Positions 1 to 64,000 of a stretch of 64,000 nucleotides of DNA are shown piece by piece. This stretch comes from Blepharisma stoltei ATCC 30299. Lineage: Eukaryota; Protista; Ciliophora. How positions within the stretch are numbered: position 1 is the stretch's first letter; each line of letters begins with the position of its first letter. The notes below the pieces were generated by a model. That model did no database searches, was not told the origin of the DNA, and saw only the letters and a program-made list of their open reading frames with translations. The stretch covers positions 992,001-1,056,000 of the forward strand of contig CBFDEM010000011.1 of NCBI GenBank assembly GCA_965603825.1, given 5' to 3'. Both the position numbers and the translations under genes were made by a program.

Positions 1-424
1 TAAATATGAAGAATTACGAAAATAAGGTAGATATAATAAGATATTTTCATAAAAGTAACTAGGAAATTTAAACTTATTCAACCAATGTAATATCAATTTA
101 AAGATAATATTATGCAATAATTAGTTAGAAAAGAAAGGGAAATTATTTTTAAAGAGGACTAAATTTTGAAAATAAAACACTTTATCTATGCGCATATTTA
201 TTAATTTTAGAAAATTATTACTCAAATGATATACTGAATAGTTCTCACAAAATTAAAAGGCAGATGAAGCACCAGAATTGATTTAATTAAAAATAATGAA
301 ACTTAAATAAGCCCTTAATTCTTATAACACTCCACTAAATATATATTTCTACTACATCAAGAAAAATCTCCGATTTCCTGATTCTATTTCTCTAACTTAT
401 GGTTTAATTTGTTTCGATTAAAAA

Positions 425-2086
425 TTAATCTAACTCTTCAAGTCTCTGTGCATTTTCGATTTGTCAGTTATTTTTCATATAGCTATTTTCAGGTTCCCTT
501 CTCAGATTATCAATGTCTTGTTCTTCTATTGGCGAATTATTTTGTTTTTCATAATTATAATCGATATCTTCAAAAGCGTCTTCTTTATTTCTATCATCGT
601 TTGTGTCCATGTAATGGTCAGTCAAGTCAAAACTCATTATTCGAGATCTGCCTCCAAGGACTCTAGACTCTATTTCATTTTGAAAAGAAAGATAATTGTT
701 TGCAAAATAAATCCAGTCCTCGTTTGGAGGGTTTTCGTCTTTTGAAAAATGCTTGAGAAGGATGTTGCCTATTCTTGTTACGTGGCCCATCAATCCGATT
801 CTGTTTTCTATTCCTGATTGACTAAATTTGATGAGAATTTGTGGCAAATTACTCTTTCGAATTAGCTAAATATGCTTTACAGCGTCTTTGAGCCCTGAAT
901 GGCCGGATAGCAATATATTCTGTACAAGTTTTTCATATGAATTGTGAAGAAAGCTGTTTCAATGATATTCTGCAAATAATTCCTTAATAGAAATTACTGT
1001 AATTATCGGTATCGCTAAACTTTCAGCAATTTTATCTTTTAATTTTTCATTTGATAGCCTAACAACAGATCCCAGTATCTCAATAATCCTTAATCTTAAT
1101 TCTCCTAAAGGAATAAACTCAATTTTATTTGGAAAAGTAAAAGGCACATTTGATTGCTTTTTCAAAACCTCTGTAAAATGATCAAAATTGTTTATCATGA
1201 ATTCTATCATTGGTATCACGTCATCTTCTGCCATACTTTCTTCATCATTTTCTTTTTCCAGCAAAGCATTTATAAGTGCTTGAATTATTAAACTGACACT
1301 TCTTGATATATGAAATTCTTCATTAAGCAGTTTGCTAAATAAAAATTTCACATTTTTTTCGTTACCTCACAAATATTCAGAAGCCTCAAGTGCACATGAA
1401 ATTCCTTGCTTTTTAGTAACTAAACTGGCTAGCAAGCTACTTGAGTTAATTACAGCTTCTGGGGAATTTGTAGACGAAATATTTTCTAATATTAGGCCGA
1501 TTATTTCGTAGAGTTTTGGCTTAAAAACTGGATTTGTGTGTGTTTCGCAGGTAAGAATTCTTTCTAGAATATCAGAAATACTTTTACTGTACAGATGTCT
1601 TGCTAAGGCTTTTCCATGTCCATTAGTGTCATATAAATAGGATAGTAGAGCATAGCTATTCTTCACCAATAAACTGTGTAAAGTACGTGAAAAATACCCA
1701 GCAAGTATAGGATTATTAGGCAAATCTGCAGATAAAAATTTGAATAGACGGTCTAAAAGTGTTGTGTCAGCAAAAATGGCATTTAAAAGATCAGGACATT
1801 CACTGTTTAAAATTTCATTTGACACAAATGGATATTTGTAGCATTGGTTTTGATTATTTGTGTCAATAGGATCAAGAGTGGTATAATCAATTAGTTCTCC
1901 TAGGTGGCTTGGGACTAAAAATCCTATCAATTTTTGATTCCCTTTTTTTAGCTCTATGATGGCTTCTTCATTGGTGTCAAGAATTTCTTCAAGCTTGAGG
2001 CCTTCTTTAGTTAGCAAACTATCAATGAGTTCTGAATCCTGTAAAAATTTAAAGCTGTTTAGGAGAGATCCAAAATTCATTATCAT
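425..2086 (-). CDS. PPP6R: SIT4/PP6 phosphatase-associated (SAPS domain) regulatory subunit, ~553 aa with TGA=Trp
   Basis: ORFs 1367-2086, 959-1351 and 464-847 share one frame and are joined by TGA at 1367, 959 and 464; TAA at 425. Motifs YKYPFVSNEIL, LAGYFSR, PLGELRLRIIE, EYH(W)NSFLH (family YxWNNFLH), RIGLMGHVTRI. Start could be ATG 2080. Confidence 0.9.
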
Positions 2087-2311
2087 CCGCTCTCTTTATT
2101 ATGATAATTTCATAATAGTAGGGACAATTTTGAAATACCCACAAAAATTTTAAAAGGTTGTCGATTTTTCCCATATATTTGATAACTAAAGCTAGATCTA
2201 TCAGAAAAATAGTTATTAAAAAGATATTTTTCATATCTAGAAGTAATCAGAATAATTTATTAGTATTCTTAGCTCATAAAGACTATAAGTCAATATTTTA
2301 ATTATTTCTGC

Positions 2312-3043
2312 TTACTTTATCGATTCATACTCAATTTGTTTTGTGGGCTTGCATTCTACAGTAATTTGTGTGTTTGTTACGTTCGAAAGTGCAAATGGGA
2401 AAAAAACTGCCAAAGTGACTACGAATCATTCACATAATGCTTCCACTACTTCGTTAATAAAAAAATTCGAGTATATTGAATAAGCAAGAAACCATTCAGT
2501 CCCAGTAACAGCAAACATTATATTTGCAAGTCTATATAGATTATTGCATCTTCCCAGCCACTCCTTTTCTGAATATTCTAGAGGCACGTTTTCAAGCCCA
2601 GTTAGAGCTATATAAAGAAATAAATTAAAACATCCATATAGGAAAAGAGTTAGCCATGGATGCATCCGGTCAAGTGGCAAAATATAAAGCCCGTTTACTT
2701 CGTCAATAAGTCCGATCAGTATTAAAGTTGTGCAGCCCATAAATCCAGCCAAAATCATGATGATTAATGAACACTTTTTGACATATTCAGCCAATTTCAC
2801 AGATAAAGACACAACAATCAATGGCAAAACACCTCCATAAAAAGCCAAAGAAAAATTCAGTCATCTATCATGATCTCTATAGCACCCAAGATATGAAAAT
2901 GTAGGTAAAAATTTCAAACAGCTAATGCTAAATGTGCAAGCCATAAAAACGTTCCCAAACATAAAAGCAGACATAAGCGAGCCAATGAGAAGCCAAAACG
3001 ATGTTTCACTGAAATGGATGAACTCTTTATGGCTTGACGACAT
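2312..3043 (-). CDS. Frag1/DRAM/Sfk1 (PGAP2-like) multi-pass membrane protein, ~243 aa
   Basis: ORFs 2861-3043 and 2426-2848 are in frame via TGA 2861 and TGA 2426; TAA at 2312. Hydrophobic segments, LPTFSYLG (family LPxISxxG), a conserved His and C-terminal EALCE(W). Confidence 0.7.
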
Positions 3044-3174
3044 TAATAAAAACTATTGCTTGTTTATTTCATAAAATGGATTTGCTGTCTGAACTAATAA
3101 GAGAAAAGCCAATTAGTAATTTTTTGAAAAAATTTCCAGAAAAAGAATGACTAGGCGTAATAAAGAAGACGCTG

Positions 3175-3825
3175 ATGTACGGAATTCAGACATTTGAAAT
3201 TATTAATAATGCTGGGATTGTAAGCTTTATTACTAGTCATAAAGAAAGGGAAAAATTGGCGGATATCGAAAATTTGAACATTCATGAAAGGAAAATTTCT
3301 CAACCTGAGGTAGGAATTGGAGAAAACCAGCCAGAAGATGCCAAAATTAAGAAGCAAATAAGCAAGCTGCGTGTAAATAAGCCAGCTTCTACACCAAGAG
3401 CGCAAAAAATGACACCCAAGGCACAGAATGTGACAAGTCCGTTAAGGAAAATGACCTTTGACCCTCCACTGACATCAAGAAATAACGCACGAATAAAAAC
3501 AAGCAGAAATAGCTCAGAGTCCAAGGCAAAGGCAATTAAAAAAAGCTCAAACGGTAAAAAATCAAGCCCAAGTAAAGAAAAATTGAATTTGAAAACATCT
3601 AATATTCTGATTGATAGCACAGAGCAATTAGATCTTTCAATGAAAAATAATGATAAATCTACAAGCTCAAGCAGCACTATGAATTTCAGCCAAATTTTGA
3701 GAAACGAGTTTGCGAATGGATTGCAAGAAAATGTTAGGAAAAAACTGATAAATATTGAGCTGAATTTGGATAAAGTTTCGCAAAGTGCTCTGAATTACAC
3801 AACTAGCCCGAGCGATGACGATTAA
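3175..3825 (+). CDS. Hypothetical basic, Ser/Lys-rich low-complexity protein, 216 aa
   Basis: Open ATG..TAA frame with typical composition; no recognisable domain. Confidence 0.65.
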   Translation: MYGIQTFEIINNAGIVSFITSHKEREKLADIENLNIHERKISQPEVGIGENQPEDAKIKKQISKLRVNKPASTPRAQKMTPKAQNVTSPLRKMTFDPPLTSRNNARIKTSRNSSESKAKAIKKSSNGKKSSPSKEKLNLKTSNILIDSTEQLDLSMKNNDKSTSSSSTMNFSQILRNEFANGLQENVRKKLINIELNLDKVSQSALNYTTSPSDDD

Positions 3826-4250
3826 ATTTTATAACGGTATCAGACTCAATAATAAGATAATAAAAGCTAAGATATTTTATAAAAAGTTTCAGTAAATTGT
3901 TTTAAATGTGAAATCTAAGACTTTTATGCTCCAAAAGACTCCTTGGCTAAATTAAAGGCTCTGAAATCCTCTATTTTATAGATTAAAGAAAAATATTATA
4001 GCTGATTGTTGCATAACTCTATTATAATAATAATTCAATATTAATCATTAATTATAATGTCAATTTAATGAGTAACTTTTATGAGAAATCCATTTTCAAA
4101 CAATAACAGTGATATTTAAAATATAAGAAATTAACATAATTTTTACTCAATATCTAACCAATTTTCTTAGCTTTCTTATTAATAATAACCCCCTATAGTT
4201 TTGCTCACTCCAATAATCTAAAAAGCCACTAATTTCCATATTAATTACAG

Positions 4251-5069
4251 ATGACTTCCAATCATAATTTTTTCGGAAAACACATCCACTCCAAAAGTTC
4301 AACTGACTCAATAAACACCCAAATATCAAGCTTGAATATAAAAACAACTGGCAATACTCTACATAATTTTGATTCCAATAAAATAAAGAGCTCATTTAAA
4401 AGCGACTTAGGAGAAGAATTTCACTCAGAGGCTAACAATCTAAGCATGGATATCAGCTATGATCCCTTTGAATTCCCTCTGAAAAGTATTTTTCCAGCCA
4501 CTTGTCATTTCTCCAAAACAAAAAGAAAGCACAGACGATACCTTTCAACGCCCATGAATTTCGTCCCTTCAAACTTTTTATTCAGTTACACCAAAAGACG
4601 AACAAATTCAAAAGATCGGGAACCCTCAGAGAGATCAATATCCCCAATTGTGAGTGACTTAAAAAATTTTGCATTTTGCGCAACAGATGATGGATCTACG
4701 CTAAATTCAAAAAGACAAAACGCAAATGAGGATGATAAATCAAGCGAAACCTTTAACGTCGAGCCCACGTTTAAAGTTCCTTTTAAAACAGTGCTGCATA
4801 AAGGAATTATACAGAAACGCATGGAGAGAGAAAAAAATAATCCTATTTTGCCAGTATTAGGGAGCAATCCTTGCACTGCATATTGCGAATTTTGCAAAAT
4901 GGATGTACATACAACTGTCATTCTGAGAAACAGCTCTGTGATTGTGGCATCGTTTATGGAGCTTGTCCATAATTTATTTGGGTGTTGCAGCAACTCGATT
5001 TGGCTTAATAGGATGAGATATCACAGATGCAGTAATTGTGGAACAGTTTTGGGGAGGAGTTGCATTTAA
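4251..5069 (+). CDS. LITAF-like zinc-ribbon domain protein, 272 aa
   Basis: C-terminal P-x3-YCEFC...hydrophobic stretch...HRCSNCGTVLG is the LITAF CxxC/HxCxxC signature. Confidence 0.75.
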   Translation: MTSNHNFFGKHIHSKSSTDSINTQISSLNIKTTGNTLHNFDSNKIKSSFKSDLGEEFHSEANNLSMDISYDPFEFPLKSIFPATCHFSKTKRKHRRYLSTPMNFVPSNFLFSYTKRRTNSKDREPSERSISPIVSDLKNFAFCATDDGSTLNSKRQNANEDDKSSETFNVEPTFKVPFKTVLHKGIIQKRMEREKNNPILPVLGSNPCTAYCEFCKMDVHTTVILRNSSVIVASFMELVHNLFGCCSNSIWLNRMRYHRCSNCGTVLGRSCI

Positions 5070-5111
5070 TTTCTATAGTTAATTTATAATGATTTTATAT
5101 AAAACTACACC

Positions 5112-6401
5112 TTAATTATTACTCTCTTCTGTGCTTTCTCGTTTTTCTCTCTTTTTTATCATATAATTTTTGAACCCTTTCTTGATAATATTTGCTTTTT
5201 CTATCAAAATTTTCAGCTGCTGATAAGCAACAAAGGCTTTATACCCTCTCCACGCGCTCTGGATTTTTACACAGGCTAAATCTTTCCCTAAAGGTGTTTT
5301 GTACTTTATATTAGGATTCTGGATAAACGGGACTACACTTTTGGCGTTTATGATACAGCTGATAATTTCATGCTCTTTTAGTGTCCTTAATTCATCTTTA
5401 GCCAAATCAGCTAGTTTTTTTCCATCTAAATACACAATCCCAGCACCATATTTTCCAAAAATTTCTTCTGCCATCTGTAAGGCTTCTGCTATGTTGCTCC
5501 AGACTTCTGAATAAATTCTTTTAAATGACAAAAATTCAGGAGTAACAAGGATTTTGCCTTTTCTTATCGTAATTTGATGCTGTGAATAGGTGTCTACTAT
5601 TTCTTCGTAATTTTTTATGGCTGGTTTTTCTTGCTGAGCGATTTCTTGAATTTCTCCTGGACTTTCAAGGGTAAATAGAGGTCTTGACTGGTCATTGATT
5701 TTGGGCTCATATATGGCAAGCTGCATGTTTGAGCTAGAAATTGTTGGGGCTGGTGGAGCTTTATCTCTTCAGTCATGAATAGCTGCAGTTTGCATTTTAA
5801 GGGGAGGGACTCCTCGCTCAAAAGCAGGAGATAAATCGACGTCTTTTGGTATTAGCCCTCGGGTGATTAAGTTCATCATACCATCTTCTACATCTTGCTC
5901 AGTAATAGGAGGAGGGTCACTTTGAGGGTCTTCTCTGTATTGTCTTGGCAATACTTTTGCTTTATAATATTTAGCAACTTTTGGCTTCGAGTATTTTTTG
6001 GTTCCAAGTGCTCTGAAGTTACTTTTTGTAGGCTCTGGAAGGTTATAACGATTATTGAGCCAAGTTCTCCCATACGAATTTTGTGGGTTGATAATTGAGC
6101 TTCTCGTTCTTTGCTCAGAAAGCACTGAGCGAATAGGTCTTCTGTAATCTTGATTTGACGTTAAATTTGCTTGCGAATTTGTAGTCTTAGCAAGAACTGG
6201 AAGCTTGATAACAGCAGAGTTTTCATTTGGTTTTAAAGATTGATGCATAGAGGTAAGCTGTTGTTGAAGTTTGAAAAAATCTGAAGGAAGCAAATGAGAC
6301 GGAAGTTGCGTTTGAACTTTGGAGAGGGAGTAATTTATATTTTTAAACTCACCCTCTAGACCTTTGAGTAAAGAATTAAAAGGCTCTTGTGTTTTTCTCA
6401 T
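5112..6401 (-). CDS. IQ-motif protein resembling the N-terminal half of IQCH, ~429 aa
   Basis: ORFs 5769-6401 and 5112-5726 are in frame via TGA 5769. GMMNLITRGLIPKDVDLSPAF and TPEFLSFKR segments, IQ motif KIQSAWRGY; TAA at 5112. Confidence 0.7.
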
Positions 6402-6544
6402 TTTTATTATCAGTTATGTAGCTATGTGCGCAATTATTAGTTTAATTGGATTTATTATTGGAATTAGTATTTTGAAAATACTGTGGAAGATATAAAGCTT
6501 AAGAGCTTAAGGATAAATTAATTAGGCTATAATTGGAACAACAG

Positions 6545-7183
6545 TTAAAGGGCTTCTGGATCAGTGCTTGTCAAAAAGAATCCGTTTCCAGAAGAATCTT
6601 GGTCAATTTGTTCAACTACCTTTATGCTTAATGGGGCAGCTTCGACATTTGGCGAACTTTTAGCTTTTGTTGTAGGCTTGCTAGTCCGAGAAATCTCAGG
6701 GAGTTTTGGAAGTTTGATTCTCCTCCTTAATTCACTATATTTAAGGTGATTTTTGAAGTCTTTTTCATATTGTTCAAAGCATAGCACACTGTGTGTATTA
6801 GACAATCTTTGAGCAAACGAAAAATTATCAGTTTTTATTCGATTTTCTCTTTCAATTCTCATACCAGCATTTCCAACATTAATTGGACTGCTTGGCTCAG
6901 TAATTCTAAGCCTTGGAGGCGATTTTATAATAAATTTCAATTTTTTCAGGATTTTTGCATTTTCTTGCTGTACACGCTCCACAAATTCTTAATGAAAATT
7001 ACCTTTCTCTTCTAGCAGCCTATTTGTTTTAAAATGCTCATAGTAAGGGAAATACTTTGGCTTTTCTCCTCCTATACTTGAGTGGGAGGATTTTATAAAT
7101 GATATTTGCTTGTGGTGGTTTTCTTGGGCATTTTTCCATTTCAATAAATCATTCAAGCTTAAATAGTTTAGATCCTTCTTCAT
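6545..7183 (-). CDS. CFAP97/Hemingway (KIAA1430-like) domain protein, ~207 aa, one 15-nt intron
   Basis: ATG 7183 (MKKDLNY). Removing intron 6988-7002 joins ORF 6989-7240 to 6545-6982 as LLEEKE-FVERVQQENAKILKKL, followed by a second RIKTDNxxFAQRL repeat typical of the family. Confidence 0.75.
6988..7002 (-). other. 15-nt spliceosomal intron GTAATTTTCATTAAG
   Basis: GT..AG, A at position 10, removes in-frame TAA. Same position and phase as the intron in the paralog at 41837. Confidence 0.9.
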
Positions 7184-7461
7184 AAGTGTATATGGTATAT
7201 AAATGGAAGCTAAAAATTTGAATGTGTTAAGTGTAAACACTGATATTAGATTTTTATATATTTTTGATTAAAAATTATAATTAAATGCTTTGAACTTATT
7301 ATTTTTAAATTTTTTATTATTGTTTTTGGATTCATAGCAAATATTATCAAATTAAAATAATAAAGCTTGAAATTAAGGTATTTATTATATCTTTATTATA
7401 TATTGAATATTAATCTACATGAGATAACGCATAACTCTCTCCCTGATTAAAATGGATATAT

Positions 7462-9186
7462 ATGTTTATAAATCACGCATATACAAGCAGCTGATTTAAA
7501 ACTAAAAAATCAGTACAAAGAGCATTAATAGCAGTCATCTCAGTTTCAGCAATTTTTATATTCCTCGTGTACAGCTATTCTTCAGACCCAGTCGCTCTTC
7601 CTTCAACTACATCTCTATATCGCCCTCCTATGCCTTATAACCCTCCCCAATATCAACCTGAATCTACTCCAAAGCAAACCCCTCCTATAAATTCATTCCG
7701 AAACCCTTCTAAAATCGAAGATAGAGTTGAAGATGAAGAAATTGATCAGCCAGCTATAAAATCATTGGCAGCTGTATATGAAGATGCACCAGTATATCCT
7801 TGGGAGCTATCTATTCCATGGGACGATTATTTAGCATCAGGAAACTTCACAGGAACTTTTGAAAATTTCAACAAAAATTCAAGCTACTGCAAATCAGTAG
7901 AAGAGTTTCGTAAAAAAAATAAGCCATTTTTAGATGCAAGAGGAGTCCCTATGAAGTCCTCAAGAGTCGCTTTTTCTGACTTCTGGGCGAACTCATTTGT
8001 GAAGAAAGTGATGAAAAATATTACAACTTGCGTTCACTTGGAGCATTATAGCCATGTAAAAGAAACGCCGAAAAAGGATAATTTTAGGGCTGATATTGAC
8101 TTATTTTTACTTGTAGACCCGCTGTGGCATAGACAAATGAAAATAGGAAGCCAGTTTTTCTGTCCTCAGCAGATGTATAATCATATACCTGGAAATATTA
8201 ATATGAATTTTAAAGATACTGCAGCTTTGACCTTCAGAGAATACGGAAATTTATATAAAGGCAGAGAAAAATGTTTTAATCCATGGGAAATCATGCCATA
8301 CACCCTTGTTTTAAATGATAAAGACCAATGTGATGAGTTTTTATATAGCCTGAAAAACGATAAAAACCCAAAAGAAATAAAATGGATTCACAAAAAGTCC
8401 AGATTTTCCCACAATGGAAAAGGGCTTACAGTTATTGACAGTAATGGATCAAAAAAGATGATAAATAAATACACAACCCAAGGCTGCCCTGACAAAGAGT
8501 CTTATCTTGCCCAAAAATACATCAAAAACCCCTTTTTGCTTAAAGGAAAAAAATTTGATTTCCGAGCTTATATGTTCATTGCTAGTCTAGACCCTTTGAT
8601 TATTCTTTATCATGACGGGTTTTTACGTATTTCTCCTGTAAGATACGACGCTGACACTACAGACCCAGAAGCCTATTTAACAAATACCCACATTTCAGAG
8701 GACTTTTTAAAGTCAAAAAACATCACCCGTGATGAATACCAATCAATGATGGAAGACCAAGGGTGGAGCTATCAAAGATTTGAGGAATTTATGATATCGG
8801 AAGGATATGTGCAGCCTGGCTGGATGGACTCCTATGTGAGGACTCATATTAAAAAAGTTATGTTTCATGTGGTAAGGATGAACTTGCATAAATTTGTAAG
8901 GCATCCTCATGCTTGGGAAGTGTGTGGGCTTGATTTTCTGCTAGATGAGGATATGAAATTGTGGTATTTGGAGCTGAATTTGTCGCCTTCAATTGCTGAT
9001 ACGAGCGATGATAAAGAGAAGGTGAATTTGAAATTTTTAGTGGATCAGGTGGATTTGTCGTATGCTTTGATGTATAGAGGAAAATTTGATGAAATTTTGG
9101 AAAAAACGAATTTCCAGTGGATTTTTGATGGTAGAAAACAGGGGCTAGAAAGATATCATGACGTAATAGCGGAAGAATGCGTTTAG
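7462..9186 (+). CDS. Tubulin-tyrosine-ligase-like (TTLL, ATP-grasp) protein with N-terminal signal-anchor, ~574 aa
   Basis: In-frame ATG 7462, TGA 7492, hydrophobic ALIAVISVSAIFIFLVY. TTL motifs AQKYIKNPFLLKGKKFDFRAY, YLTN and GLDFLLDEDMKLWYLELNLSPS; TAG stop. Confidence 0.85.
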
Positions 9187-9539
9187 GATTTAAATTAGGA
9201 AATTAGAATATTTATTTAACTAAGATTGGCAATAAGTTAATTAGCTCCATTTAACTATAGTTCTCTCATATAGAGCTTATGCTATTAATTGTTTTTTATT
9301 TTTTATATATTAGTTGAATTATTTCACATAAGAAATACTTGTTTATCTTAAAGCAAATACCTTGAAAGCATCTATTTTTTTAATTCATTAATGGCTTAGT
9401 AAAATAATATTGAGAATGTTTTCAGCAATAGCCTTTTAATAGAAACATTCTTATTTAAATTCTCTTAATTAAAATAAGCTAAACTGCTTTGATTTGAGTG
9501 CAAACTGTTTGTAATTTTAAATGAATTTTGGTGCAAAAT

Positions 9540-10298
9540 ATGGAAATTAGACAAAGAAGTTTAGTTCAGAGACTTGACCTCTATTTTTGGCCTTACACTG
9601 CAAATAATTATATAAAATATACGATATACTTCACTCCCAAATGCTGACTCTTCTTCAGGTTTCTTGGAGCAGCTTTTTGCATTATGACTTTTGCATTGTC
9701 AATTGTAGAGACACCTACTTTTGATTTTCTTGTAATTTTAGCTGACTGAGGCTGTGTTATAACCTCACTATACTTTTCCATGACTTTATATAACTACAAA
9801 TACTCTAATTGCTGAAAAATCACACACTTTTTATATGAACTGAGCTGATGCATTGATTGGACGGTTGTTCTTTTATTTTGGGGAATTATCTATCCTACCC
9901 AAACCTGGGGGCAAAGCATTCAAGTTACTGTTTTAGCAAATGGAGGGGTGTTTATATTTATCCTAATTGATTCGATTAATAACCAAATTTGGTTTTTCCG
10001 AAAGCATGTTTATCTGATAGTAATTATTGGCTTTTTATATACACTACTGCATTTGATTTATACTTTAGCTGTTAGGAAAGTATATGATATAGTAAATTAT
10101 AAGAATGCTTATACTTATCTCATAATTTTAGGAACTTATCTGATGCTAATCATCATCTTTATTCTAGGAGCGTTTTTAGACAAGTTTAAATCAAAATTCG
10201 GATCCTCAGATCTTATTCCTGCCACATCCAGCTTTGCAAGCTCAATTGCTGACGACCGCAGAGAAATTTCTTTAATGAATCAAAAAAATAAGCGGTAA
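9540..10298 (+). CDS. FAR-17a/AIG1/rolling-stone-like multi-pass membrane protein, ~252 aa
   Basis: ATG 9540 is in frame with ORF 9948-10298 through TGA 9645, 9747, 9813 and 9846. About six hydrophobic segments, LAD(W)G, FIWG and VYDIVNY resemble the family pattern. Confidence 0.7.
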
Positions 10299-10300
10299 AA

Positions 10301-11179
10301 TTAATTATTATGATAATAATGCTGCCACCGTTGTTCTTCAATAGAAAACCCAGTCTCAGAAACCTCCTCTTCTTCTTTTACATTGATATTTATTTTGGTT
10401 TGAATTCTATTTCACTCGAAGTTCAGCTCCTTAAGTGGGCTAGCTTTTCTATCAAATTTATCTGAATGGTAAAGGACTGCTAGGTTACTGTTATGTCTTG
10501 AAATTTCACTTTTGGTTTTTATCGCGTTTTCCTTTTCTTGCTCATGTGCTTGTAGCAATTCTTTTAATTTTATTTTGTGCTCTTCTACATATCTGATTGA
10601 TGGCCGCATTTTATATTCCAGTTCTTGCTCCTCTATTTTCCTTTTCTTTTCCAGCTCTTCCTTTTTACAATTATATTTTTCTTTTAATTCCTTTTGTGCT
10701 GCTTTTAAAGATTGTGCTATTAATTCTTGAGCTCTTTTGACGTCTTCTATTTCTCTTGTTAATTTAGAATAATTATCCAGGGTTGTAGAATAGTAGCAAT
10801 CGAAATTATTTTTTAAATCTTTGACTATCGTATCAGCTTGGTCAATGTCCATATATTCATGTAAACTGTGCTGCATAATGCATTTAGGACAAAGAAGTTT
10901 GCGACAGGGAACACAATAAAACTCAAGAGGACGGCTGTGAGTAAAACAAGTATAATTTGGCTTTGCATTTTGAAGAAACTGCAAGACTAGAGCTGATGCT
11001 GGGATTTGACTGATTTCGCGTGTTTCTGTAATTGAGTCAGATGGGCATGTAAAGTGCCCAGAAGAAGACAAGCATGCTTTGCAGCATGTATGCCCACAGA
11101 TTAGTGATAAAGGGACCATTGTGTCTGTATTAAACCGCCCTCCACAGTTTTGGCAGCATAAAAGGGAAATCAAATCCAT
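10301..11179 (-). CDS. RING finger + B-box + coiled-coil (TRIM/RBCC-like) protein, ~292 aa
   Basis: CQNC..CGHTCCKAC..CPSD RING, CFTH..YCVPC..LCPKC..H..H B-box, then coiled coil. TGA 10412 read through to TAA 10301. Confidence 0.8.
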
Positions 11180-11248
11180 ATTTATAGCTTAGCTTTTAAT
11201 GTCACTTATTTCAAAATTAAAGAATTTAATTAAGCTGTGGTTCCTAAA

Positions 11249-12769
11249 CTAGTTTCTGTTCCAATTATTTCTATATGGCCTTCCCCTATAATCAAACCTT
11301 CTATTGGTTATCACTGTTTTCTGATACATTTCGTCAAACCAATCTGGGAGATCTTGCTTTGTTTCTAATAGTAAACTGTAGAGATCTTTTATTATTGGCT
11401 TACTTTTTTCACTGATAAAAGATATTGCTAAACCTTCTTTTCCTACTCTGCCCGTTCTACCAATCCTGTGGACGTAGTCTTCAATTGAATTTGGGGTGTC
11501 AAAGTTGATCACATTAGTGACGTTTGGAATGTCAAGGCCTCGGGCTGCCACATCAGTTGCTACTAAAATTGGTGTTTTTCCTGACTTAAAATCCCTAAGA
11601 ACTTTTTCTCTTTGAGGCTGATCTTTATCCCCGTGAATTGATGCACATCTATGTCCTCTTCCTATAAGATAATCTTCTAAATTATCAGCAGTTCTCTTCA
11701 TTTCTACAAAAATTAGTACTAGCCCTTGCAGATTTTGCAATTTTTCATGAAGAAACAGTTTTTTATCAGGTTCTTCTACTTTATAAAGAGTTTGTATAAT
11801 ATTTACTGTAGTAGACCCTGCCTTCCCAATTGACAAAAATATATAATTTTTCATGAACTGTACTGCGAGATCTTGTGCTGGCTGAGGAAAAGTGGCAGAG
11901 CACATGACTGTCTCTTTGCCTGGGTTTGTGGTTGACTCTAAAATAGTCCTAATTTGTGGCTCAAAGCCCATATCGAGCATTCTATCAGCCTCATCAAGAA
12001 TCAAATATTTCGTTAACGAAAGATTCACCTTCCCTCTATTGATGAAATCAATAAGTCTGCCTGGGGTAGCCACAATGATATCAACCCCTCTTTCAAGCTC
12101 TTTAGACTGTGTCCTTGGATCTGCCCCTCCATATACAACAGCAACCTTAATTCCTGTCTTATAGCAAAATTTCAATGCTTCCTCATGTATTTGTATTGAT
12201 AGCTCCCTAGTCGGCGCCAGTACAAATCCTAATGGATAAGATCCTCTCCCTCCATGAGGCGCTGGCGGTCCATCATTAAGCATTTTTGCAACCATTGGGA
12301 ATAAATATGAAGCTGTTTTCCCTGATCCTGTCTGTGCACACACCATAAGGTCTCTTCTTGCAAAAAGGCAAGGAATTGCATATTTCTGCACAGGGGTTGG
12401 GTTTTCGTATCCCATTTTTCTGACATTTGCAAGGAGCGTTGGGTGAGCTTCACAGTCAGAAAAGTTTGTCATTGAAAAAGAAGATTCGCTTATTTCTACT
12501 GGCATGTCTTCGTAAGACTCAAAGTCAACACCTTCATGTTTTTCTTGTTGGAATAGAAGCTCTGCTTGCTGAAGGTCTTCGCTGTCTAGAAAGCCATTTC
12601 GCCTGTCTCGTCGACCCCAGCTGCTTTCGGCTTTGACGGAGGCGGAATCGTTTCTGTTTTGTAGGAATTTTTCAAATTTTGATGCTACTGGAGGATCTGA
12701 AGGTGAGGCATTGGCTAGCTGTGCGCGTTTGTGTGGTGGTATGTATTTTCCTGTTTTAGTCCCATCCAT
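11249..12769 (-). CDS. DDX3: DEAD-box RNA helicase, Ded1/DDX3 subfamily, 506 aa
   Basis: YIPPHKR N-terminal motif, PTPVQKYAIP, AQTGSGKT, PTREL, DEADRMLDMGFEPQIR, SAT, HRIGRTGR. Confidence 0.92.
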   Translation of the reverse strand: MDGTKTGKYIPPHKRAQLANASPSDPPVASKFEKFLQNRNDSASVKAESSWGRRDRRNGFLDSEDLQQAELLFQQEKHEGVDFESYEDMPVEISESSFSMTNFSDCEAHPTLLANVRKMGYENPTPVQKYAIPCLFARRDLMVCAQTGSGKTASYLFPMVAKMLNDGPPAPHGGRGSYPLGFVLAPTRELSIQIHEEALKFCYKTGIKVAVVYGGADPRTQSKELERGVDIIVATPGRLIDFINRGKVNLSLTKYLILDEADRMLDMGFEPQIRTILESTTNPGKETVMCSATFPQPAQDLAVQFMKNYIFLSIGKAGSTTVNIIQTLYKVEEPDKKLFLHEKLQNLQGLVLIFVEMKRTADNLEDYLIGRGHRCASIHGDKDQPQREKVLRDFKSGKTPILVATDVAARGLDIPNVTNVINFDTPNSIEDYVHRIGRTGRVGKEGLAISFISEKSKPIIKDLYSLLLETKQDLPDWFDEMYQKTVITNRRFDYRGRPYRNNWNRN

Positions 12770-13051
12770 TTTATGGATAGCTTTATTAGCTTCTGCAAGA
12801 TTAATAAGGAATTTGAATTATAGCGAAAAATCCATAGAGAAAATAGTGGAGTAAAGCTCAACAGTAGATGGATTTGACATAAAAACACTCTGAATAAGCT
12901 TGAAAATTCTAAAAATAATTAAATTGTAAACTAATAAAAAAGATATGAATATTTAAATAGAATATGAACTATGGCGGTAGAACATACAAAAATCAGGAAA
13001 CATTTTTCCACAGTATTGATAAATTTATATTTGAGTAAAAATATTATTATA

Positions 13052-13417
13052 ATGTCAGACAATAAGAGCGATATTCCAATTGTCAAATCATTGATTTTAC
13101 CCCAATGCAGACATATGATTTGTGGAGGCTTTCCTTTTGCTATGCTTTTCTCAATGCCTTTTATTCTTATTTTTTCATACTACAACACACAAAATCAGAA
13201 ACCTTTCATGAAGTGAAATGCGAAATCTTTTGGCAAAGATATTTTATTAGGCTGGACAATAGCAATTTCATATGTCTCCCTAAGAACCTTATTTTTCGAC
13301 CCATATTGTGATCCAAAATCAATTCATTATGATAAGAATCTCAATGCTTTTGAAAGAAAGAAAAAGGCATTTGATGAGGTACAAAATATTTTGAGAAGTG
13401 AAGGGAAAAGAGAGTAA
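13052..13417 (+). CDS. Small hypothetical protein with two hydrophobic segments, ~121 aa
   Basis: ATG 13052 (ataATG context), TGA 13214 read as Trp, open to TAA 13415-13417. Confidence 0.6.
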
Positions 13418-13459
13418 ATAAGCTTTATTCAAATAAACTGGTTAGATTTATATACTTTT

Positions 13460-14101
13460 CTAATATCTTCTTCTACCTGGCATTATAGTATTAAGCAGCC
13501 CAAATCCATATCCCATATATAAGCTTCCAAGTCCTGTGACTCCTTCAAAATTCGTCGAATACAGTTGTGACTGCAAGAACTCCCAAGTCTGTTCAAACTC
13601 CTTGCTCGAATCATAAACCATGCATAGTTCAGTAGCTGTAAATACTTGTCCGAGCCCAACTCTTTTTGCATACCAATCAATCCCAGTTGAGTGGTCTCCC
13701 ACAATATCGCACATAAGGTTCATTGTTGAGTACAGCCTATCACTAATGCTCGTCACATTTCTTGGGTATATCCCTAGTTTCATAGCAGATCCCCAATGTG
13801 GCATATATGAGATTTCATATGAAAGCCTTGCTTTTAGCATAACAAAATATTGGTCGGATAGCTCTTTTCCTTCAAGCTGTTGTAAAGTAACGTCAGTCGA
13901 TAGCTTGTCTTCCCATTCTTTCATTAAAATCTCAGCGATTTCGATCGGACCATTAGGAAAAAGAGCTCTTGAAGTTGCCTATATAAAAATTACTGGTGAC
14001 AGACCATTGTCCTTGGCAGCTTGAACAAGCATAGCATCGGTTCATCCCAAAGTCTTTGCTAAATTTTTAGCAGAGTTAATGAGTAATTCACGTGCTTGCA
14101 T
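13460..14101 (-). CDS. COQ9: Ubiquinone biosynthesis protein COQ9, ~208 aa, one 15-nt intron
   Basis: ATG 14101; LG(W)TD with TGA 14042 at the conserved GW. FPNGPIE after removing intron 13979-13993; GDHSTGIDWYAKR, ATELCMVYDSS..EQTWEFL; TAG 13460. Confidence 0.88.
13979..13993 (-). other. 15-nt intron GTAATTTTTATATAG
   Basis: GT..AG, A10, removes in-frame TAG in COQ9. Confidence 0.9.
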
Positions 14102-14114
14102 TGTGTTTATAAAA

Positions 14115-14600
14115 ATGGAATCAAGACCATCAGGGAATTCGAAGAAACTGAGAGATAAAATTAGTGAAAAGCTAGAAGAGTATGGAGAAGCTATAGCAAA
14201 TGAAGATTTGCTTGACTATATTATGCTGATCTCTACAAAATGTAGGAAGACCAAAGAGCAGCTCTTGGTAATATTGAGGGAATTTTTTGAAGATCAAACT
14301 GAAGAGTTCGTTGACTGGCTGAGAAATATTAGTTTTTCTACTGAAAAGAAGAAAAAATGCAAATTCTGGCCTAACTGCCCAGACGAAGAAGAATGCTCAT
14401 ACTTTCATCCCCACGAACAAGTAGCCTCTACATAGTGTCCAAGATGGCCAAAGTGCAAATTCGGAGCTCAGTGTTTATTCATCCACCCAACAGTATTCCT
14501 TATATTCTAGATTGCATGTAAATTCGGCGAAAACTGCTCAAGACCTAACTGTGCATATGACCATCCTCATAAAAAGCAGAAACATAATGATAATAACTAA
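14115..14600 (+). CDS. Nab2/ZC3H14-like poly(A)-binding protein (PWI-like + 3 CCCH fingers), ~150 aa, two introns
   Basis: aaaaATG 14115; LLDYIMLI..LREFFEDQTEEFVDWL (PWI-like). CKFWPNC..CSYFHP, CPRWPKCKFGAQCLFIHP and CKFGENCSRPNCAYDHP after removing introns 14421-14435 and 14493-14510; TAA 14598. Confidence 0.82.
14421..14435 (+). other. 15-nt intron GTAGCCTCTACATAG
   Basis: GT..AG, A10, removes in-frame TAG between CCCH fingers. Confidence 0.9.
14493..14510 (+). other. 18-nt intron GTATTCCTTATATTCTAG
   Basis: GT..AG, A10. Removal restores the third CCCH finger; there is no AG at positions 14-15. Confidence 0.75.
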
Positions 14601-14639
14601 TAATATTTATAATTAGGGTAAAATAAGGTCTTTCTGGCC

Positions 14640-16271
14640 TTAATTTATAGACACTCTTGACGTAAAAGACTCAATTGAGGATCCTCTATGGCTTAGCCTT
14701 CTTACAGGAGTTCCATCCTCTGCTCTTGGGGCTAAATTGTCTTCTTCAAAATCTACATAAAATTTACTCTGCATTATCATTTTGAAATCCTCAAAAGTAA
14801 ATCCCTTGGCAGGGTCAAATCTGATTTCTGCTAGCAAAGCTGAAAATTCTTGCTCTGAAAATTCGCAGCCAAATTTTGTTAAAGCTTGCTTAAGGGCGTC
14901 TAAATTGAGAATTCCTTTATTTTCTGGGTCAAAATCTCGGTATGCGTCCCACATAAGCTCTTCATTCAGCAAATATTTTCTGTCAAGCGTGGCGATTAAG
15001 AAGCTTGTATAGTTAATTTTCCCTGGCTCTGTGCCATATTTTTGGAAAATTTTAGCGATTTCTTCGTTTCCCATCTCCATTCCGCACTTATTCATAACCT
15101 CACTTAGCTTGGAATAGGTGATATATCCTGTTCCAGCTGTATCTAATGTCACAAAAGTAGTTTTTAGCTCCCTTATTTTGTCGGCTGACAGATATCTGAG
15201 GATCGATTTCATACCTTCGACCCAGAGCTTGCTTTCTTTTTGTTGTTTTTTGATTCTTAATAGAACATCTCTAGAGACGATATTGCTTTGGGTTGAGTCA
15301 CATTCCATATGAAACCATTCATGCTGCAAGGCTGTGGAAGCGTCAATTCTCAGTATTGGGTTTTTTTGAAGCATCCCTGAAACTAAATGCTTGGATTGAG
15401 GGGAAACGTAAAGCCATTCTTCGTTATTCAAATTAACCTCACCTTTCATGACCTTTTTCAAAGTAAAATCTCTCGACTCACTTGCAAAAGGGTTTCGGCC
15501 TGTTAAAAGCTGATACATAATGACGCCGAGGGACCAAATGTCGCATTCTCTGCCATAGGTTCCTGATAGCACTTCTGGAGCCAAATAGCTGAGAGTGCCT
15601 ACAACAGTTTTCATCTGGTCTCCTGGCTGCACGTACAGGCTGACGCCAAAATCCAAAATTTTGAGTTCAGCGTCTTCATCTTGTGAAGAAAACAAAAAGT
15701 TTTCTGGTTTTAAATCCCGATGGCAAATATTCAAACTATGCAAATAATTTACTGCAGAAAGTAACTTCCTCATAATAACCCTCGCTTCTTCTTCACTAAT
15801 ATAATCTTGCTTTATAATGTACTCGAATAAATCACCGCCTGTGCATAATTCCATCACAATATGTAGGTACATTTGGTCTTCATAAATTTCATGGACTTGT
15901 ATTATATTCGGATGATCGACTTGTCTAAGAATTTCTAATTCTCTCTTTAGCATTGAAATTTCCTTGCCCAGCTTTTTTTTTGTGATTGATTTTACAGCAA
16001 ATTTCTTTCCGTCAGGAATTTGCCTTGACGATAGCAGTGAACTTACGTGGGTCAAAGAATTTTGCTTAACTGTATTTAGCTTGACTGCTTCTCTTACAGT
16101 TCCGAATTTTCCATGCCCAATAACTTTGACAAAAGCATAGTGGCTTCTTATGTCTGATTAAGGGTTACTTTCAAATATGATGAAATCTCCTTCCATAACT
16201 TCAGATTTGACGATCTTGGGGGCATTAATAGGTAATCGAAATTGATGCTCACTTGGACAGCAAACTCCCAT
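14640..16271 (-). CDS. CDPK: Calcium-dependent protein kinase (kinase + EF hands), ~538 aa, one 15-nt intron
   Basis: ATG 16271 MGVCC (myristoylation/palmitoylation-type start), IGHGKFGTV, HRDLKPEN, DFG, APE, and a calmodulin-like C-terminus. Intron 16154-16168 removes a TAA. Confidence 0.92.
16154..16168 (-). other. 15-nt intron GTAACCCTTAATCAG
   Basis: GT..AG, A10, removes in-frame TAA. Confidence 0.9.
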
Positions 16272-16300
16272 TTTTTTATAATTCAAATTATATATATGGA

Positions 16301-18346
16301 TTATCCCCAGGCTCCTGAAATGAAACCTCTTTCTTGTTTTATTTGTTTTCTCGCGTTGAATTCAGCTAATTTTCGCTTTTGTTCCAAAATTTTTTCCTTT
16401 TTTTTTTCTTCGTTTCTTTTATTGTTTTCTTCAATCTTCATTATAGCTTCTAGTCGTGCCATTTCTTCTCTTCTTCTTGCTTCTTCGAATTTTTTGATTT
16501 TCTGCATCTCCCTGATCCTTTTTTCTCTTCTTATTTGTCTTCTTCTTTCTTTTTCTGCCAATTCTAGCCTAATTTTGTCTTTTTCTTTTCTCTTTTCATA
16601 AGTAATTCTTTCGAAATCCATTTTAAATTTCATTTTTCTTTCAGCCTCAAGCTCATCTAGTCTAGTCAGCCTATGATGGACTTTTCTGAGTTTTGCTTCA
16701 GCTAATTTTCGCTCTTTTTCTTCATCCACATATTTTTCTTCAATTAAATCATCTAATGATCGAAGATTTTTTGTAGATTTTGCAAGTGTGCCACGACCTG
16801 CCGGCGAATTGTCTACATTTTTTACATAGAACTTTTCGTGCCTTATAGGTGAGCTTTCAGATGGAAATGTACCGATATACGTTGAAAAATTTTTGGTATG
16901 GGGAAATGGAGAGTCGGTTTCACGTTTGTTACAAAAATCTAAATCTTCAGAAAATACATATCGCTTGGTGTTTTTGCCAGTTTTAGCTGGCAAAAAGCTA
17001 TAATTTTCATGATCTGAAGGCTCTGGAGAAATTTTTTGAGATTTTGACGAAAAATAGTCAGGCAGCTTGAGAAGATTTTTCCCTATGCTTGGAGATAAAC
17101 CCAAGATATGATTTTCTTCTTCGCTATCTTCTGATACATCAGTATATTCAACCTCTTGATTTTCCGTAATTCTTCGCAAATATTCGTTCTCTTGTTCCAA
17201 TTCTAAAACTTTTTTATTTAATTCTGACGCCCCATTTTCGACTCTAACGACACTTAAAAGACTTTTCAGTTTTTCAATTTCTTGCTGAAGATTTATAATA
17301 ATTTCAGTCGAATTCATGGCTGCTGGCTCATTTCTCTTGACTCTTACCATTATTTCTTTCGCCCTATCTGCAAATATAAGTGTATTTATTGTTGTATCAA
17401 CATGCTCTATTTGTGGAGAAATCGTGGCAATTAGTATTGTTTTTGTGTTGCCACCTAAAGAATCTTGTAGCAATCTAGTAAGCTTTGAGTCTCTATAAGG
17501 TATGTGCTCTTTATTTCCGCTTGCCAAGGCATGAATTACCATTCCTAGAGTGCTTAAGCTTTTATTGATATTTTTCAACTCATTTATATGGCCATTATTC
17601 ATCTCATATTCTTTATCATATCTTTCGCATCCAGCCAAGTCACAAAAGCTGAGCTTGCTTCTTCTGAAACCTCCCTTTTTATTAATCACATACAACTGAA
17701 AAATTGAATGAGATCGGCTACTCTGATTATTTAGCCTAGTCTGGCGGACTGCTCTGTTTTTAATACCTTCAGATAGTAGTAGCATGCATTCGTTAGCAGA
17801 ACTAATTGATGTTTCTTCAAGTCCATCTATAAAGATCTCGCTTTTGTACTCTCGAATTCTTAAAGATTTAGCTCTGGCTGGGTCTGATAAGAGATCATAT
17901 AAGTGTTCGTTGTAAATCTGCAAAAAATTTAAATTGAAAGATATATATTCGTTTTCAATGCTAAACAGCTTTGAAATTGCTCTTGGGATTATACCTTGAT
18001 TTGAATTTTCTGTGAAAAGCTCATTATTTTCTCAACCAACACCAAAAATAGTGTGTGTTTTTCCTGATCCTGTTTGTCCGTATGCAAAAATTGTTGCATT
18101 GAACCCTTCTAAAGTTTGTAGGACTGAAGGGCAGACAAAGTCAAAAACATCTTTTTGACTTGAATTTTGGGAGAAAATTTTGTCGTAGTGGCTTGTTATA
18201 GTGTGCTCGCTATCGTCTATATGAATAGTTTTTTCCTATATTAAAGTCACATCGTCAATCCTTATGATTTGAGGATGATAATTGTTATAAGATAGAAATG
18301 GTCGCACTCTTATTGATACCTTTATATGTTCTTCTTGAGAATCCAT
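16301..18346 (-). CDS. Kinesin (N-terminal motor domain, charged coiled-coil tail), ~676 aa, one 15-nt intron
   Basis: ATG 18346, IKVSIRVRP, AYGQTGSGKT, TGA 18032, SSRSH, DLAGCE, HIPYRDSKLTRLLQDSLGG; TAA 16301. Confidence 0.92.
18236..18250 (-). other. 15-nt intron GTGACTTTAATATAG
   Basis: GT..AG (GTG donor), A10, removes in-frame TAG in the kinesin motor. Confidence 0.85.
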
Positions 18347-18640
18347 TTTTTAAGAAATATGAGTTTCTTTGATGGTTTGGAGATAAGAAGATTGGAATTA
18401 ACAAAAATTAATTAATTCTAGGCTTATATTTATTTCAGAAAGAGACTGTTTTGTTTTTAGAAAAATAAGACTGTTTTAAAAATTATCTTTATAAATTATT
18501 GCATTTAACTAAATTATTATGCTATTGTATTAAAAAAGTTCTAAAAGACGAATATATTTAACGATAAATCTAAATAATTATTGGCTAAAATCATCAAAAG
18601 GCTTATATAGCCATTTCTTATATATTTTTGTAATAGGAAA

Positions 18641-19375
18641 ATGAGAGCTATTGTGGCAATTTTAATCCTATCTGCTGTTTACGCTTTGGAATGGGTCAAT
18701 TATACAGTTACCTCTCTGAACACAGAATATAAAGAAATCACTGGAAAATCCGCAAATCTCTATCAATTAATAGACACATTACACTCATACGATCAATTAG
18801 TAAATGGCTATAATCATCATCTTTTGCTTTTACTTAATAACACAAGCACTGAAAGTCTTTCTATGCATTTCATTTGTGTATACAGCGATTTCAACGAAAC
18901 AGATATTGAAATAACTGATCACACAGTCCCTGAAATGACCCTTGATTCCAAATCTGACGACATAATTGCAAATGCCCTCTCAAAAAGCATTAAAAAACCA
19001 AAAGCCAAACTCTCCAATCTTACAGTATACAGACAAGATATTAAGTTCCCTTCCTATGGAGTTGGTAATATGACTGAAGCAATTAACTACACCTTATACA
19101 GCTCAATCGCTACTTATCAAGGAAACGAATATATAGTCTACGCCTCAATCAGCAAAGACTCAGAAAAATACTACGCTTGGCAAACTGATAACTCCTCCTC
19201 AAAAAAATTCGGCTCCACTCTATTTCCTATCACAATTACAGTCATTATCGCAGTCGTTGCTACCTTCCTCGCTCTTTATGCTTATGTCAGCCGCAGAGCA
19301 ATTCCTTTTGAAAAGCAAGTAGACACAGACCCCAGGACTCTCGGAGTAGAAAAGAACATTGAAAGCGACAGATAA
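18641..19375 (+). CDS. Type I membrane protein with cystatin-like ectodomain, 244 aa
   Basis: Signal peptide MRAIVAILILSAVYA, QLVNGYNH (cystatin QxVxG-xNY-like), several NxS/T sites, C-terminal TM helix and short tail. The cystatin call is motif-level only. Confidence 0.6.
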   Translation: MRAIVAILILSAVYALEWVNYTVTSLNTEYKEITGKSANLYQLIDTLHSYDQLVNGYNHHLLLLLNNTSTESLSMHFICVYSDFNETDIEITDHTVPEMTLDSKSDDIIANALSKSIKKPKAKLSNLTVYRQDIKFPSYGVGNMTEAINYTLYSSIATYQGNEYIVYASISKDSEKYYAWQTDNSSSKKFGSTLFPITITVIIAVVATFLALYAYVSRRAIPFEKQVDTDPRTLGVEKNIESDR

Positions 19376-19396
19376 TTTAATTCAATATTATAGAAA

Positions 19397-21253
19397 TTAA
19401 TTAGCCAAAGGAATCCATGTATTTGTAACAATGTTGTATTTCAACACATAATTTTCTTTATTGATGGAGTATAACATGTGGCCTTTTCTTGTGACGTGAA
19501 GTCAGAAAAATAGCCATGTGGAGGTTAAAGGAATGTTTGCGGAATTATAAAATTCGTCTGTTATTGTATTGTAGACATAAGACATCCTATGTGGCTCATC
19601 GCTAGGGCCTTCTCCACCGAAAATCAAAATTTGAGAGGAGTCAAGAGCGTAGCAGCCATGCTGCCACAGCTTGTCAGGAAGAATTGTAGGCAAGAGCTGC
19701 CAGTTGTTAGATTCTATGGAGTATCGCTCAATTGTGTTGTTGACTGTAGTTTGATAGCCTCCGAATACATAAATACAGTTTTTGATGTGGACTCCTGATG
19801 CGCAGGTTCTTCCGTATGCCATACTAGCAATGCTTCGCCAGTTTTGGGTGGCTAAATTTAAAACTTCACAATGGTTAAGGGTTTGATTTATTTCATTTTT
19901 CCCTGAAAGAACATACACTTCATTGTTTATTAACAAGCAGATATGTGAAGAATGCCCATTTATCATACTCGGGGCTGGTGTAGTTTCACCTGTTTCTGGG
20001 TTCAAATAAAAAGCAGTCAATTTTGCGCCTGACTCTTTGCTTGGTTTTCCTCCTGTAATTAAAATATTCCCATTCGGCAATAATACAAACCCAGACCATC
20101 TAGGTATTATTTCAGCAGACCTTATAGACATAGTAGAAGTTCTTTGGCTTTCTAAATCATAGCGCACATATTCCTTGCTCCCTCGGCTTAAATAATACAG
20201 CTTATTGCTTTCTACAATTTCTGAAGTTTTTAGCTCCAAAGTGCAGAGAGACTCTAACAAATTATTCAGCGCGCTTTGATTTTTAAATTGTAAAATCACT
20301 TCTGGCTTTTCCCCAATAATCAGCTGTGGGTCAATAGTCGAAAGTTCTTTAGCTTTTTGATAAAGCGACAAATCATCTGTCAAATTTGACAGCTCTTGTG
20401 CTTGTTTTTGTACCCCATCCAGTGTGACGACTTTTTCAATTAAATTTTGTTTTAAAGTTTCATAGCTTTTGCAGATTTTTGATTTTGTGCTGGACCGAAT
20501 GGCTTCAACTTTAGTATTTAATTGGTTGCAGACCTCGTCTAATTCGTTGGTGTTTTTTTGTTGCTGCTCTACAAGTTCTTCAAATTGACGCTTGATTTCG
20601 TCTTTTGTTAGGGTGATTCTTTGGTAGATCTGGGGAAGAGTTTCTTTGGTTTGGATTATTTCAGCTGCAAGCCTAGCTTTGGCGTCTTCTCTGGTCAGAA
20701 TGGTATGACCGTTGTGGAGTGATGAAAATTGGGCACATTTCATGCAGCATTTTACACAGTCTGTCATACAAAATAGATCTTCTTCTAAATGATGCTCCAT
20801 GCATAATTCTTGTTTTACTTTACTTAAATGAAGGATTTTATGATGTGCAAACCTGGATTTCGATAGGTGGGAAACAGAGCAGTCTTGGCAGAGGGTAGAT
20901 TCACAGGTAATGCATTCACTTGTAGCATACTTTGGGTTTTCTACACAAAGTTGACAAAGGATATGGGAAGACGGCTCTTGAGCTGTTTTTCAGTTTTCAA
21001 TTATGTTCTTGAGCACTATGTTTTTCGGCAAACATTCAGGAGAAAGCGAAGTCAGAAATGTGCAGCCTCTGCATATTGGGCATGAGAAAACTTTTGACTA
21101 TATAGAGATTACATCTTTTTCTCTGAGGCTAATCACAGTAATAAGCTGTGAAGCACATTCATAACAGAGATTATGAGAGCAGCTTAAGATAATCGGATCT
21201 CTAAGAATATCAAGACAAACTGGACACATGCATTCTTTGTCTATTCTTAGCAT
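19397..21253 (-). CDS. RING-Bbox1-Bbox2-coiled-coil-Kelch (TRIM-like) protein, ~613 aa, one 15-nt intron
   Basis: ATG 21253; CPVC..CSHNLCYEC..CPIC RING across intron 21098-21112; TGA 20990; CQLC..CITC..CQDC..H..H and CMEH..CMTD..CCMKC..H..H B-boxes; Kelch repeats (ITGG, VFGG, IFGG); TGA 19502; TAA 19397. Confidence 0.85.
21098..21112 (-). other. 15-nt intron GTAATCTCTATATAG
   Basis: GT..AG, A10, removes in-frame TAG within the RING. Confidence 0.9.
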
Positions 21254-21370
21254 TTTTTAATAATTTCCATATAATAATCCTAATTAAAAGCTGTTTCCAA
21301 CTTAAACCCATAAATAACTAAAAAAATAAAGCAAAATTTAAAGCTTGATTAATGGTTGAGTTAATAAAAG

Positions 21371-21862
21371 ATGCAGGACTCCAAAAGCAACATCATGTTC
21401 CGTAAAACCCGAGCTTACAATGGCCGCAACGACAGCTCAATAGATTCTGACTTTTCCCAAGAACAAGCCAAGTACGACCAGCAGCGCCAGCGTCGTCAAG
21501 AAACCGAAGAGCAGCGAAGGGTCATGCTATTTGGCAGTTCTGAAGAAAAAGCTGCCCATCAGTCCAAAGTGAAACAAGATGCAAATCTTCAGCTAATGAT
21601 GAGAGAACAGCAAGAAAAAGAGCGTCGCGACAGACAGAGAAGAGAAGACCAAAGGGTAGAAGAGCACAGGCAGATGATGGACGACATGTATAACCAAAGA
21701 GAAAGAGAACGCAGAGAAAAAATGCGACAAATGCAAGAAGAAAATAGGATGGCAATCATGGCAAAGAACTCAGAAAGCCTTTATAGAAAAGTGAACCAAG
21801 ATAGGCAGGATAAGGACTCAATCAATAGCAATATCAGCAACTACCAGCCTAACGTATTTTAA
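21371..21862 (+). CDS. Charged E/R/Q-rich coiled-coil protein, 163 aa
   Basis: ATG..TAA ORF with strong coding bias; no named domain recognised. Confidence 0.7.
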   Translation: MQDSKSNIMFRKTRAYNGRNDSSIDSDFSQEQAKYDQQRQRRQETEEQRRVMLFGSSEEKAAHQSKVKQDANLQLMMREQQEKERRDRQRREDQRVEEHRQMMDDMYNQRERERREKMRQMQEENRMAIMAKNSESLYRKVNQDRQDKDSINSNISNYQPNVF

Positions 21863-21927
21863 TTACTTATTGAATAATTGAGGAATGAATGCTATTTATT
21901 AGGTTCTTATAAATAATTTGCATTAAA

Positions 21928-22902
21928 ATGATGAGAGCAGTAACTTTATTGAGATATGGCGGGCCTGAAGTGCTTCAAATTTCACAAATTCCGATCCCTG
22001 TACCAAAGCCTAATGAGGTATTATTGAAAGTTCATGCAACTGCTCTTAATCGTGCAGATCTCTTGCAGAGAAGAGGGTTTTATCCTCCTCCGGCTGGAGC
22101 TTCTGATATAATAGGTTTGGAGTGTGCGGGAGAAGTAGCACAGTCTACAAGAAACTGGGCTTCAGGACAAAGAGTTATGGCAATTCTTCCAGGTGGCGGC
22201 TATGCTGAGTATGCTGCTGTTAAATCAGATCACCTAATGCCGATTCCTGAGAATTTATCTTATGAAGAAGCTGCTGCAATTCCTGAAGGCTGGGTTACAG
22301 CTTATCAGCTATTATTTTATATTGCTAGAGGAAAAGCACAAGAAAAAGTATTAGTTCATGCTGGAGCGAGCGGCGTAGGAACTGCACTTATACAATTAGC
22401 TAAATTAAAAGGCCTTAAAGTTGCTGTCACTTGTGGTAGCCAAGAGAAAATAGAATTCTGCAAAAATTTAGGGGCTGATCTTGCTATAAATTATAAGACA
22501 GAATCATTTAAACAGAAGGTAAAAGAGTTTGGAGGAGCTGATATTGTTTTAGATTGCATTGGGGCTAATTATTTTGAAGATAATTTAGATGCAATTAGGC
22601 TAGATGGGAGATGGGTTATTTATGGGACTATGGGAGGACACCAAGTAAATCAAGTATCTCTAAGAGGAATGATGGGGAAAAGAATTAGCTTGATTTCGAC
22701 AACATTGAGAAATAGATCTGATGAGTATAAAGCTGATTTGGTGGGATCTTTTATAGATGATGGAATTTTAGATGCCTTTAGGAATAGAGTTTTAAAGCCT
22801 ATAATTTACAGGACTTTCCCAATTGAAAAAATAGCGGAAGCTCATGAGATTATGGAAAAAAATGAAAATTCAGGGAAAATTGTACTGAAAATATCCAATT
22901 AA
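21928..22902 (+). CDS. NADPH:quinone oxidoreductase, PIG3/TP53I3 family (MDR superfamily), 324 aa
   Basis: LNRADLLQRRGFYPPPAGASDIIGLECAG, AAAIPE, VLVHAGASGVG, GKIVL. Confidence 0.92.
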   Translation: MMRAVTLLRYGGPEVLQISQIPIPVPKPNEVLLKVHATALNRADLLQRRGFYPPPAGASDIIGLECAGEVAQSTRNWASGQRVMAILPGGGYAEYAAVKSDHLMPIPENLSYEEAAAIPEGWVTAYQLLFYIARGKAQEKVLVHAGASGVGTALIQLAKLKGLKVAVTCGSQEKIEFCKNLGADLAINYKTESFKQKVKEFGGADIVLDCIGANYFEDNLDAIRLDGRWVIYGTMGGHQVNQVSLRGMMGKRISLISTTLRNRSDEYKADLVGSFIDDGILDAFRNRVLKPIIYRTFPIEKIAEAHEIMEKNENSGKIVLKISN

Positions 22903-22958
22903 TTTAATTATGTGCTAATTGATTTAAAAATTATAATTTCAAAATTTATAAATATTTA

Positions 22959-23831
22959 TTATTCACTCACATATTCTCTTAGCTTAAAAACAGAATTTTT
23001 GAAATTTTCAGAAATTTGCCCTTCAACGATCTTCCCCTGCATTTTTACATCTAATTGTTGAATTATAGTTACCTTTGTTCCAGCATTTATTTCTTCTATA
23101 TTTATCGTTTGGAAAACAGTTTGTCCATATTCTTCCAGATCAGGTACTTCTTTATCAGCCATTACAATAGAAATAATTACTCCATTATTTGTTCTTGTCG
23201 ACCATCTGTCTATAAATTTCCTTTCTTTCCCTTTAAGCGTCCTCGTTACCATCACAACGGAATCTTCATACGTTTTTCCAGTCATCAAAGTGATATCATC
23301 AATAGAAACATCGCACTTTTTTATAAGTTCAGGCTCATGCAAAGCTTCGACAATCTTAGCAAGTGATATTTTTTGGTCAAAAATAATTTTGCATTTCATC
23401 ACAATTCTTTCCTTAAGCATACTTGTAGGCTTCTGCTCGATTTTTAAATTTGGCTCAGAAACTATTTGAGACCATTCATGATTTTCTGATAAAGTTGTTA
23501 AAGAGTCTAAAATTAAATCAAATCTTTTATCAGGAAATGCAAAGTCGTCAAGCCTTTTAATAGAAAATTTTTTACAGACTTTATAGAATTCATCACTTTC
23601 TCTATGATTTTCTCGCTTTGAAGACACATCAGAGGATTTACTTTCTAAAGGAAATTTTTCGTGATTTTGATTATTTGTGCTTATGGATTGGCCCTGATAT
23701 ATTTGTTGCCTGTCTTTTGGTGCTTGTGGGTATTTGAAGATATCTTTAATGTTTTTTTGTTGGCATGATCTTTGGATCACTTCAGGGTACTGTGTTGATG
23801 GCTCAGATTCTTTACTTTGGTAGCAGCCCAT
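22959..23831 (-). CDS. Putative N-myristoylated START-like domain protein, 290 aa
   Basis: MGCYQSK start. The C-terminal ~190 aa follow a START-like pattern (W..I..Q, R.FID, TKVTIIQQLD, terminal helix). The fold call is tentative. Confidence 0.55.
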   Translation of the reverse strand: MGCYQSKESEPSTQYPEVIQRSCQQKNIKDIFKYPQAPKDRQQIYQGQSISTNNQNHEKFPLESKSSDVSSKRENHRESDEFYKVCKKFSIKRLDDFAFPDKRFDLILDSLTTLSENHEWSQIVSEPNLKIEQKPTSMLKERIVMKCKIIFDQKISLAKIVEALHEPELIKKCDVSIDDITLMTGKTYEDSVVMVTRTLKGKERKFIDRWSTRTNNGVIISIVMADKEVPDLEEYGQTVFQTINIEEINAGTKVTIIQQLDVKMQGKIVEGQISENFKNSVFKLREYVSE

Positions 23832-23972
23832 TTTAGAATTAAATATTAGCCATTAATATTCTCCTGATAAGAATTTTTACATTTTCAATTACTGCTTTTT
23901 CAATGAACTTATTCAATTATTTTTGCAGCTTAGCAAATACTTTCTATTTACAATTAATTGTGATTACATACA

Positions 23973-26216
23973 TTATAATGTAGGCTTATTCATTTGATCA
24001 TACGATATACTAATATGCCGCTGCCACTCAAAACTCTCCTGACTGTTTTCATCTGATTGGTAAATTTTTTGTGTTACTCTTCTCCCTACTGATTTATGTT
24101 CCCACATTGCTAAATTTTTTTTCATTTGCTCAAGTACAAGGGTATTAATTACGTCAGATTTCAAATAACTGCATCATACTTCAAATAACGGCAGACAGAT
24201 ATTTTTTATAAATCCAGCTTGGCTTTTTGGTATATTTGTGGTATCTCTGTCACAGTACATAGAAACTGGCTGCTTGTTTTTCTTCTCTAAATCCCCTTGG
24301 TTGAAAAATTCTTCACATACCAGCTGGCTTCATTTTTCATGGAGATCTTTTACCTTGGCACTGTGGCCTATGTCTCCACATTTTAATGCCATTGCTAGTA
24401 TCATCACTTTGTCATCTGCTTTTTCAATATCTAAATCTGATAAATTAATTGCTCTTGTCCTAAATCTGCCTAAAAGCTCAAAATGCTTCGACATATCAGT
24501 TCCTAATATCATGTCTATAATAAGTTTTCTTGCCTTAAATCAATCACTGCTCGTAATTCCTTCTAAAACATTGCATCCTGATTTTTGCATTATAGTAAAA
24601 GTATTAGAGCAATGCATATTTTCTAGCACACTTTGGTCATTATATTGATATGCAAGCTCATCATGATTATTTATCAAATACCGATTGGTTAAAGCAGGAT
24701 GTCCAACATCATGGCCTAATGATGCAATAATTGAGGATAAAATATCAAGTGCTGATAAATATACATGAAGACTACTATGCTGGATAAAAAACAGCACACA
24801 ATGAAGCACATCTGCTGCATGGCAAGCATTGTGATAAGGGTTTTTATTGTACCCTTTTTCAATTGTTTTGAAGTACAAGTCGCTCACGCTTTCTGGAATA
24901 TTAAAAGTTTCGTTTAAATTCCATTTTTTTAGAAGGTATTTTGCAATTACAAAAATACTGCTTCCAGTAGCGTTATAGATAAATCATATATCAAAATTTC
25001 AGTTTCTGCCGATTGTGGATAGGACACTTTCAAGCTCAGAAGCGCCGTAATTTCTAAAGGGAAAAGCTTTTTTATTTTTGGTTTCATCCTCTGTAAATGT
25101 GAACTTTTTGGGGACCATGATTTCAAAAGCGTCTTGGGTCTGACGGACTTCCATGTAATTTTGGTTAATAAATTCTATGTCTTCTTTATCAATGTCTGGG
25201 GCTTCTTGAAATCTGATTTCTTTATAATAATGCCCATGGGCGATTCTTCTTTTAACTTTTTCTACTTCAATGCTTGCGTTTTTTAGTCTGTTTTTAACGT
25301 CTTTGAACATAACAACAGAGTAGCCGTATTTAATATCGTTTTTGATTGAATCACAAGAATTTACAAGGTGCTCAATTTCTGACTTAATCACATCTTGCAT
25401 ACTCACATCGACTTCTGGTATATAAAAATTTTCCCTTTCTCTCTCAGCTCTGTAAAACAGTTGCCTTGACCTATAATCAAATTTATGTGCTTCTATCACT
25501 TGTAGCCCTAAAAACAAGACCATTATTGCACATTCCGCAATAATAGAATAATCATTCAAAGGAGAATACGAAAGCGAAAACGACAAAAACAGCACTATAC
25601 TTGAAACACAAAGAATCCCTACCAAATAAAAGCTATCAAATAAAATATTTCTCATCATAATAATCCAACAAATAACCCCAAGTGTGCTTGGAATCGAGCT
25701 TTTATGATAATCTTCTGATAGCATCCCGCTTAAAACCCTTTCATCGCCTACTATTAAATATATCAAAAACAAAAATCCCAGTAACATTAAAAAAAATCTG
25801 CAATGGTATAAACAAAAAGTGCTTTTATGAAAAGAATATAAAATCATGTAAGAAATAATCAGAATAGCTGATAGGAAAATCAGTTGAAATCTTAAATTTG
25901 AGTCAGCCATTTCGTTATCTGCATTCAGTAAAATAGAAAAAGCTATCAAGATCGTGATATAAAGGGTTAAATATAAATAAAACACTAGTAAGGTACTTCT
26001 GAACTCTAATGAAAGTGTTTTATGGTCCTTACGGTCGCAATAAATGCTTTTGATGAATTTATCTTCCATATATGGGCTGGTAAACCAAAGTAAATTTGGG
26101 TTAATAGGGATGGATTGGTTTTCGTGGTTTTCGTGGCCTAATAGTCCATAAGTTGACGGCCTGTGGTGCAAGAATATAGATGGAGATATTGGCTCACTTC
26201 TACTTGACATAGACAT
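23973..26216 (-). CDS. Membrane-anchored class I cyclic-nucleotide phosphodiesterase, ~747 aa
   Basis: One frame with TGA 24999, 24984, 24540, 24330 and 24174. About six N-terminal TM segments; NPYHNACHAADV, HDVGHP, YNDQSVLENMH, ILGTDM, EEFFNQGD; TAA 23973. Confidence 0.92.
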
Positions 26217-26912
26217 ACTTTAATTTTAATTTTCAAATGTTACTCGATTTACTAAATGCTCTTTATTAAATTTAATTAATATGCATTAAATATAATCTTT
26301 AAAAAAAAAACCTTTTGGCTGGAATCGTAAACATCATATAAATTATGTTTTTCTAATGAAATTTGAATATATAAAATAAATGTAATATGAAAACCGTGTA
26401 ATAATTTTAAAGAAATTAAAATTTTGAGGCTGGATATTGAATGAACAATTGAAAGGATTTATTGAATTTTTTGAGGTAAAATAGTTAAACGATAAGTTTG
26501 AGTATAAATTAGCTTTTGAAGACTGGATTAGGAGTGAAATTGATGAAAATCAGATAAAAGTCTGATAGCATTGGAAGCAAGCATTATTTTTGCTTTTTAT
26601 TGCTTAATTCAAAGAATTATTTTGAGATAGAAAGTTTTTGTTTTTGTGATAATTAAAAGACGCTTTTGGCACAACCCATTATTCTTATTAATACATAATG
26701 CTTAAATTCCAAATTAAATATAATTTTAATCACATAGTTTTAGTAAAATTTTATGTTATGGTTTAAATAAATTATTGAATTTCAAGTTAAACAAATAAAA
26801 TTGAAATGTAATTGAATAATTATTTTATCGAATTTATTTGTGGCCTTGCGCTTTGATGCCTTTCAGAATATACTCTTAATATAAATCTTGCGATTTTTAT
26901 TAAAAAATAAGT

Positions 26913-29783
26913 ATGGCAGTTTTAGAAAAATCTCCTATAGATGATCGCCTCTACAAGTATTTTGAATTGCCAAACAAAATGAAATGCTTAGCAATAAGTG
27001 ACCCCACAACTGATATTTCTGCAGCTGCAGTTAACGTTGAAGTTGGAAATATCTCAGATCCTCCCGAATATCAAGGATTAGCTCACTTTTTAGAACACAT
27101 GCTATTTATGGGTACAGAAAAATATCCAGGAGAAAATCACTACAAATCTTTCATTTCTAAACACGCTGGTTACAATAATGCTTCTACCTCTCAAGAGAGC
27201 ACAAGATATTATTTTAGCGTTTCTTCCCAAAATTTATATGAAGCATTAGATATTTTTTCTCAATTTTTTATTCAGCCTTTATTAGGTGAGGATGCAGTAA
27301 GCAGAGAAATGAAAGCTGTAGATGCTGAGCATAAGAAAAACTTAAAAAATGATATCAGGAGATATTTTAGACTGCTGAGGATGGCTTCAAAACCTGGGCA
27401 TCCTTTTGGGCTATTTGGAACTGGATGCTTTGAGACGCTAAATAAACCAGATATTTATACTGAGGTTAAAAGGTTTTATCAAGAAAAATATTCAAGCAAC
27501 TTGATGAGTGTAGCTGTCTTAGGAAAAGAACCGATTGAAATACTAGAAAAATGGATTGAGGACTGTTTTTCTAATATCCCTAATAAAGAATTAATTCCTG
27601 ATAAACTTGAAGAACAGCCTTTCGATGAGACTACTAATGGTTTTTTAACCAAAATAATTTCAGTGAAAAATAAAAAAGAAATAAAATTCGTGTGGCAATT
27701 TCCTGGCCTATCTCAATATTACCTCAGCAAACCTGGAAAATACTTAACTCATTTAATAGGCCATGAAGGAAAAAACAGCTTATTATCTGCCCTCACTAAT
27801 GAAGAATTAGCTAGTTCTTTGGTCACAGAAATTTCTTTTGATCTTTCCTCTTTTTCTTTATTTGTAATTACTATCACTCTAACTGACAAAGGCTTTGCCC
27901 ATTACGATCGTGTTGTAGAATTGGTGCACGAGCACATTGAAATTTTAAAGGAAAAAGGAATCCAAAAATGGGTATTCGACGAGCTGAGATTTATGGATAT
28001 TGCAAATTTCAATAATAAAAGTGAAAAGAGCCCTGCTGATGAAGTCATTGAGCTTTCAAGAAATCTTCATAAATATCCTCCTGAAAAAATAATTTCAGGG
28101 CCATGCATTAGGGAAGAATGGAACCCAGAGCTTATAAGGTCTCTGTTAGATTTGATGAGACCTTCAAATTTACAAATTTATTTTCTTTGTCAAAAGTTTG
28201 ACAAAACTAATATGGCTGAAGAAAGCTTTTATGGGACTTTTTATAGCAGAGAGAGATTTTCAGATGAATTGTTAGCAAAAATGATATCACCAAGAAGAAA
28301 TAGCAATAAAGAGGTAATATTAGACCTTCCTGTTCCTAATGATTTTATTCCAACTTTATTTCATATAGAAGAACCTCAAGATTTAAAGTTAGTCCCAAAT
28401 TTATTGCTAGATGACGAGAAAAATACAGTCTGGCATATGTTTGACAATTCATTTAAGGCTGATAAAATAATAGCTGAATTGATGATTTATTGTGGAGATT
28501 GTGCTGTCCATTTAAATCCATTTTTCCATGTTTTGGCTCAGTTATGAAACGACATGTTTTATCATAAATTCCGAGAAACTGATTATCTTGCTAAATGTGC
28601 TGGGCTTAAATTATCATTTGACTTTACATATTATGGGCTAAAAATAAATTTAAATGGCTACAGCCAAAGATTCGCTAATTTTTTCGAAACTGTTATCAGT
28701 GCTTTATCATCTTTTGAAATTACTGAAAACGACTGTTCAATCTTTGATATTTACTATATAAAGAAAAAATCTGCTCTTGAAAGCCTAGCATTGTCGCCGG
28801 AACCAATAGATGAAGCTTTTAACATGTTTAAAGACTTGGTGTCTGTAAATGGATATTTTTCACATCAGGAAAAATTAGAAGTATTAAGAAATGTTACTTT
28901 TCAGGATATTCTCTGGTTTAGCAAAAAATGGTTAAAGAATGTCAGATTTGAGTGGCTTATCTTAGGCTGCATAAACGCAGAATCAGCTTTAAATATGGCT
29001 CAAGCTGTAGCAAGTATATTTGAAAGCAAAAGAAATATTCAATATATTTCTAAAGAAGATTATCCTATTAATGAAATTGTTACGATTCCGTCAGTTTCTA
29101 CAGATAAATCACTATCAAATTTAGTCTATTCAAAACACATAGAAGATAAAACAAACAAAAATTCTGCAGTTGTCGCAATTTGGCAAATAGGAACTGAAGA
29201 CCCAAAAGCTTTTGCAGGCATGCACATAATTTTAAAATTTTTAAAGGAGCCTTGCTTTACAACTTTAAGGACAAAAGAGCAGCTAGGGTATATTGTATCT
29301 GCAAATCACCGTAGAATTCGAGGAAATTTATATCTTTCAATAGATATTCAATCTTCAGTCTCCTGTTGTGCACATGTAACTGAAAGAATTTCATGCTTTA
29401 TTGATGCAATGAGACAAAAAGTGCTAGAGATTACAGATGAGGAATATGAAAAAATTAAAAATTCTGCTAAAAATGCCTGGGCACGGAAAGATGTGGCATT
29501 GATTGGCAAATTTGACAGATTTATGACGGAAGTTGTGAGAAGGTCATATCAATTTACAAAAAAGGAAGACATCGAGCAAGTTATGCATTCTTATACAAAG
29601 GAGGAGTTTCAGAATTTATTTGAGAGGATCTTTTATAAGAATTCTGCTAGGGTTGATTTGGAGCTTATAAGTGAAAATCTGAGAGAAGAGCAAGAAGTTC
29701 TGGAAAAGCAATGTGAGAAGATGAAAATTCAAAGTCCAAATTATTTCAAAAGAAGCAATGCAATCATATATAATAGTAGATAA
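26913..29783 (+). CDS. Insulinase-like M16A metallopeptidase, ~956 aa
   Basis: GLAHFLEHMLFMGTEKYP (HxxEH), LIGHEG, LRTKEQLGYIV. The two ORFs are joined in frame by TGA 28545. Confidence 0.93.
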
Positions 29784-30011
29784 ATCAATTCCTTTAGCAA
29801 ATCTTGCTATATAAATAAATAGCATAGTGAATCATAAGTTTTAAATTATTCATATATTTAAATTTACTGTAATTAAATTTTAAACCAAAAATTGAATTAA
29901 GCTCTTCTCCATGAATTTGATAGAACCTTTATTTATTTGCAAAATTTGCACGACTATAACTCTTCAAGTCCTCAAAATTATAAATTCCGTAAGATATTTT
30001 AAGTTACCTAA

Positions 30012-31721
30012 ATGGAAGAAGAGCCATATGAAATTAATGAAGAACTAGACATCGCTGAACTTGCAGCACAAGAAAGCCTTGAAGCTCTTTATGAATGTGG
30101 AGCCCAAATATTATACGATCACTATATTCGTGATAAATCAGTCCCATTTGCAGCTCAGCAAGCAGTTTCTATCATAGGAAGCACTGTTGAGCTTTATTAT
30201 ATCCGCCAAGATACAGGAGAGCCAGAAATATGAGAAGAAATCCCTGAGCCTAGTCCTTGCGTAATAGATCCATGGATGAGAAGTGTCGTACCAGTTAAGA
30301 AAAAATTCAAAGAGCCAGAGCCTGACGAGCCTTCAGGACAGTCTGTTATTTCTGTCGAAAAAAGCATGAGAAGTCATAAAAGTTTCCGGTCATCTCGTTC
30401 AAGTTTCAAAAAAAAGACAAGCCCAACTAAGTCAACCCGTGGATTCCAAAACAATTTAATCACTGAAGAAATCAAGCCAGTTCCTATTCCTAACGTTGTC
30501 TCTGACAGTTCAGAAGATGAAGCTGAAAACCAAATGAGGGAAATGAAAGAGAGACAAGTAAAACGGAAAAAAGAGGAAAAAGAACGGCTTAAGCAGAGAA
30601 AAGAAGAAGAAGCAGCAAAGGAAAGGGAATATCAAAGGGAAGCTGAAGATTTGAAAAATAAAATGTTTACTTATGATTTTGGAGGAAAAATTATGATTGT
30701 GAATCCAATTAACTTTGAAAATGTTAATGCATATAGCACTTCTACGATGAAATATGCAGTTCCAGAACCGATTGCAGAAGAGCTGACAATGAAAGATAAG
30801 AAAAAAAAGAAGGATAGGACGGCAGTGTCAGATTTTGGGATAATAAAACCAAAAAAAGTGCCTCCAGCAAAAGAGCAGGAGTGGGTAAGGAATGCGACAT
30901 CACTTTCTGCATCAATTTTCGATAATATTAATTTGAGCCTTGGAGTCACAATTTTTGACGGAAATCGCAGCAAACTTCCTCTATCAAGTTCTCAGTCAAA
31001 GCTAAAAACTATGAGCAGGAAAGAATATTTTGGGATAACGGCTAGAGAGCATGCATTCAGAAGTACTGGAGATCTACAAATAGCGAAACAAGAAAGCTTG
31101 CACTCTTCATCCGCTAGCAGACAAAATACAATATATAAGCTGCCATCAATAGCATCTGCAAGAACTAACAAAGATTTGCTTGAAAATATACCTGATAATG
31201 AGACTCATGCTGAAGTTGAAGAAAATCCTCAAAATTCTCTTAAGCGGGCTCCAACTGAAGATATTCCTCAGATTTCTGTCAAGGAGACTCCTCAAATTAT
31301 TTTAGCTAAATCCCCGCAGTTAGAAAAAATAAGGAAATATGAAAATGTTGAAAATATCAAAGAAATGAGTCCAATTGACAAGTTCAATGTAGAAATTTTG
31401 AAAAATAAAAATTGGGGATTAAATCCTCCTTTTAAAGGAGCGAAACTTCCTGCCAAACTTCCTAATAGGAATATATCCCCTCGGCAACAATATGGAATTT
31501 ACGGAGACAAAATAAGAAAACCCAAAGACAACCCATTTGCATCTGCAGAAGAGCTCTGGGAATCCCAGAAAAATTCCATCAAAAGGCCAAGAGACCGTAG
31601 ATTCATTGAGCGAGTTGAGCACAAGCAGCGAATGCCTCCCCCTCCTTTTGGACAATCAATGGTCGACTACTCAACCCTAGCTTCCACAATCCCAGAAATG
31701 CAAGAAAAATCCAATAATTAA
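30012..31721 (+). CDS. C2orf81/DUF4639-like protein, ~569 aa
   Basis: ORFs 30012 and 30276 are joined by TGA 30231, giving DTGEPEI(W)EEIPEPSPCVIDPWMRSVVPV (family W..D.EP.P...D.W...VP); TAA 31719. Confidence 0.7.
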
Positions 31722-32165
31722 TTTTATTTATAATTTATCAGCTGCAGTTTCTTTGTAGTTTTCATCTTCAATTCAAGCGTTGGAGTCCTTTCTATCACAT
31801 TGGGGGTAGCTCTTCTTAATAGTTATTCTTGCTTATCTTCTTTCAAATCCTCGAGCTTCATATTCTATTTTTTTGATAAATCCTTCAAATCTTTATTACT
31901 TATATTGAAGCCTGATTTTATTAAATTGAACTTTATTATGTAAATAATTAATAACAGATAGTATTATAAAAATACTTTACTCAAGCAGATATTTTAGCAC
32001 TCTCAAAATTTACTTTTAAAAATTGAGCATAATTTAAATTTCACCTCCAATATACTGGACATTTTCTATCAAAGTCTCAATTCGATCCATAAGAAAATAA
32101 AACCCATATATTCTAATTACATCATAATGGCTTGGTGTCTATAAACCTGTATTTGACTGATCAAT
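31590..32165. repeat. Copy A of a diverged inverted segmental duplication (partner ~48028-48725)
   Basis: Collinear matches in inverted orientation span the C2orf81-like 3' end, the stop-to-stop spacer and the CDPK 3' end. Confidence 0.88.
31728..32165 (-). pseudogene. Decayed 3' fragment (EF-hand/C-terminal part) of the CDPK gene at 46972-48621
   Basis: The reverse complement aligns to 48028-48621, e.g. ATTGATCAGTCAAATACAGG vs ATTGACCAGTCAAACACAGG. ATGAAGCTCGAGGA and CCAACGCTTGAA are identical. Stops, frameshifts and deletions are present. Confidence 0.9.
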
Positions 32166-32291
32166 AATTATAAAATGGAGTCGAAACTTTTTCCTTCTTT
32201 GAGATGGGGTTGAATTTTCCTGGGCTATATCAGCATCAACCGAGCGCATAGGCTGGAGCGCCTGATCCTTGGGTTTTAGAAGTATAGGCTT

Positions 32292-32466
32292 TTACCATTC
32301 AAAGCACTTAGTAGAGATACTCTTAAGTAGAAAATACGTAGGAGTCAAGTTTAGCTGTATCTATTTTGGATTGTATTAGTATGTCTGATCTAAATGGGTT
32401 GGGGAAGAAATTCTCGTTACAAGCTGTAGTAAAATTGGGCATCGATCTCTGGGAAGAGGAACACAT
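32292..32466 (-). CDS. Candidate small gene or pseudogene (52 aa to first TAA) with a 16-nt intron at 32322-32337
   Basis: ATG 32466, 43 open codons, GTATTTTCTACTTAAG (A10), 9 codons, TAA 32292. The same frame stays open 42 more codons into the CDPK remnant. Confidence 0.35.
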
Positions 32467-32686
32467 TAAATATTAAGTTAATAAGTAAGTATTATGATAA
32501 TTGAATTTCATTGATAAAAGAGTTGCTTAGTAATTATATATAATCGAGAAACTTTATTGAAAACTCTAAATCAATTTGACGATGAAATCCGATCAAGAAT
32601 AAATTCATTACTCAATCATAATTATAAAATTATGTCATAAATATAAAATGAGAAATATACAATTGAGTCCTTATAATTAATTTTCT

Positions 32687-33061
32687 ATGGAAATGGAAAA
32701 AAGACCCAACCCTGAGTCTTCATCTCAGCCAAACCAAACTCTTTATATAAAGAACTTAAATGATAAGGTAAACAAACTTGAAGTGAAAAGACTTTTATAT
32801 CAGCTGTTTTCAGCATATGGATATATTTTAGAAATCTATGTAAGCAAAGCTCCAAAAAAGAGAGGACAAGCCTTTATTGTTTTTGATACAGTTCATGATG
32901 CAGCGCTTGCCTTGCAAGCGCTCCAAAATTTCAGTTTTTTAGAAAAAAATCTTAATATAGACTATGCGAGAGACAAAAGTGATGTTATTGCTAGAAAAGA
33001 AGGGACTTATGAGAAAAGAGCAAAACAAAAGAGAGAGGCTGAGAGAGCAGCGAACACATAA
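32687..33061 (+). CDS. U1A/U2B''-family snRNP protein, single RRM, 124 aa
   Basis: PNQTLYIKNLNDKV, LFSAYG, KRGQAFIVF, ALQNFSF, IDYARDKSDVIA..GTY match RRM1 of U1A/U2B''. Confidence 0.9.
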   Translation: MEMEKRPNPESSSQPNQTLYIKNLNDKVNKLEVKRLLYQLFSAYGYILEIYVSKAPKKRGQAFIVFDTVHDAALALQALQNFSFLEKNLNIDYARDKSDVIARKEGTYEKRAKQKREAERAANT

Positions 33062-33433
33062 CCTAGAAAAATTAACTTAATTCTTTACAAATTTTATTGT
33101 AAAAGTTTATTATATTCTAGGCAATTTTGCTTAAATTTAATGAAAATCTCTTCCAAAGTTTTATAGCATGAATAAGCATTAAATTTCTTGAAAAATTAAT
33201 GGAAAATAATCTAACAGAAGTTGTGTTATTTGGCTGGAGATTTGAGGAATTGTGAAGAAGAAATACGGGAACTATGTTGGATTATAAATCGAGGAAATTG
33301 TAAAAATCAGAAGAGAATTGACTCCTTAAGTAGTGAAACCGCTAATTATTATTACTATAGCATGAGAGTGCAAATTCTTTGCCCACATAAGGTGATAAGA
33401 GTTAATTATTAAAATAATTGAATTTATTTACCC

Positions 33434-34084
33434 TTAGCAGCAGCCACTTTTCTTTTGGGTCAATGATTTCCCACCCGCCAATTTTTGTCCTTTTGGTTGA
33501 GTACTTGGTACGCCTTTTGCCGAAGTTGACGCAATTCTTCCTTTGATTTCTCCAGCCATTCTTAAAAACGATTGTTCTACATTCGCTGAAGTTTTAGCTG
33601 AAGTTTCAATAAAATTAATCCCCATTGAATCAGCTAATTCTTTTCCTTCATCATAAGTAACAGCTTTTTTGCCTTCTAAATCTGCTTTATTGCCCACTAA
33701 TAGGCGGTTCACGTTTTCGCTGGCATATCTTGTAATTTCGTTCATCCAGTTCTTGACATTTTCGAAGGACTCTCTGTTTGTTACGTCATATACAACGATG
33801 ATCCCATGGGCGCCTCTATAATAAGATGAGGTGATAGTTCGGAATTTCTCTTGCCCTGCAGTATCCCAGATTTGAAGCTTAACCACTTTGTTCTCCACCT
33901 CTACCGTCTTTATTTTCTACATGAACCATACAAAATCTACTCCAATGGTAGCAATGAAGCTCTCTGAATAGCTGTTGTCAGCGAAACGAAGGAGTAAGCT
34001 TGATTTTCCGACTCCAGAATCCCCAATTAGAAGAAGCTTGAAGAGATAGTCACTTGATAAAAATTACTATTCAGGGTTTGCCAT
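33434..34084 (-). CDS. RAB1: Rab1/Ypt1 GTPase, ~206 aa, two 15-nt introns
   Basis: [29 protein letters not shown]|[36 protein letters not shown]-terminal CC. Confidence 0.96.
33917..33931 (-). other. 15-nt intron GTATGGTTCATGTAG
   Basis: Removal restores the invariant GVDF-KIKT; A10; in-frame TAG. Confidence 0.95.
34053..34067 (-). other. 15-nt intron GTAATTTTTATCAAG
   Basis: Removal restores EYDYLFK (TA|T); A10; retention creates TAG. Confidence 0.95.
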
Positions 34085-34397
34085 TTATTATAAAGGTCCT
34101 AGAATGTCAGGTGCTATCAGTAATAAAATGATATAATTATCAGATTTTAGAGCTGCTAGGGATAAGGGTAGCTATGGTTTTGAAATATGTAAAAATTATA
34201 GTAAAAAAATGTTGAAATTAGATGATGGTGATTCATATAGTCAGAATAAAATTTCATATTTGCAACGATTAAAATACAAATTTACATTAAATTCAATTTC
34301 TAAAGCCTCCACTACAATGATCTTTAATATATATCCCTGATTTCCTTCCAAAAATGCAGCGATCATAACCTTTTAAGAAACTATCTAATCTATTAAA

Positions 34398-34819
34398 TTA
34401 ATGCTTAGGCTTGAGTTTCTTGAGTTCTTGTCTGACCAATTGCGACTTTTTCTTTTGGTTGACCATGAGTTTGAATCTACCGAAATCTGTGAGTTCTGCT
34501 CTTCTGAGTCTAGATGCAATTTGTTTACCATGAGTGCTTTCTTGCCACTTAGATAATATGTTAGAATCAGTGAAAATCTTTGCAACGTTTGCAGAGGTCT
34601 GATTTCTCTTAACTGGAAGCACAAACTCAGTCAATGAAAGTCTTGAAAAAGGCATTTGCTGACGAAGGACTCCTGTAGCTGCACCATCAACTAAAGCTCT
34701 TTTCCCGTCTATTACGTCCACAATCACGCACAATTTGTCTTTTTCAGGTCCAAAATTAACGTATGCAACTCTTCCAATTTCGACAAATCTGGAGTGTACC
34801 TATGGTAGCCATTTACCAT
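34398..34819 (-). CDS. RPL14: 60S ribosomal protein L14 (eL14), ~134 aa, 17-nt intron after ATG
   Basis: M|VHSRFVEIGRVAYVNFGP..VIVDVIDGKRALVDG..LTDFGRFK; TAA 34398. Confidence 0.95.
34800..34816 (-). other. 17-nt intron GTAAATGGCTACCATAG directly after the start codon
   Basis: This is the only nearby way to place an in-frame ATG on the conserved RPL14 N-terminus; the ATG inside the intron is out of frame. Confidence 0.8.
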
Positions 34820-35387
34820 TTGAGCCTTGAGTTAAGTATTATATTACATGGAAAGGGATAAAGAACTGGAGAGAAATGAAAGTGGTAAAAATTAATTTAA
34901 TGGAAAAGAATAAGAAATTGATATGCAAAAGAAGAAGATTATGGTGATAATGAAGATAAGAAATTGGATTTCAGAGTTCGGATGAATTGTGTGGTGGAAT
35001 AATTTTCTAACTGAAATGTATAAGGGAGAAATGCGCAGTGTGTTTATGACACAAAATTCATTTAGAAAATGCATGTTGCATACCAATCTTGCAATTTCTC
35101 TAATTGTTTTTCCAATTCAAGCTTGAGAAAACAATTTGAAATTTGATCCAACATCTTACAATACATAAGGTGTTAATTGCTATATTTGCATCTAATAGTT
35201 TTTTGAAATTCATTTGCAACTCTATTATAATAAGAAATACGTAAAAAATTGCATATAAATCATAATTAAATTATTTTAAAGTAATCAGAGATTGCATCAA
35301 TCAATAAATTCTTCAAGCGATTATTACTTCAATTATCTGCATTTTTAAAGAACATAAATTAATCGAAAAAATTAATATTTAAACATC

Positions 35388-36839
35388 ATGTCCACTGCTC
35401 AAGACTATGATGTCGACGAAAGAATTTCCACAATTAAAAGTTCTTTAAAACGAATCCAAAGCTCATTTCTCGGAGAAAGCTCTTCTTCTTATATCCCTGA
35501 CATATCTCAAGCAAATTCTCAATACTCAATCAAAACTCCAGAGCCTAATGAAAAATACCCACCTGAAAATATTGACAATACTACTACCACGAAGCCAAAC
35601 TCAAACTATCACACGCCTTATGTTTCAAATTATGTCGCATTTGGTGGAAATTCTAAAGAAGAAAACAGCTCATTCAGTGATACTCAATCGCCTAAGCGCC
35701 AAGACTATATTCAAACTATGGATCCTACATCTTCAAGCTGATACCCAAAAAAACTTTCTATAGATGAGGTAGAAATCGATAATTTCCCAGAATTAAGCAA
35801 AGTAGAACAAGAAATAGCCCACAAGCAAGACCAAATTGATGAATTATTAGGCTGAAAATCAGAAATTATCAAAAAAATAGAGAAATATGAAGACGAAATA
35901 GCAAATAAAAATGATTTAATTGCAGAGCTCAAAGGAGAACTATTTGAAGCAAATTTACAAGTAAAAACTTTAAAAGCTAAAAATGAAGCAATTTTAAGAG
36001 AAATCGAAGAAAGCTCTATGAGGGACTCTGGGAGACTAGACAAAAGTGATTTAAAAAATAGAATTGCTGAGCTTGAAAAGGCTAGAGTTGATTATATGCA
36101 AGAAAAAGAAGAAATTCAAGAGGAGCTCCAAAGAAAATCAGCAAAAATCAACGTACTAGAACAAAATTACCTAACTGTAAAAAAAGAAAGAAATTATTTT
36201 GCAGATAAAAGCAAAGACTTAGAAACTAAATTAACAGCAATTTCTATAGAAAACTCAGAAATCAAACGAAAATTATCACTCCACTCCACATTAAGTTTAA
36301 AAAAATTAAAAACTATTGATAAAAATATCCCGATAAAGAAAGGACTAAAAACTTTGAAAGGAACAGAAAAATTGTATTGGCATAAAGAATTAGAAGGCAC
36401 AAATGAACATAAAGAAAGGCTTAATTCTCCGAGAGCTCTGTCAAAACAAAAAAAATCACCACAAAAAGAATTAACAGGGACATTTATGAGGAAAATTATT
36501 GGGCAGCTTATGGTAATATTAAAGGTGGAGCATGCAAATGAGCTAGTAGAAGCTTGTACAAATGCGGTAAAAGATGCAAAATTGTCACATGATGCACAGA
36601 AATTTCACAAAAAAATAAGCTCGTTGATTGTTAAATATTCGCCTCCAAATTCTGTTGAGAAACCTAGCCTCAATAGAGTATATAAGTGGATAAGGAGATT
36701 AATAGAGGAATATTTATTGATTAAAAAGCAACAAGAAAATACTCAAAAGCATACTCAAATAATACAGATGTTGATGAAAATGCTGAATGTCAATTTCCCA
36801 GAAGATATATTGACTGAATTAAAAAGAATTATGAATTAA
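35388..36839 (+). CDS. Coiled-coil protein, ~483 aa
   Basis: ORFs 35388 and 36018 are in one frame through TGA 35739 and 35853; long heptad-rich region; TAA 36837. Confidence 0.75.
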
Positions 36840-36855
36840 TTTAATTATTTCTAAA

Positions 36856-37569
36856 TTAATTTCTTGCCGTAAGATAAACAGATAAGATATCATCTTTATT
36901 TCTTTTCATTTCGTGGCATCTTAGCCTCTTTTTGTGAAGTTTTGATAACTTTGTTTTCAAAATCTCATTAAATTCTTTGTTTTCTTCAAGATTTATCCCT
37001 TTAGATTTTAAGATTTTTCCTATTGGGTTTAATAAAGAAGTTGAGCTATATCTAACCCTTTCGTTTTTAATCTTGATTTCTCTATCTTTTATAGGTGTAT
37101 TTTGGCTTGAAAGAGATATCCGTGACACTGGTTTAGATAAAGAATCTATCCTTGACGAATTTGGCGTTTTTTTCTGTTTTACAATTATTGGATTAAGATC
37201 TTCAGAGCTGCTGTGTGGCTTTATTTTAGGTAGCGGGATTCTTAATTTTCCACGATTTAAATCGTCATCAAAATCAAATGTATCAGTTACTATAGGTCCT
37301 GGTTTTTTAAATTCTCTTTTTTTTGTATATTTTTCAAAAATCTGTTCTGATGGCCTAATAAACGCAGATAATAAATTATCTTGCTTATTTTTTGGCAGTT
37401 GAGGACTTTGATTTGCTTTTTCTTTGATGAGATTCATAACAAGTGCATTAAATGTTTTAGATTTTCGATGACGAAATATACCTTTAGGCTTGCTTTTTCT
37501 GAAATTTATATAAGGGATGATTTCATTTGTTTTCAGTATAGGTTTGTAGCTTCCCAAGCGAATGTTCAT
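36856..37569 (-). CDS. Hypothetical basic protein, ~237 aa
   Basis: First ATG of ORF 36856-37620 (MNIRLGSY); K/S-rich; no domain recognised. Confidence 0.6.
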   Translation of the reverse strand: MNIRLGSYKPILKTNEIIPYINFRKSKPKGIFRHRKSKTFNALVMNLIKEKANQSPQLPKNKQDNLLSAFIRPSEQIFEKYTKKREFKKPGPIVTDTFDFDDDLNRGKLRIPLPKIKPHSSSEDLNPIIVKQKKTPNSSRIDSLSKPVSRISLSSQNTPIKDREIKIKNERVRYSSTSLLNPIGKILKSKGINLEENKEFNEILKTKLSKLHKKRLRCHEMKRNKDDILSVYLTARN

Positions 37570-38666
37570 TGATAAATTTATTAAATCATTTAATATAAAA
37601 AGAAATTTTTTAGAGTACACTAAATTAAAGATTTTTCGATATTTTTTTAAAATAATTTATTGATGGCAAAGATCATGAGTAAACCCTTTTGATTTATTTT
37701 TAATACATAAACTAGCACTTTCTCAAAAGTTAGACTTCAATAATCTTATACAAAATATTTTTATGATTTTAAATTGCTAGTTTACACAAAAATTAATTTT
37801 TCTTTTTAATAATTCTTATAATTGTTTAATTTATTATCTTTTCTACATAGAGTGATTTTGTTACCTTTTCATCAAAAAATAAATATTCAGCTTTTATTTT
37901 TTTTGCTATAAAGAATTTTATTTACTTTTTAACCTTTATCTACTTATTGTAAATTCAAATTATCAGCACAATAAGCACTTCTAGCTTCCCTTCTTGCATT
38001 TTATAGCATAAGCTTTGAAAATTGTTTCTTCATTTTGAAAAATATAATAATTATGCAAGAATAACTGTTCAAGTACTAGCTAGACTCACGTCTTGCAATT
38101 TTATATTTTATTTGTGTGATCTTTTATTATCGAACTTACACATTTAGAATTTCAAATTCAAAATTGATACAATTTTGTATCAAATTAAAGTTTCACCAAT
38201 AGTAAGACTAAATAAAAGTAATTGCATTTATTTCTGCTCTCTAATAATTTTATCCGCTTATCAAAACAGCATAATCATAAAGTAAAAGCTTATTGCATGA
38301 ATTAAAATCCAATAAATGCCGAATTAGCTTATCATTAGTATCCTTTTCAATATGAAATCTTCGGTTCAGTAAAAACCATTATCTAGAATTTAAAATTCAA
38401 GATTTTTATCATATTTTTCTTTATCTTAAATTGCCTGTTTAATTTTAGGATTTTCATTTCTCCAACCTCATATAAAAACTCTTCATATCTTCATTAAAAA
38501 ACGATAATCATTCAATTTTTGACAAAAAGTCGACTGTTTTGAAAATTAATCTTATGCATAATTCTTTAGATATTTGTTCATATGGGTTCTTATCCAGTTT
38601 TAAGTATTCCCTGCGATTGTAGGTAGCTGAATTAATTTATGTAAAGATTTGGTAGTTAATAAAAAC

Positions 38667-40874
38667 ATGAAGCCAGATAGTCCAACAGCCACAAACCCTA
38701 TTACATTGAGATATGCAGAACAAACATTACCCACAGATTTCAACTCTGCACTCCCGAAGTTTTCTTTGAAATTCCCGAGTAAATCGATTGAGGCGGCTTA
38801 TAAAGAAGCAGTGATATTCGGTCGCACAGAATCTAAAGCATCATATGAAAATCCTTATACATCAAGACACAACTTTTTTATGTGCTATTATGGAATAGTA
38901 TTTCTCTATATATTATTTTATATTTTCAACTATGTGGCTGATCATGCCACACAAGAAATTTTCAAATTCCAAATGTGCTTTATGCTTGCAATCGTGTTTA
39001 TCAATTCATGCACCTTTCTATTGGCCTTTTTAGGAAGATTTTTAAGTAGGTTCAGATCTGATCTACTACAATTCACGCATATCTCTACAGCTCTTGCCTT
39101 AATTCTGAACGATACCTATGTTCAAGAATTGATCTTTGATGATGGCACAAGTAACTGTTTTTCAAGTATGTTTGGTCTAACTGTGATGCTAGCAGTGTCA
39201 CGGTTTATTTTGCATACCAATTATTTGGAATATGCATTCTGAAGTGCAATAATCGGCATAATTTTCCTAGTAATTAGTTTGCAGACTGAAAAACCAGTCG
39301 AAATCACACTATTTGAATCTGGATGCTACATGATTATGGTAATCTTTGAGACTCGGAACTTCTATAAAGAAGAAGTCCAAGTGCGAAGCAATTTCAACAC
39401 TATTAAAAGTTCTGCCACAGCTCCTGAAACCGATTTAAAAAAACCTGAGGAAGAAAAACCTAAAACAGAAATTGAAGAAGTAATGATTGGTGTAAAAGAT
39501 TCGATAGTTGCCATCCAAACAATGATCACTAAATCCTCGTCAGAAAACCAGCCGAAGCTTTCACAAGTTTTTGATAATTTAAATAAAGTTATGAAGCTAA
39601 TAGGCTCAAAAGCAAATATTTATTCCTCTGATATTGAAGTTATAACTAAAGGACTCGATAAAGAAGACCAACTTTTTATACAGCAAACCTGGAGCAACCA
39701 TAATAGACTAGAAGTGAGAAGACCAAAAAAATTCAGGACATTAAAAACATCCGAAGTCGCTGTAAAATATGACGTTGATGAATTAATCGGAATACTTAAA
39801 CAGGTGGGAAAACAATGAAATTTCAACACATTTTTCTTAAAAGATTGCACAGATGGCAGGCCACTTGTGATTATTGGGAAATATTGCATACAGAAATACA
39901 GGCTTGATGAAGCCTTTAATTTAGACGAGGATTTATATATAACTTTTCTAGAAGATCTAGAAATAAAATATAAGAAAAATCCTTACCATAACTCCTCACA
40001 CGCAGCCGATGTTTTGGCTTCTTTTATTTATTTTGTAAGCAAATCCAGACTGGCTGAATATCTTACTGAAATAGAAATCCTTACATCAGTTATCGCGAAT
40101 TTAGGGCACGATGTAGGACACCCTGGGTATACTAATCGTTTTCTTATTAATAAAAGAGACAATTTGGCAATAAGGTATAACGACGTTTCAGTACTAGAAA
40201 ATATGCACTCGTCAATAGTGTTTCAATTAATGCAAGAAGAAAATAAAAATATACTAAAAAGCCTGGATGCTGAGCACTGGTGTGTGGCCAGAAAGCAGAT
40301 AATTGATATGATTTTAGCTACGGATATGGGAAGACATTTTGAGCTTCTTGGGCAGTTTAGAGCCAAAACGATGAATAATTCGTCAAAGCCTTTAGACACC
40401 CCTGAACAAAGGATGGATGTTATGAAAATTAGCATAAAAGCAGCTGATATAGGCCACGCAGCAAAAATTTTGGAAATCCATGAGAGATGGACTCTTCTTG
40501 TATGTGAAGAGTTCTTTACCCAAGGAGACTTGGAAAAGAAAAACAACTTGCCAGTGTCAATGTACTGTGACAGGGAAACAACAGATGTATCAAAATCACA
40601 AGCTGGGTTTATCAAAAATATTGCAATGCCGCTCTATATGGCATTAAATGACTATTTGGAATCACAAGATATAGAAAACTGCTGTATCCAGCAGCTAAGA
40701 TTTAACCTGGAACATTGGGAAAACAGCTACAAGAGATATCGCCAAGTAACCACCTGTGATGATGAAGTTCCTAAATCTGAGTACGAAGATCTAATTAAAA
40801 GGTACAAACGACAAAAAAGATGCGGAACACAAGCCCCCAGAAGGAGCGATATCGAAGTTGAAGAAGTTGTCTAA
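38667..40874 (+). CDS. Membrane-anchored class I cyclic-nucleotide phosphodiesterase (paralog of 23973-26216), ~735 aa
   Basis: ATG 38667, TGA 39240 and 39816 in frame, TM region. NPYHNSSHAADV, HDVGHPG, YNDVSVLENMH, LATDM, WTLLVCEEFFTQGD. Confidence 0.92.
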
Positions 40875-40953
40875 ATTTAAGGTAATTTAAAGATATAATA
40901 CAATGTTTCATTATAGCCTACGCTATTTTTGTAACTTTTAAGAATAAATTATA

Positions 40954-41466
40954 ATGGAAAGTGATGATATAACCCACGCGAGCAAAAAGAAAAAGACTGA
41001 AAACGGAGAAGCCATCACAGAGGTTGCAGACTTGCCTGAGCCAGAAGAGCCTGAAGAAAATGATGAAGCTGTCAGCGTGTTCCCTTTAGCAAGAATCAAA
41101 AAAATAATGCAGCTTGCCACAAATGAGACTATAAGGCTGGACTCAATTAAATTAATTGCAAAAGCGACTGAACTTTTTGTAGAAGAATTCGCAAAGAAAG
41201 GATTCCAATATACACTGGTTCATAAGAAAAAAACTCTTAATGCAAATGACTTAGTTGAAGCGCTGAATGTGCACTCGAATTTGGCTTTTATAAAAGAGGC
41301 GGGAATTATTATGTCAAGACCGCGGTCGTCAGTGAGCCAAACTGCTATGGAAATTGAAGAAAATCTTGAAGAAAACCTTGAAGAAAGCCAAGTGGTATTA
41401 AGTGAAGAAAATAAAGATATGATTATTGAAAGTGTGGAAAATAAAGAAAATACAAATGATAATTAA
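40954..41466 (+). CDS. Histone-fold protein of the NF-YC/POLE4/CHRAC1 type, 170 aa
   Basis: FPLARIKKIMQ..LIAKATELFV..KKKTLNANDL..LAFI with acidic tails. Confidence 0.85.
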   Translation: MESDDITHASKKKKTENGEAITEVADLPEPEEPEENDEAVSVFPLARIKKIMQLATNETIRLDSIKLIAKATELFVEEFAKKGFQYTLVHKKKTLNANDLVEALNVHSNLAFIKEAGIIMSRPRSSVSQTAMEIEENLEENLEESQVVLSEENKDMIIESVENKENTNDN

Positions 41467-41670
41467 TAAATTGAATTTTCCTAATTATTTATTTTATAAA
41501 AGAAATCAGATTTAAATTGAATAAATACTAATTATTTGCAAGGCAAGCTTATCTATGATTTATTTAAATTCTTCTAATTAATTATATTTCTGCATGCTAC
41601 CCGTTTTTTCAATCCTCTCTTATCATCAGTTATCAAATCTTATTTATTTCACGTTTAATGAACGATAAAT

Positions 41671-42285
41671 ATGTGGAATTCTGTCTCTTGCAACGTTGTT
41701 TACAAAAGATACCTGAAGGAAAAACAAGATGAAAATTTAAGGAAAAATATAATCCACGCAAAACCTATGATAGACACAAAGCCGCCAAAATCTTTTACAC
41801 ACTCTATAAACTTTTCAAAGAAGCATAAGATTACAGGTAATTCTCAAATAGAAAAACAAGAAAAAATTCACATGGAGAACCAAGTCTTGCTAAAGAAAAT
41901 GCTCACTATTGACTCAAAGCCTTCTGCTTTAAATTCACAAGAAATCGCTCAAGCCGTCAGATTCCAAGGAACACTTAATCTTCCTCTCAGAAACAGAATA
42001 TTAAGCGAAATTAAATCAGAAAATACACGATTATTTAAACGGATCCGAAATGCGCAGTCACAATATTCAATTGTTAAATGGGAAGAGTCAAATGCTTATT
42101 TAAATTATATAAAAAGCAATATCAGAAGAAATTCTGGGAGAATTGATAAAAAGTACTTTGAGCAGCAATATGAAGAAGACAGCGAATTTTATACAAATAA
42201 AGTGCTAAGACCGCTTACATCACTACACAAAAAAAAATGAATCGAAATCCAGCGTCCCAGTACAAAAGCAAAATCTGATGTTTAA
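41671..42285 (+). CDS. CFAP97/Hemingway-like protein (paralog of 6545-7183), ~199 aa
   Basis: AKPMIDTKPP, IHMENQVLLKKMLTI, IKSENTRLFKRI. TGA 42238 read through to TAA 42283; probable intron 41837-41851. Confidence 0.75.
41837..41851 (+). other. 15-nt stop-free intron GTAATTCTCAAATAG
   Basis: Matches the consensus (GTAA, A10, TAG) at the same codon position and phase as intron 6988-7002 in the paralog. Confidence 0.75.
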
Positions 42286-42336
42286 TAGTTTTTTATTTAT
42301 CATAGCTATTTCCTAAATTAATTGAATAGGCTTAAC

Positions 42337-44199
42337 TTATAAATCCTTTACCGCCTCCTCAGCAGCTTTTTCTCCTCCTCCAACTATTGCGTCAAAATCA
42401 TCTAAACTCCTCACTTCAGCAATTTCCATATTATAAGAGTCTTCCAAAGTCTTCAAAGTAGCCAGCTCTTCATCAGTTGTGACCAAACTAATACAAACCC
42501 CATGTCTCCCAAACCTCGAACACCTACCGCTTCTATGCAAATAAAGAACGTCATCAATATCTCTTGATTTTGGGATCCTTGGCAAGTCAAAATTAACGAC
42601 ACATTTCACCTTGGTGTTATCAATACCTCTTGCAAGCAAGTTTGTGGTTATCAAAGTCGCGTATTTTCCTTCAGTAAAATCGTTCATGGTCAGGTTTCTT
42701 TCGTCTACAGTCATATCTTGTCCCATAAGTAAAGCGCATTTCCATTCTTTTTTGGAGACGACACCATAGACAGTTCTAGCGAAATTGCAGGTATTGACAA
42801 AAGCAATGGAAACTCCGCTAGTGATTTTTCTTAAAATCTGCTCAAAAGTGTCTATTTTTGTGCTTTGAGGAGTTCTGAAATAATAGTGGTCAATAGTGTC
42901 GAGCATTAAATCTTCTTTTTTGATAGTAATTTCGTTAAGGTTTCCTAAGAGCTGCACTATATCAGTTTTTACACTATCTGTATAAGTAGCTGAAAACAAT
43001 AAAACTTGGACTTGGTCTCTTGGGAATCCAGTTTTAATGAAATCCTCAATTTTCTTAAAGTTTTCAAGATTATCTTTTTTGTTCAAAATATGGTCAGCTT
43101 CATCCATAACCAGCACTTTTAGTCCTTCCAAATTAATGCTTTTTGTTTTCAACGCTTTGAAAAATGACCCTGAAGACGCTACCAAAACTTGCCCATCAAT
43201 TCGTTCTCCACCTTTAGACAGCACAGACACAGAAATTCCGCAAGGATCCGCAAATCGCTTATATTCTTGGAAATTCTGATTCGCCAGCTCAATGGTGTGG
43301 TTAATGCAGATTACTTGTGTTTGAGGGTTATTTATATCCACCCTGCATAATGACCCTATTACAAAAGTCGCTGTTTTTCCTGACCCATTTGGTGCTTGGG
43401 CTAACAAATTTTCGTAGCCTTCTTTTAGTATCACTTCAATGCCGAAGTTCTGGATTTTTGATGGGAATGGGAATCCAGCTTGTTCAATAGCGGCTAAAAG
43501 ATTTTGTGGGATCGGCAGCTCGTCCCAGTCCTTATTAGCTCTGAAATGGGTTTGGGCAGAATGAGTTTCTGGGTCGAATTGCTCGTCTTCTTCTCTATAG
43601 AGGACTTCTTTGCCGTGGCTGTTTTCAAAGAATCTGCGGCGCTTAATTTTGACTTTTTCGAATTCGCCACGTTTGGGACCTTTCTTCCTTGGGGTGTCTT
43701 TGTATGATCTTTTTCTTTCTTCGTGGGGATGATCGTGAGACTCTTCATGATGCTCTGAGGTTTCTCGAGGCTCTTCGTCATGGTCGTGCCTTGGCTTGAA
43801 TTTTCGTTCTTCGCCGTGGCCTCGTCTGCTTCTGGAGCCTCGTGGATGTCTGTCAGTGTGGCTATAGTCTGTCGCTTCCCATGATTGGCCCCTGGATTCT
43901 TCTTTATGGGACTCTTCAGCAGTCCAAGGATCTGCTGATGGCTCTTCTTGTCTTGGCTCTCTGGATTTCCATGGCTGACCTTTGGATTCTTCTCTGGTAG
44001 AACTTGGGCCCCTCCAGCGACCTCTGGATTCACCTCTTCGGCCGCCTTCAGTTCCTCTTCTGCCTCTGCTTCGTCTTGGACGTCGTTCAGTGCGGGCATA
44101 ATCTGCAGTTTCCCATGATTGGCCTTTAGACTCTTCAGCATCAGGCTTTGCAGAAGAACCTCCTTCAGCACCCCAAGGGTCAGAATTGTCGTAGATCAT
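42337..44199 (-). CDS. DDX19: DEAD-box helicase Dbp5/DDX19 type with long repetitive N-terminus, 620 aa
   Basis: PSKIQ, NLLAQAPNGSGKT, DEADH, LLFSAT, LITTNLLARGID, YLHRSGRCSRFGRHG. Confidence 0.85.
   Translation of the reverse strand: MIYDNSDPWGAEGGSSAKPDAEESKGQSWETADYARTERRPRRSRGRRGTEGGRRGESRGRWRGPSSTREESKGQPWKSREPRQEEPSADPWTAEESHKEESRGQSWEATDYSHTDRHPRGSRSRRGHGEERKFKPRHDHDEEPRETSEHHEESHDHPHEERKRSYKDTPRKKGPKRGEFEKVKIKRRRFFENSHGKEVLYREEDEQFDPETHSAQTHFRANKDWDELPIPQNLLAAIEQAGFPFPSKIQNFGIEVILKEGYENLLAQAPNGSGKTATFVIGSLCRVDINNPQTQVICINHTIELANQNFQEYKRFADPCGISVSVLSKGGERIDGQVLVASSGSFFKALKTKSINLEGLKVLVMDEADHILNKKDNLENFKKIEDFIKTGFPRDQVQVLLFSATYTDSVKTDIVQLLGNLNEITIKKEDLMLDTIDHYYFRTPQSTKIDTFEQILRKITSGVSIAFVNTCNFARTVYGVVSKKEWKCALLMGQDMTVDERNLTMNDFTEGKYATLITTNLLARGIDNTKVKCVVNFDLPRIPKSRDIDDVLYLHRSGRCSRFGRHGVCISLVTTDEELATLKTLEDSYNMEIAEVRSLDDFDAIVGGGEKAAEEAVKDL
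43819..44181 (-). repeat. Intragenic degenerate repeat in DDX19 N-terminus
   Basis: DPWGAE..EESKGQSWETADYARTERRPRRSRGRRG / EESKGQPW / DPWTAE..EESRGQSWEATDYSHTDRHPRGSRSRRG. Confidence 0.8.
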
Positions 44200-44382
44200 A
44201 TTTATTGGATTCTACTTATTGAAGATGGAAGAAAATAAAGCTAAGGAAAAATTTTCAATTAGGGAAGAATAACATTTTTGCGCTTCTTTCAACAGATTAA
44301 AAAATATTAAATATTTACAGAAAAATGAAAATATATATGAGATAAAAATTTTTATGCATATAAATTCTAATAAATATTAATT

Positions 44383-45303
44383 TTATTTTTTCATTAGAAA
44401 TGGGTTCGTGCTTGCTTCTTCAAAGGTATTTCTCGATCTTTCTACTATAATACTTGAGCTTACACTTTTCTTATGCATAGGAGCTGTTTGCTGCCTAACA
44501 TGAGTTGGGCTTTCTTTTAATAGCTCTTTTAATGCGTCTCTCGCTTCTTCTAATTCTGCTTGTATTTGTTTATTATATTCATCACTTAAATAATTTTCAT
44601 ACATGCAGTCCTCTAGCTGTTTTTCTAGCTTCTTTTCATGCTTTTTCATTAATTTTATAGTCTCATCCAGCTTTGAATTCGCGTTTTCCATATATGACCG
44701 TTCGTCTTCTTTTTTCCGTGCGGCTGTATTAATTTTGTTCAATTTATAAGCAGTATTGATATAATTCAGCTGGGTTTGGAACAATTGAGTTTTTATATTA
44801 TGCGTCTTGGATTTCCCACAAAAATGCAAAAGTGTAGCTACTAATTCTTTGATTTGGATTGGAGTCATATAAATCGGTTCTGCTTGTGATGAATAAATCA
44901 TATTTAAAATTTCGCCTCAGCTCCTATTAACTGGCATACTTTGGCTAACCCTCATTCCTCTGATATTTTCTAAGCTTTGCCGAGACCTAATTGATTCTCT
45001 ATTAGTTTTACACTGAAAAAGCAAGTCAGCTAAATCTCTCGCTAGTTGTGCTTTTTCATGAAAATTAAAAGAATTTAGATCTGGCAAGCAAAATAAGGTT
45101 TCATCAGTTGTCTGGGCATTTTTATTGAATTCTTCGTTGATAGCAGAACTTAAGTTTTGAATCATTTTTTCAAGAAGATCTGATAATTGCTGCTCGCTTG
45201 ACATTTCTGAGATTGGCGTCATGTCTGCAATTGCATCTGTTGACGGCCTTGGTCCTTCAATTTTCTCAGTTTTTGTATTCAATGGCTGTTTATGAGATTC
45301 CAT
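44383..45303 (-). CDS. Hypothetical coiled-coil protein, ~306 aa
   Basis: ORFs 44917-45303 and 44383-44901 are in frame via TGA 44917. Confidence 0.7.
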
Positions 45304-45363
45304 TATTATAGCAAAGAATTAAAATTCTTAAACAGGGAGTCCATTTTTAAATAGTTAATCTTG

Positions 45364-46113
45364 ATGGAAAACAATAAAACTTCAAGAAGAGTTGAGTTTG
45401 CGCTATCTGGGCTACATCCTGCCTTATTTCTAACTGACGTCGATGAATATTTTATCTGCAGGATTTGCTATTTTGTTGTCAGAACACCACTTGCATGTAC
45501 AGCTTGTGAAAACCTTTACTGTAAAGAATGCGCTGAAAAATACATAAGAATCCGCGGCAAAATCTGTAAATACTGCAAAGCTGAGCTAAACTTACTAGAA
45601 CTCAGAAAATTCCCTTTGAAAATTTACAGCCAATTTACTTTATTTTGTGAAAATTATAATCATGGCTGCCGCTTTGAAGGGAGCATTGAAGAAATCCGTG
45701 CCCATATTCAAGAATGCGAATTTAGCTTGATTCACTGTTCTAACCCTCTGTGTACCAAAGAATTCTTATTAAAAGACTGCACGTTCCTTGACCTAAGAGT
45801 TTGCTCTTTAAAATGTAATGAAGCAGTCCAATTTTGGAATATTCTTGGCAAGCAAAATAAAATAGACTATATTAAGTTCTTCTGGCAATGCTTGGATGCG
45901 TATAAGACCAAGCTACAAAATTCTATTGAAGAAGAGTCTAAAGATCTAGCTGAAACTGGGGACGAAAAACTAAAGCAAATACAAGAGGAAACTGAAAAAC
46001 TGAGGCAGCAGCTTTATGAAGTAAAGCATTTGATTCATAATGGAAAATTGGTGCACTCAGTGTGGACTTGTTGTAAACAAGAAAAATATTCACAAGGATG
46101 CGTAAAAATTTAA
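45364..46113 (+). CDS. RING + TRAF/Sina-type zinc-finger protein, ~249 aa
   Basis: CRIC..CTACENLYCKEC..CKYC, CENYNHGC..HIQEC..CSNPLC, coiled coil, C-terminal H.G..WTCC..GC. Confidence 0.8.
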   Translation: MENNKTSRRVEFALSGLHPALFLTDVDEYFICRICYFVVRTPLACTACENLYCKECAEKYIRIRGKICKYCKAELNLLELRKFPLKIYSQFTLFCENYNHGCRFEGSIEEIRAHIQECEFSLIHCSNPLCTKEFLLKDCTFLDLRVCSLKCNEAVQFWNILGKQNKIDYIKFFWQCLDAYKTKLQNSIEEESKDLAETGDEKLKQIQEETEKLRQQLYEVKHLIHNGKLVHSVWTCCKQEKYSQGCVKI

Positions 46114-46155
46114 TAAAAATTTCGATGTTTATGATGTTTTTTTTAAAATTCTTTA

Positions 46156-46878
46156 ATGGAACCTCGATCTTTGAATATGCTGAAGGCTGTTATAGAGGAA
46201 AATATAAATCAAAAATTTTCTCTTATAGAGAAAGAAGTAATTGGACAGCAAGAAATCCTAGTAAAACTTATCGAGCAAGTAAATTCCTTAGCTGATCTGT
46301 TAAAAATCCCGATCCCTGAGATTTCTTTGCCTGAATTATCAATTCGCCCTATGCAAATTAAATTTCCACAAGAATCTGACACTCACCAAATTAATCAAGA
46401 TCACTTAGAAAATTTGCCATTAGCCAAGCGGCTTCAAGAAGAGCGAAAACTTGAAGCTCTTAAAAAGCAAGAAGAAGCAAAAAAACGATTAGAAGCTCAA
46501 AAGAAAAAATTAGAAGAAGAACGCGAAAAAGTAAGAAAATTAAAAGAAGAAGCTGAAATTAAAAGGATTGAGACTCATAAAACCAATGGAAAGCCTCCAC
46601 GGACAATTTTAAAAAATACCCAAGAAATAATTATTAAAGGAGGAAGAAAAAATTTATACACTGAAGCTGCTACTATTAACTTAACAGCAGCAACTGATGA
46701 TATAGACGAGAAACGCGAACTTTCAGCTTCAGACATGAACTTTGACCAGCTCAGTGGCTTCGGGAGCCGTGAACCTGAAGAATTTTCACTTTCTGACGAA
46801 ATAATAGAAGCGTTAGATTCAATGCATGATTTCGACTGAGGAAATGACATTTTTAATCATATTATTGAATCTAGCTAA
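46156..46878 (+). CDS. Hypothetical charged coiled-coil protein, ~240 aa
   Basis: ORF from ATG 46156; TGA 46837 read as Trp extends it to TAA 46876. Confidence 0.65.
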
Positions 46879-46971
46879 TTTTTTTACAAAGCGCTTTATA
46901 ATATAAAACATTCTTTTTCTTTCATTACAAAAAAAAATTAACTATTGTTACTGTAACATTTTATAATAATT

Positions 46972-48621
46972 ATGGGCGTTTGTATAAGTAAAGAAAATAA
47001 AGCCAAAAAGCCACACAGAGCATCGGTTTTATTGGCACCGGAAGTGTCCAGCAGCTCACGTTTGGAGTCAGTCAGAGATAAATTTGACTTTATTAAAGTT
47101 TTAGGCTATGGGCAGTTTGGAACTGTAAGACAAGCAGTCAAGAAAAATGATACAATGTCACAAAATAAAAAGTTATACGCAATTAAATCAATATGCAAGG
47201 ACAATGTGAAGAAGAATTTGGAGTCCATGAAAAGGGAATTGGAAATTCTAAAATTAGCCGATCACCCGAATATTGTAAAACTTTATGAAATTTATGAGGA
47301 TAGTAAATACATCCATCTGGTAATGGAATATTGCTCAGGCGGCGACTTATGTGACTATCTTATTCATAAAGAAATTTTAACTGAAAAAGAAGTTTCTGTA
47401 TTAATGAGACAGATGTTTTCAGCAGTTAACCATCTTCACCATTTAAAAATATGCCACAGAGACCTAAAGCCTGAAAACTTTTTACTGGCTAATAACAGCG
47501 ACACCCCAGAAGTAAAATTAACTGATTTTGGGATGTCAGTCAAATTTGGGGACGATAAAATGAAGTCAATGGTGGGCACTCCATATTTCGTTGCCCCAGA
47601 AGTCCTAAAAGGCCGATATGGCAAAGAATGTGACATCTGGTCTTTAGGCGTCTTCATGTACTTTTTGCTATCAGGACATCATCCGTTCAAAGGCCACGAT
47701 TTAAAAGAGCTTTTCCTTCATATCACAAAAGGTGAGTTTTCCTTCCCAGAGAAGCCATGGAGCAAAATTTCTAAAGAAGCCCGACACCTTATCCAGCAGA
47801 TGCTTAACACTAATCCAGCTAAAAGAATTTCAATATCTCGAGCCTTGGCTCATCCTTGGTTTTCTACTCTAGATGATCCAAATGAGCATCCTCCTCTAAA
47901 TTTAGAAGTTTTAAATTCTATGAAAAAATTCCAAGCCCCTAGTAAGCTATATCAAGAAGCTATGAAAGTTTTTGTGAGGAATATTTCTGAAGAAAGATAT
48001 GAAGAATTAGGAGCTGCATTTAAAGAAATTGACCAGTCAAACACAGGATTTGTAACCGCTCAGGACATTGTAGATGCAATGAGAAGAAATGGGTACGATT
48101 TACTTGTGGATGAAATTGAGACTTTAATGAAAAATGTTCAGTATATAGGAGGAGGAAAATTAAATTATACGCAATTTTTAATCGCAGCATTAGCGAGAAA
48201 AAAAATTATGGATGAGGAAGCGTTGTGGGCAGTTTTTAACCATTTTGATAATGGCCATACAGGGACTATAAGTTTAGAGAATTTAAAGTTTGCTTTAATA
48301 AAAGCAGGCTGCTTTATAAGTGATAACGATTTCGAAGAAATCGTCAAAGAATTCGAGCTAAAAGCTGGAAAAAACATGAACTATGAAGAATTCAAAGAAA
48401 TTATGACCTGCTTTTCTGAAGAAAACTCATTTGTTATGATAACTGATGAAGATGAAGCTCGAGGAACTGAAAGAAGACAAACTAAAAGACTGTCTGTAAG
48501 AAGAATTACTATCAGAAGAGCTACTCTCAACGTGATAGAAAGCACACCAACGCTTGAAACAAAAATGGAAACTATAAAAGAAACCGCAGCTGATACCAAA
48601 AATGAAGAAATTAAATTATAA
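46972..48621 (+). CDS. CDPK: Calcium-dependent protein kinase, 549 aa
   Basis: MGVCIS, LGYGQFGTV, HRDLKPEN, DFG, GTPYFVAPE, EF-hand loops DQSNTGFVT and DNGHTGTIS. Confidence 0.95.
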   Translation: MGVCISKENKAKKPHRASVLLAPEVSSSSRLESVRDKFDFIKVLGYGQFGTVRQAVKKNDTMSQNKKLYAIKSICKDNVKKNLESMKRELEILKLADHPNIVKLYEIYEDSKYIHLVMEYCSGGDLCDYLIHKEILTEKEVSVLMRQMFSAVNHLHHLKICHRDLKPENFLLANNSDTPEVKLTDFGMSVKFGDDKMKSMVGTPYFVAPEVLKGRYGKECDIWSLGVFMYFLLSGHHPFKGHDLKELFLHITKGEFSFPEKPWSKISKEARHLIQQMLNTNPAKRISISRALAHPWFSTLDDPNEHPPLNLEVLNSMKKFQAPSKLYQEAMKVFVRNISEERYEELGAAFKEIDQSNTGFVTAQDIVDAMRRNGYDLLVDEIETLMKNVQYIGGGKLNYTQFLIAALARKKIMDEEALWAVFNHFDNGHTGTISLENLKFALIKAGCFISDNDFEEIVKEFELKAGKNMNYEEFKEIMTCFSEENSFVMITDEDEARGTERRQTKRLSVRRITIRRATLNVIESTPTLETKMETIKETAADTKNEEIKL

Positions 48622-48725
48622 ATAAAATCAATCATTGGATTTTTGAAATTGTAGTCGACCATGTATTGTCTGAAAGGAGGCATTCGCTGCTTAAGCTCAA
48701 CCCTTTCAATAGATCTATGTCTGAT
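48028..48725. repeat. Copy B of the inverted duplication (partner ~31590-32165)
   Basis: See copy A. The junction 48613-48644 matches 31705-31736 at 30/32 nt in reverse complement. Confidence 0.88.
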
Positions 48726-48745
48726 CTTCTTTTCTCTTTTAATGT
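48628..48745 (-). pseudogene. Decayed 3' fragment of the C2orf81-like gene at 30012-31721
   Basis: The reverse complement contains AAGCAGCGAATGCCTCC (48676-48692 = 31623-31639) and ATGGTCGACTAC (48651-48662 = 31659-31670). It translates as RVELKQRMPPFRQYMVDY vs RVEHKQRMPPPPFGQSMVDY. Confidence 0.88.
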
Positions 48746-48824
48746 TAATTTAGCTTTCTAAATGCTGATTCTTATATAAATATAATGAATATATAGCAAA
48801 TCTTTATATGGCATAATTTCATAA

Positions 48825-49388
48825 TTATGATGTTAATAACGAATTTATTCTTGATTGGATTTCATTGTCAAGCTGATTTACTGTTTTCAATATAGTTTCT
48901 TGATCATACCTATACTTTGGCAAGCAAGCTCTTTTTTCTTCAACTGAAATACAGTCATCAGAATACACAAGCTGAGTTGTATCAAAACTTGTTGAAAACA
49001 CTGGCAAGGGTCATGATGTAAAAATTGATTGAGGTCCTGCAGCTTGTTCCGGGACTTCAATATCTTCAATTTTCTGCTTTTTATGTGCCATACTCATAGC
49101 TCTTTGTTCGACGAGTTGTGGAGGTACTCCTTCCATTCCAAAAATATCTAATTCAATAGCATCTCTTCCTGTCTTTGCATTCGGCACTTTCAGCACCTGT
49201 TCTTTATGCACTTGCAGCACATGTGTCGCCATCGATGCTGCAGTACTAAACTTCTTATGGCACGTATGACACGAAAAATGCCTGGCTTTTTGATGCTGAT
49301 GCAGTACAAATTCATCATCAAACTCTCTATCACAATAATAGCAAAAAGGCTTCAGGAATCTAATTTTTTGTCTATTCTTACGACCCAT
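48825..49388 (-). CDS. ZNF207: BuGZ/ZNF207-like C2H2 zinc-finger protein, ~187 aa
   Basis: [61 protein letters not shown]; TGA 49011; C-terminal [12 protein letters not shown]. Confidence 0.92.
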
Positions 49389-49395
49389 TTATAAA

Positions 49396-49983
49396 ATGGA
49401 GTTCTTAAAGAGGGAAGCTCTATTTCAGCATCTTCCTTTGTTAAATAAAGAAATGCTTTTACTGCTTATTGACTCAGCTCTGCTTTATTTAACTCATAGA
49501 AAGCAGTATTTTGACTCAGGAGAATTTTATGAACAAGCATTAGGCGTAGGCTGCCAGCTATCTAAAAATGAATTTAAGTCAGCTTGTGAAGGCTTGACTG
49601 TACTAATAGAATGGATGCTCAAAAACAACCCAGAAAATGCTGGAAGATTTACCTTTCTTAATATTTTATCTACCCATTCTGCCTTAGGTGAAGATTTGTT
49701 GACTGAAATCGATGGATTTTTCACAAGAAAAATCAAAGAATATGCAGACAAAAAGCCTTTATTTGGGAACTTGCATTTAATAGACGTAGACTGGAATGCA
49801 GGGATTACGGTAGCTACAGACTCTTCTAATGGGTTAAATACTCCCTATGTGAAGCTCCAGCTGAATTTAGCAAACCCACAGACTGGGCTTTGCAGCAGAG
49901 AGACTATATCTCTTGACTATTTAGAATTCAAGAATTTATTAAGAGAAACTCGAAAAATTAGCAGCATAATGAACACGCTTTAA
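49396..49983 (+). CDS. COMM-domain (COMMD) protein, 195 aa
   Basis: LIDVDWNAGITVATDS..LNTPYVKLQLNL..LDYLEFKNLL is the COMM domain pattern. Confidence 0.85.
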   Translation: MEFLKREALFQHLPLLNKEMLLLLIDSALLYLTHRKQYFDSGEFYEQALGVGCQLSKNEFKSACEGLTVLIEWMLKNNPENAGRFTFLNILSTHSALGEDLLTEIDGFFTRKIKEYADKKPLFGNLHLIDVDWNAGITVATDSSNGLNTPYVKLQLNLANPQTGLCSRETISLDYLEFKNLLRETRKISSIMNTL

Positions 49984-49995
49984 ATAAGTCATAAA

Positions 49996-52023
49996 TTAAA
50001 CATCATCTTTGACTGAATCCTGAGCCTCTTTCCATTTCTTAGCCATTTCTAAGATCTTTAAGTTACGAGCTTCAGTGGTTTCGTCAGGGAAAATATAGTC
50101 TAAATATTCTTCATAGCCAGCTTCTTCTTCACCTTCTCTTTCAACTTTTCGCTTTTTCTTGACTTTTTGTGGCATTTTTTTCATTACTTCTTCAACTGAT
50201 TTTTCGTCACCGTGCTCTTGCTCTATTTCTTGTCAGGCTTCTAATAGTAAAAGGCGTGACTCTTTGTCAGAAATTTGTTTAAAATGATTATCGCCTCTTT
50301 TGAGGACATTTCGGGCATCATCGAAATTTTGGTAAGAAATTTCGAATTGGGCATAAGAAACCCAGACTTTTAGGTGCTTGGTTTTGGTAAGAAGTCTTTC
50401 ATATAAATCTTTGGCGCCTTTGCAGTTATTTAGCTCAATTTCTGTGTCAATATATGCTTTTCAGGCTAGTTCTGGCATGTCGAGATTGGTTTGAGAAATC
50501 GCAATTTCTAGGATTTTTCTACACCTTTCAGTTTCTTCTAATGTTTTTTCGAACTCAGAAAATTTGATCCAGGCTTTGCAGTTTGAAGGCTGCTTTTCTA
50601 TTCATTTAGTATATAGGTTTCTACATCTGTCGATTTCTCCAAGCTGCATTTCTAGTTCAATATAGGCTTGGAAGATTTTTTTGCTACCGTATTTTCCAAT
50701 TCCTGTTCCTAGTATTTTTCTGGCTTTTTCTAAATTTAATTGTCGGATTTCAAAAAACGCATAAAGAGTCCAAAGTTTAGAAAAGCTGAAATATTGGTGT
50801 GGGACAATTTTTAAAGCATTTTCATAGACTTGTCGGGCATTTTCGATTTCTCCAGAGCTTTCTTCGAAAACTGCATAATTAATCCAAAAATAAATGTATC
50901 TTCGCCAATGTTTTTTCTCATTAGAGTTTGGTATATTTGCAATAGCTCTTTCATAGGTTTCTCGGATTCTTTTTAAGTCTCCTTGAGATTCTTCGAGCTT
51001 TATGTAGTCAAACCAAATATCATATGCCATTGGCTGCTCAGAAAGAGATTTTTCGTACAAAGCCCTTCTTTTATTGAGTACCACAATCTCTATATTTCCT
51101 TTAGACCCATATTGTTTTTCAAAATTAATATAATTTTGATACAATTTAGGTGCTTTTTCCTTGGGAATCTGCTCAATCGCGTACTTAAAAAGCTCCCTCG
51201 CTCTTTCATACTCATGGCATTTTATTTCAAACTCTGTAAACTCCAAAAAAAACTCCTCCACATTTGCATGTGGCCCAAGCTCTTCTATGCATTTTTCAAA
51301 GACTTTTCTTGCTCCTTGCCTATTTTTATGTTTTTCTTCAAATTTCGCCACTTTAATAAAGCTTGATACCTCAGGATGGGCTTGTATCATCCTATATATA
51401 ATTTCTCTGGCCTTGTCAGTTTCTTTCATCCTTTCTTCAAATTTTGAGTACATAATTCATGCAGACTGAGGAGGGTTAATTTCCATTCATCTTTCAAATA
51501 TCTTCCTCGCTCCTATGTAATTTCCAAGCATTTCTTCCATATATGCATACTTATACCAAAGCTGATCTACCCTCGGCAAATAATTAATTGCCCTTTCCCA
51601 TACATTTCTGGCGTTATTCACAAATTTGTGCCGCATTTCCATTTCTGCGTATTTCACTCATAATGACGTGTTTTTATAGTCTACGTTGATTGCGCGTTCA
51701 AAAACACTCCGGGCTCGCTTGAAATCTTGGAGACCTTCTTCAAAGGCAGCATATTTAAGCCAGGCAGAAATTAAAAATTTCTGTTTGCGGACTGTGTTTT
51801 CGAATTCAGCTGTTTTGCGGTGGAGATAGTCGGTAAGCTCTTCTTCGTCGTTGATTTGGACACGAGGTGGGCGAATGTCGTCAATTTGGTTTGCCAAAGC
51901 TTCACGAAGGAGCTGTTCAGCAGAAATTTGGATATCAGCAGGAGCCTTATTTTTGGTTCGTGGGAGACGAACACTCATTTGGCTTGGAGGTAAAGAATAT
52001 TCAGGTCTTTCTATAGGATCCAT
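49996..52023 (-). CDS. CRNKL1: Crooked-neck/Clf1 HAT-repeat splicing factor, ~675 aa
   Basis: [38 protein letters not shown]. Six TGA (51658, 51487, 51457, 50602, 50461, 50233) lie in one frame, mostly at HAT Trp sites; [18 protein letters not shown]. Confidence 0.95.
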
Positions 52024-52148
52024 ATTATAAAAAATTAAAAATTTTATTTTTTGATAGAAGAACTATAAAAGATAAGCTATTAATGCTGATTTTAATAAAA
52101 AATCTAAGGGATGGATCACAAAGTGAATTTTAAGGAAAATAATATAAA

Positions 52149-53417
52149 ATGTCTGAAGACGATAAAGGAAAAATCAAGGTAAAAAAATCGTGGATTGAAA
52201 AGCTCTTTTCACCTATCATTCCTGGCTCTGTAAAAAGCTCAGTTCTTAGCTTATGCAGCATCACTTTAGGAAGTGGAGTTTTAAGCTTGCCATTAGCAGT
52301 CTACACTTGTGGGCTTGCCCTGGGTATGGATCTCCTTATAATTGGAGGACTCATCTGTAGCTTTTATTACAAAATCTTAATAAAAGCCAGCGACATGACT
52401 AAACAATACACCCACGCTGGCATTGCTGAAGCTTTATTCGGGTTTTACTTCAAAAGAGGACTAGAAATAGGGATAATTTTGCATTGCTTTGGAGTAGTTT
52501 GTGCATATCAAGCTATAATGAGCTCATTTTTGTGTAGTGTTTTGCATTCGTTTGGGGTTTTAGCTCAGCCTGACGATGACCAATTAAGAGTGACAGCAAT
52601 AATCCTTATCAATATTTTCGTGATTTTCCCTTTGTCGCTATTTAAAGAATTCAGTGCATTAAGATATGCGTCCTCAATTAGTGTGATTTCTTGTATTTAT
52701 ATTACACTTGTGATTCTATTCCAGACTCCAGCTTATTTAGCTACAAATCCAGGGTTTATGAACAATATAAAACTATTTGATTTTAATATATACGTAGTTG
52801 ACGCTATGAGCATAACTCTTTTTGCTTATGAGTCTTCAAGAGCGATCCCTATCATTTATCAAGAACTCAACAAAAGAAACTATAATAGGATGAGCAAGGT
52901 TATTGACAGAGGAAATGGCCTGATGATTGTACTTTATACAGTAATTGGCGTTTTTGGGTTTTTTTCGTATATGAATAAAATGCCTAACTTGGTGGTCTTC
53001 AGACAGACATTAGATGGGACGCCCAATGCTTATGATTGGCCAATGGTTTATGCAAGACTAGGAGTTGCCATGACGATTATGATGAGCATTCCTATGAATA
53101 TTAATCCAACCAGGTTAGCTTTGACACAAATAATTTCAGGGACAAATTACAAAGAAGATTTAGCAAGACATGTAGGACTAACCGCTATGCTTTTATTTGG
53201 GTCAGTTTTGGTAGCAATAGCCATCCCTGACGCTATTTTTTACTTCAAAATATTAGGAGGAATTTTTTCAGTGATAATGGGAGTTATTTATCCGTGCTTA
53301 ATACAAATGTATTTGCCTGAAAGTTTTACAACAAAAATAGTGACAGTGGTTTTGACAGTAATCGTGAGCTTGATTGGATTTAGCTCAGTAGTGATAACGA
53401 TTAATAGTATTTCTTAA
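52149..53417 (+). CDS. Amino-acid transporter (AAAP/SLC38-like), 422 aa
   Basis: LGSGVLSLPLA, PLSL..SALRYAS, FAY, about 11 hydrophobic segments. Confidence 0.9.
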   Translation: MSEDDKGKIKVKKSWIEKLFSPIIPGSVKSSVLSLCSITLGSGVLSLPLAVYTCGLALGMDLLIIGGLICSFYYKILIKASDMTKQYTHAGIAEALFGFYFKRGLEIGIILHCFGVVCAYQAIMSSFLCSVLHSFGVLAQPDDDQLRVTAIILINIFVIFPLSLFKEFSALRYASSISVISCIYITLVILFQTPAYLATNPGFMNNIKLFDFNIYVVDAMSITLFAYESSRAIPIIYQELNKRNYNRMSKVIDRGNGLMIVLYTVIGVFGFFSYMNKMPNLVVFRQTLDGTPNAYDWPMVYARLGVAMTIMMSIPMNINPTRLALTQIISGTNYKEDLARHVGLTAMLLFGSVLVAIAIPDAIFYFKILGGIFSVIMGVIYPCLIQMYLPESFTTKIVTVVLTVIVSLIGFSSVVITINSIS

Positions 53418-53473
53418 TTAAATTTTAGTCATAAAAAATAGAAAATTCAAATTTTTAGAGTTGAGGAATTATA

Positions 53474-54100
53474 ATGGCAGAAATCCCTAAAACATCTTCA
53501 CAAATTTCTAAGCTCGATATCCCTGGGATGTCCAAGCTCCGTAAACAACTAGCGAAAATCCCAATCGAAGTGCCAGATATTTCATTAAAACTTGACCACT
53601 ACAAAAAATCTCTTGATTTCAAGTATTTTTAACACAGATCTGAATTTCTTAATAGCCATATCCTAAATAGCTCTTTTTCTCCTGAATTAATAGAAAGAGA
53701 CAAAATTTATACTAGCAAAGCTATAGAGCTCCAACAAGTAATTGGTGTAGAAATTGGAAAAAAGTTCAGACAACGATATATAGAAGAGCTTTTAAAACAT
53801 GATAGTGAGGTCCGAGATGTTTTATCTAATTTTGACAGCTGGGAGCTGAAAAACACTTATAGAAGAATGAACAGAAATAAGCTAAAAAGCAAATTTGAAG
53901 TAGAAAATTTTCGATATAAAACACAGCGGCTCAGTGTTGATGTGTTGAGAAAGAAAGCAAAATCAGAAATACAAAAAAATGAAAGAGAAATTTTGATTAA
54001 AAGAAATGATTGGAAAGAAAATGAATTTGTAAGAAGAAACAAGATCAGCGAAATGAGAGATAAAGAGACCAGCTTTTTAACACAAATGGAATCTTTATAA
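53474..54100 (+). CDS. Hypothetical protein, ~203 aa, one 15-nt intron
   Basis: ataATG 53474 is in frame with ORF 53867-54100 after removing intron 53623-53637. Confidence 0.7.
53623..53637 (+). other. 15-nt intron GTATTTTTAACACAG
   Basis: GT..AG, A10, removes in-frame TAA. Confidence 0.85.
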
Positions 54101-54195
54101 GGATCTGCCAGAATTTATTTAAAATAATTAGCTTAATGAAATTAATTGTGCTGATAAAAATCAATTAAAATAAGTGATTAGCTATTTTTATTATT

Positions 54196-54663
54196 CTAAA
54201 GATCTGGCTTTTCAGTAGCTTTTTCAGCAGCTTTTTCAGTGTCTTCACTTGCCTTTACCTCAAACTCAATAATCTTGATTTTCGGTGTTTTTCCATGAAC
54301 TTCAGCATAGGCATTAGGGTCATTAAAGTACTGTTCAGCGAAGTGTGGCTTTAAGTACCAAAACTCTACAGGTGTAGTTTCTCCAACTCTAGCTCCACTA
54401 ATAAATGTGAAAACTTGTACCCAGTAGCCGTCTGCACCTTCCCCTTCTCTTTTTCTGTCTCCAAATCGACCTTCTTTAACAATGATTTTGTCTGATTGGA
54501 AATGTCCGACGACCCACATTTCTTGGCTGTTTGGGTCTTCTTTGCTTTCGATTGTGACGTCTTTCATACGATAAATTGGCACTTTTTCAACTTCTTCAAG
54601 CTGGAAAGTAGAAGCCGCCAAGCTTAATGATACAAGTAATGATATGAAAATAAGACGTGCCAT
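54196..54663 (-). CDS. Secreted protein, possibly chagasin/I42 inhibitor-like Ig fold, 155 aa
   Basis: Signal peptide. EDPNSQEMW, GEGADG..VFTF and FWYLKPH echo chagasin NPTTGY.W, G.GG..F.F and Y.RPW. Ends KPDL. Confidence 0.5.
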   Translation of the reverse strand: MARLIFISLLVSLSLAASTFQLEEVEKVPIYRMKDVTIESKEDPNSQEMWVVGHFQSDKIIVKEGRFGDRKREGEGADGYWVQVFTFISGARVGETTPVEFWYLKPHFAEQYFNDPNAYAEVHGKTPKIKIIEFEVKASEDTEKAAEKATEKPDL

Positions 54664-55075
54664 TTTATTATTGAGTTACAATGAAAAGGAAAATGGAAAT
54701 TAAAATTAAAAGGAAAATTATAGATAATAAGCAAGGTAAATGTATGCAAAAAGGAAATTTTGGAGTTAGATTTGAAAATGGTATGAATTCTTTATTAGCC
54801 AGAATTATAATACGAATATTGCCTATTCACTAAGCCAACTCTCTAAAATTCCCTTGTCTTATTAATTTCTACAATAAACCTCTTTGTCATTCATGGACCT
54901 CCCTTTGCCTTCTCTGCTATGATTTTATAATAGCAATTTAATTAGCCAGTATTAAATCCCTTTATAAAATTAGCATCAAATAAACAAAGCATTTTATTTT
55001 ACCCACCTAAGTTATAATACAACCCTATCAAAACATAACTTTTTAATTATTTCCTAATTTATTATCCATAAAATT

Positions 55076-56398
55076 CTAAACATCGTTATACCCATCGCTA
55101 TTTCTTTCCTCTTTTTCTTCATTTTCATAATCCGGGATAAACCTCAACAGCGGCAGCGGTAGAAGCATAATACAATTTGTAAGCAGCAGCATAAGCCACA
55201 GCAGGTTAAAATTACTTTCAGTAATTCCAAGCCCAATCATAAGCAGAGCTCCTAACTGGCTTGAAACTAAATTCCCAAAATTCCACGTAGACATCAGTAA
55301 AGCATATAAAGAGCCTTCAATATTTTTCGGGCAAATTCTGCAGCAGAGCACTAGCAGCGGCATTGCGTTCAGCTCTCCAAGAGCTTGGACCAAAAAGTTG
55401 CTGCTTAATGCAAAAACTGTGTCAGGGATCCCCAAAGTGACATTAAATCTCGTGACTAATAAAATTTGTGTTAAGCCCATTACACAGCCTATAATGCATG
55501 ACGACAAAAACATTGGCTTGAACCCGATGCCTTTAAGCCATTTATTATATACGAGCATTCCTATTAAAGTTGCTAAGCCCCAAGCCATTTTCATTCTTCC
55601 CATGAATTCATACTCAAATCCTAAGTCGTTAGTATAGTAGAAAAACATCGCATCCCCAGAGGACGGAGTACACATAAATAAGAAAATAAAAGTGATTGGT
55701 CACGCCACCCTCGGCATTTTTACAAATTGCCAAATTTCTTTAACTTGGGTATGAACAGTTGGATTTTCAGTCACTCTGCGTTCATTCATTAATAAAGCTG
55801 CTACACACAGCAGCAATGGAAAGCAGGCAGTAATCAAAAACACAGTCCTTTTATCAATATATTCCAATAAAATCCCACCAGAATATGCAGTCACCAGCAT
55901 CCCAAATGCCCTAGTTCCAAAAAACAATGTTACATATTTTGAAGCGTCCTCAGCGCTGTCCCCATGTTTTTGGCTTTCTTCCACTACAAGAGCTTCCCCA
56001 ATTACATTGCAAAAAGCTGTGCAAATTTGTATAATAAGCATTGTCACAATTGCAGAAATCGACGAATTTACAACTGATGACATTACAACCCAAGAGCACA
56101 TGCCAATTATCCCAAAAACTGCAAGATAAGGGGATCGTCTTCTTCCGAAAATAGGGAAACAGTCAGAAATAAAGCCCCATAGTGGTTTGATAATTCAAGG
56201 AATAGACGCAAGTGAGGTGGCAAAAGCAACTTCTGAAGGGCTCATTTTGAAATCGTCTTTATATAGATAACTCATTGATAAATCTGATAGCCCTAAAAAA
56301 CCTTGAGAAATTGCAACTAGTATAATGACGAGGCCGGCAATGTTGTATCTGGAGGAAAGCCCTTTTAAGGGTTCTTCTTCTATGTCTGGTAAAGCCAT
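55076..56398 (-). CDS. BT1/folate-biopterin transporter (MFS), ~440 aa
   Basis: IP(W)IIKPLWGFISDCFPIFGRRR with TGA 56195; TGA 55700; PSSGDAMFFY, CPKNIEGSLYALLMS. Confidence 0.93.
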
Positions 56399-56607
56399 TT
56401 ATAAACGGCTACACATCAAAAAGTTAATTTTTGATTAGGTTTGTGTCATTTTAATTATGATTATTTTGGTATTTTAAAGGTAATTGTTTTAAAAAAACTG
56501 TGTTATAAAGCTGGTATATTAAATAATGCGTAATTAAAATTAAAAATAGTGTATTATTATTACTCAGGATAATAATTAAAGAAATTGATTAGTAATTCAT
56601 AAAAGGA

Positions 56608-59493
56608 TTAGCTTGAAATAGTCATTGCTTTATCAAGTAGATCTTTTACTTCTTGGACATGAATATAATGGTATCCAGTTGCTACTGCTCCTGAGGGTTT
56701 TCTTGAAACAACAGAAAGATCTGTAGAATTAAGCCCTAAAATGGTTAATATTCTTGGAGAAACATAACTCCATGCCCCATAGTTCAAGGGTTCTTCTTGA
56801 ACCCACTGTAGCTCTGCTTCATGATATTTTTCGTTAATTTCTCTGATTTCGTCAAATGGGAATGGTGCAAGTTGTTCAAGTCTTATAATTGCAATGTCTT
56901 TGATATTCCTTTTACTCCTTTCAGAAACCAAATCATAATAAACCTGCCCAGTGCACAAAATCACTTTTTTTATATTTTCAGGCGCATCAATCTCACTTGG
57001 ATTATCATCATAAACAATTTTTGGAAAATCCTCTGAAAACTCATTTAAATTTGAATTAGCTCCTTTATACCTTAATAGCTTTTTTGAGGTCATCACAATT
57101 AAAGGCTTCCTGTAAACATTAACGACTTGTCTCCTCAAAAAGTGAAAATAATTGGCAGGTGTCGAAGGATACACGATTTGCAAATTTTGCATTAAAATTT
57201 TGATTTTTTTTTCTAATTCGTCTTTTGGGTAATGATACGGGTCTTCCATTGATAACTGCAAAAATCGCTCTAGCCTTGCATTGGAATGTTCAGACCCTTG
57301 CCCATCATATCCATGTGGTAATAATAGCACAAGCCCACTTGGCTGCCCCCATTTTACTTCTCCGCTGGAAATGAACTGGTCGATTACTATTTGTGCACCA
57401 TTTGCAAAGTCGCCAAATTGAGCTTCCCACATAACCAAAGCATTTGGGTTATTCAAAGAATAGCCATACTCAAAGCCAAGAGCTGCGTATTCTGATAGAT
57501 GGGAGTTTATTGCGTAAAAAAGAGATTGGGAGTCATCAATATGGCGGAGTGGGATGTATTTTTGGAGGTCGATCTTTTGGTCTTGGATTATAGCGTGCCT
57601 TTGCGAAAATGTGCCTCTTTCGACGTCTTGGCCACTCAGTCTGACTGGGTATTTTTCTATAGTTAAAATACTGCCCCACGCAAGGGCTTCTGCTGTGGGC
57701 CAGTCAATATCCTGGCCTTTTTCTATTGAAGCTAATCTGTTCTTATAAAGTTTTTTGACTCCTGGATGTGCATTTATGGACTCAGGAAGACTGCTGCATT
57801 TTATTCCTATTTCTTTTAGCCTTTCTACTTTTACACCTGTCGGTTTAAAGCACTCAGTGCTGATTCCTATAAGATTTTCAAAATAAGATTTTTTCGCCCC
57901 TTCAGTGGTTCCTACTTTTTGTGCATTTTCAAAAGCTGAATTATAGCCATCGTTAATTGACTGCTTAATATTAGAAATTTCCTCATCATTTAAAACCCCT
58001 TCTTCTTTTAGTTTTTCGCTATAAATTTCTAATACAGTTGGATGCTTTGCTATAAGCTGATACATTTTAGGGTTTGTAAATAAAGGCTCGTCTAGTTCAT
58101 TGTGGCCAAATCTCCGATATCCGATAATATCAAGGAAAATTGAATTTTTGAACTCTTCTTTTCAGTCTACTGCCAATCTTGAAGCAAAATCTATCTCTTC
58201 TGGACAGTCCGCATTTACATGCAAAATAGGCGCCCCTATTACTTTTGCAATTTCTGTTGGAAATAGCCCTGTTCTCGCTTCTCTAGGAACTGTGGTAAAC
58301 CCAATATTGTTATTTAGTACCAAATGTATGGTCCCTCCTGTCTTGTAATTAGTTAGGTCTTCCATTTGTACAGTCTCATATACAACACCTTGTCCAGCCA
58401 ATGCGGCATCTCCGTGTATCAAAATACATAAAGCTTTTTTTCTTTCATTTAGCAGAGCTTTGGTTTGGCCAACTGCAACAGGGTCAACTGCTTCTAAATG
58501 TGATGGATTTCCCATCAATCTTATAGTGACTTCTTTTCCTTTTACAGTCCTTTTCACACAGTGACCTAAATGGTATTTCACATCTCCTTCTTCATAATCC
58601 TTGCCTTGGGTTTCAAAAAATAATGATAAAATATATTTTAGGTCACAGTTTAAGGCATTTGCCATGATATTGAGTCTTCCTCTGTGTGGCATGCCAATGA
58701 TAAAATTGTCATAGCCATAGGAAACTGCGTTTTCAATAACTCCTTCTACAGCTAAAACTGCAGTTTCTAGGCCATCCATTCCAAACCTTTTGTGGGAAGA
58801 AAATTTCTTATGAAAAAATTCTTCCAAAAGCTGCGTTCTTGCGAGTTTCTGGAAAATTTCTACTTTTTCTGCAGCGGAATATGCAAATAATTGGTCTTTT
58901 TCTATATGCATTCTCATCCAATTGCACTCATCTCTATATGGGATGTGCATATACTCAAAGCCAATTTTTCCACAGTAAACTCTTTTACAATTTTCAATTA
59001 AATCTTTTAATTTTCATACCCCTTTTTTAGGACCAGTCTCATCAATAAAGCCTTTAATTAAATTGCTGCCGAGATCGTATGATTTTTCCATGTCAGTGTC
59101 TGTGAATTTAAAATTTTCCCAACGAATAAGACCAGGAATTCTGGTTTTTGCTAAATGGTGCTCTATATTGATAGTTAATTTTAATGGGTCTACATCTGAT
59201 AGCATATATCCATATAATTGATAAGCCCTATATAAAAGCAAAACTTTGTGGATTTCTTTTGAATCTGTTGCTGATAATAAATTGTCTTTTATTACTGAAG
59301 CTGTCGGGACTGGGATCTCTTCTGAATCTAAATTTTCAAAGTAAGATTTTCATTGAAGGGGTAAGGAATTCTTGTCAGATTTTCATAGGTCAAAAAGAGC
59401 TTCGAAATAAGATGAGCTTACTGCAGGATTCACAGAGCTGCCAAACAGTCGTTTGGAGTATTTCATAAATCTGAGGGTATTTTGGGTAAACAT
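56608..59493 (-). CDS. OGDH: 2-oxoglutarate (or 2-oxoadipate) dehydrogenase E1, ~961 aa
   Basis: ATG 59493; DL(W)KSDKNSLPLQ(W)KSYF (TGA 59383, 59350); TGA 59014 and 58162; GMPHRGRLN, GDVKYHLG, HGDAA, GHNELDEP, WEAQFGDF. Confidence 0.93.
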
Positions 59494-59984
59494 TTTTATT
59501 GTGTACTATTAAAATTCATCTTGATAATTGGATTATAAATAGTAAAGCCGTATAGGTAGCTTTAAGGGCTTTAGGTATAATCATACTGAATTATATTTAA
59601 AATAAGCTTTATAGTGGATATAAGCCTTCTAATTAAAGGTACTGCACTATCAGAATTTGTGTATTTTTTTCTAATAAAATTAGAATCATAATAGTGAGTT
59701 CATCTTATTGGCTCATATAGGATATCATTAAAGCTATTTATATACCTTGCACCGTCTTTACTAAATCAATCTGCATAATAATGATGTCTTTATTAAAATA
59801 ATCTTGCATATATCAATTCATTTTTAAGCCTTTAATTTCTATTTGTTCTTGAGCCTTCATTCACAATATCTTTTTTTTAGAAACTTCTAATTCGTTACTC
59901 CTTTACCCAGCCTTGCCTTTCACTTCGACATTTTTAGCTTTTATATCCTATGCTAGATTTAAAATTTGTCATGAATTAATATAA

Positions 59985-61226
59985 ATGCATTCAAGAATCA
60001 TCGAGCGGCTTGAAAATTCTGATAGTGGCAATACAAGTACCGAAGACCTGCTCATAATAAATAATCTCGCTACCTCACTTGATACCACCCAAATGCCAAT
60101 AGCAATCCGAGTTCCTCATCCTAGGTCCTTTTTAGATGAGAGCTCCAGTGAAGAAGTATCAGAAAGACTGATCAGGACGTTTAACCAAGACGTAATCAGA
60201 ATTGACGAAACACTGGAATCTTTATTAGAAAAAACTTTCAGTGAAGGAAGCCAAAGCAATTCTTTTTTAGCTGATATAACATCGCAGAGCTGAAAAATGC
60301 AGACTTACTCTATATCAATAGATGATGGGAATTCTTCAATTGTGTTTAATGCCTATAGCTTTAATGATATTTCTCAGCCTAAAAGCCCAAAAATAAACAG
60401 TCCGAAACATGAAGGTGCTGATACATTAAGAGAAGAGGTTTATTTTGAACAGCCATTTACGCTGATTACATTAAGAAATAATGAATTGTATCTGTATCAT
60501 ATGATTAACGATAGAGAAGATCATATAGAATTGCCGACTAATATTATGACTCATTCAGCTTGTGTTCTGCCTGATGGACAAATTATTGCTACTGATGATG
60601 GGAGCATACCGAACTCTACGTTTAGGTACCAAAATTCTGCAGGCTGAGCTTATATAAGTGAACTTATATACCCTAGAAATGGCCATTCTATGATTTTCCA
60701 TAAGGGGACAGTGTATGTCATTGGAGGACTTTACAACGGAAAATTGCGAAATGAAGTAGAAAGGCTAAATAAAAATGACAGTTGAGAAGAAATCCCTAGC
60801 CTGCATAATCCTAGACAAAATCCAGCCTGTGTGTCTATGGAAAGCAAACTTTATGTGACTGGAGGAATCTGTGAAGTCCCAGATTTTGCTTTTATTGAAG
60901 TATTAATTGGGAAAACATGGAAAATTTTAGATGTAAAAATCGAAGGAAATCTGCATGGACATGCTTGTTTTTTTACTCCTGAGCATAAATTAGTGGTGCT
61001 TGGAGGAGTTAAAGGAGATAGCCCTGCCTGCCATATTGCTATGATTACAGATGAAGATGGAGTTGTAAATGAAGGGTTTATTGAATGTCAAGACAGCTTT
61101 CCATTGAACTCGTGGAGCTATATAGAAGAAGAAGGCAGTATTATTGCATGGGGGACACAAGCTCTTTGAAAGTTTGATATTTTGACCACATCGCTAAAAA
61201 TACAACAAATTTTCCCATTAATGTAA
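59985..61226 (+). CDS. Kelch-repeat protein, ~413 aa
   Basis: One frame through TGA 60291, 60645, 60783 and 61167. PRNGHS..VYVIGG, LYVTGG and LVVLGG, with TGA at repeat-end Trp positions; TAA 61224. Confidence 0.8.
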
Positions 61227-61448
61227 TAAGTTTTTATGCACATCTATTTCTCCTATTATAAATATTTATATAATATTTATTATCACAAACATATTTTACA
61301 AAACAATTGTCGCTATATATTTCTAAATATAATATCTAAGCCTCTATGAATTCCTATTTGCAATTACTTATCCTTTTCTTCTAATAATAATCTACTTCAA
61401 ATATTGAAGTTATTATATCGTCATATATTAATATTCAACAAAGCTATT

Positions 61449-62894
61449 ATGAGCTATTCAGAGCTATGGAATAAATTCAAAGAAGTCCGCGTTCATTATA
61501 GAGAGTCCAAAAAAACATGCGACGAATTTATAATCTTTTTACGGGACAAATCAGAACTTGATAGATCATACGCGAGAGGATTAGAGAAACTTGCCTTAAG
61601 CACCTTTTTTGAATTAGGAAAAGGCACGCTTGACCCCTGCTTATCATCTCTTAAGCAGCGGCTAATAGAGTACATTTCTCTATGCAAAACCCTCGCAAAC
61701 CAATTCCACACTGACCTTGCCCTAAATCTTCGGCAGCTTCTAGTCCATCAAGATCTCTTAATTAAAGATAAACGTGACCAAGGCAAAAAACTGGTCCAAG
61801 AGCGAGAAAAACTAATAAAAATCGCCCAAAGAGCCAAAGAAAAGTACATAAAATCTTGCAAAGAGTCAGAAGCCTGTGCGCAAAGTAAAAGCAGGTTTGA
61901 AATTGCGTATAAGCAAGAAGAAGAGTTATCAAAGGCTTATCAGGTTTCTATAGAAAATGCTAATGCATTTGCAGCTCCCTTTAGAGAAGCCATGGACAAG
62001 ATTTTGAGCACGTATCAGATTCATGAAGAAGAGAGGATGAAGCTGCTAAAAGAGTCATTGGCGAGGATGGTGGAGTATGAAAAAACGTTTTTTAAGTGCT
62101 TGGAATATACTCTGGATGCGTTAGCTTTGGTAAGGGTTATGTAGCCAATTGAAAGTTTTAATCCAAGTGTAGATTTAAAGAAATGGGTAGATGATACGTA
62201 TATAGAAAGCGTTATTGAAGAAATAGTTTTTGAGCCTTTTCATCATAATATGGAATTTGACAGGTTTTTGGTTGAATTAAAATCCTCACACCAAGGCGAC
62301 ATTGTGAAAAAAATTATTGATAAATGCTGAAAAGGCGAGGTCATCGATTTTGATCAAAGATGTCAGTTTTCACAAACTATTGCCGAGCCTGAAGGGAAAA
62401 AAGCCTGGATCGCTTTTCTTAATGAAAAGCGAAATCAAGGCCAATTTAAAATCCCTACTGAAACTTTTGTTATCATAGGAGAATTATTGCACGATGTCTT
62501 GACAAGTATGCTTAATTCTTCCGCGTACAATTGTGCAAGCCAATGTATCATTTTATCACAAACATTTTACTATGAAAATGAAGGCCAAAAAAATTATTTG
62601 CAAAATGAGGTCATAGATCATGCATTTTGGAAGCAAGAAGATGTATGGAAAACTATTATAACAGAAGCTATTGACCACGAAATAAAAAAATGCAATGAAT
62701 ACTGCAAGGACATAATGCAGAATGATGAAGATTCCCATGAAAGATTAGGAGAAGTCGTTGTTTCACAGCTATCATCGTATGCACATATAATGGAAAGTTT
62801 TCATGTCCCTGAGCACGAAATCCAACAAATTCTTAATACATTTGTTAAGAATTATAATTTGCCTGATGATATATTAATTACGTTTATGGCTTAA
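61449..62894 (+). CDS. F-BAR domain protein with C-terminal SBF2-like helical domain, ~476 aa, one 15-nt intron
   Basis: MSYSELW..FLRDKSELDRSYARGLEKLA..YQIHEEERM (F-BAR); intron 62130-62144; TGA 62328; ILSQTFY..HAFW..VW. Confidence 0.8.
62130..62144 (+). other. 15-nt intron GTAAGGGTTATGTAG
   Basis: GT..AG, A10, removes in-frame TAG. Confidence 0.9.
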
Positions 62895-62932
62895 TTGCTT
62901 AAATTCATATTTTTAGCAATTCTGGAAAATAA

Positions 62933-64000
62933 TTAATCAAATTTATATTTTTTCGTTGGGCATCTTTTGGTTAGAAGAATCTCACAAAGAGCTTGATACT
63001 CTGGGGAAGGCGCGTTCACAATTTTTGGCTTTACGTCTATTTCTTTAGACATCTGTTTAAGCTTTATAGGGGCATGGTGGTGGGATGGAGTATGGTTTTC
63101 TGCATTAGAAATCATTGGAAGATTTATTGTTAATAAAAAAGACTTATCAATGTGAGTGCTGAGCTTGGAGTCTTCTTCTATGATTTTTGATAGAGATACA
63201 CCTTCAAGAGGAGTTTGTGTTTTTGAGCTAATAGAAATAGGAGGGCATTTCTTTCAAATACCTGCAGTTGATATAGCAAGTGGAGGCTCATTATCCATTG
63301 ATATGGCTTTAGAATGGTAAGATTTATGTTTGAGAGTGGTAGTCGGTCTTTCAATTTCTTCACTTGTATTTTCATATATTAAGAAAGGGTTTGGGGATTT
63401 TTCCCGTTTTTTGCAGACTGAGCTAGACACTCTGTGATGTATAATTTCATTTAAAAACTTGGGCAATTTAGCTGATTTTTCTGGAAATTCTAATATTCCT
63501 AAGGAGTGATTTTTTGTCTCATCATTTTTTGGTGACAAAATTGGACTTTTTTCTCTCGAATTCCTTGGCAAATAGTCCGCTACTTCGATCTCAAAAAATG
63601 TTTCTGAGATTATACAAGTATTAGAGGGGTAAAGCTTTATTATATAAACAAAAACAATTTCTTTTCCATTAGCTATCTATCTAGAGCTTACTTTGATATC
63701 TTCCCCTTCTTTTAGCACAGAATAATTTACTAATCCTCTCCTTATTCTCTCTATTGCTAACGTTCTAGATACAAACACTTTCACTTTTTGGCATCTCGGC
63801 AAAACATATCATAATGAGTTTGAAAAGCCTGCAGGATCTATAGGCTTTAAAGGCAAAGATTGCAAATAAATCCCATTTTTCAGGTTATTTTGATGTTTTT
63901 GGTGCTTAAATGCTTTGAAACCAAGGCGTTTTAGCAATATCATTGGCAGATAAATGATGTCTTCTTCAGAAGTGAAATATAGAGGAGCACAATATATAGG
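62933..64000 (-). CDS. 5'-truncated (window edge) protein with divergent UFD1-like domain and low-complexity tail
   Basis: The frame is open from 64000: PIYCAPLYFTSEEDIIYLP..RRGLVNYSVLKEGEDIK|IANG..YIIKLYP..CIISETFFEIEV. TGA 63809 and 63254; intron 63677-63691; TAA 62933. Confidence 0.65.
63677..63691 (-). other. 15-nt intron GTAAGCTCTAGATAG
   Basis: GT..AG, A10, removes in-frame TAG. Confidence 0.88.

Follow-up and report, generated by a model that had tools for sequence, protein, structure and literature searches.

Inversions produced by staggered breaks have been described in the Drosophila melanogaster group by Ranz et al. 2007, where they leave inverted duplications at the breakpoints (PMC1885836). 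The duplicates range from 46 bp to 1.9 kb, and six cases have sequences of both breakpoints at each end (PMC1885836). Breakpoint regions are reused by successive inversions, and one duplicate decays by substitutions and indels (PMC1885836).

Here, we describe a comparable locus in Blepharisma stoltei, a ciliate whose somatic genome is very compact. It lies within a window of 64,000 nucleotides (the whole stretch of DNA analysed) on a contig that we call C11. As in Drosophila, ancestrally unique gene sequence has been duplicated in inverted orientation at both ends of a block, with sequences of both breakpoints at each end. The Blepharisma duplicates, of about 160 and 740 nt, fit the fruit-fly size range, and one copy of each decays. 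Unlike in Drosophila, the host is a ciliate with almost no intergenic DNA, and duplication has affected the overlapping ends of convergent and tandem genes, such that it looks necessary for survival rather than incidental. A further difference is that the net orientation of the block is the ancestral one, which requires a second nested event or a complex event.

Two other systems invite comparison. Replication template switching (FoSTeS/MMBIR) generates complex rearrangements, including inverted duplication-triplication structures at human disease loci. It shares with our locus several closely spaced junctions, inverted copies, duplicated flanks and an inserted stretch at one joint. However, neither microhomology nor a template source was identified here, and such models do not specifically predict two duplicate pairs with simple reciprocal polarity. 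The other system is reciprocal gene loss after whole-genome duplication, as in Paramecium and after the Blepharisma WGD-beta (PMC13685798). C11 and its paralogous contig, C51, likewise retain complementary gene subsets. Such loss explains the tolerance of the first breaks, but not mirrored gene-end remnants within one contig.

Two inverted duplicate pairs

The first duplicate pair, J, combines the 3′ end of a DUF4639/C2orf81-like gene (gene A) with the final 629 nt of a CDPK gene (Table 1). Gapped local alignment against the reverse complement of 48733-47993 identifies 31581-32200 as a decayed inverted copy of 47993-48733 (787 columns, 473 identities), and a repeat search of the window lists the pair as eight colinear inverted blocks. 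A first-pass annotation had interpreted these remnants as reciprocal inverted duplications of two gene tails, and the J pair shows both. The reading frames it gave (gene A ending at 31721; CDPK at 46972-48621) and its matching blocks were reproduced (31705-31736 against the reverse complement of 48613-48644, 30/32; the others 17/17, 12/12 and 14/14), and the inverted duplication is real, although the duplicated stretch is longer than was described.

Decay of the remnants is dominated by short deletions, as the annotation had also proposed, with 185 nt deleted in 38 events versus 13 nt inserted in eight. The left CDPK remnant retains 381/471 identical positions and has 152 nt deleted. The right gene A remnant retains 86/103, with net deletions and a mutated stop codon; in this right-hand copy the gene A and CDPK stops are 6 nt apart. 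Apart from itself, 31500-32700 matches only the right-hand locus (E 3e-25 and 6e-28) plus two gene A paralogues in the whole 41.5-Mb genome. Consequently, the similarity is far beyond chance and J is no dispersed repeat.

A second inverted pair, K/K′, is absent from the first-pass annotation. It derives from the tail of a BuGZ-like gene (32489-32639 against 48966-48807, 79.6% identity over 162 columns) and is non-colinear with the J pair. The reading frame of K′ is broken upstream, while its last ~25 codons are still recognisable. Setting aside the old gene A paralogues, the rest of the genome shows J and K as single-copy sequence, and therefore neither was a pre-existing repeat. The three remnant pieces differ from their partners by 19.1%, 16.5% and 13.4% (81-87% identity). 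These values are statistically indistinguishable (chi-square p = 0.27), which is consistent with one event. In a phylogenetic tree, the left CDPK remnant falls with the C11 CDPK, within the C11/C51 split, with 100% bootstrap support.

Between J and K′ lies a 288-nt spacer. It has no second copy in the genome, belongs to no Rfam family, and shows no similarity to CDPK, BuGZ, C51 or outgroup contigs. Searches of the spacer itself returned no terminal inverted repeats, no fold signal (z 0.39) and no open reading frame longer than 61 codons. No shared repeat or transposon occurs at the two breakpoints in somatic sequence; contigs of sequencing run X6 break near 32476 and 32641. Run X6 also hints at extra DNA at 32476 and at 29835-29844, where one contig carries about 505 extra letters.

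Homologues of gene A carry PF15479, and the gene is expressed, with an RNA contig covering 29998-31708. A second RNA contig (32695-33103) lies over the RRM gene, whose product is 74% identical to outgroup protein P0017 (203 aa) and lacks the second RRM domain of that orthologue; no remnant of this domain turned up in searches of the window, C51 and the rest of the genome. The BuGZ-like gene, when TGA is translated as Trp, extends from 49388 to its stop at 48825-48827, and is 80% identical to its outgroup orthologue.

Table 1. Features of the rearranged locus, in window coordinates.
Feature	Position	Strand	Description
M16-peptidase/gene A intergenic stretch	29784..30011		Derived junction of older event
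Gene A, DUF4639/C2orf81-like	30012..31721	+	Intact ORF; flipped and moved relative to ancestor
J left, gene A part	31581..31721	+	Functional last 141 nt of gene A; aligns to reverse complement of 48733-48628
J left, CDPK part	31722..32200	-	Decayed antisense remnant of last 629 nt of CDPK
J/K′ spacer	32201..32488		288 nt; covered by RNA contigs 31980-32500 and 32155-32478
K′	32489..32639	+	Decayed sense copy of BuGZ-like 3′ end; stops 47 nt short of RRM start codon
U1A/U2B″-like RRM gene	32687..33061	+	Pfam RRM_1; 124 aa; flipped and moved
RRM/Rab intergenic stretch	33062..33402		Derived junction of older event
Block M′ (Rab1-like to CDPK 5′ part)	33403..47992		Colinear and in same orientation as C51 and outgroup (tblastn synteny maps)
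CDPK	46972..48621	+	Intact; Pkinase and EF-hand domains
J right, CDPK part	47993-48621	+	Last 629 nt of intact CDPK
J right (J′), gene A part	48628..48733	-	Decayed antisense remnant of gene A 3′ end
Right J′/K junction	48734..48806		73 nt; similar to neither partner
K	48807..48966	-	Functional BuGZ-like 3′ end: last ~47 codons, stop, about 20 nt further
BuGZ/ZNF207-like zinc-finger gene	48825..49388	-	Ancestral place and orientation, adjoining COMM-domain gene

Ancestral gene order

The ancestral arrangement can be read from the paralogous C51 and from an outgroup contig of another species, L039. The annotation's proposal that gene A and CDPK were once tail-to-tail is borne out in both: their stops overlap on C51 and lie 25 nt apart on L039, with gene A on the opposite strand. 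Its expected synteny holds in that gene A adjoins CDPK on both contigs and that L039 places BuGZ upstream of RRM, with both on one strand, except that one extra small gene (Pterin4a) sits between the latter two. The adjacencies deduced from the remnants are thus real, since C51 displays A/CDPK and L039 displays both. C51 and the outgroup each hold one copy of J and one of K, and in the outgroup RRM starts 13 nt past its upstream gene. In an older paralogous region (C23), as on outgroup contig L037, gene positions place A and CDPK convergently, 5.4 kb apart in C23. Homologues of gene A and RRM in Stentor and in metagenomes have no conserved neighbourhood.

CDPK and its neighbouring block (of 16 kb) already have today's orientation relative to the BuGZ/COMM flank on both C51 and the outgroup, and relative to the left flank on C51. 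This conflicts with the annotation's single inversion of the ancestral order across about 32166-48745. The net change from the ancestor is that only gene A and RRM have switched side and strand; therefore, the annotated inversion has to be either the later of two nested inversions or one component of a single complex event.

Other differences concern genes lost from the older junctions. Q, PTHB1 and Mpv17 are missing there and all survive on C51, and the complementary subsets kept by the two contigs are drawn from genes found together on one outgroup contig. C11/C51 homology downstream of the Rab gene ends at 33402, and gene Q, present at this site on C51 and in the outgroup, is absent here. 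At the opposite junction, neither C51 nor the outgroup has gene A, and 29784..30011 contains no detectable remnant and no significant similarity to the lost genes. The adjacent M16-peptidase gene is absent from both references and has no paralogue on C51; its relatives are only 42-44% matches in a representative search, and the outgroup locus carrying one is not syntenic.

The derived A/RRM junction is common to a relative, X12, that is ~3% diverged and in which decay has proceeded independently. X12 has lost roughly 700 nt of remnant sequence, comprising most of the left CDPK remnant and the 288-nt spacer, and has kept only the last ~47 nt of K′. Because X12 shares the junction yet has lost so much of what lies within it, the remnants are junk.

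Origin of the arrangement

On balance, we lean towards reading the locus as the scar of a germline genome rearrangement with two nested inversions, the second made by staggered breaks, and containing no working element. The order of segments is L-J-K′-M′-J′-K-R, the polarity predicted for staggered breaks. At the left junction, J ends inside CDPK (32200 = 47993) and K′ begins inside BuGZ (32489 = 48966); at the right junction, J′ ends inside gene A (48733) and K begins with its RRM-proximal end (48807). Enumeration by hand of the signed orders from (+M,-A,-RRM) to (+A,+RRM,+M) gives a single two-reversal path, and the second reversal has its breakpoints at A/CDPK and RRM/BuGZ, exactly where the duplicates sit. 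The staggered-break inversion put forward in the first-pass annotation is thereby strengthened, with a second pair at the other breakpoint, the predicted polarity and remnants of the same age, although it is not a single step from the ancestor.

Under the two-inversion history, C11 would have carried, after the duplication that gave rise to C11 and C51, the left flank, M′ ending in CDPK (+), A (-), (PTHB1, Mpv17), RRM (-), BuGZ (-), COMM (+) and the right flank. The first inversion would have turned M′ together with gene A, with breaks in or beside Q, PTHB1 and Mpv17, for which C51 had spare copies, and may have truncated RRM by removing its second domain. The later inversion, corresponding to the annotated one, would have turned the CDPK-to-RRM stretch back, with one pair of staggered breaks per end: about 740 nt apart across the A/CDPK tail-to-tail junction at J, and at least 160 nt apart across the end of BuGZ, just upstream of RRM, at K. 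Fill-in and end-joining would then place J and K at both ends in mirror orientation. The complete 3′ ends of gene A and CDPK, the BuGZ C-terminus and the region upstream of RRM would all have been preserved, probably making the event tolerable, and the four redundant copies would have been left to decay, mostly by deletion.

Several observations count against this history. Its intermediate arrangement was observed in no genome, and at each end no more than one gene (1.7 kb and 0.4 kb) separates the breakpoints of the two inversions, a closeness that is coincidence unless the sites are fragile or the two were truly one event. The 288-nt spacer is long for end-joining filler, and the left-flank history is incomplete because the M16-peptidase gene is missing from both references. 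Searches for footprints of the first inversion at 29.6-30.1, 33.0-33.5 and 26.2-26.9 kb yielded only weak AT-rich matches (E 0.002 at best), and alignments of the older junctions to lost gene Q were at shuffle level.

The main alternative, possible though doubtful, is one complex event, in which the A-to-RRM segment, reaching into CDPK and BuGZ, was copied or excised and placed inverted across block M′. Its ends would have been joined (CDPK 3′ to BuGZ 3′, with 288 nt of filler) and reopened between A and RRM, and the original deleted, by replication template switching, multi-break shattering or a circular intermediate. In its favour, the gene order at the left (A, CDPK remnant, BuGZ remnant, RRM) forms an exact circular permutation of the ancestral BuGZ-RRM-A-CDPK, and block M′ needs no move, matching its ancestral orientation. 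The four new junctions lie pairwise within one gene of each other, the unique 288-nt insert could be a templated insertion, and the remnants are equally old. However, such an event demands breaks or template switches at four or five points, along with a distinct donor deletion nesting just inside the copied segment, and no source of the spacer was found in the somatic genome. We consider it improbable that an A-to-RRM circle was excised and reinserted inverted 15 kb away in the germline, with the CDPK-tail/BuGZ-tail joint and its insert as the circle junction, possibly through DNA-elimination machinery acting at eliminated sequences beside the junctions. To our knowledge, heritable reinsertion of excised circles in ciliate germlines has no precedent; if true, it would amount to heritable cut-and-paste of cellular genes by a domesticated excisase. 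Against any complex event, paired inverted duplicates at two breakpoints are a specific prediction of the simpler staggered-break model (PMC1885836).

Two separate duplicative transfers (A with some CDPK tail; RRM with some BuGZ tail), side by side to the left of the block and followed by deletion of the originals, would likewise leave complete genes carrying foreign tails in the new place and stubs where they used to be. We find this distinctly improbable: it takes at least three events, adjacent landing and the same orientation, makes the equal J/K divergence and exact reciprocal polarity coincidental, and requires a donor deletion leaving stubs that overlap both transferred pieces. It is also very unlikely that inverted repeats already in place recombined ectopically, or that a whole block was duplicated in inverted orientation and then underwent reciprocal gene loss. 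Inverted homologous sequences do flank the block, but both J and K stem from gene ends that were unique in the ancestor, and C51 and the outgroup have each of them only once; the two pairs are non-colinear, whereas a duplicated block would be colinear. Moreover, the remnant boundaries are abrupt at 32200 and 32489, and the CDPK remnant is younger than the C11/C51 split. The rival raised with the first-pass annotation, duplication of both whole genes and reciprocal loss, was rejected because the left locus, set against the right one, which in reverse reads BuGZ, A remnant, CDPK, is a circular permutation of the ancestral block and no copy of it. An assembly artefact or chance similarity, for which nothing was found in favour, deserves almost no credence, given genome-wide E-values of 1e-25 to 1e-28 and contigs from other libraries and a diverged relative that independently span the left junction. 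The copies cannot confuse an assembler, being only 60-87% identical.

Gene order change in a compact genome

The rearrangement, of roughly 16.5 kb, probably copied the overlapping ends of four genes (A, CDPK, BuGZ and RRM), none of which was lost. No ciliate inversion with inverted duplicates of both breakpoints at its flanks seems to have been documented earlier; a literature search for work joining Blepharisma stoltei and inversion returned no paper. As a mechanism, it is already known from fruit flies. In this case two independent references, a paralogous block and another species, establish the ancestral state. The dated remnants provide a direct reading of neutral decay: deletions strongly predominate, and the ~3%-diverged relative has lost ~700 nt more. 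More broadly, the locus shows how gene order still changes where neighbouring genes abut or overlap. Breaks in such genomes seem survivable only if they copy the shared gene ends or hit genes made redundant by genome duplication.

Mirror-image gene ends at two loci

The two loci carry the same gene ends in mirror image (see table). Under gapped alignment, the larger pair, J and J', is a single inverted duplication holding the ends of gene A, which is DUF4639/C2orf81-like (PF15479 is found in its homologues), and of a CDPK with Pkinase and EF-hand domains. The four exact blocks that the first-pass annotation reported within this pair are all correct on re-checking. In the genome searched (41.46 Mb, 64 contigs), the left region has matches elsewhere only at the right locus (E 3e-25, 6e-28) and in two old gene A paralogues. 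A second inverted pair, K and K', had gone unnoticed and shows 79.6% identity. Because the BuGZ-like gene, in which TGA is read as Trp, has its stop at 48825-48827, K comprises its last ~47 codons and stop. The left copy, K', is a sense copy with a broken frame, whose end lies 47 nt short of the RRM start codon.

Coordinates of the features in the window, on the paralogous contig C51 and on the outgroup contig L039
Feature	Location	Description
J (left)	31581-32200	Intact last 141 nt of gene A, then 479-nt antisense remnant of CDPK tail
J' (right)	Reverse complement of 48733-47993	Intact last 629 nt of CDPK, then 106-nt antisense remnant of gene A tail
K' (left)	32489-32639	Decayed BuGZ-like 3' end
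K (right)	Reverse complement of 48966-48807	Intact BuGZ-like 3' end
M'	33403-47992	Block between the loci, Rab1-like gene to CDPK 5' part
BuGZ/ZNF207-like gene	49388 down to stop 48825-48827	Minus strand
BuGZ and COMM-domain gene starts	49388-49396	Divergent, 7 nt between
RRM gene	32687-33061	U1A/U2B''-like, 124 aa
Rab1-like gene intron	33917-33931	15 nt
M16 peptidase gene	26904-29783	ORFs 26913-28547 and 28554-29783; insulinase-type, ~955 aa
Paralogous block	14600-56400	Versus G000:C51:386500-438200 (loci L022-L028)
Overlapping gene A/CDPK stops	C51:399612-399615	TTAA
Pterin-4a-dehydratase-like gene	L039:9661-9987	Gaps of 8 and 13 nt to BuGZ and RRM
RNA contigs (X8, X10), gene A	29998-31708
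RNA contigs (X8, X10), RRM	32695-33103
RNA contigs (X8, X10), remnant region	31980-32500	CDPK-remnant tail and 288-nt spacer
Absent from X12	31880-32592
Extra letters in X6	29835-29844	~505 letters, bounded by 10-nt overlap
X6 contig breaks	32476; 32641	Bracket K'

Colinearity does not hold between the pairs: along the window, J precedes K' on the left and J' precedes K on the right. At the left locus, J turns its CDPK-internal end towards the BuGZ-internal end of K'; at the right locus, J' turns its gene A-internal end towards the RRM-proximal end of K. The observed arrangement, L-J-K'-M'-J'-K-R (L and R being the flanks), is the prediction of the two-ended staggered-break model. This model has been described for Drosophila, in which 17 of 29 inversions carry such duplicates, both breakpoints contribute duplicates in six, and breakpoints are commonly reused (PMC1885836). 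Identity at aligned sites (381/471 for the CDPK part of J, 86/103 for its gene A part and 129/149 for the BuGZ part, K) does not differ significantly among the three remnant pieces (chi-square p = 0.27), as one event would give. Decay has removed 185 nt in 38 deletions and added 13 nt in 8 insertions. A tree of CDPK 3' regions places the CDPK remnant as sister to the CDPK of C11, the window's contig, with 100% support and within the C11/C51 split.

The published somatic genome of B. stoltei comprises 41 Mb, with UGA encoding tryptophan, 15-16-nt introns and short intergenic regions (PMC9942806). TAA and TAG as sole stops agree with the ORF statistics of the window, and at the intron of the highly expressed Rab1-like gene RNA contigs skip exactly 15 letters. 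The head-to-head pairing of BuGZ and COMM is conserved in the outgroup.

Ancestral gene order and the path to the present one

Three independent references inform the ancestral order: C51, a B. stoltei contig with a paralogous block, and contigs L039 and L044 of an outgroup organism that is related yet distinct (run SRR24908292, Logan assembly). The C51 copies of gene A (65% aa identity) and CDPK (81%) are convergent, and their stop codons overlap. The order on L039 is Aa_trans, a large gene, a HAT-repeat gene, COMM, BuGZ, Pterin-4a, RRM, Mpv17, PTHB1, gene A, CDPK and the orthologue of window 46147-46875. L044 holds the start of M', namely the Rab gene and its neighbour, gene Q, which is also on C51. 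Both adjacencies deduced from the remnants were therefore real: gene A and CDPK are tail-to-tail on C51 and L039, and at the other breakpoint L039 has BuGZ and RRM on one strand, BuGZ lying a short way upstream. Stop-to-stop spacing between gene A and CDPK is 6 nt in the ancestral C11 state and 25 nt in the outgroup, with an overlap on C51 that leaves zero intergenic DNA between these convergent paralogues.

C51 is colinear with the outgroup, without HAT, COMM, BuGZ, Pterin-4a and RRM. C11 has kept HAT, COMM, BuGZ and RRM (not Pterin-4a, which is absent at both window BuGZ copies), and lacks the large gene, Mpv17, PTHB1 and Q. Such complementary gene sets are the product of reciprocal loss after a duplication, presumably the reported Blepharisma-specific whole-genome duplication, WGD-beta (PMC13685798). 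Complementary retention extends across a large paralogous block. At this locus the outgroup falls outside the C11/C51 pair, and all genes retained on either contig occur together on L039; the locus duplication thus postdates the split from the outgroup organism. WGD-beta is described as Blepharisma-wide in PMC13685798, whereas the duplication at this locus is younger than that split.

The first-pass annotation proposed a staggered-break inversion. Mirror-image duplicates from both breakpoints strengthen this reading, but the net orientation of M' is ancestral. With BuGZ, COMM, HAT and Aa_trans as the reference, CDPK and the block preceding it are oriented in L039 as they are in the window, and on C51 the entire block and the left flank (14.6-26.2 kb) are likewise in the window's relative orientation. 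Relative to the ancestor, M' is unchanged, while gene A and RRM have each been flipped and now lie on its other side. The present order consequently requires either a nested inversion that came first or a complex event. When reversals were enumerated by hand, exactly one two-step path led from the ancestral signed order (+M, -A, -RRM) to the present one (+A, +RRM, +M). M would have been inverted together with gene A in the first step, and together with RRM in the second.

The breakpoints of the second step, A|CDPK and RRM|BuGZ, are the exact sites of J and K, and we consider a history of two nested inversions somewhat probable. The first-step junctions lack Q on one side; on the other, PTHB1, Mpv17 and the second domain of RRM are missing. 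Tolerance of these breaks would be explained by the retention of Q, PTHB1 and Mpv17 on C51, the second RRM domain excepted. The first step has left no surviving trace in the sequence at its junctions. One complex event, through template switching, multi-break rejoining, or excision and reinsertion of a circle, would give the same four junctions, since circular permutation of the ancestral segment BuGZ-RRM-A-CDPK yields the left locus exactly and each second-inversion breakpoint is only one gene away from a first-inversion junction. Such an event, the main rival reading, is also compatible with the 288-nt spacer that separates J from K'; we nonetheless regard the event as unlikely.

The RRM gene is expressed, yet lacks the second RRM domain present in its outgroup orthologue (203 aa, 74% identical), and its truncation point coincides with a rearrangement junction. 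The M16 peptidase gene has no counterpart on C51 or beside the orthologous outgroup genes, and its nearest relatives (42-47%) occupy unrelated loci (C22, outgroup L045), indicating that it reached its present position by a separate event.

Remnants in other sequencing runs

Runs X8 and X10 are RNA, with the Rab1-like intron spliced out in both. Apart from the gene A and RRM transcripts, their contigs unexpectedly cover the CDPK-remnant tail and spacer, a region with no ORF above 61 codons, no Rfam match and no fold signal. This transcription is probably spurious, because the region is deleted in a close relative. That relative, X12, comes from the same study and is ~3% diverged from the window. 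One X12 contig joins 29950-31879 to 32593-34061 via 20 letters that are closer to intact CDPK than to the window's remnant. X12 therefore has the derived gene A|RRM junction, independent decay and a loss of ~700 nt that takes in the spacer and the greater part of both the CDPK remnant and K'. Either evolutionary deletion or developmental elimination in the X12 strain could account for the gap. Having been mostly lost there, the remnants are dispensable. X12 retains ~180 nt after gene A and ~95 nt before RRM, stretches that plausibly carry the 3' signals of gene A and the promoter of RRM.

X6 shows full sequence identity with the window. Its extra letters, which fall between genes to the left of gene A, at the inferred older junction, may be germline eliminated sequence. 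One X6 contig departs from the window at 32476, running on for 155 unlike letters, and the next begins at 32641; these breaks may mark germline-only sequences. X6 and X7 hold only 91% of sampled words between the two positions.

Rearrangement in a compact genome

The anatomy agrees with Drosophila staggered-break inversions in every feature that could be tested, bar net orientation, the B. stoltei block being in the ancestral one. Our literature search found no paper pairing Blepharisma stoltei with inversion. Duplication as a means of rearranging a genome that lacks intergenic space, with no gene killed, is a reasonable proposal and one that fits the spacing of the gene A and CDPK stops, although it argues from survivorship.
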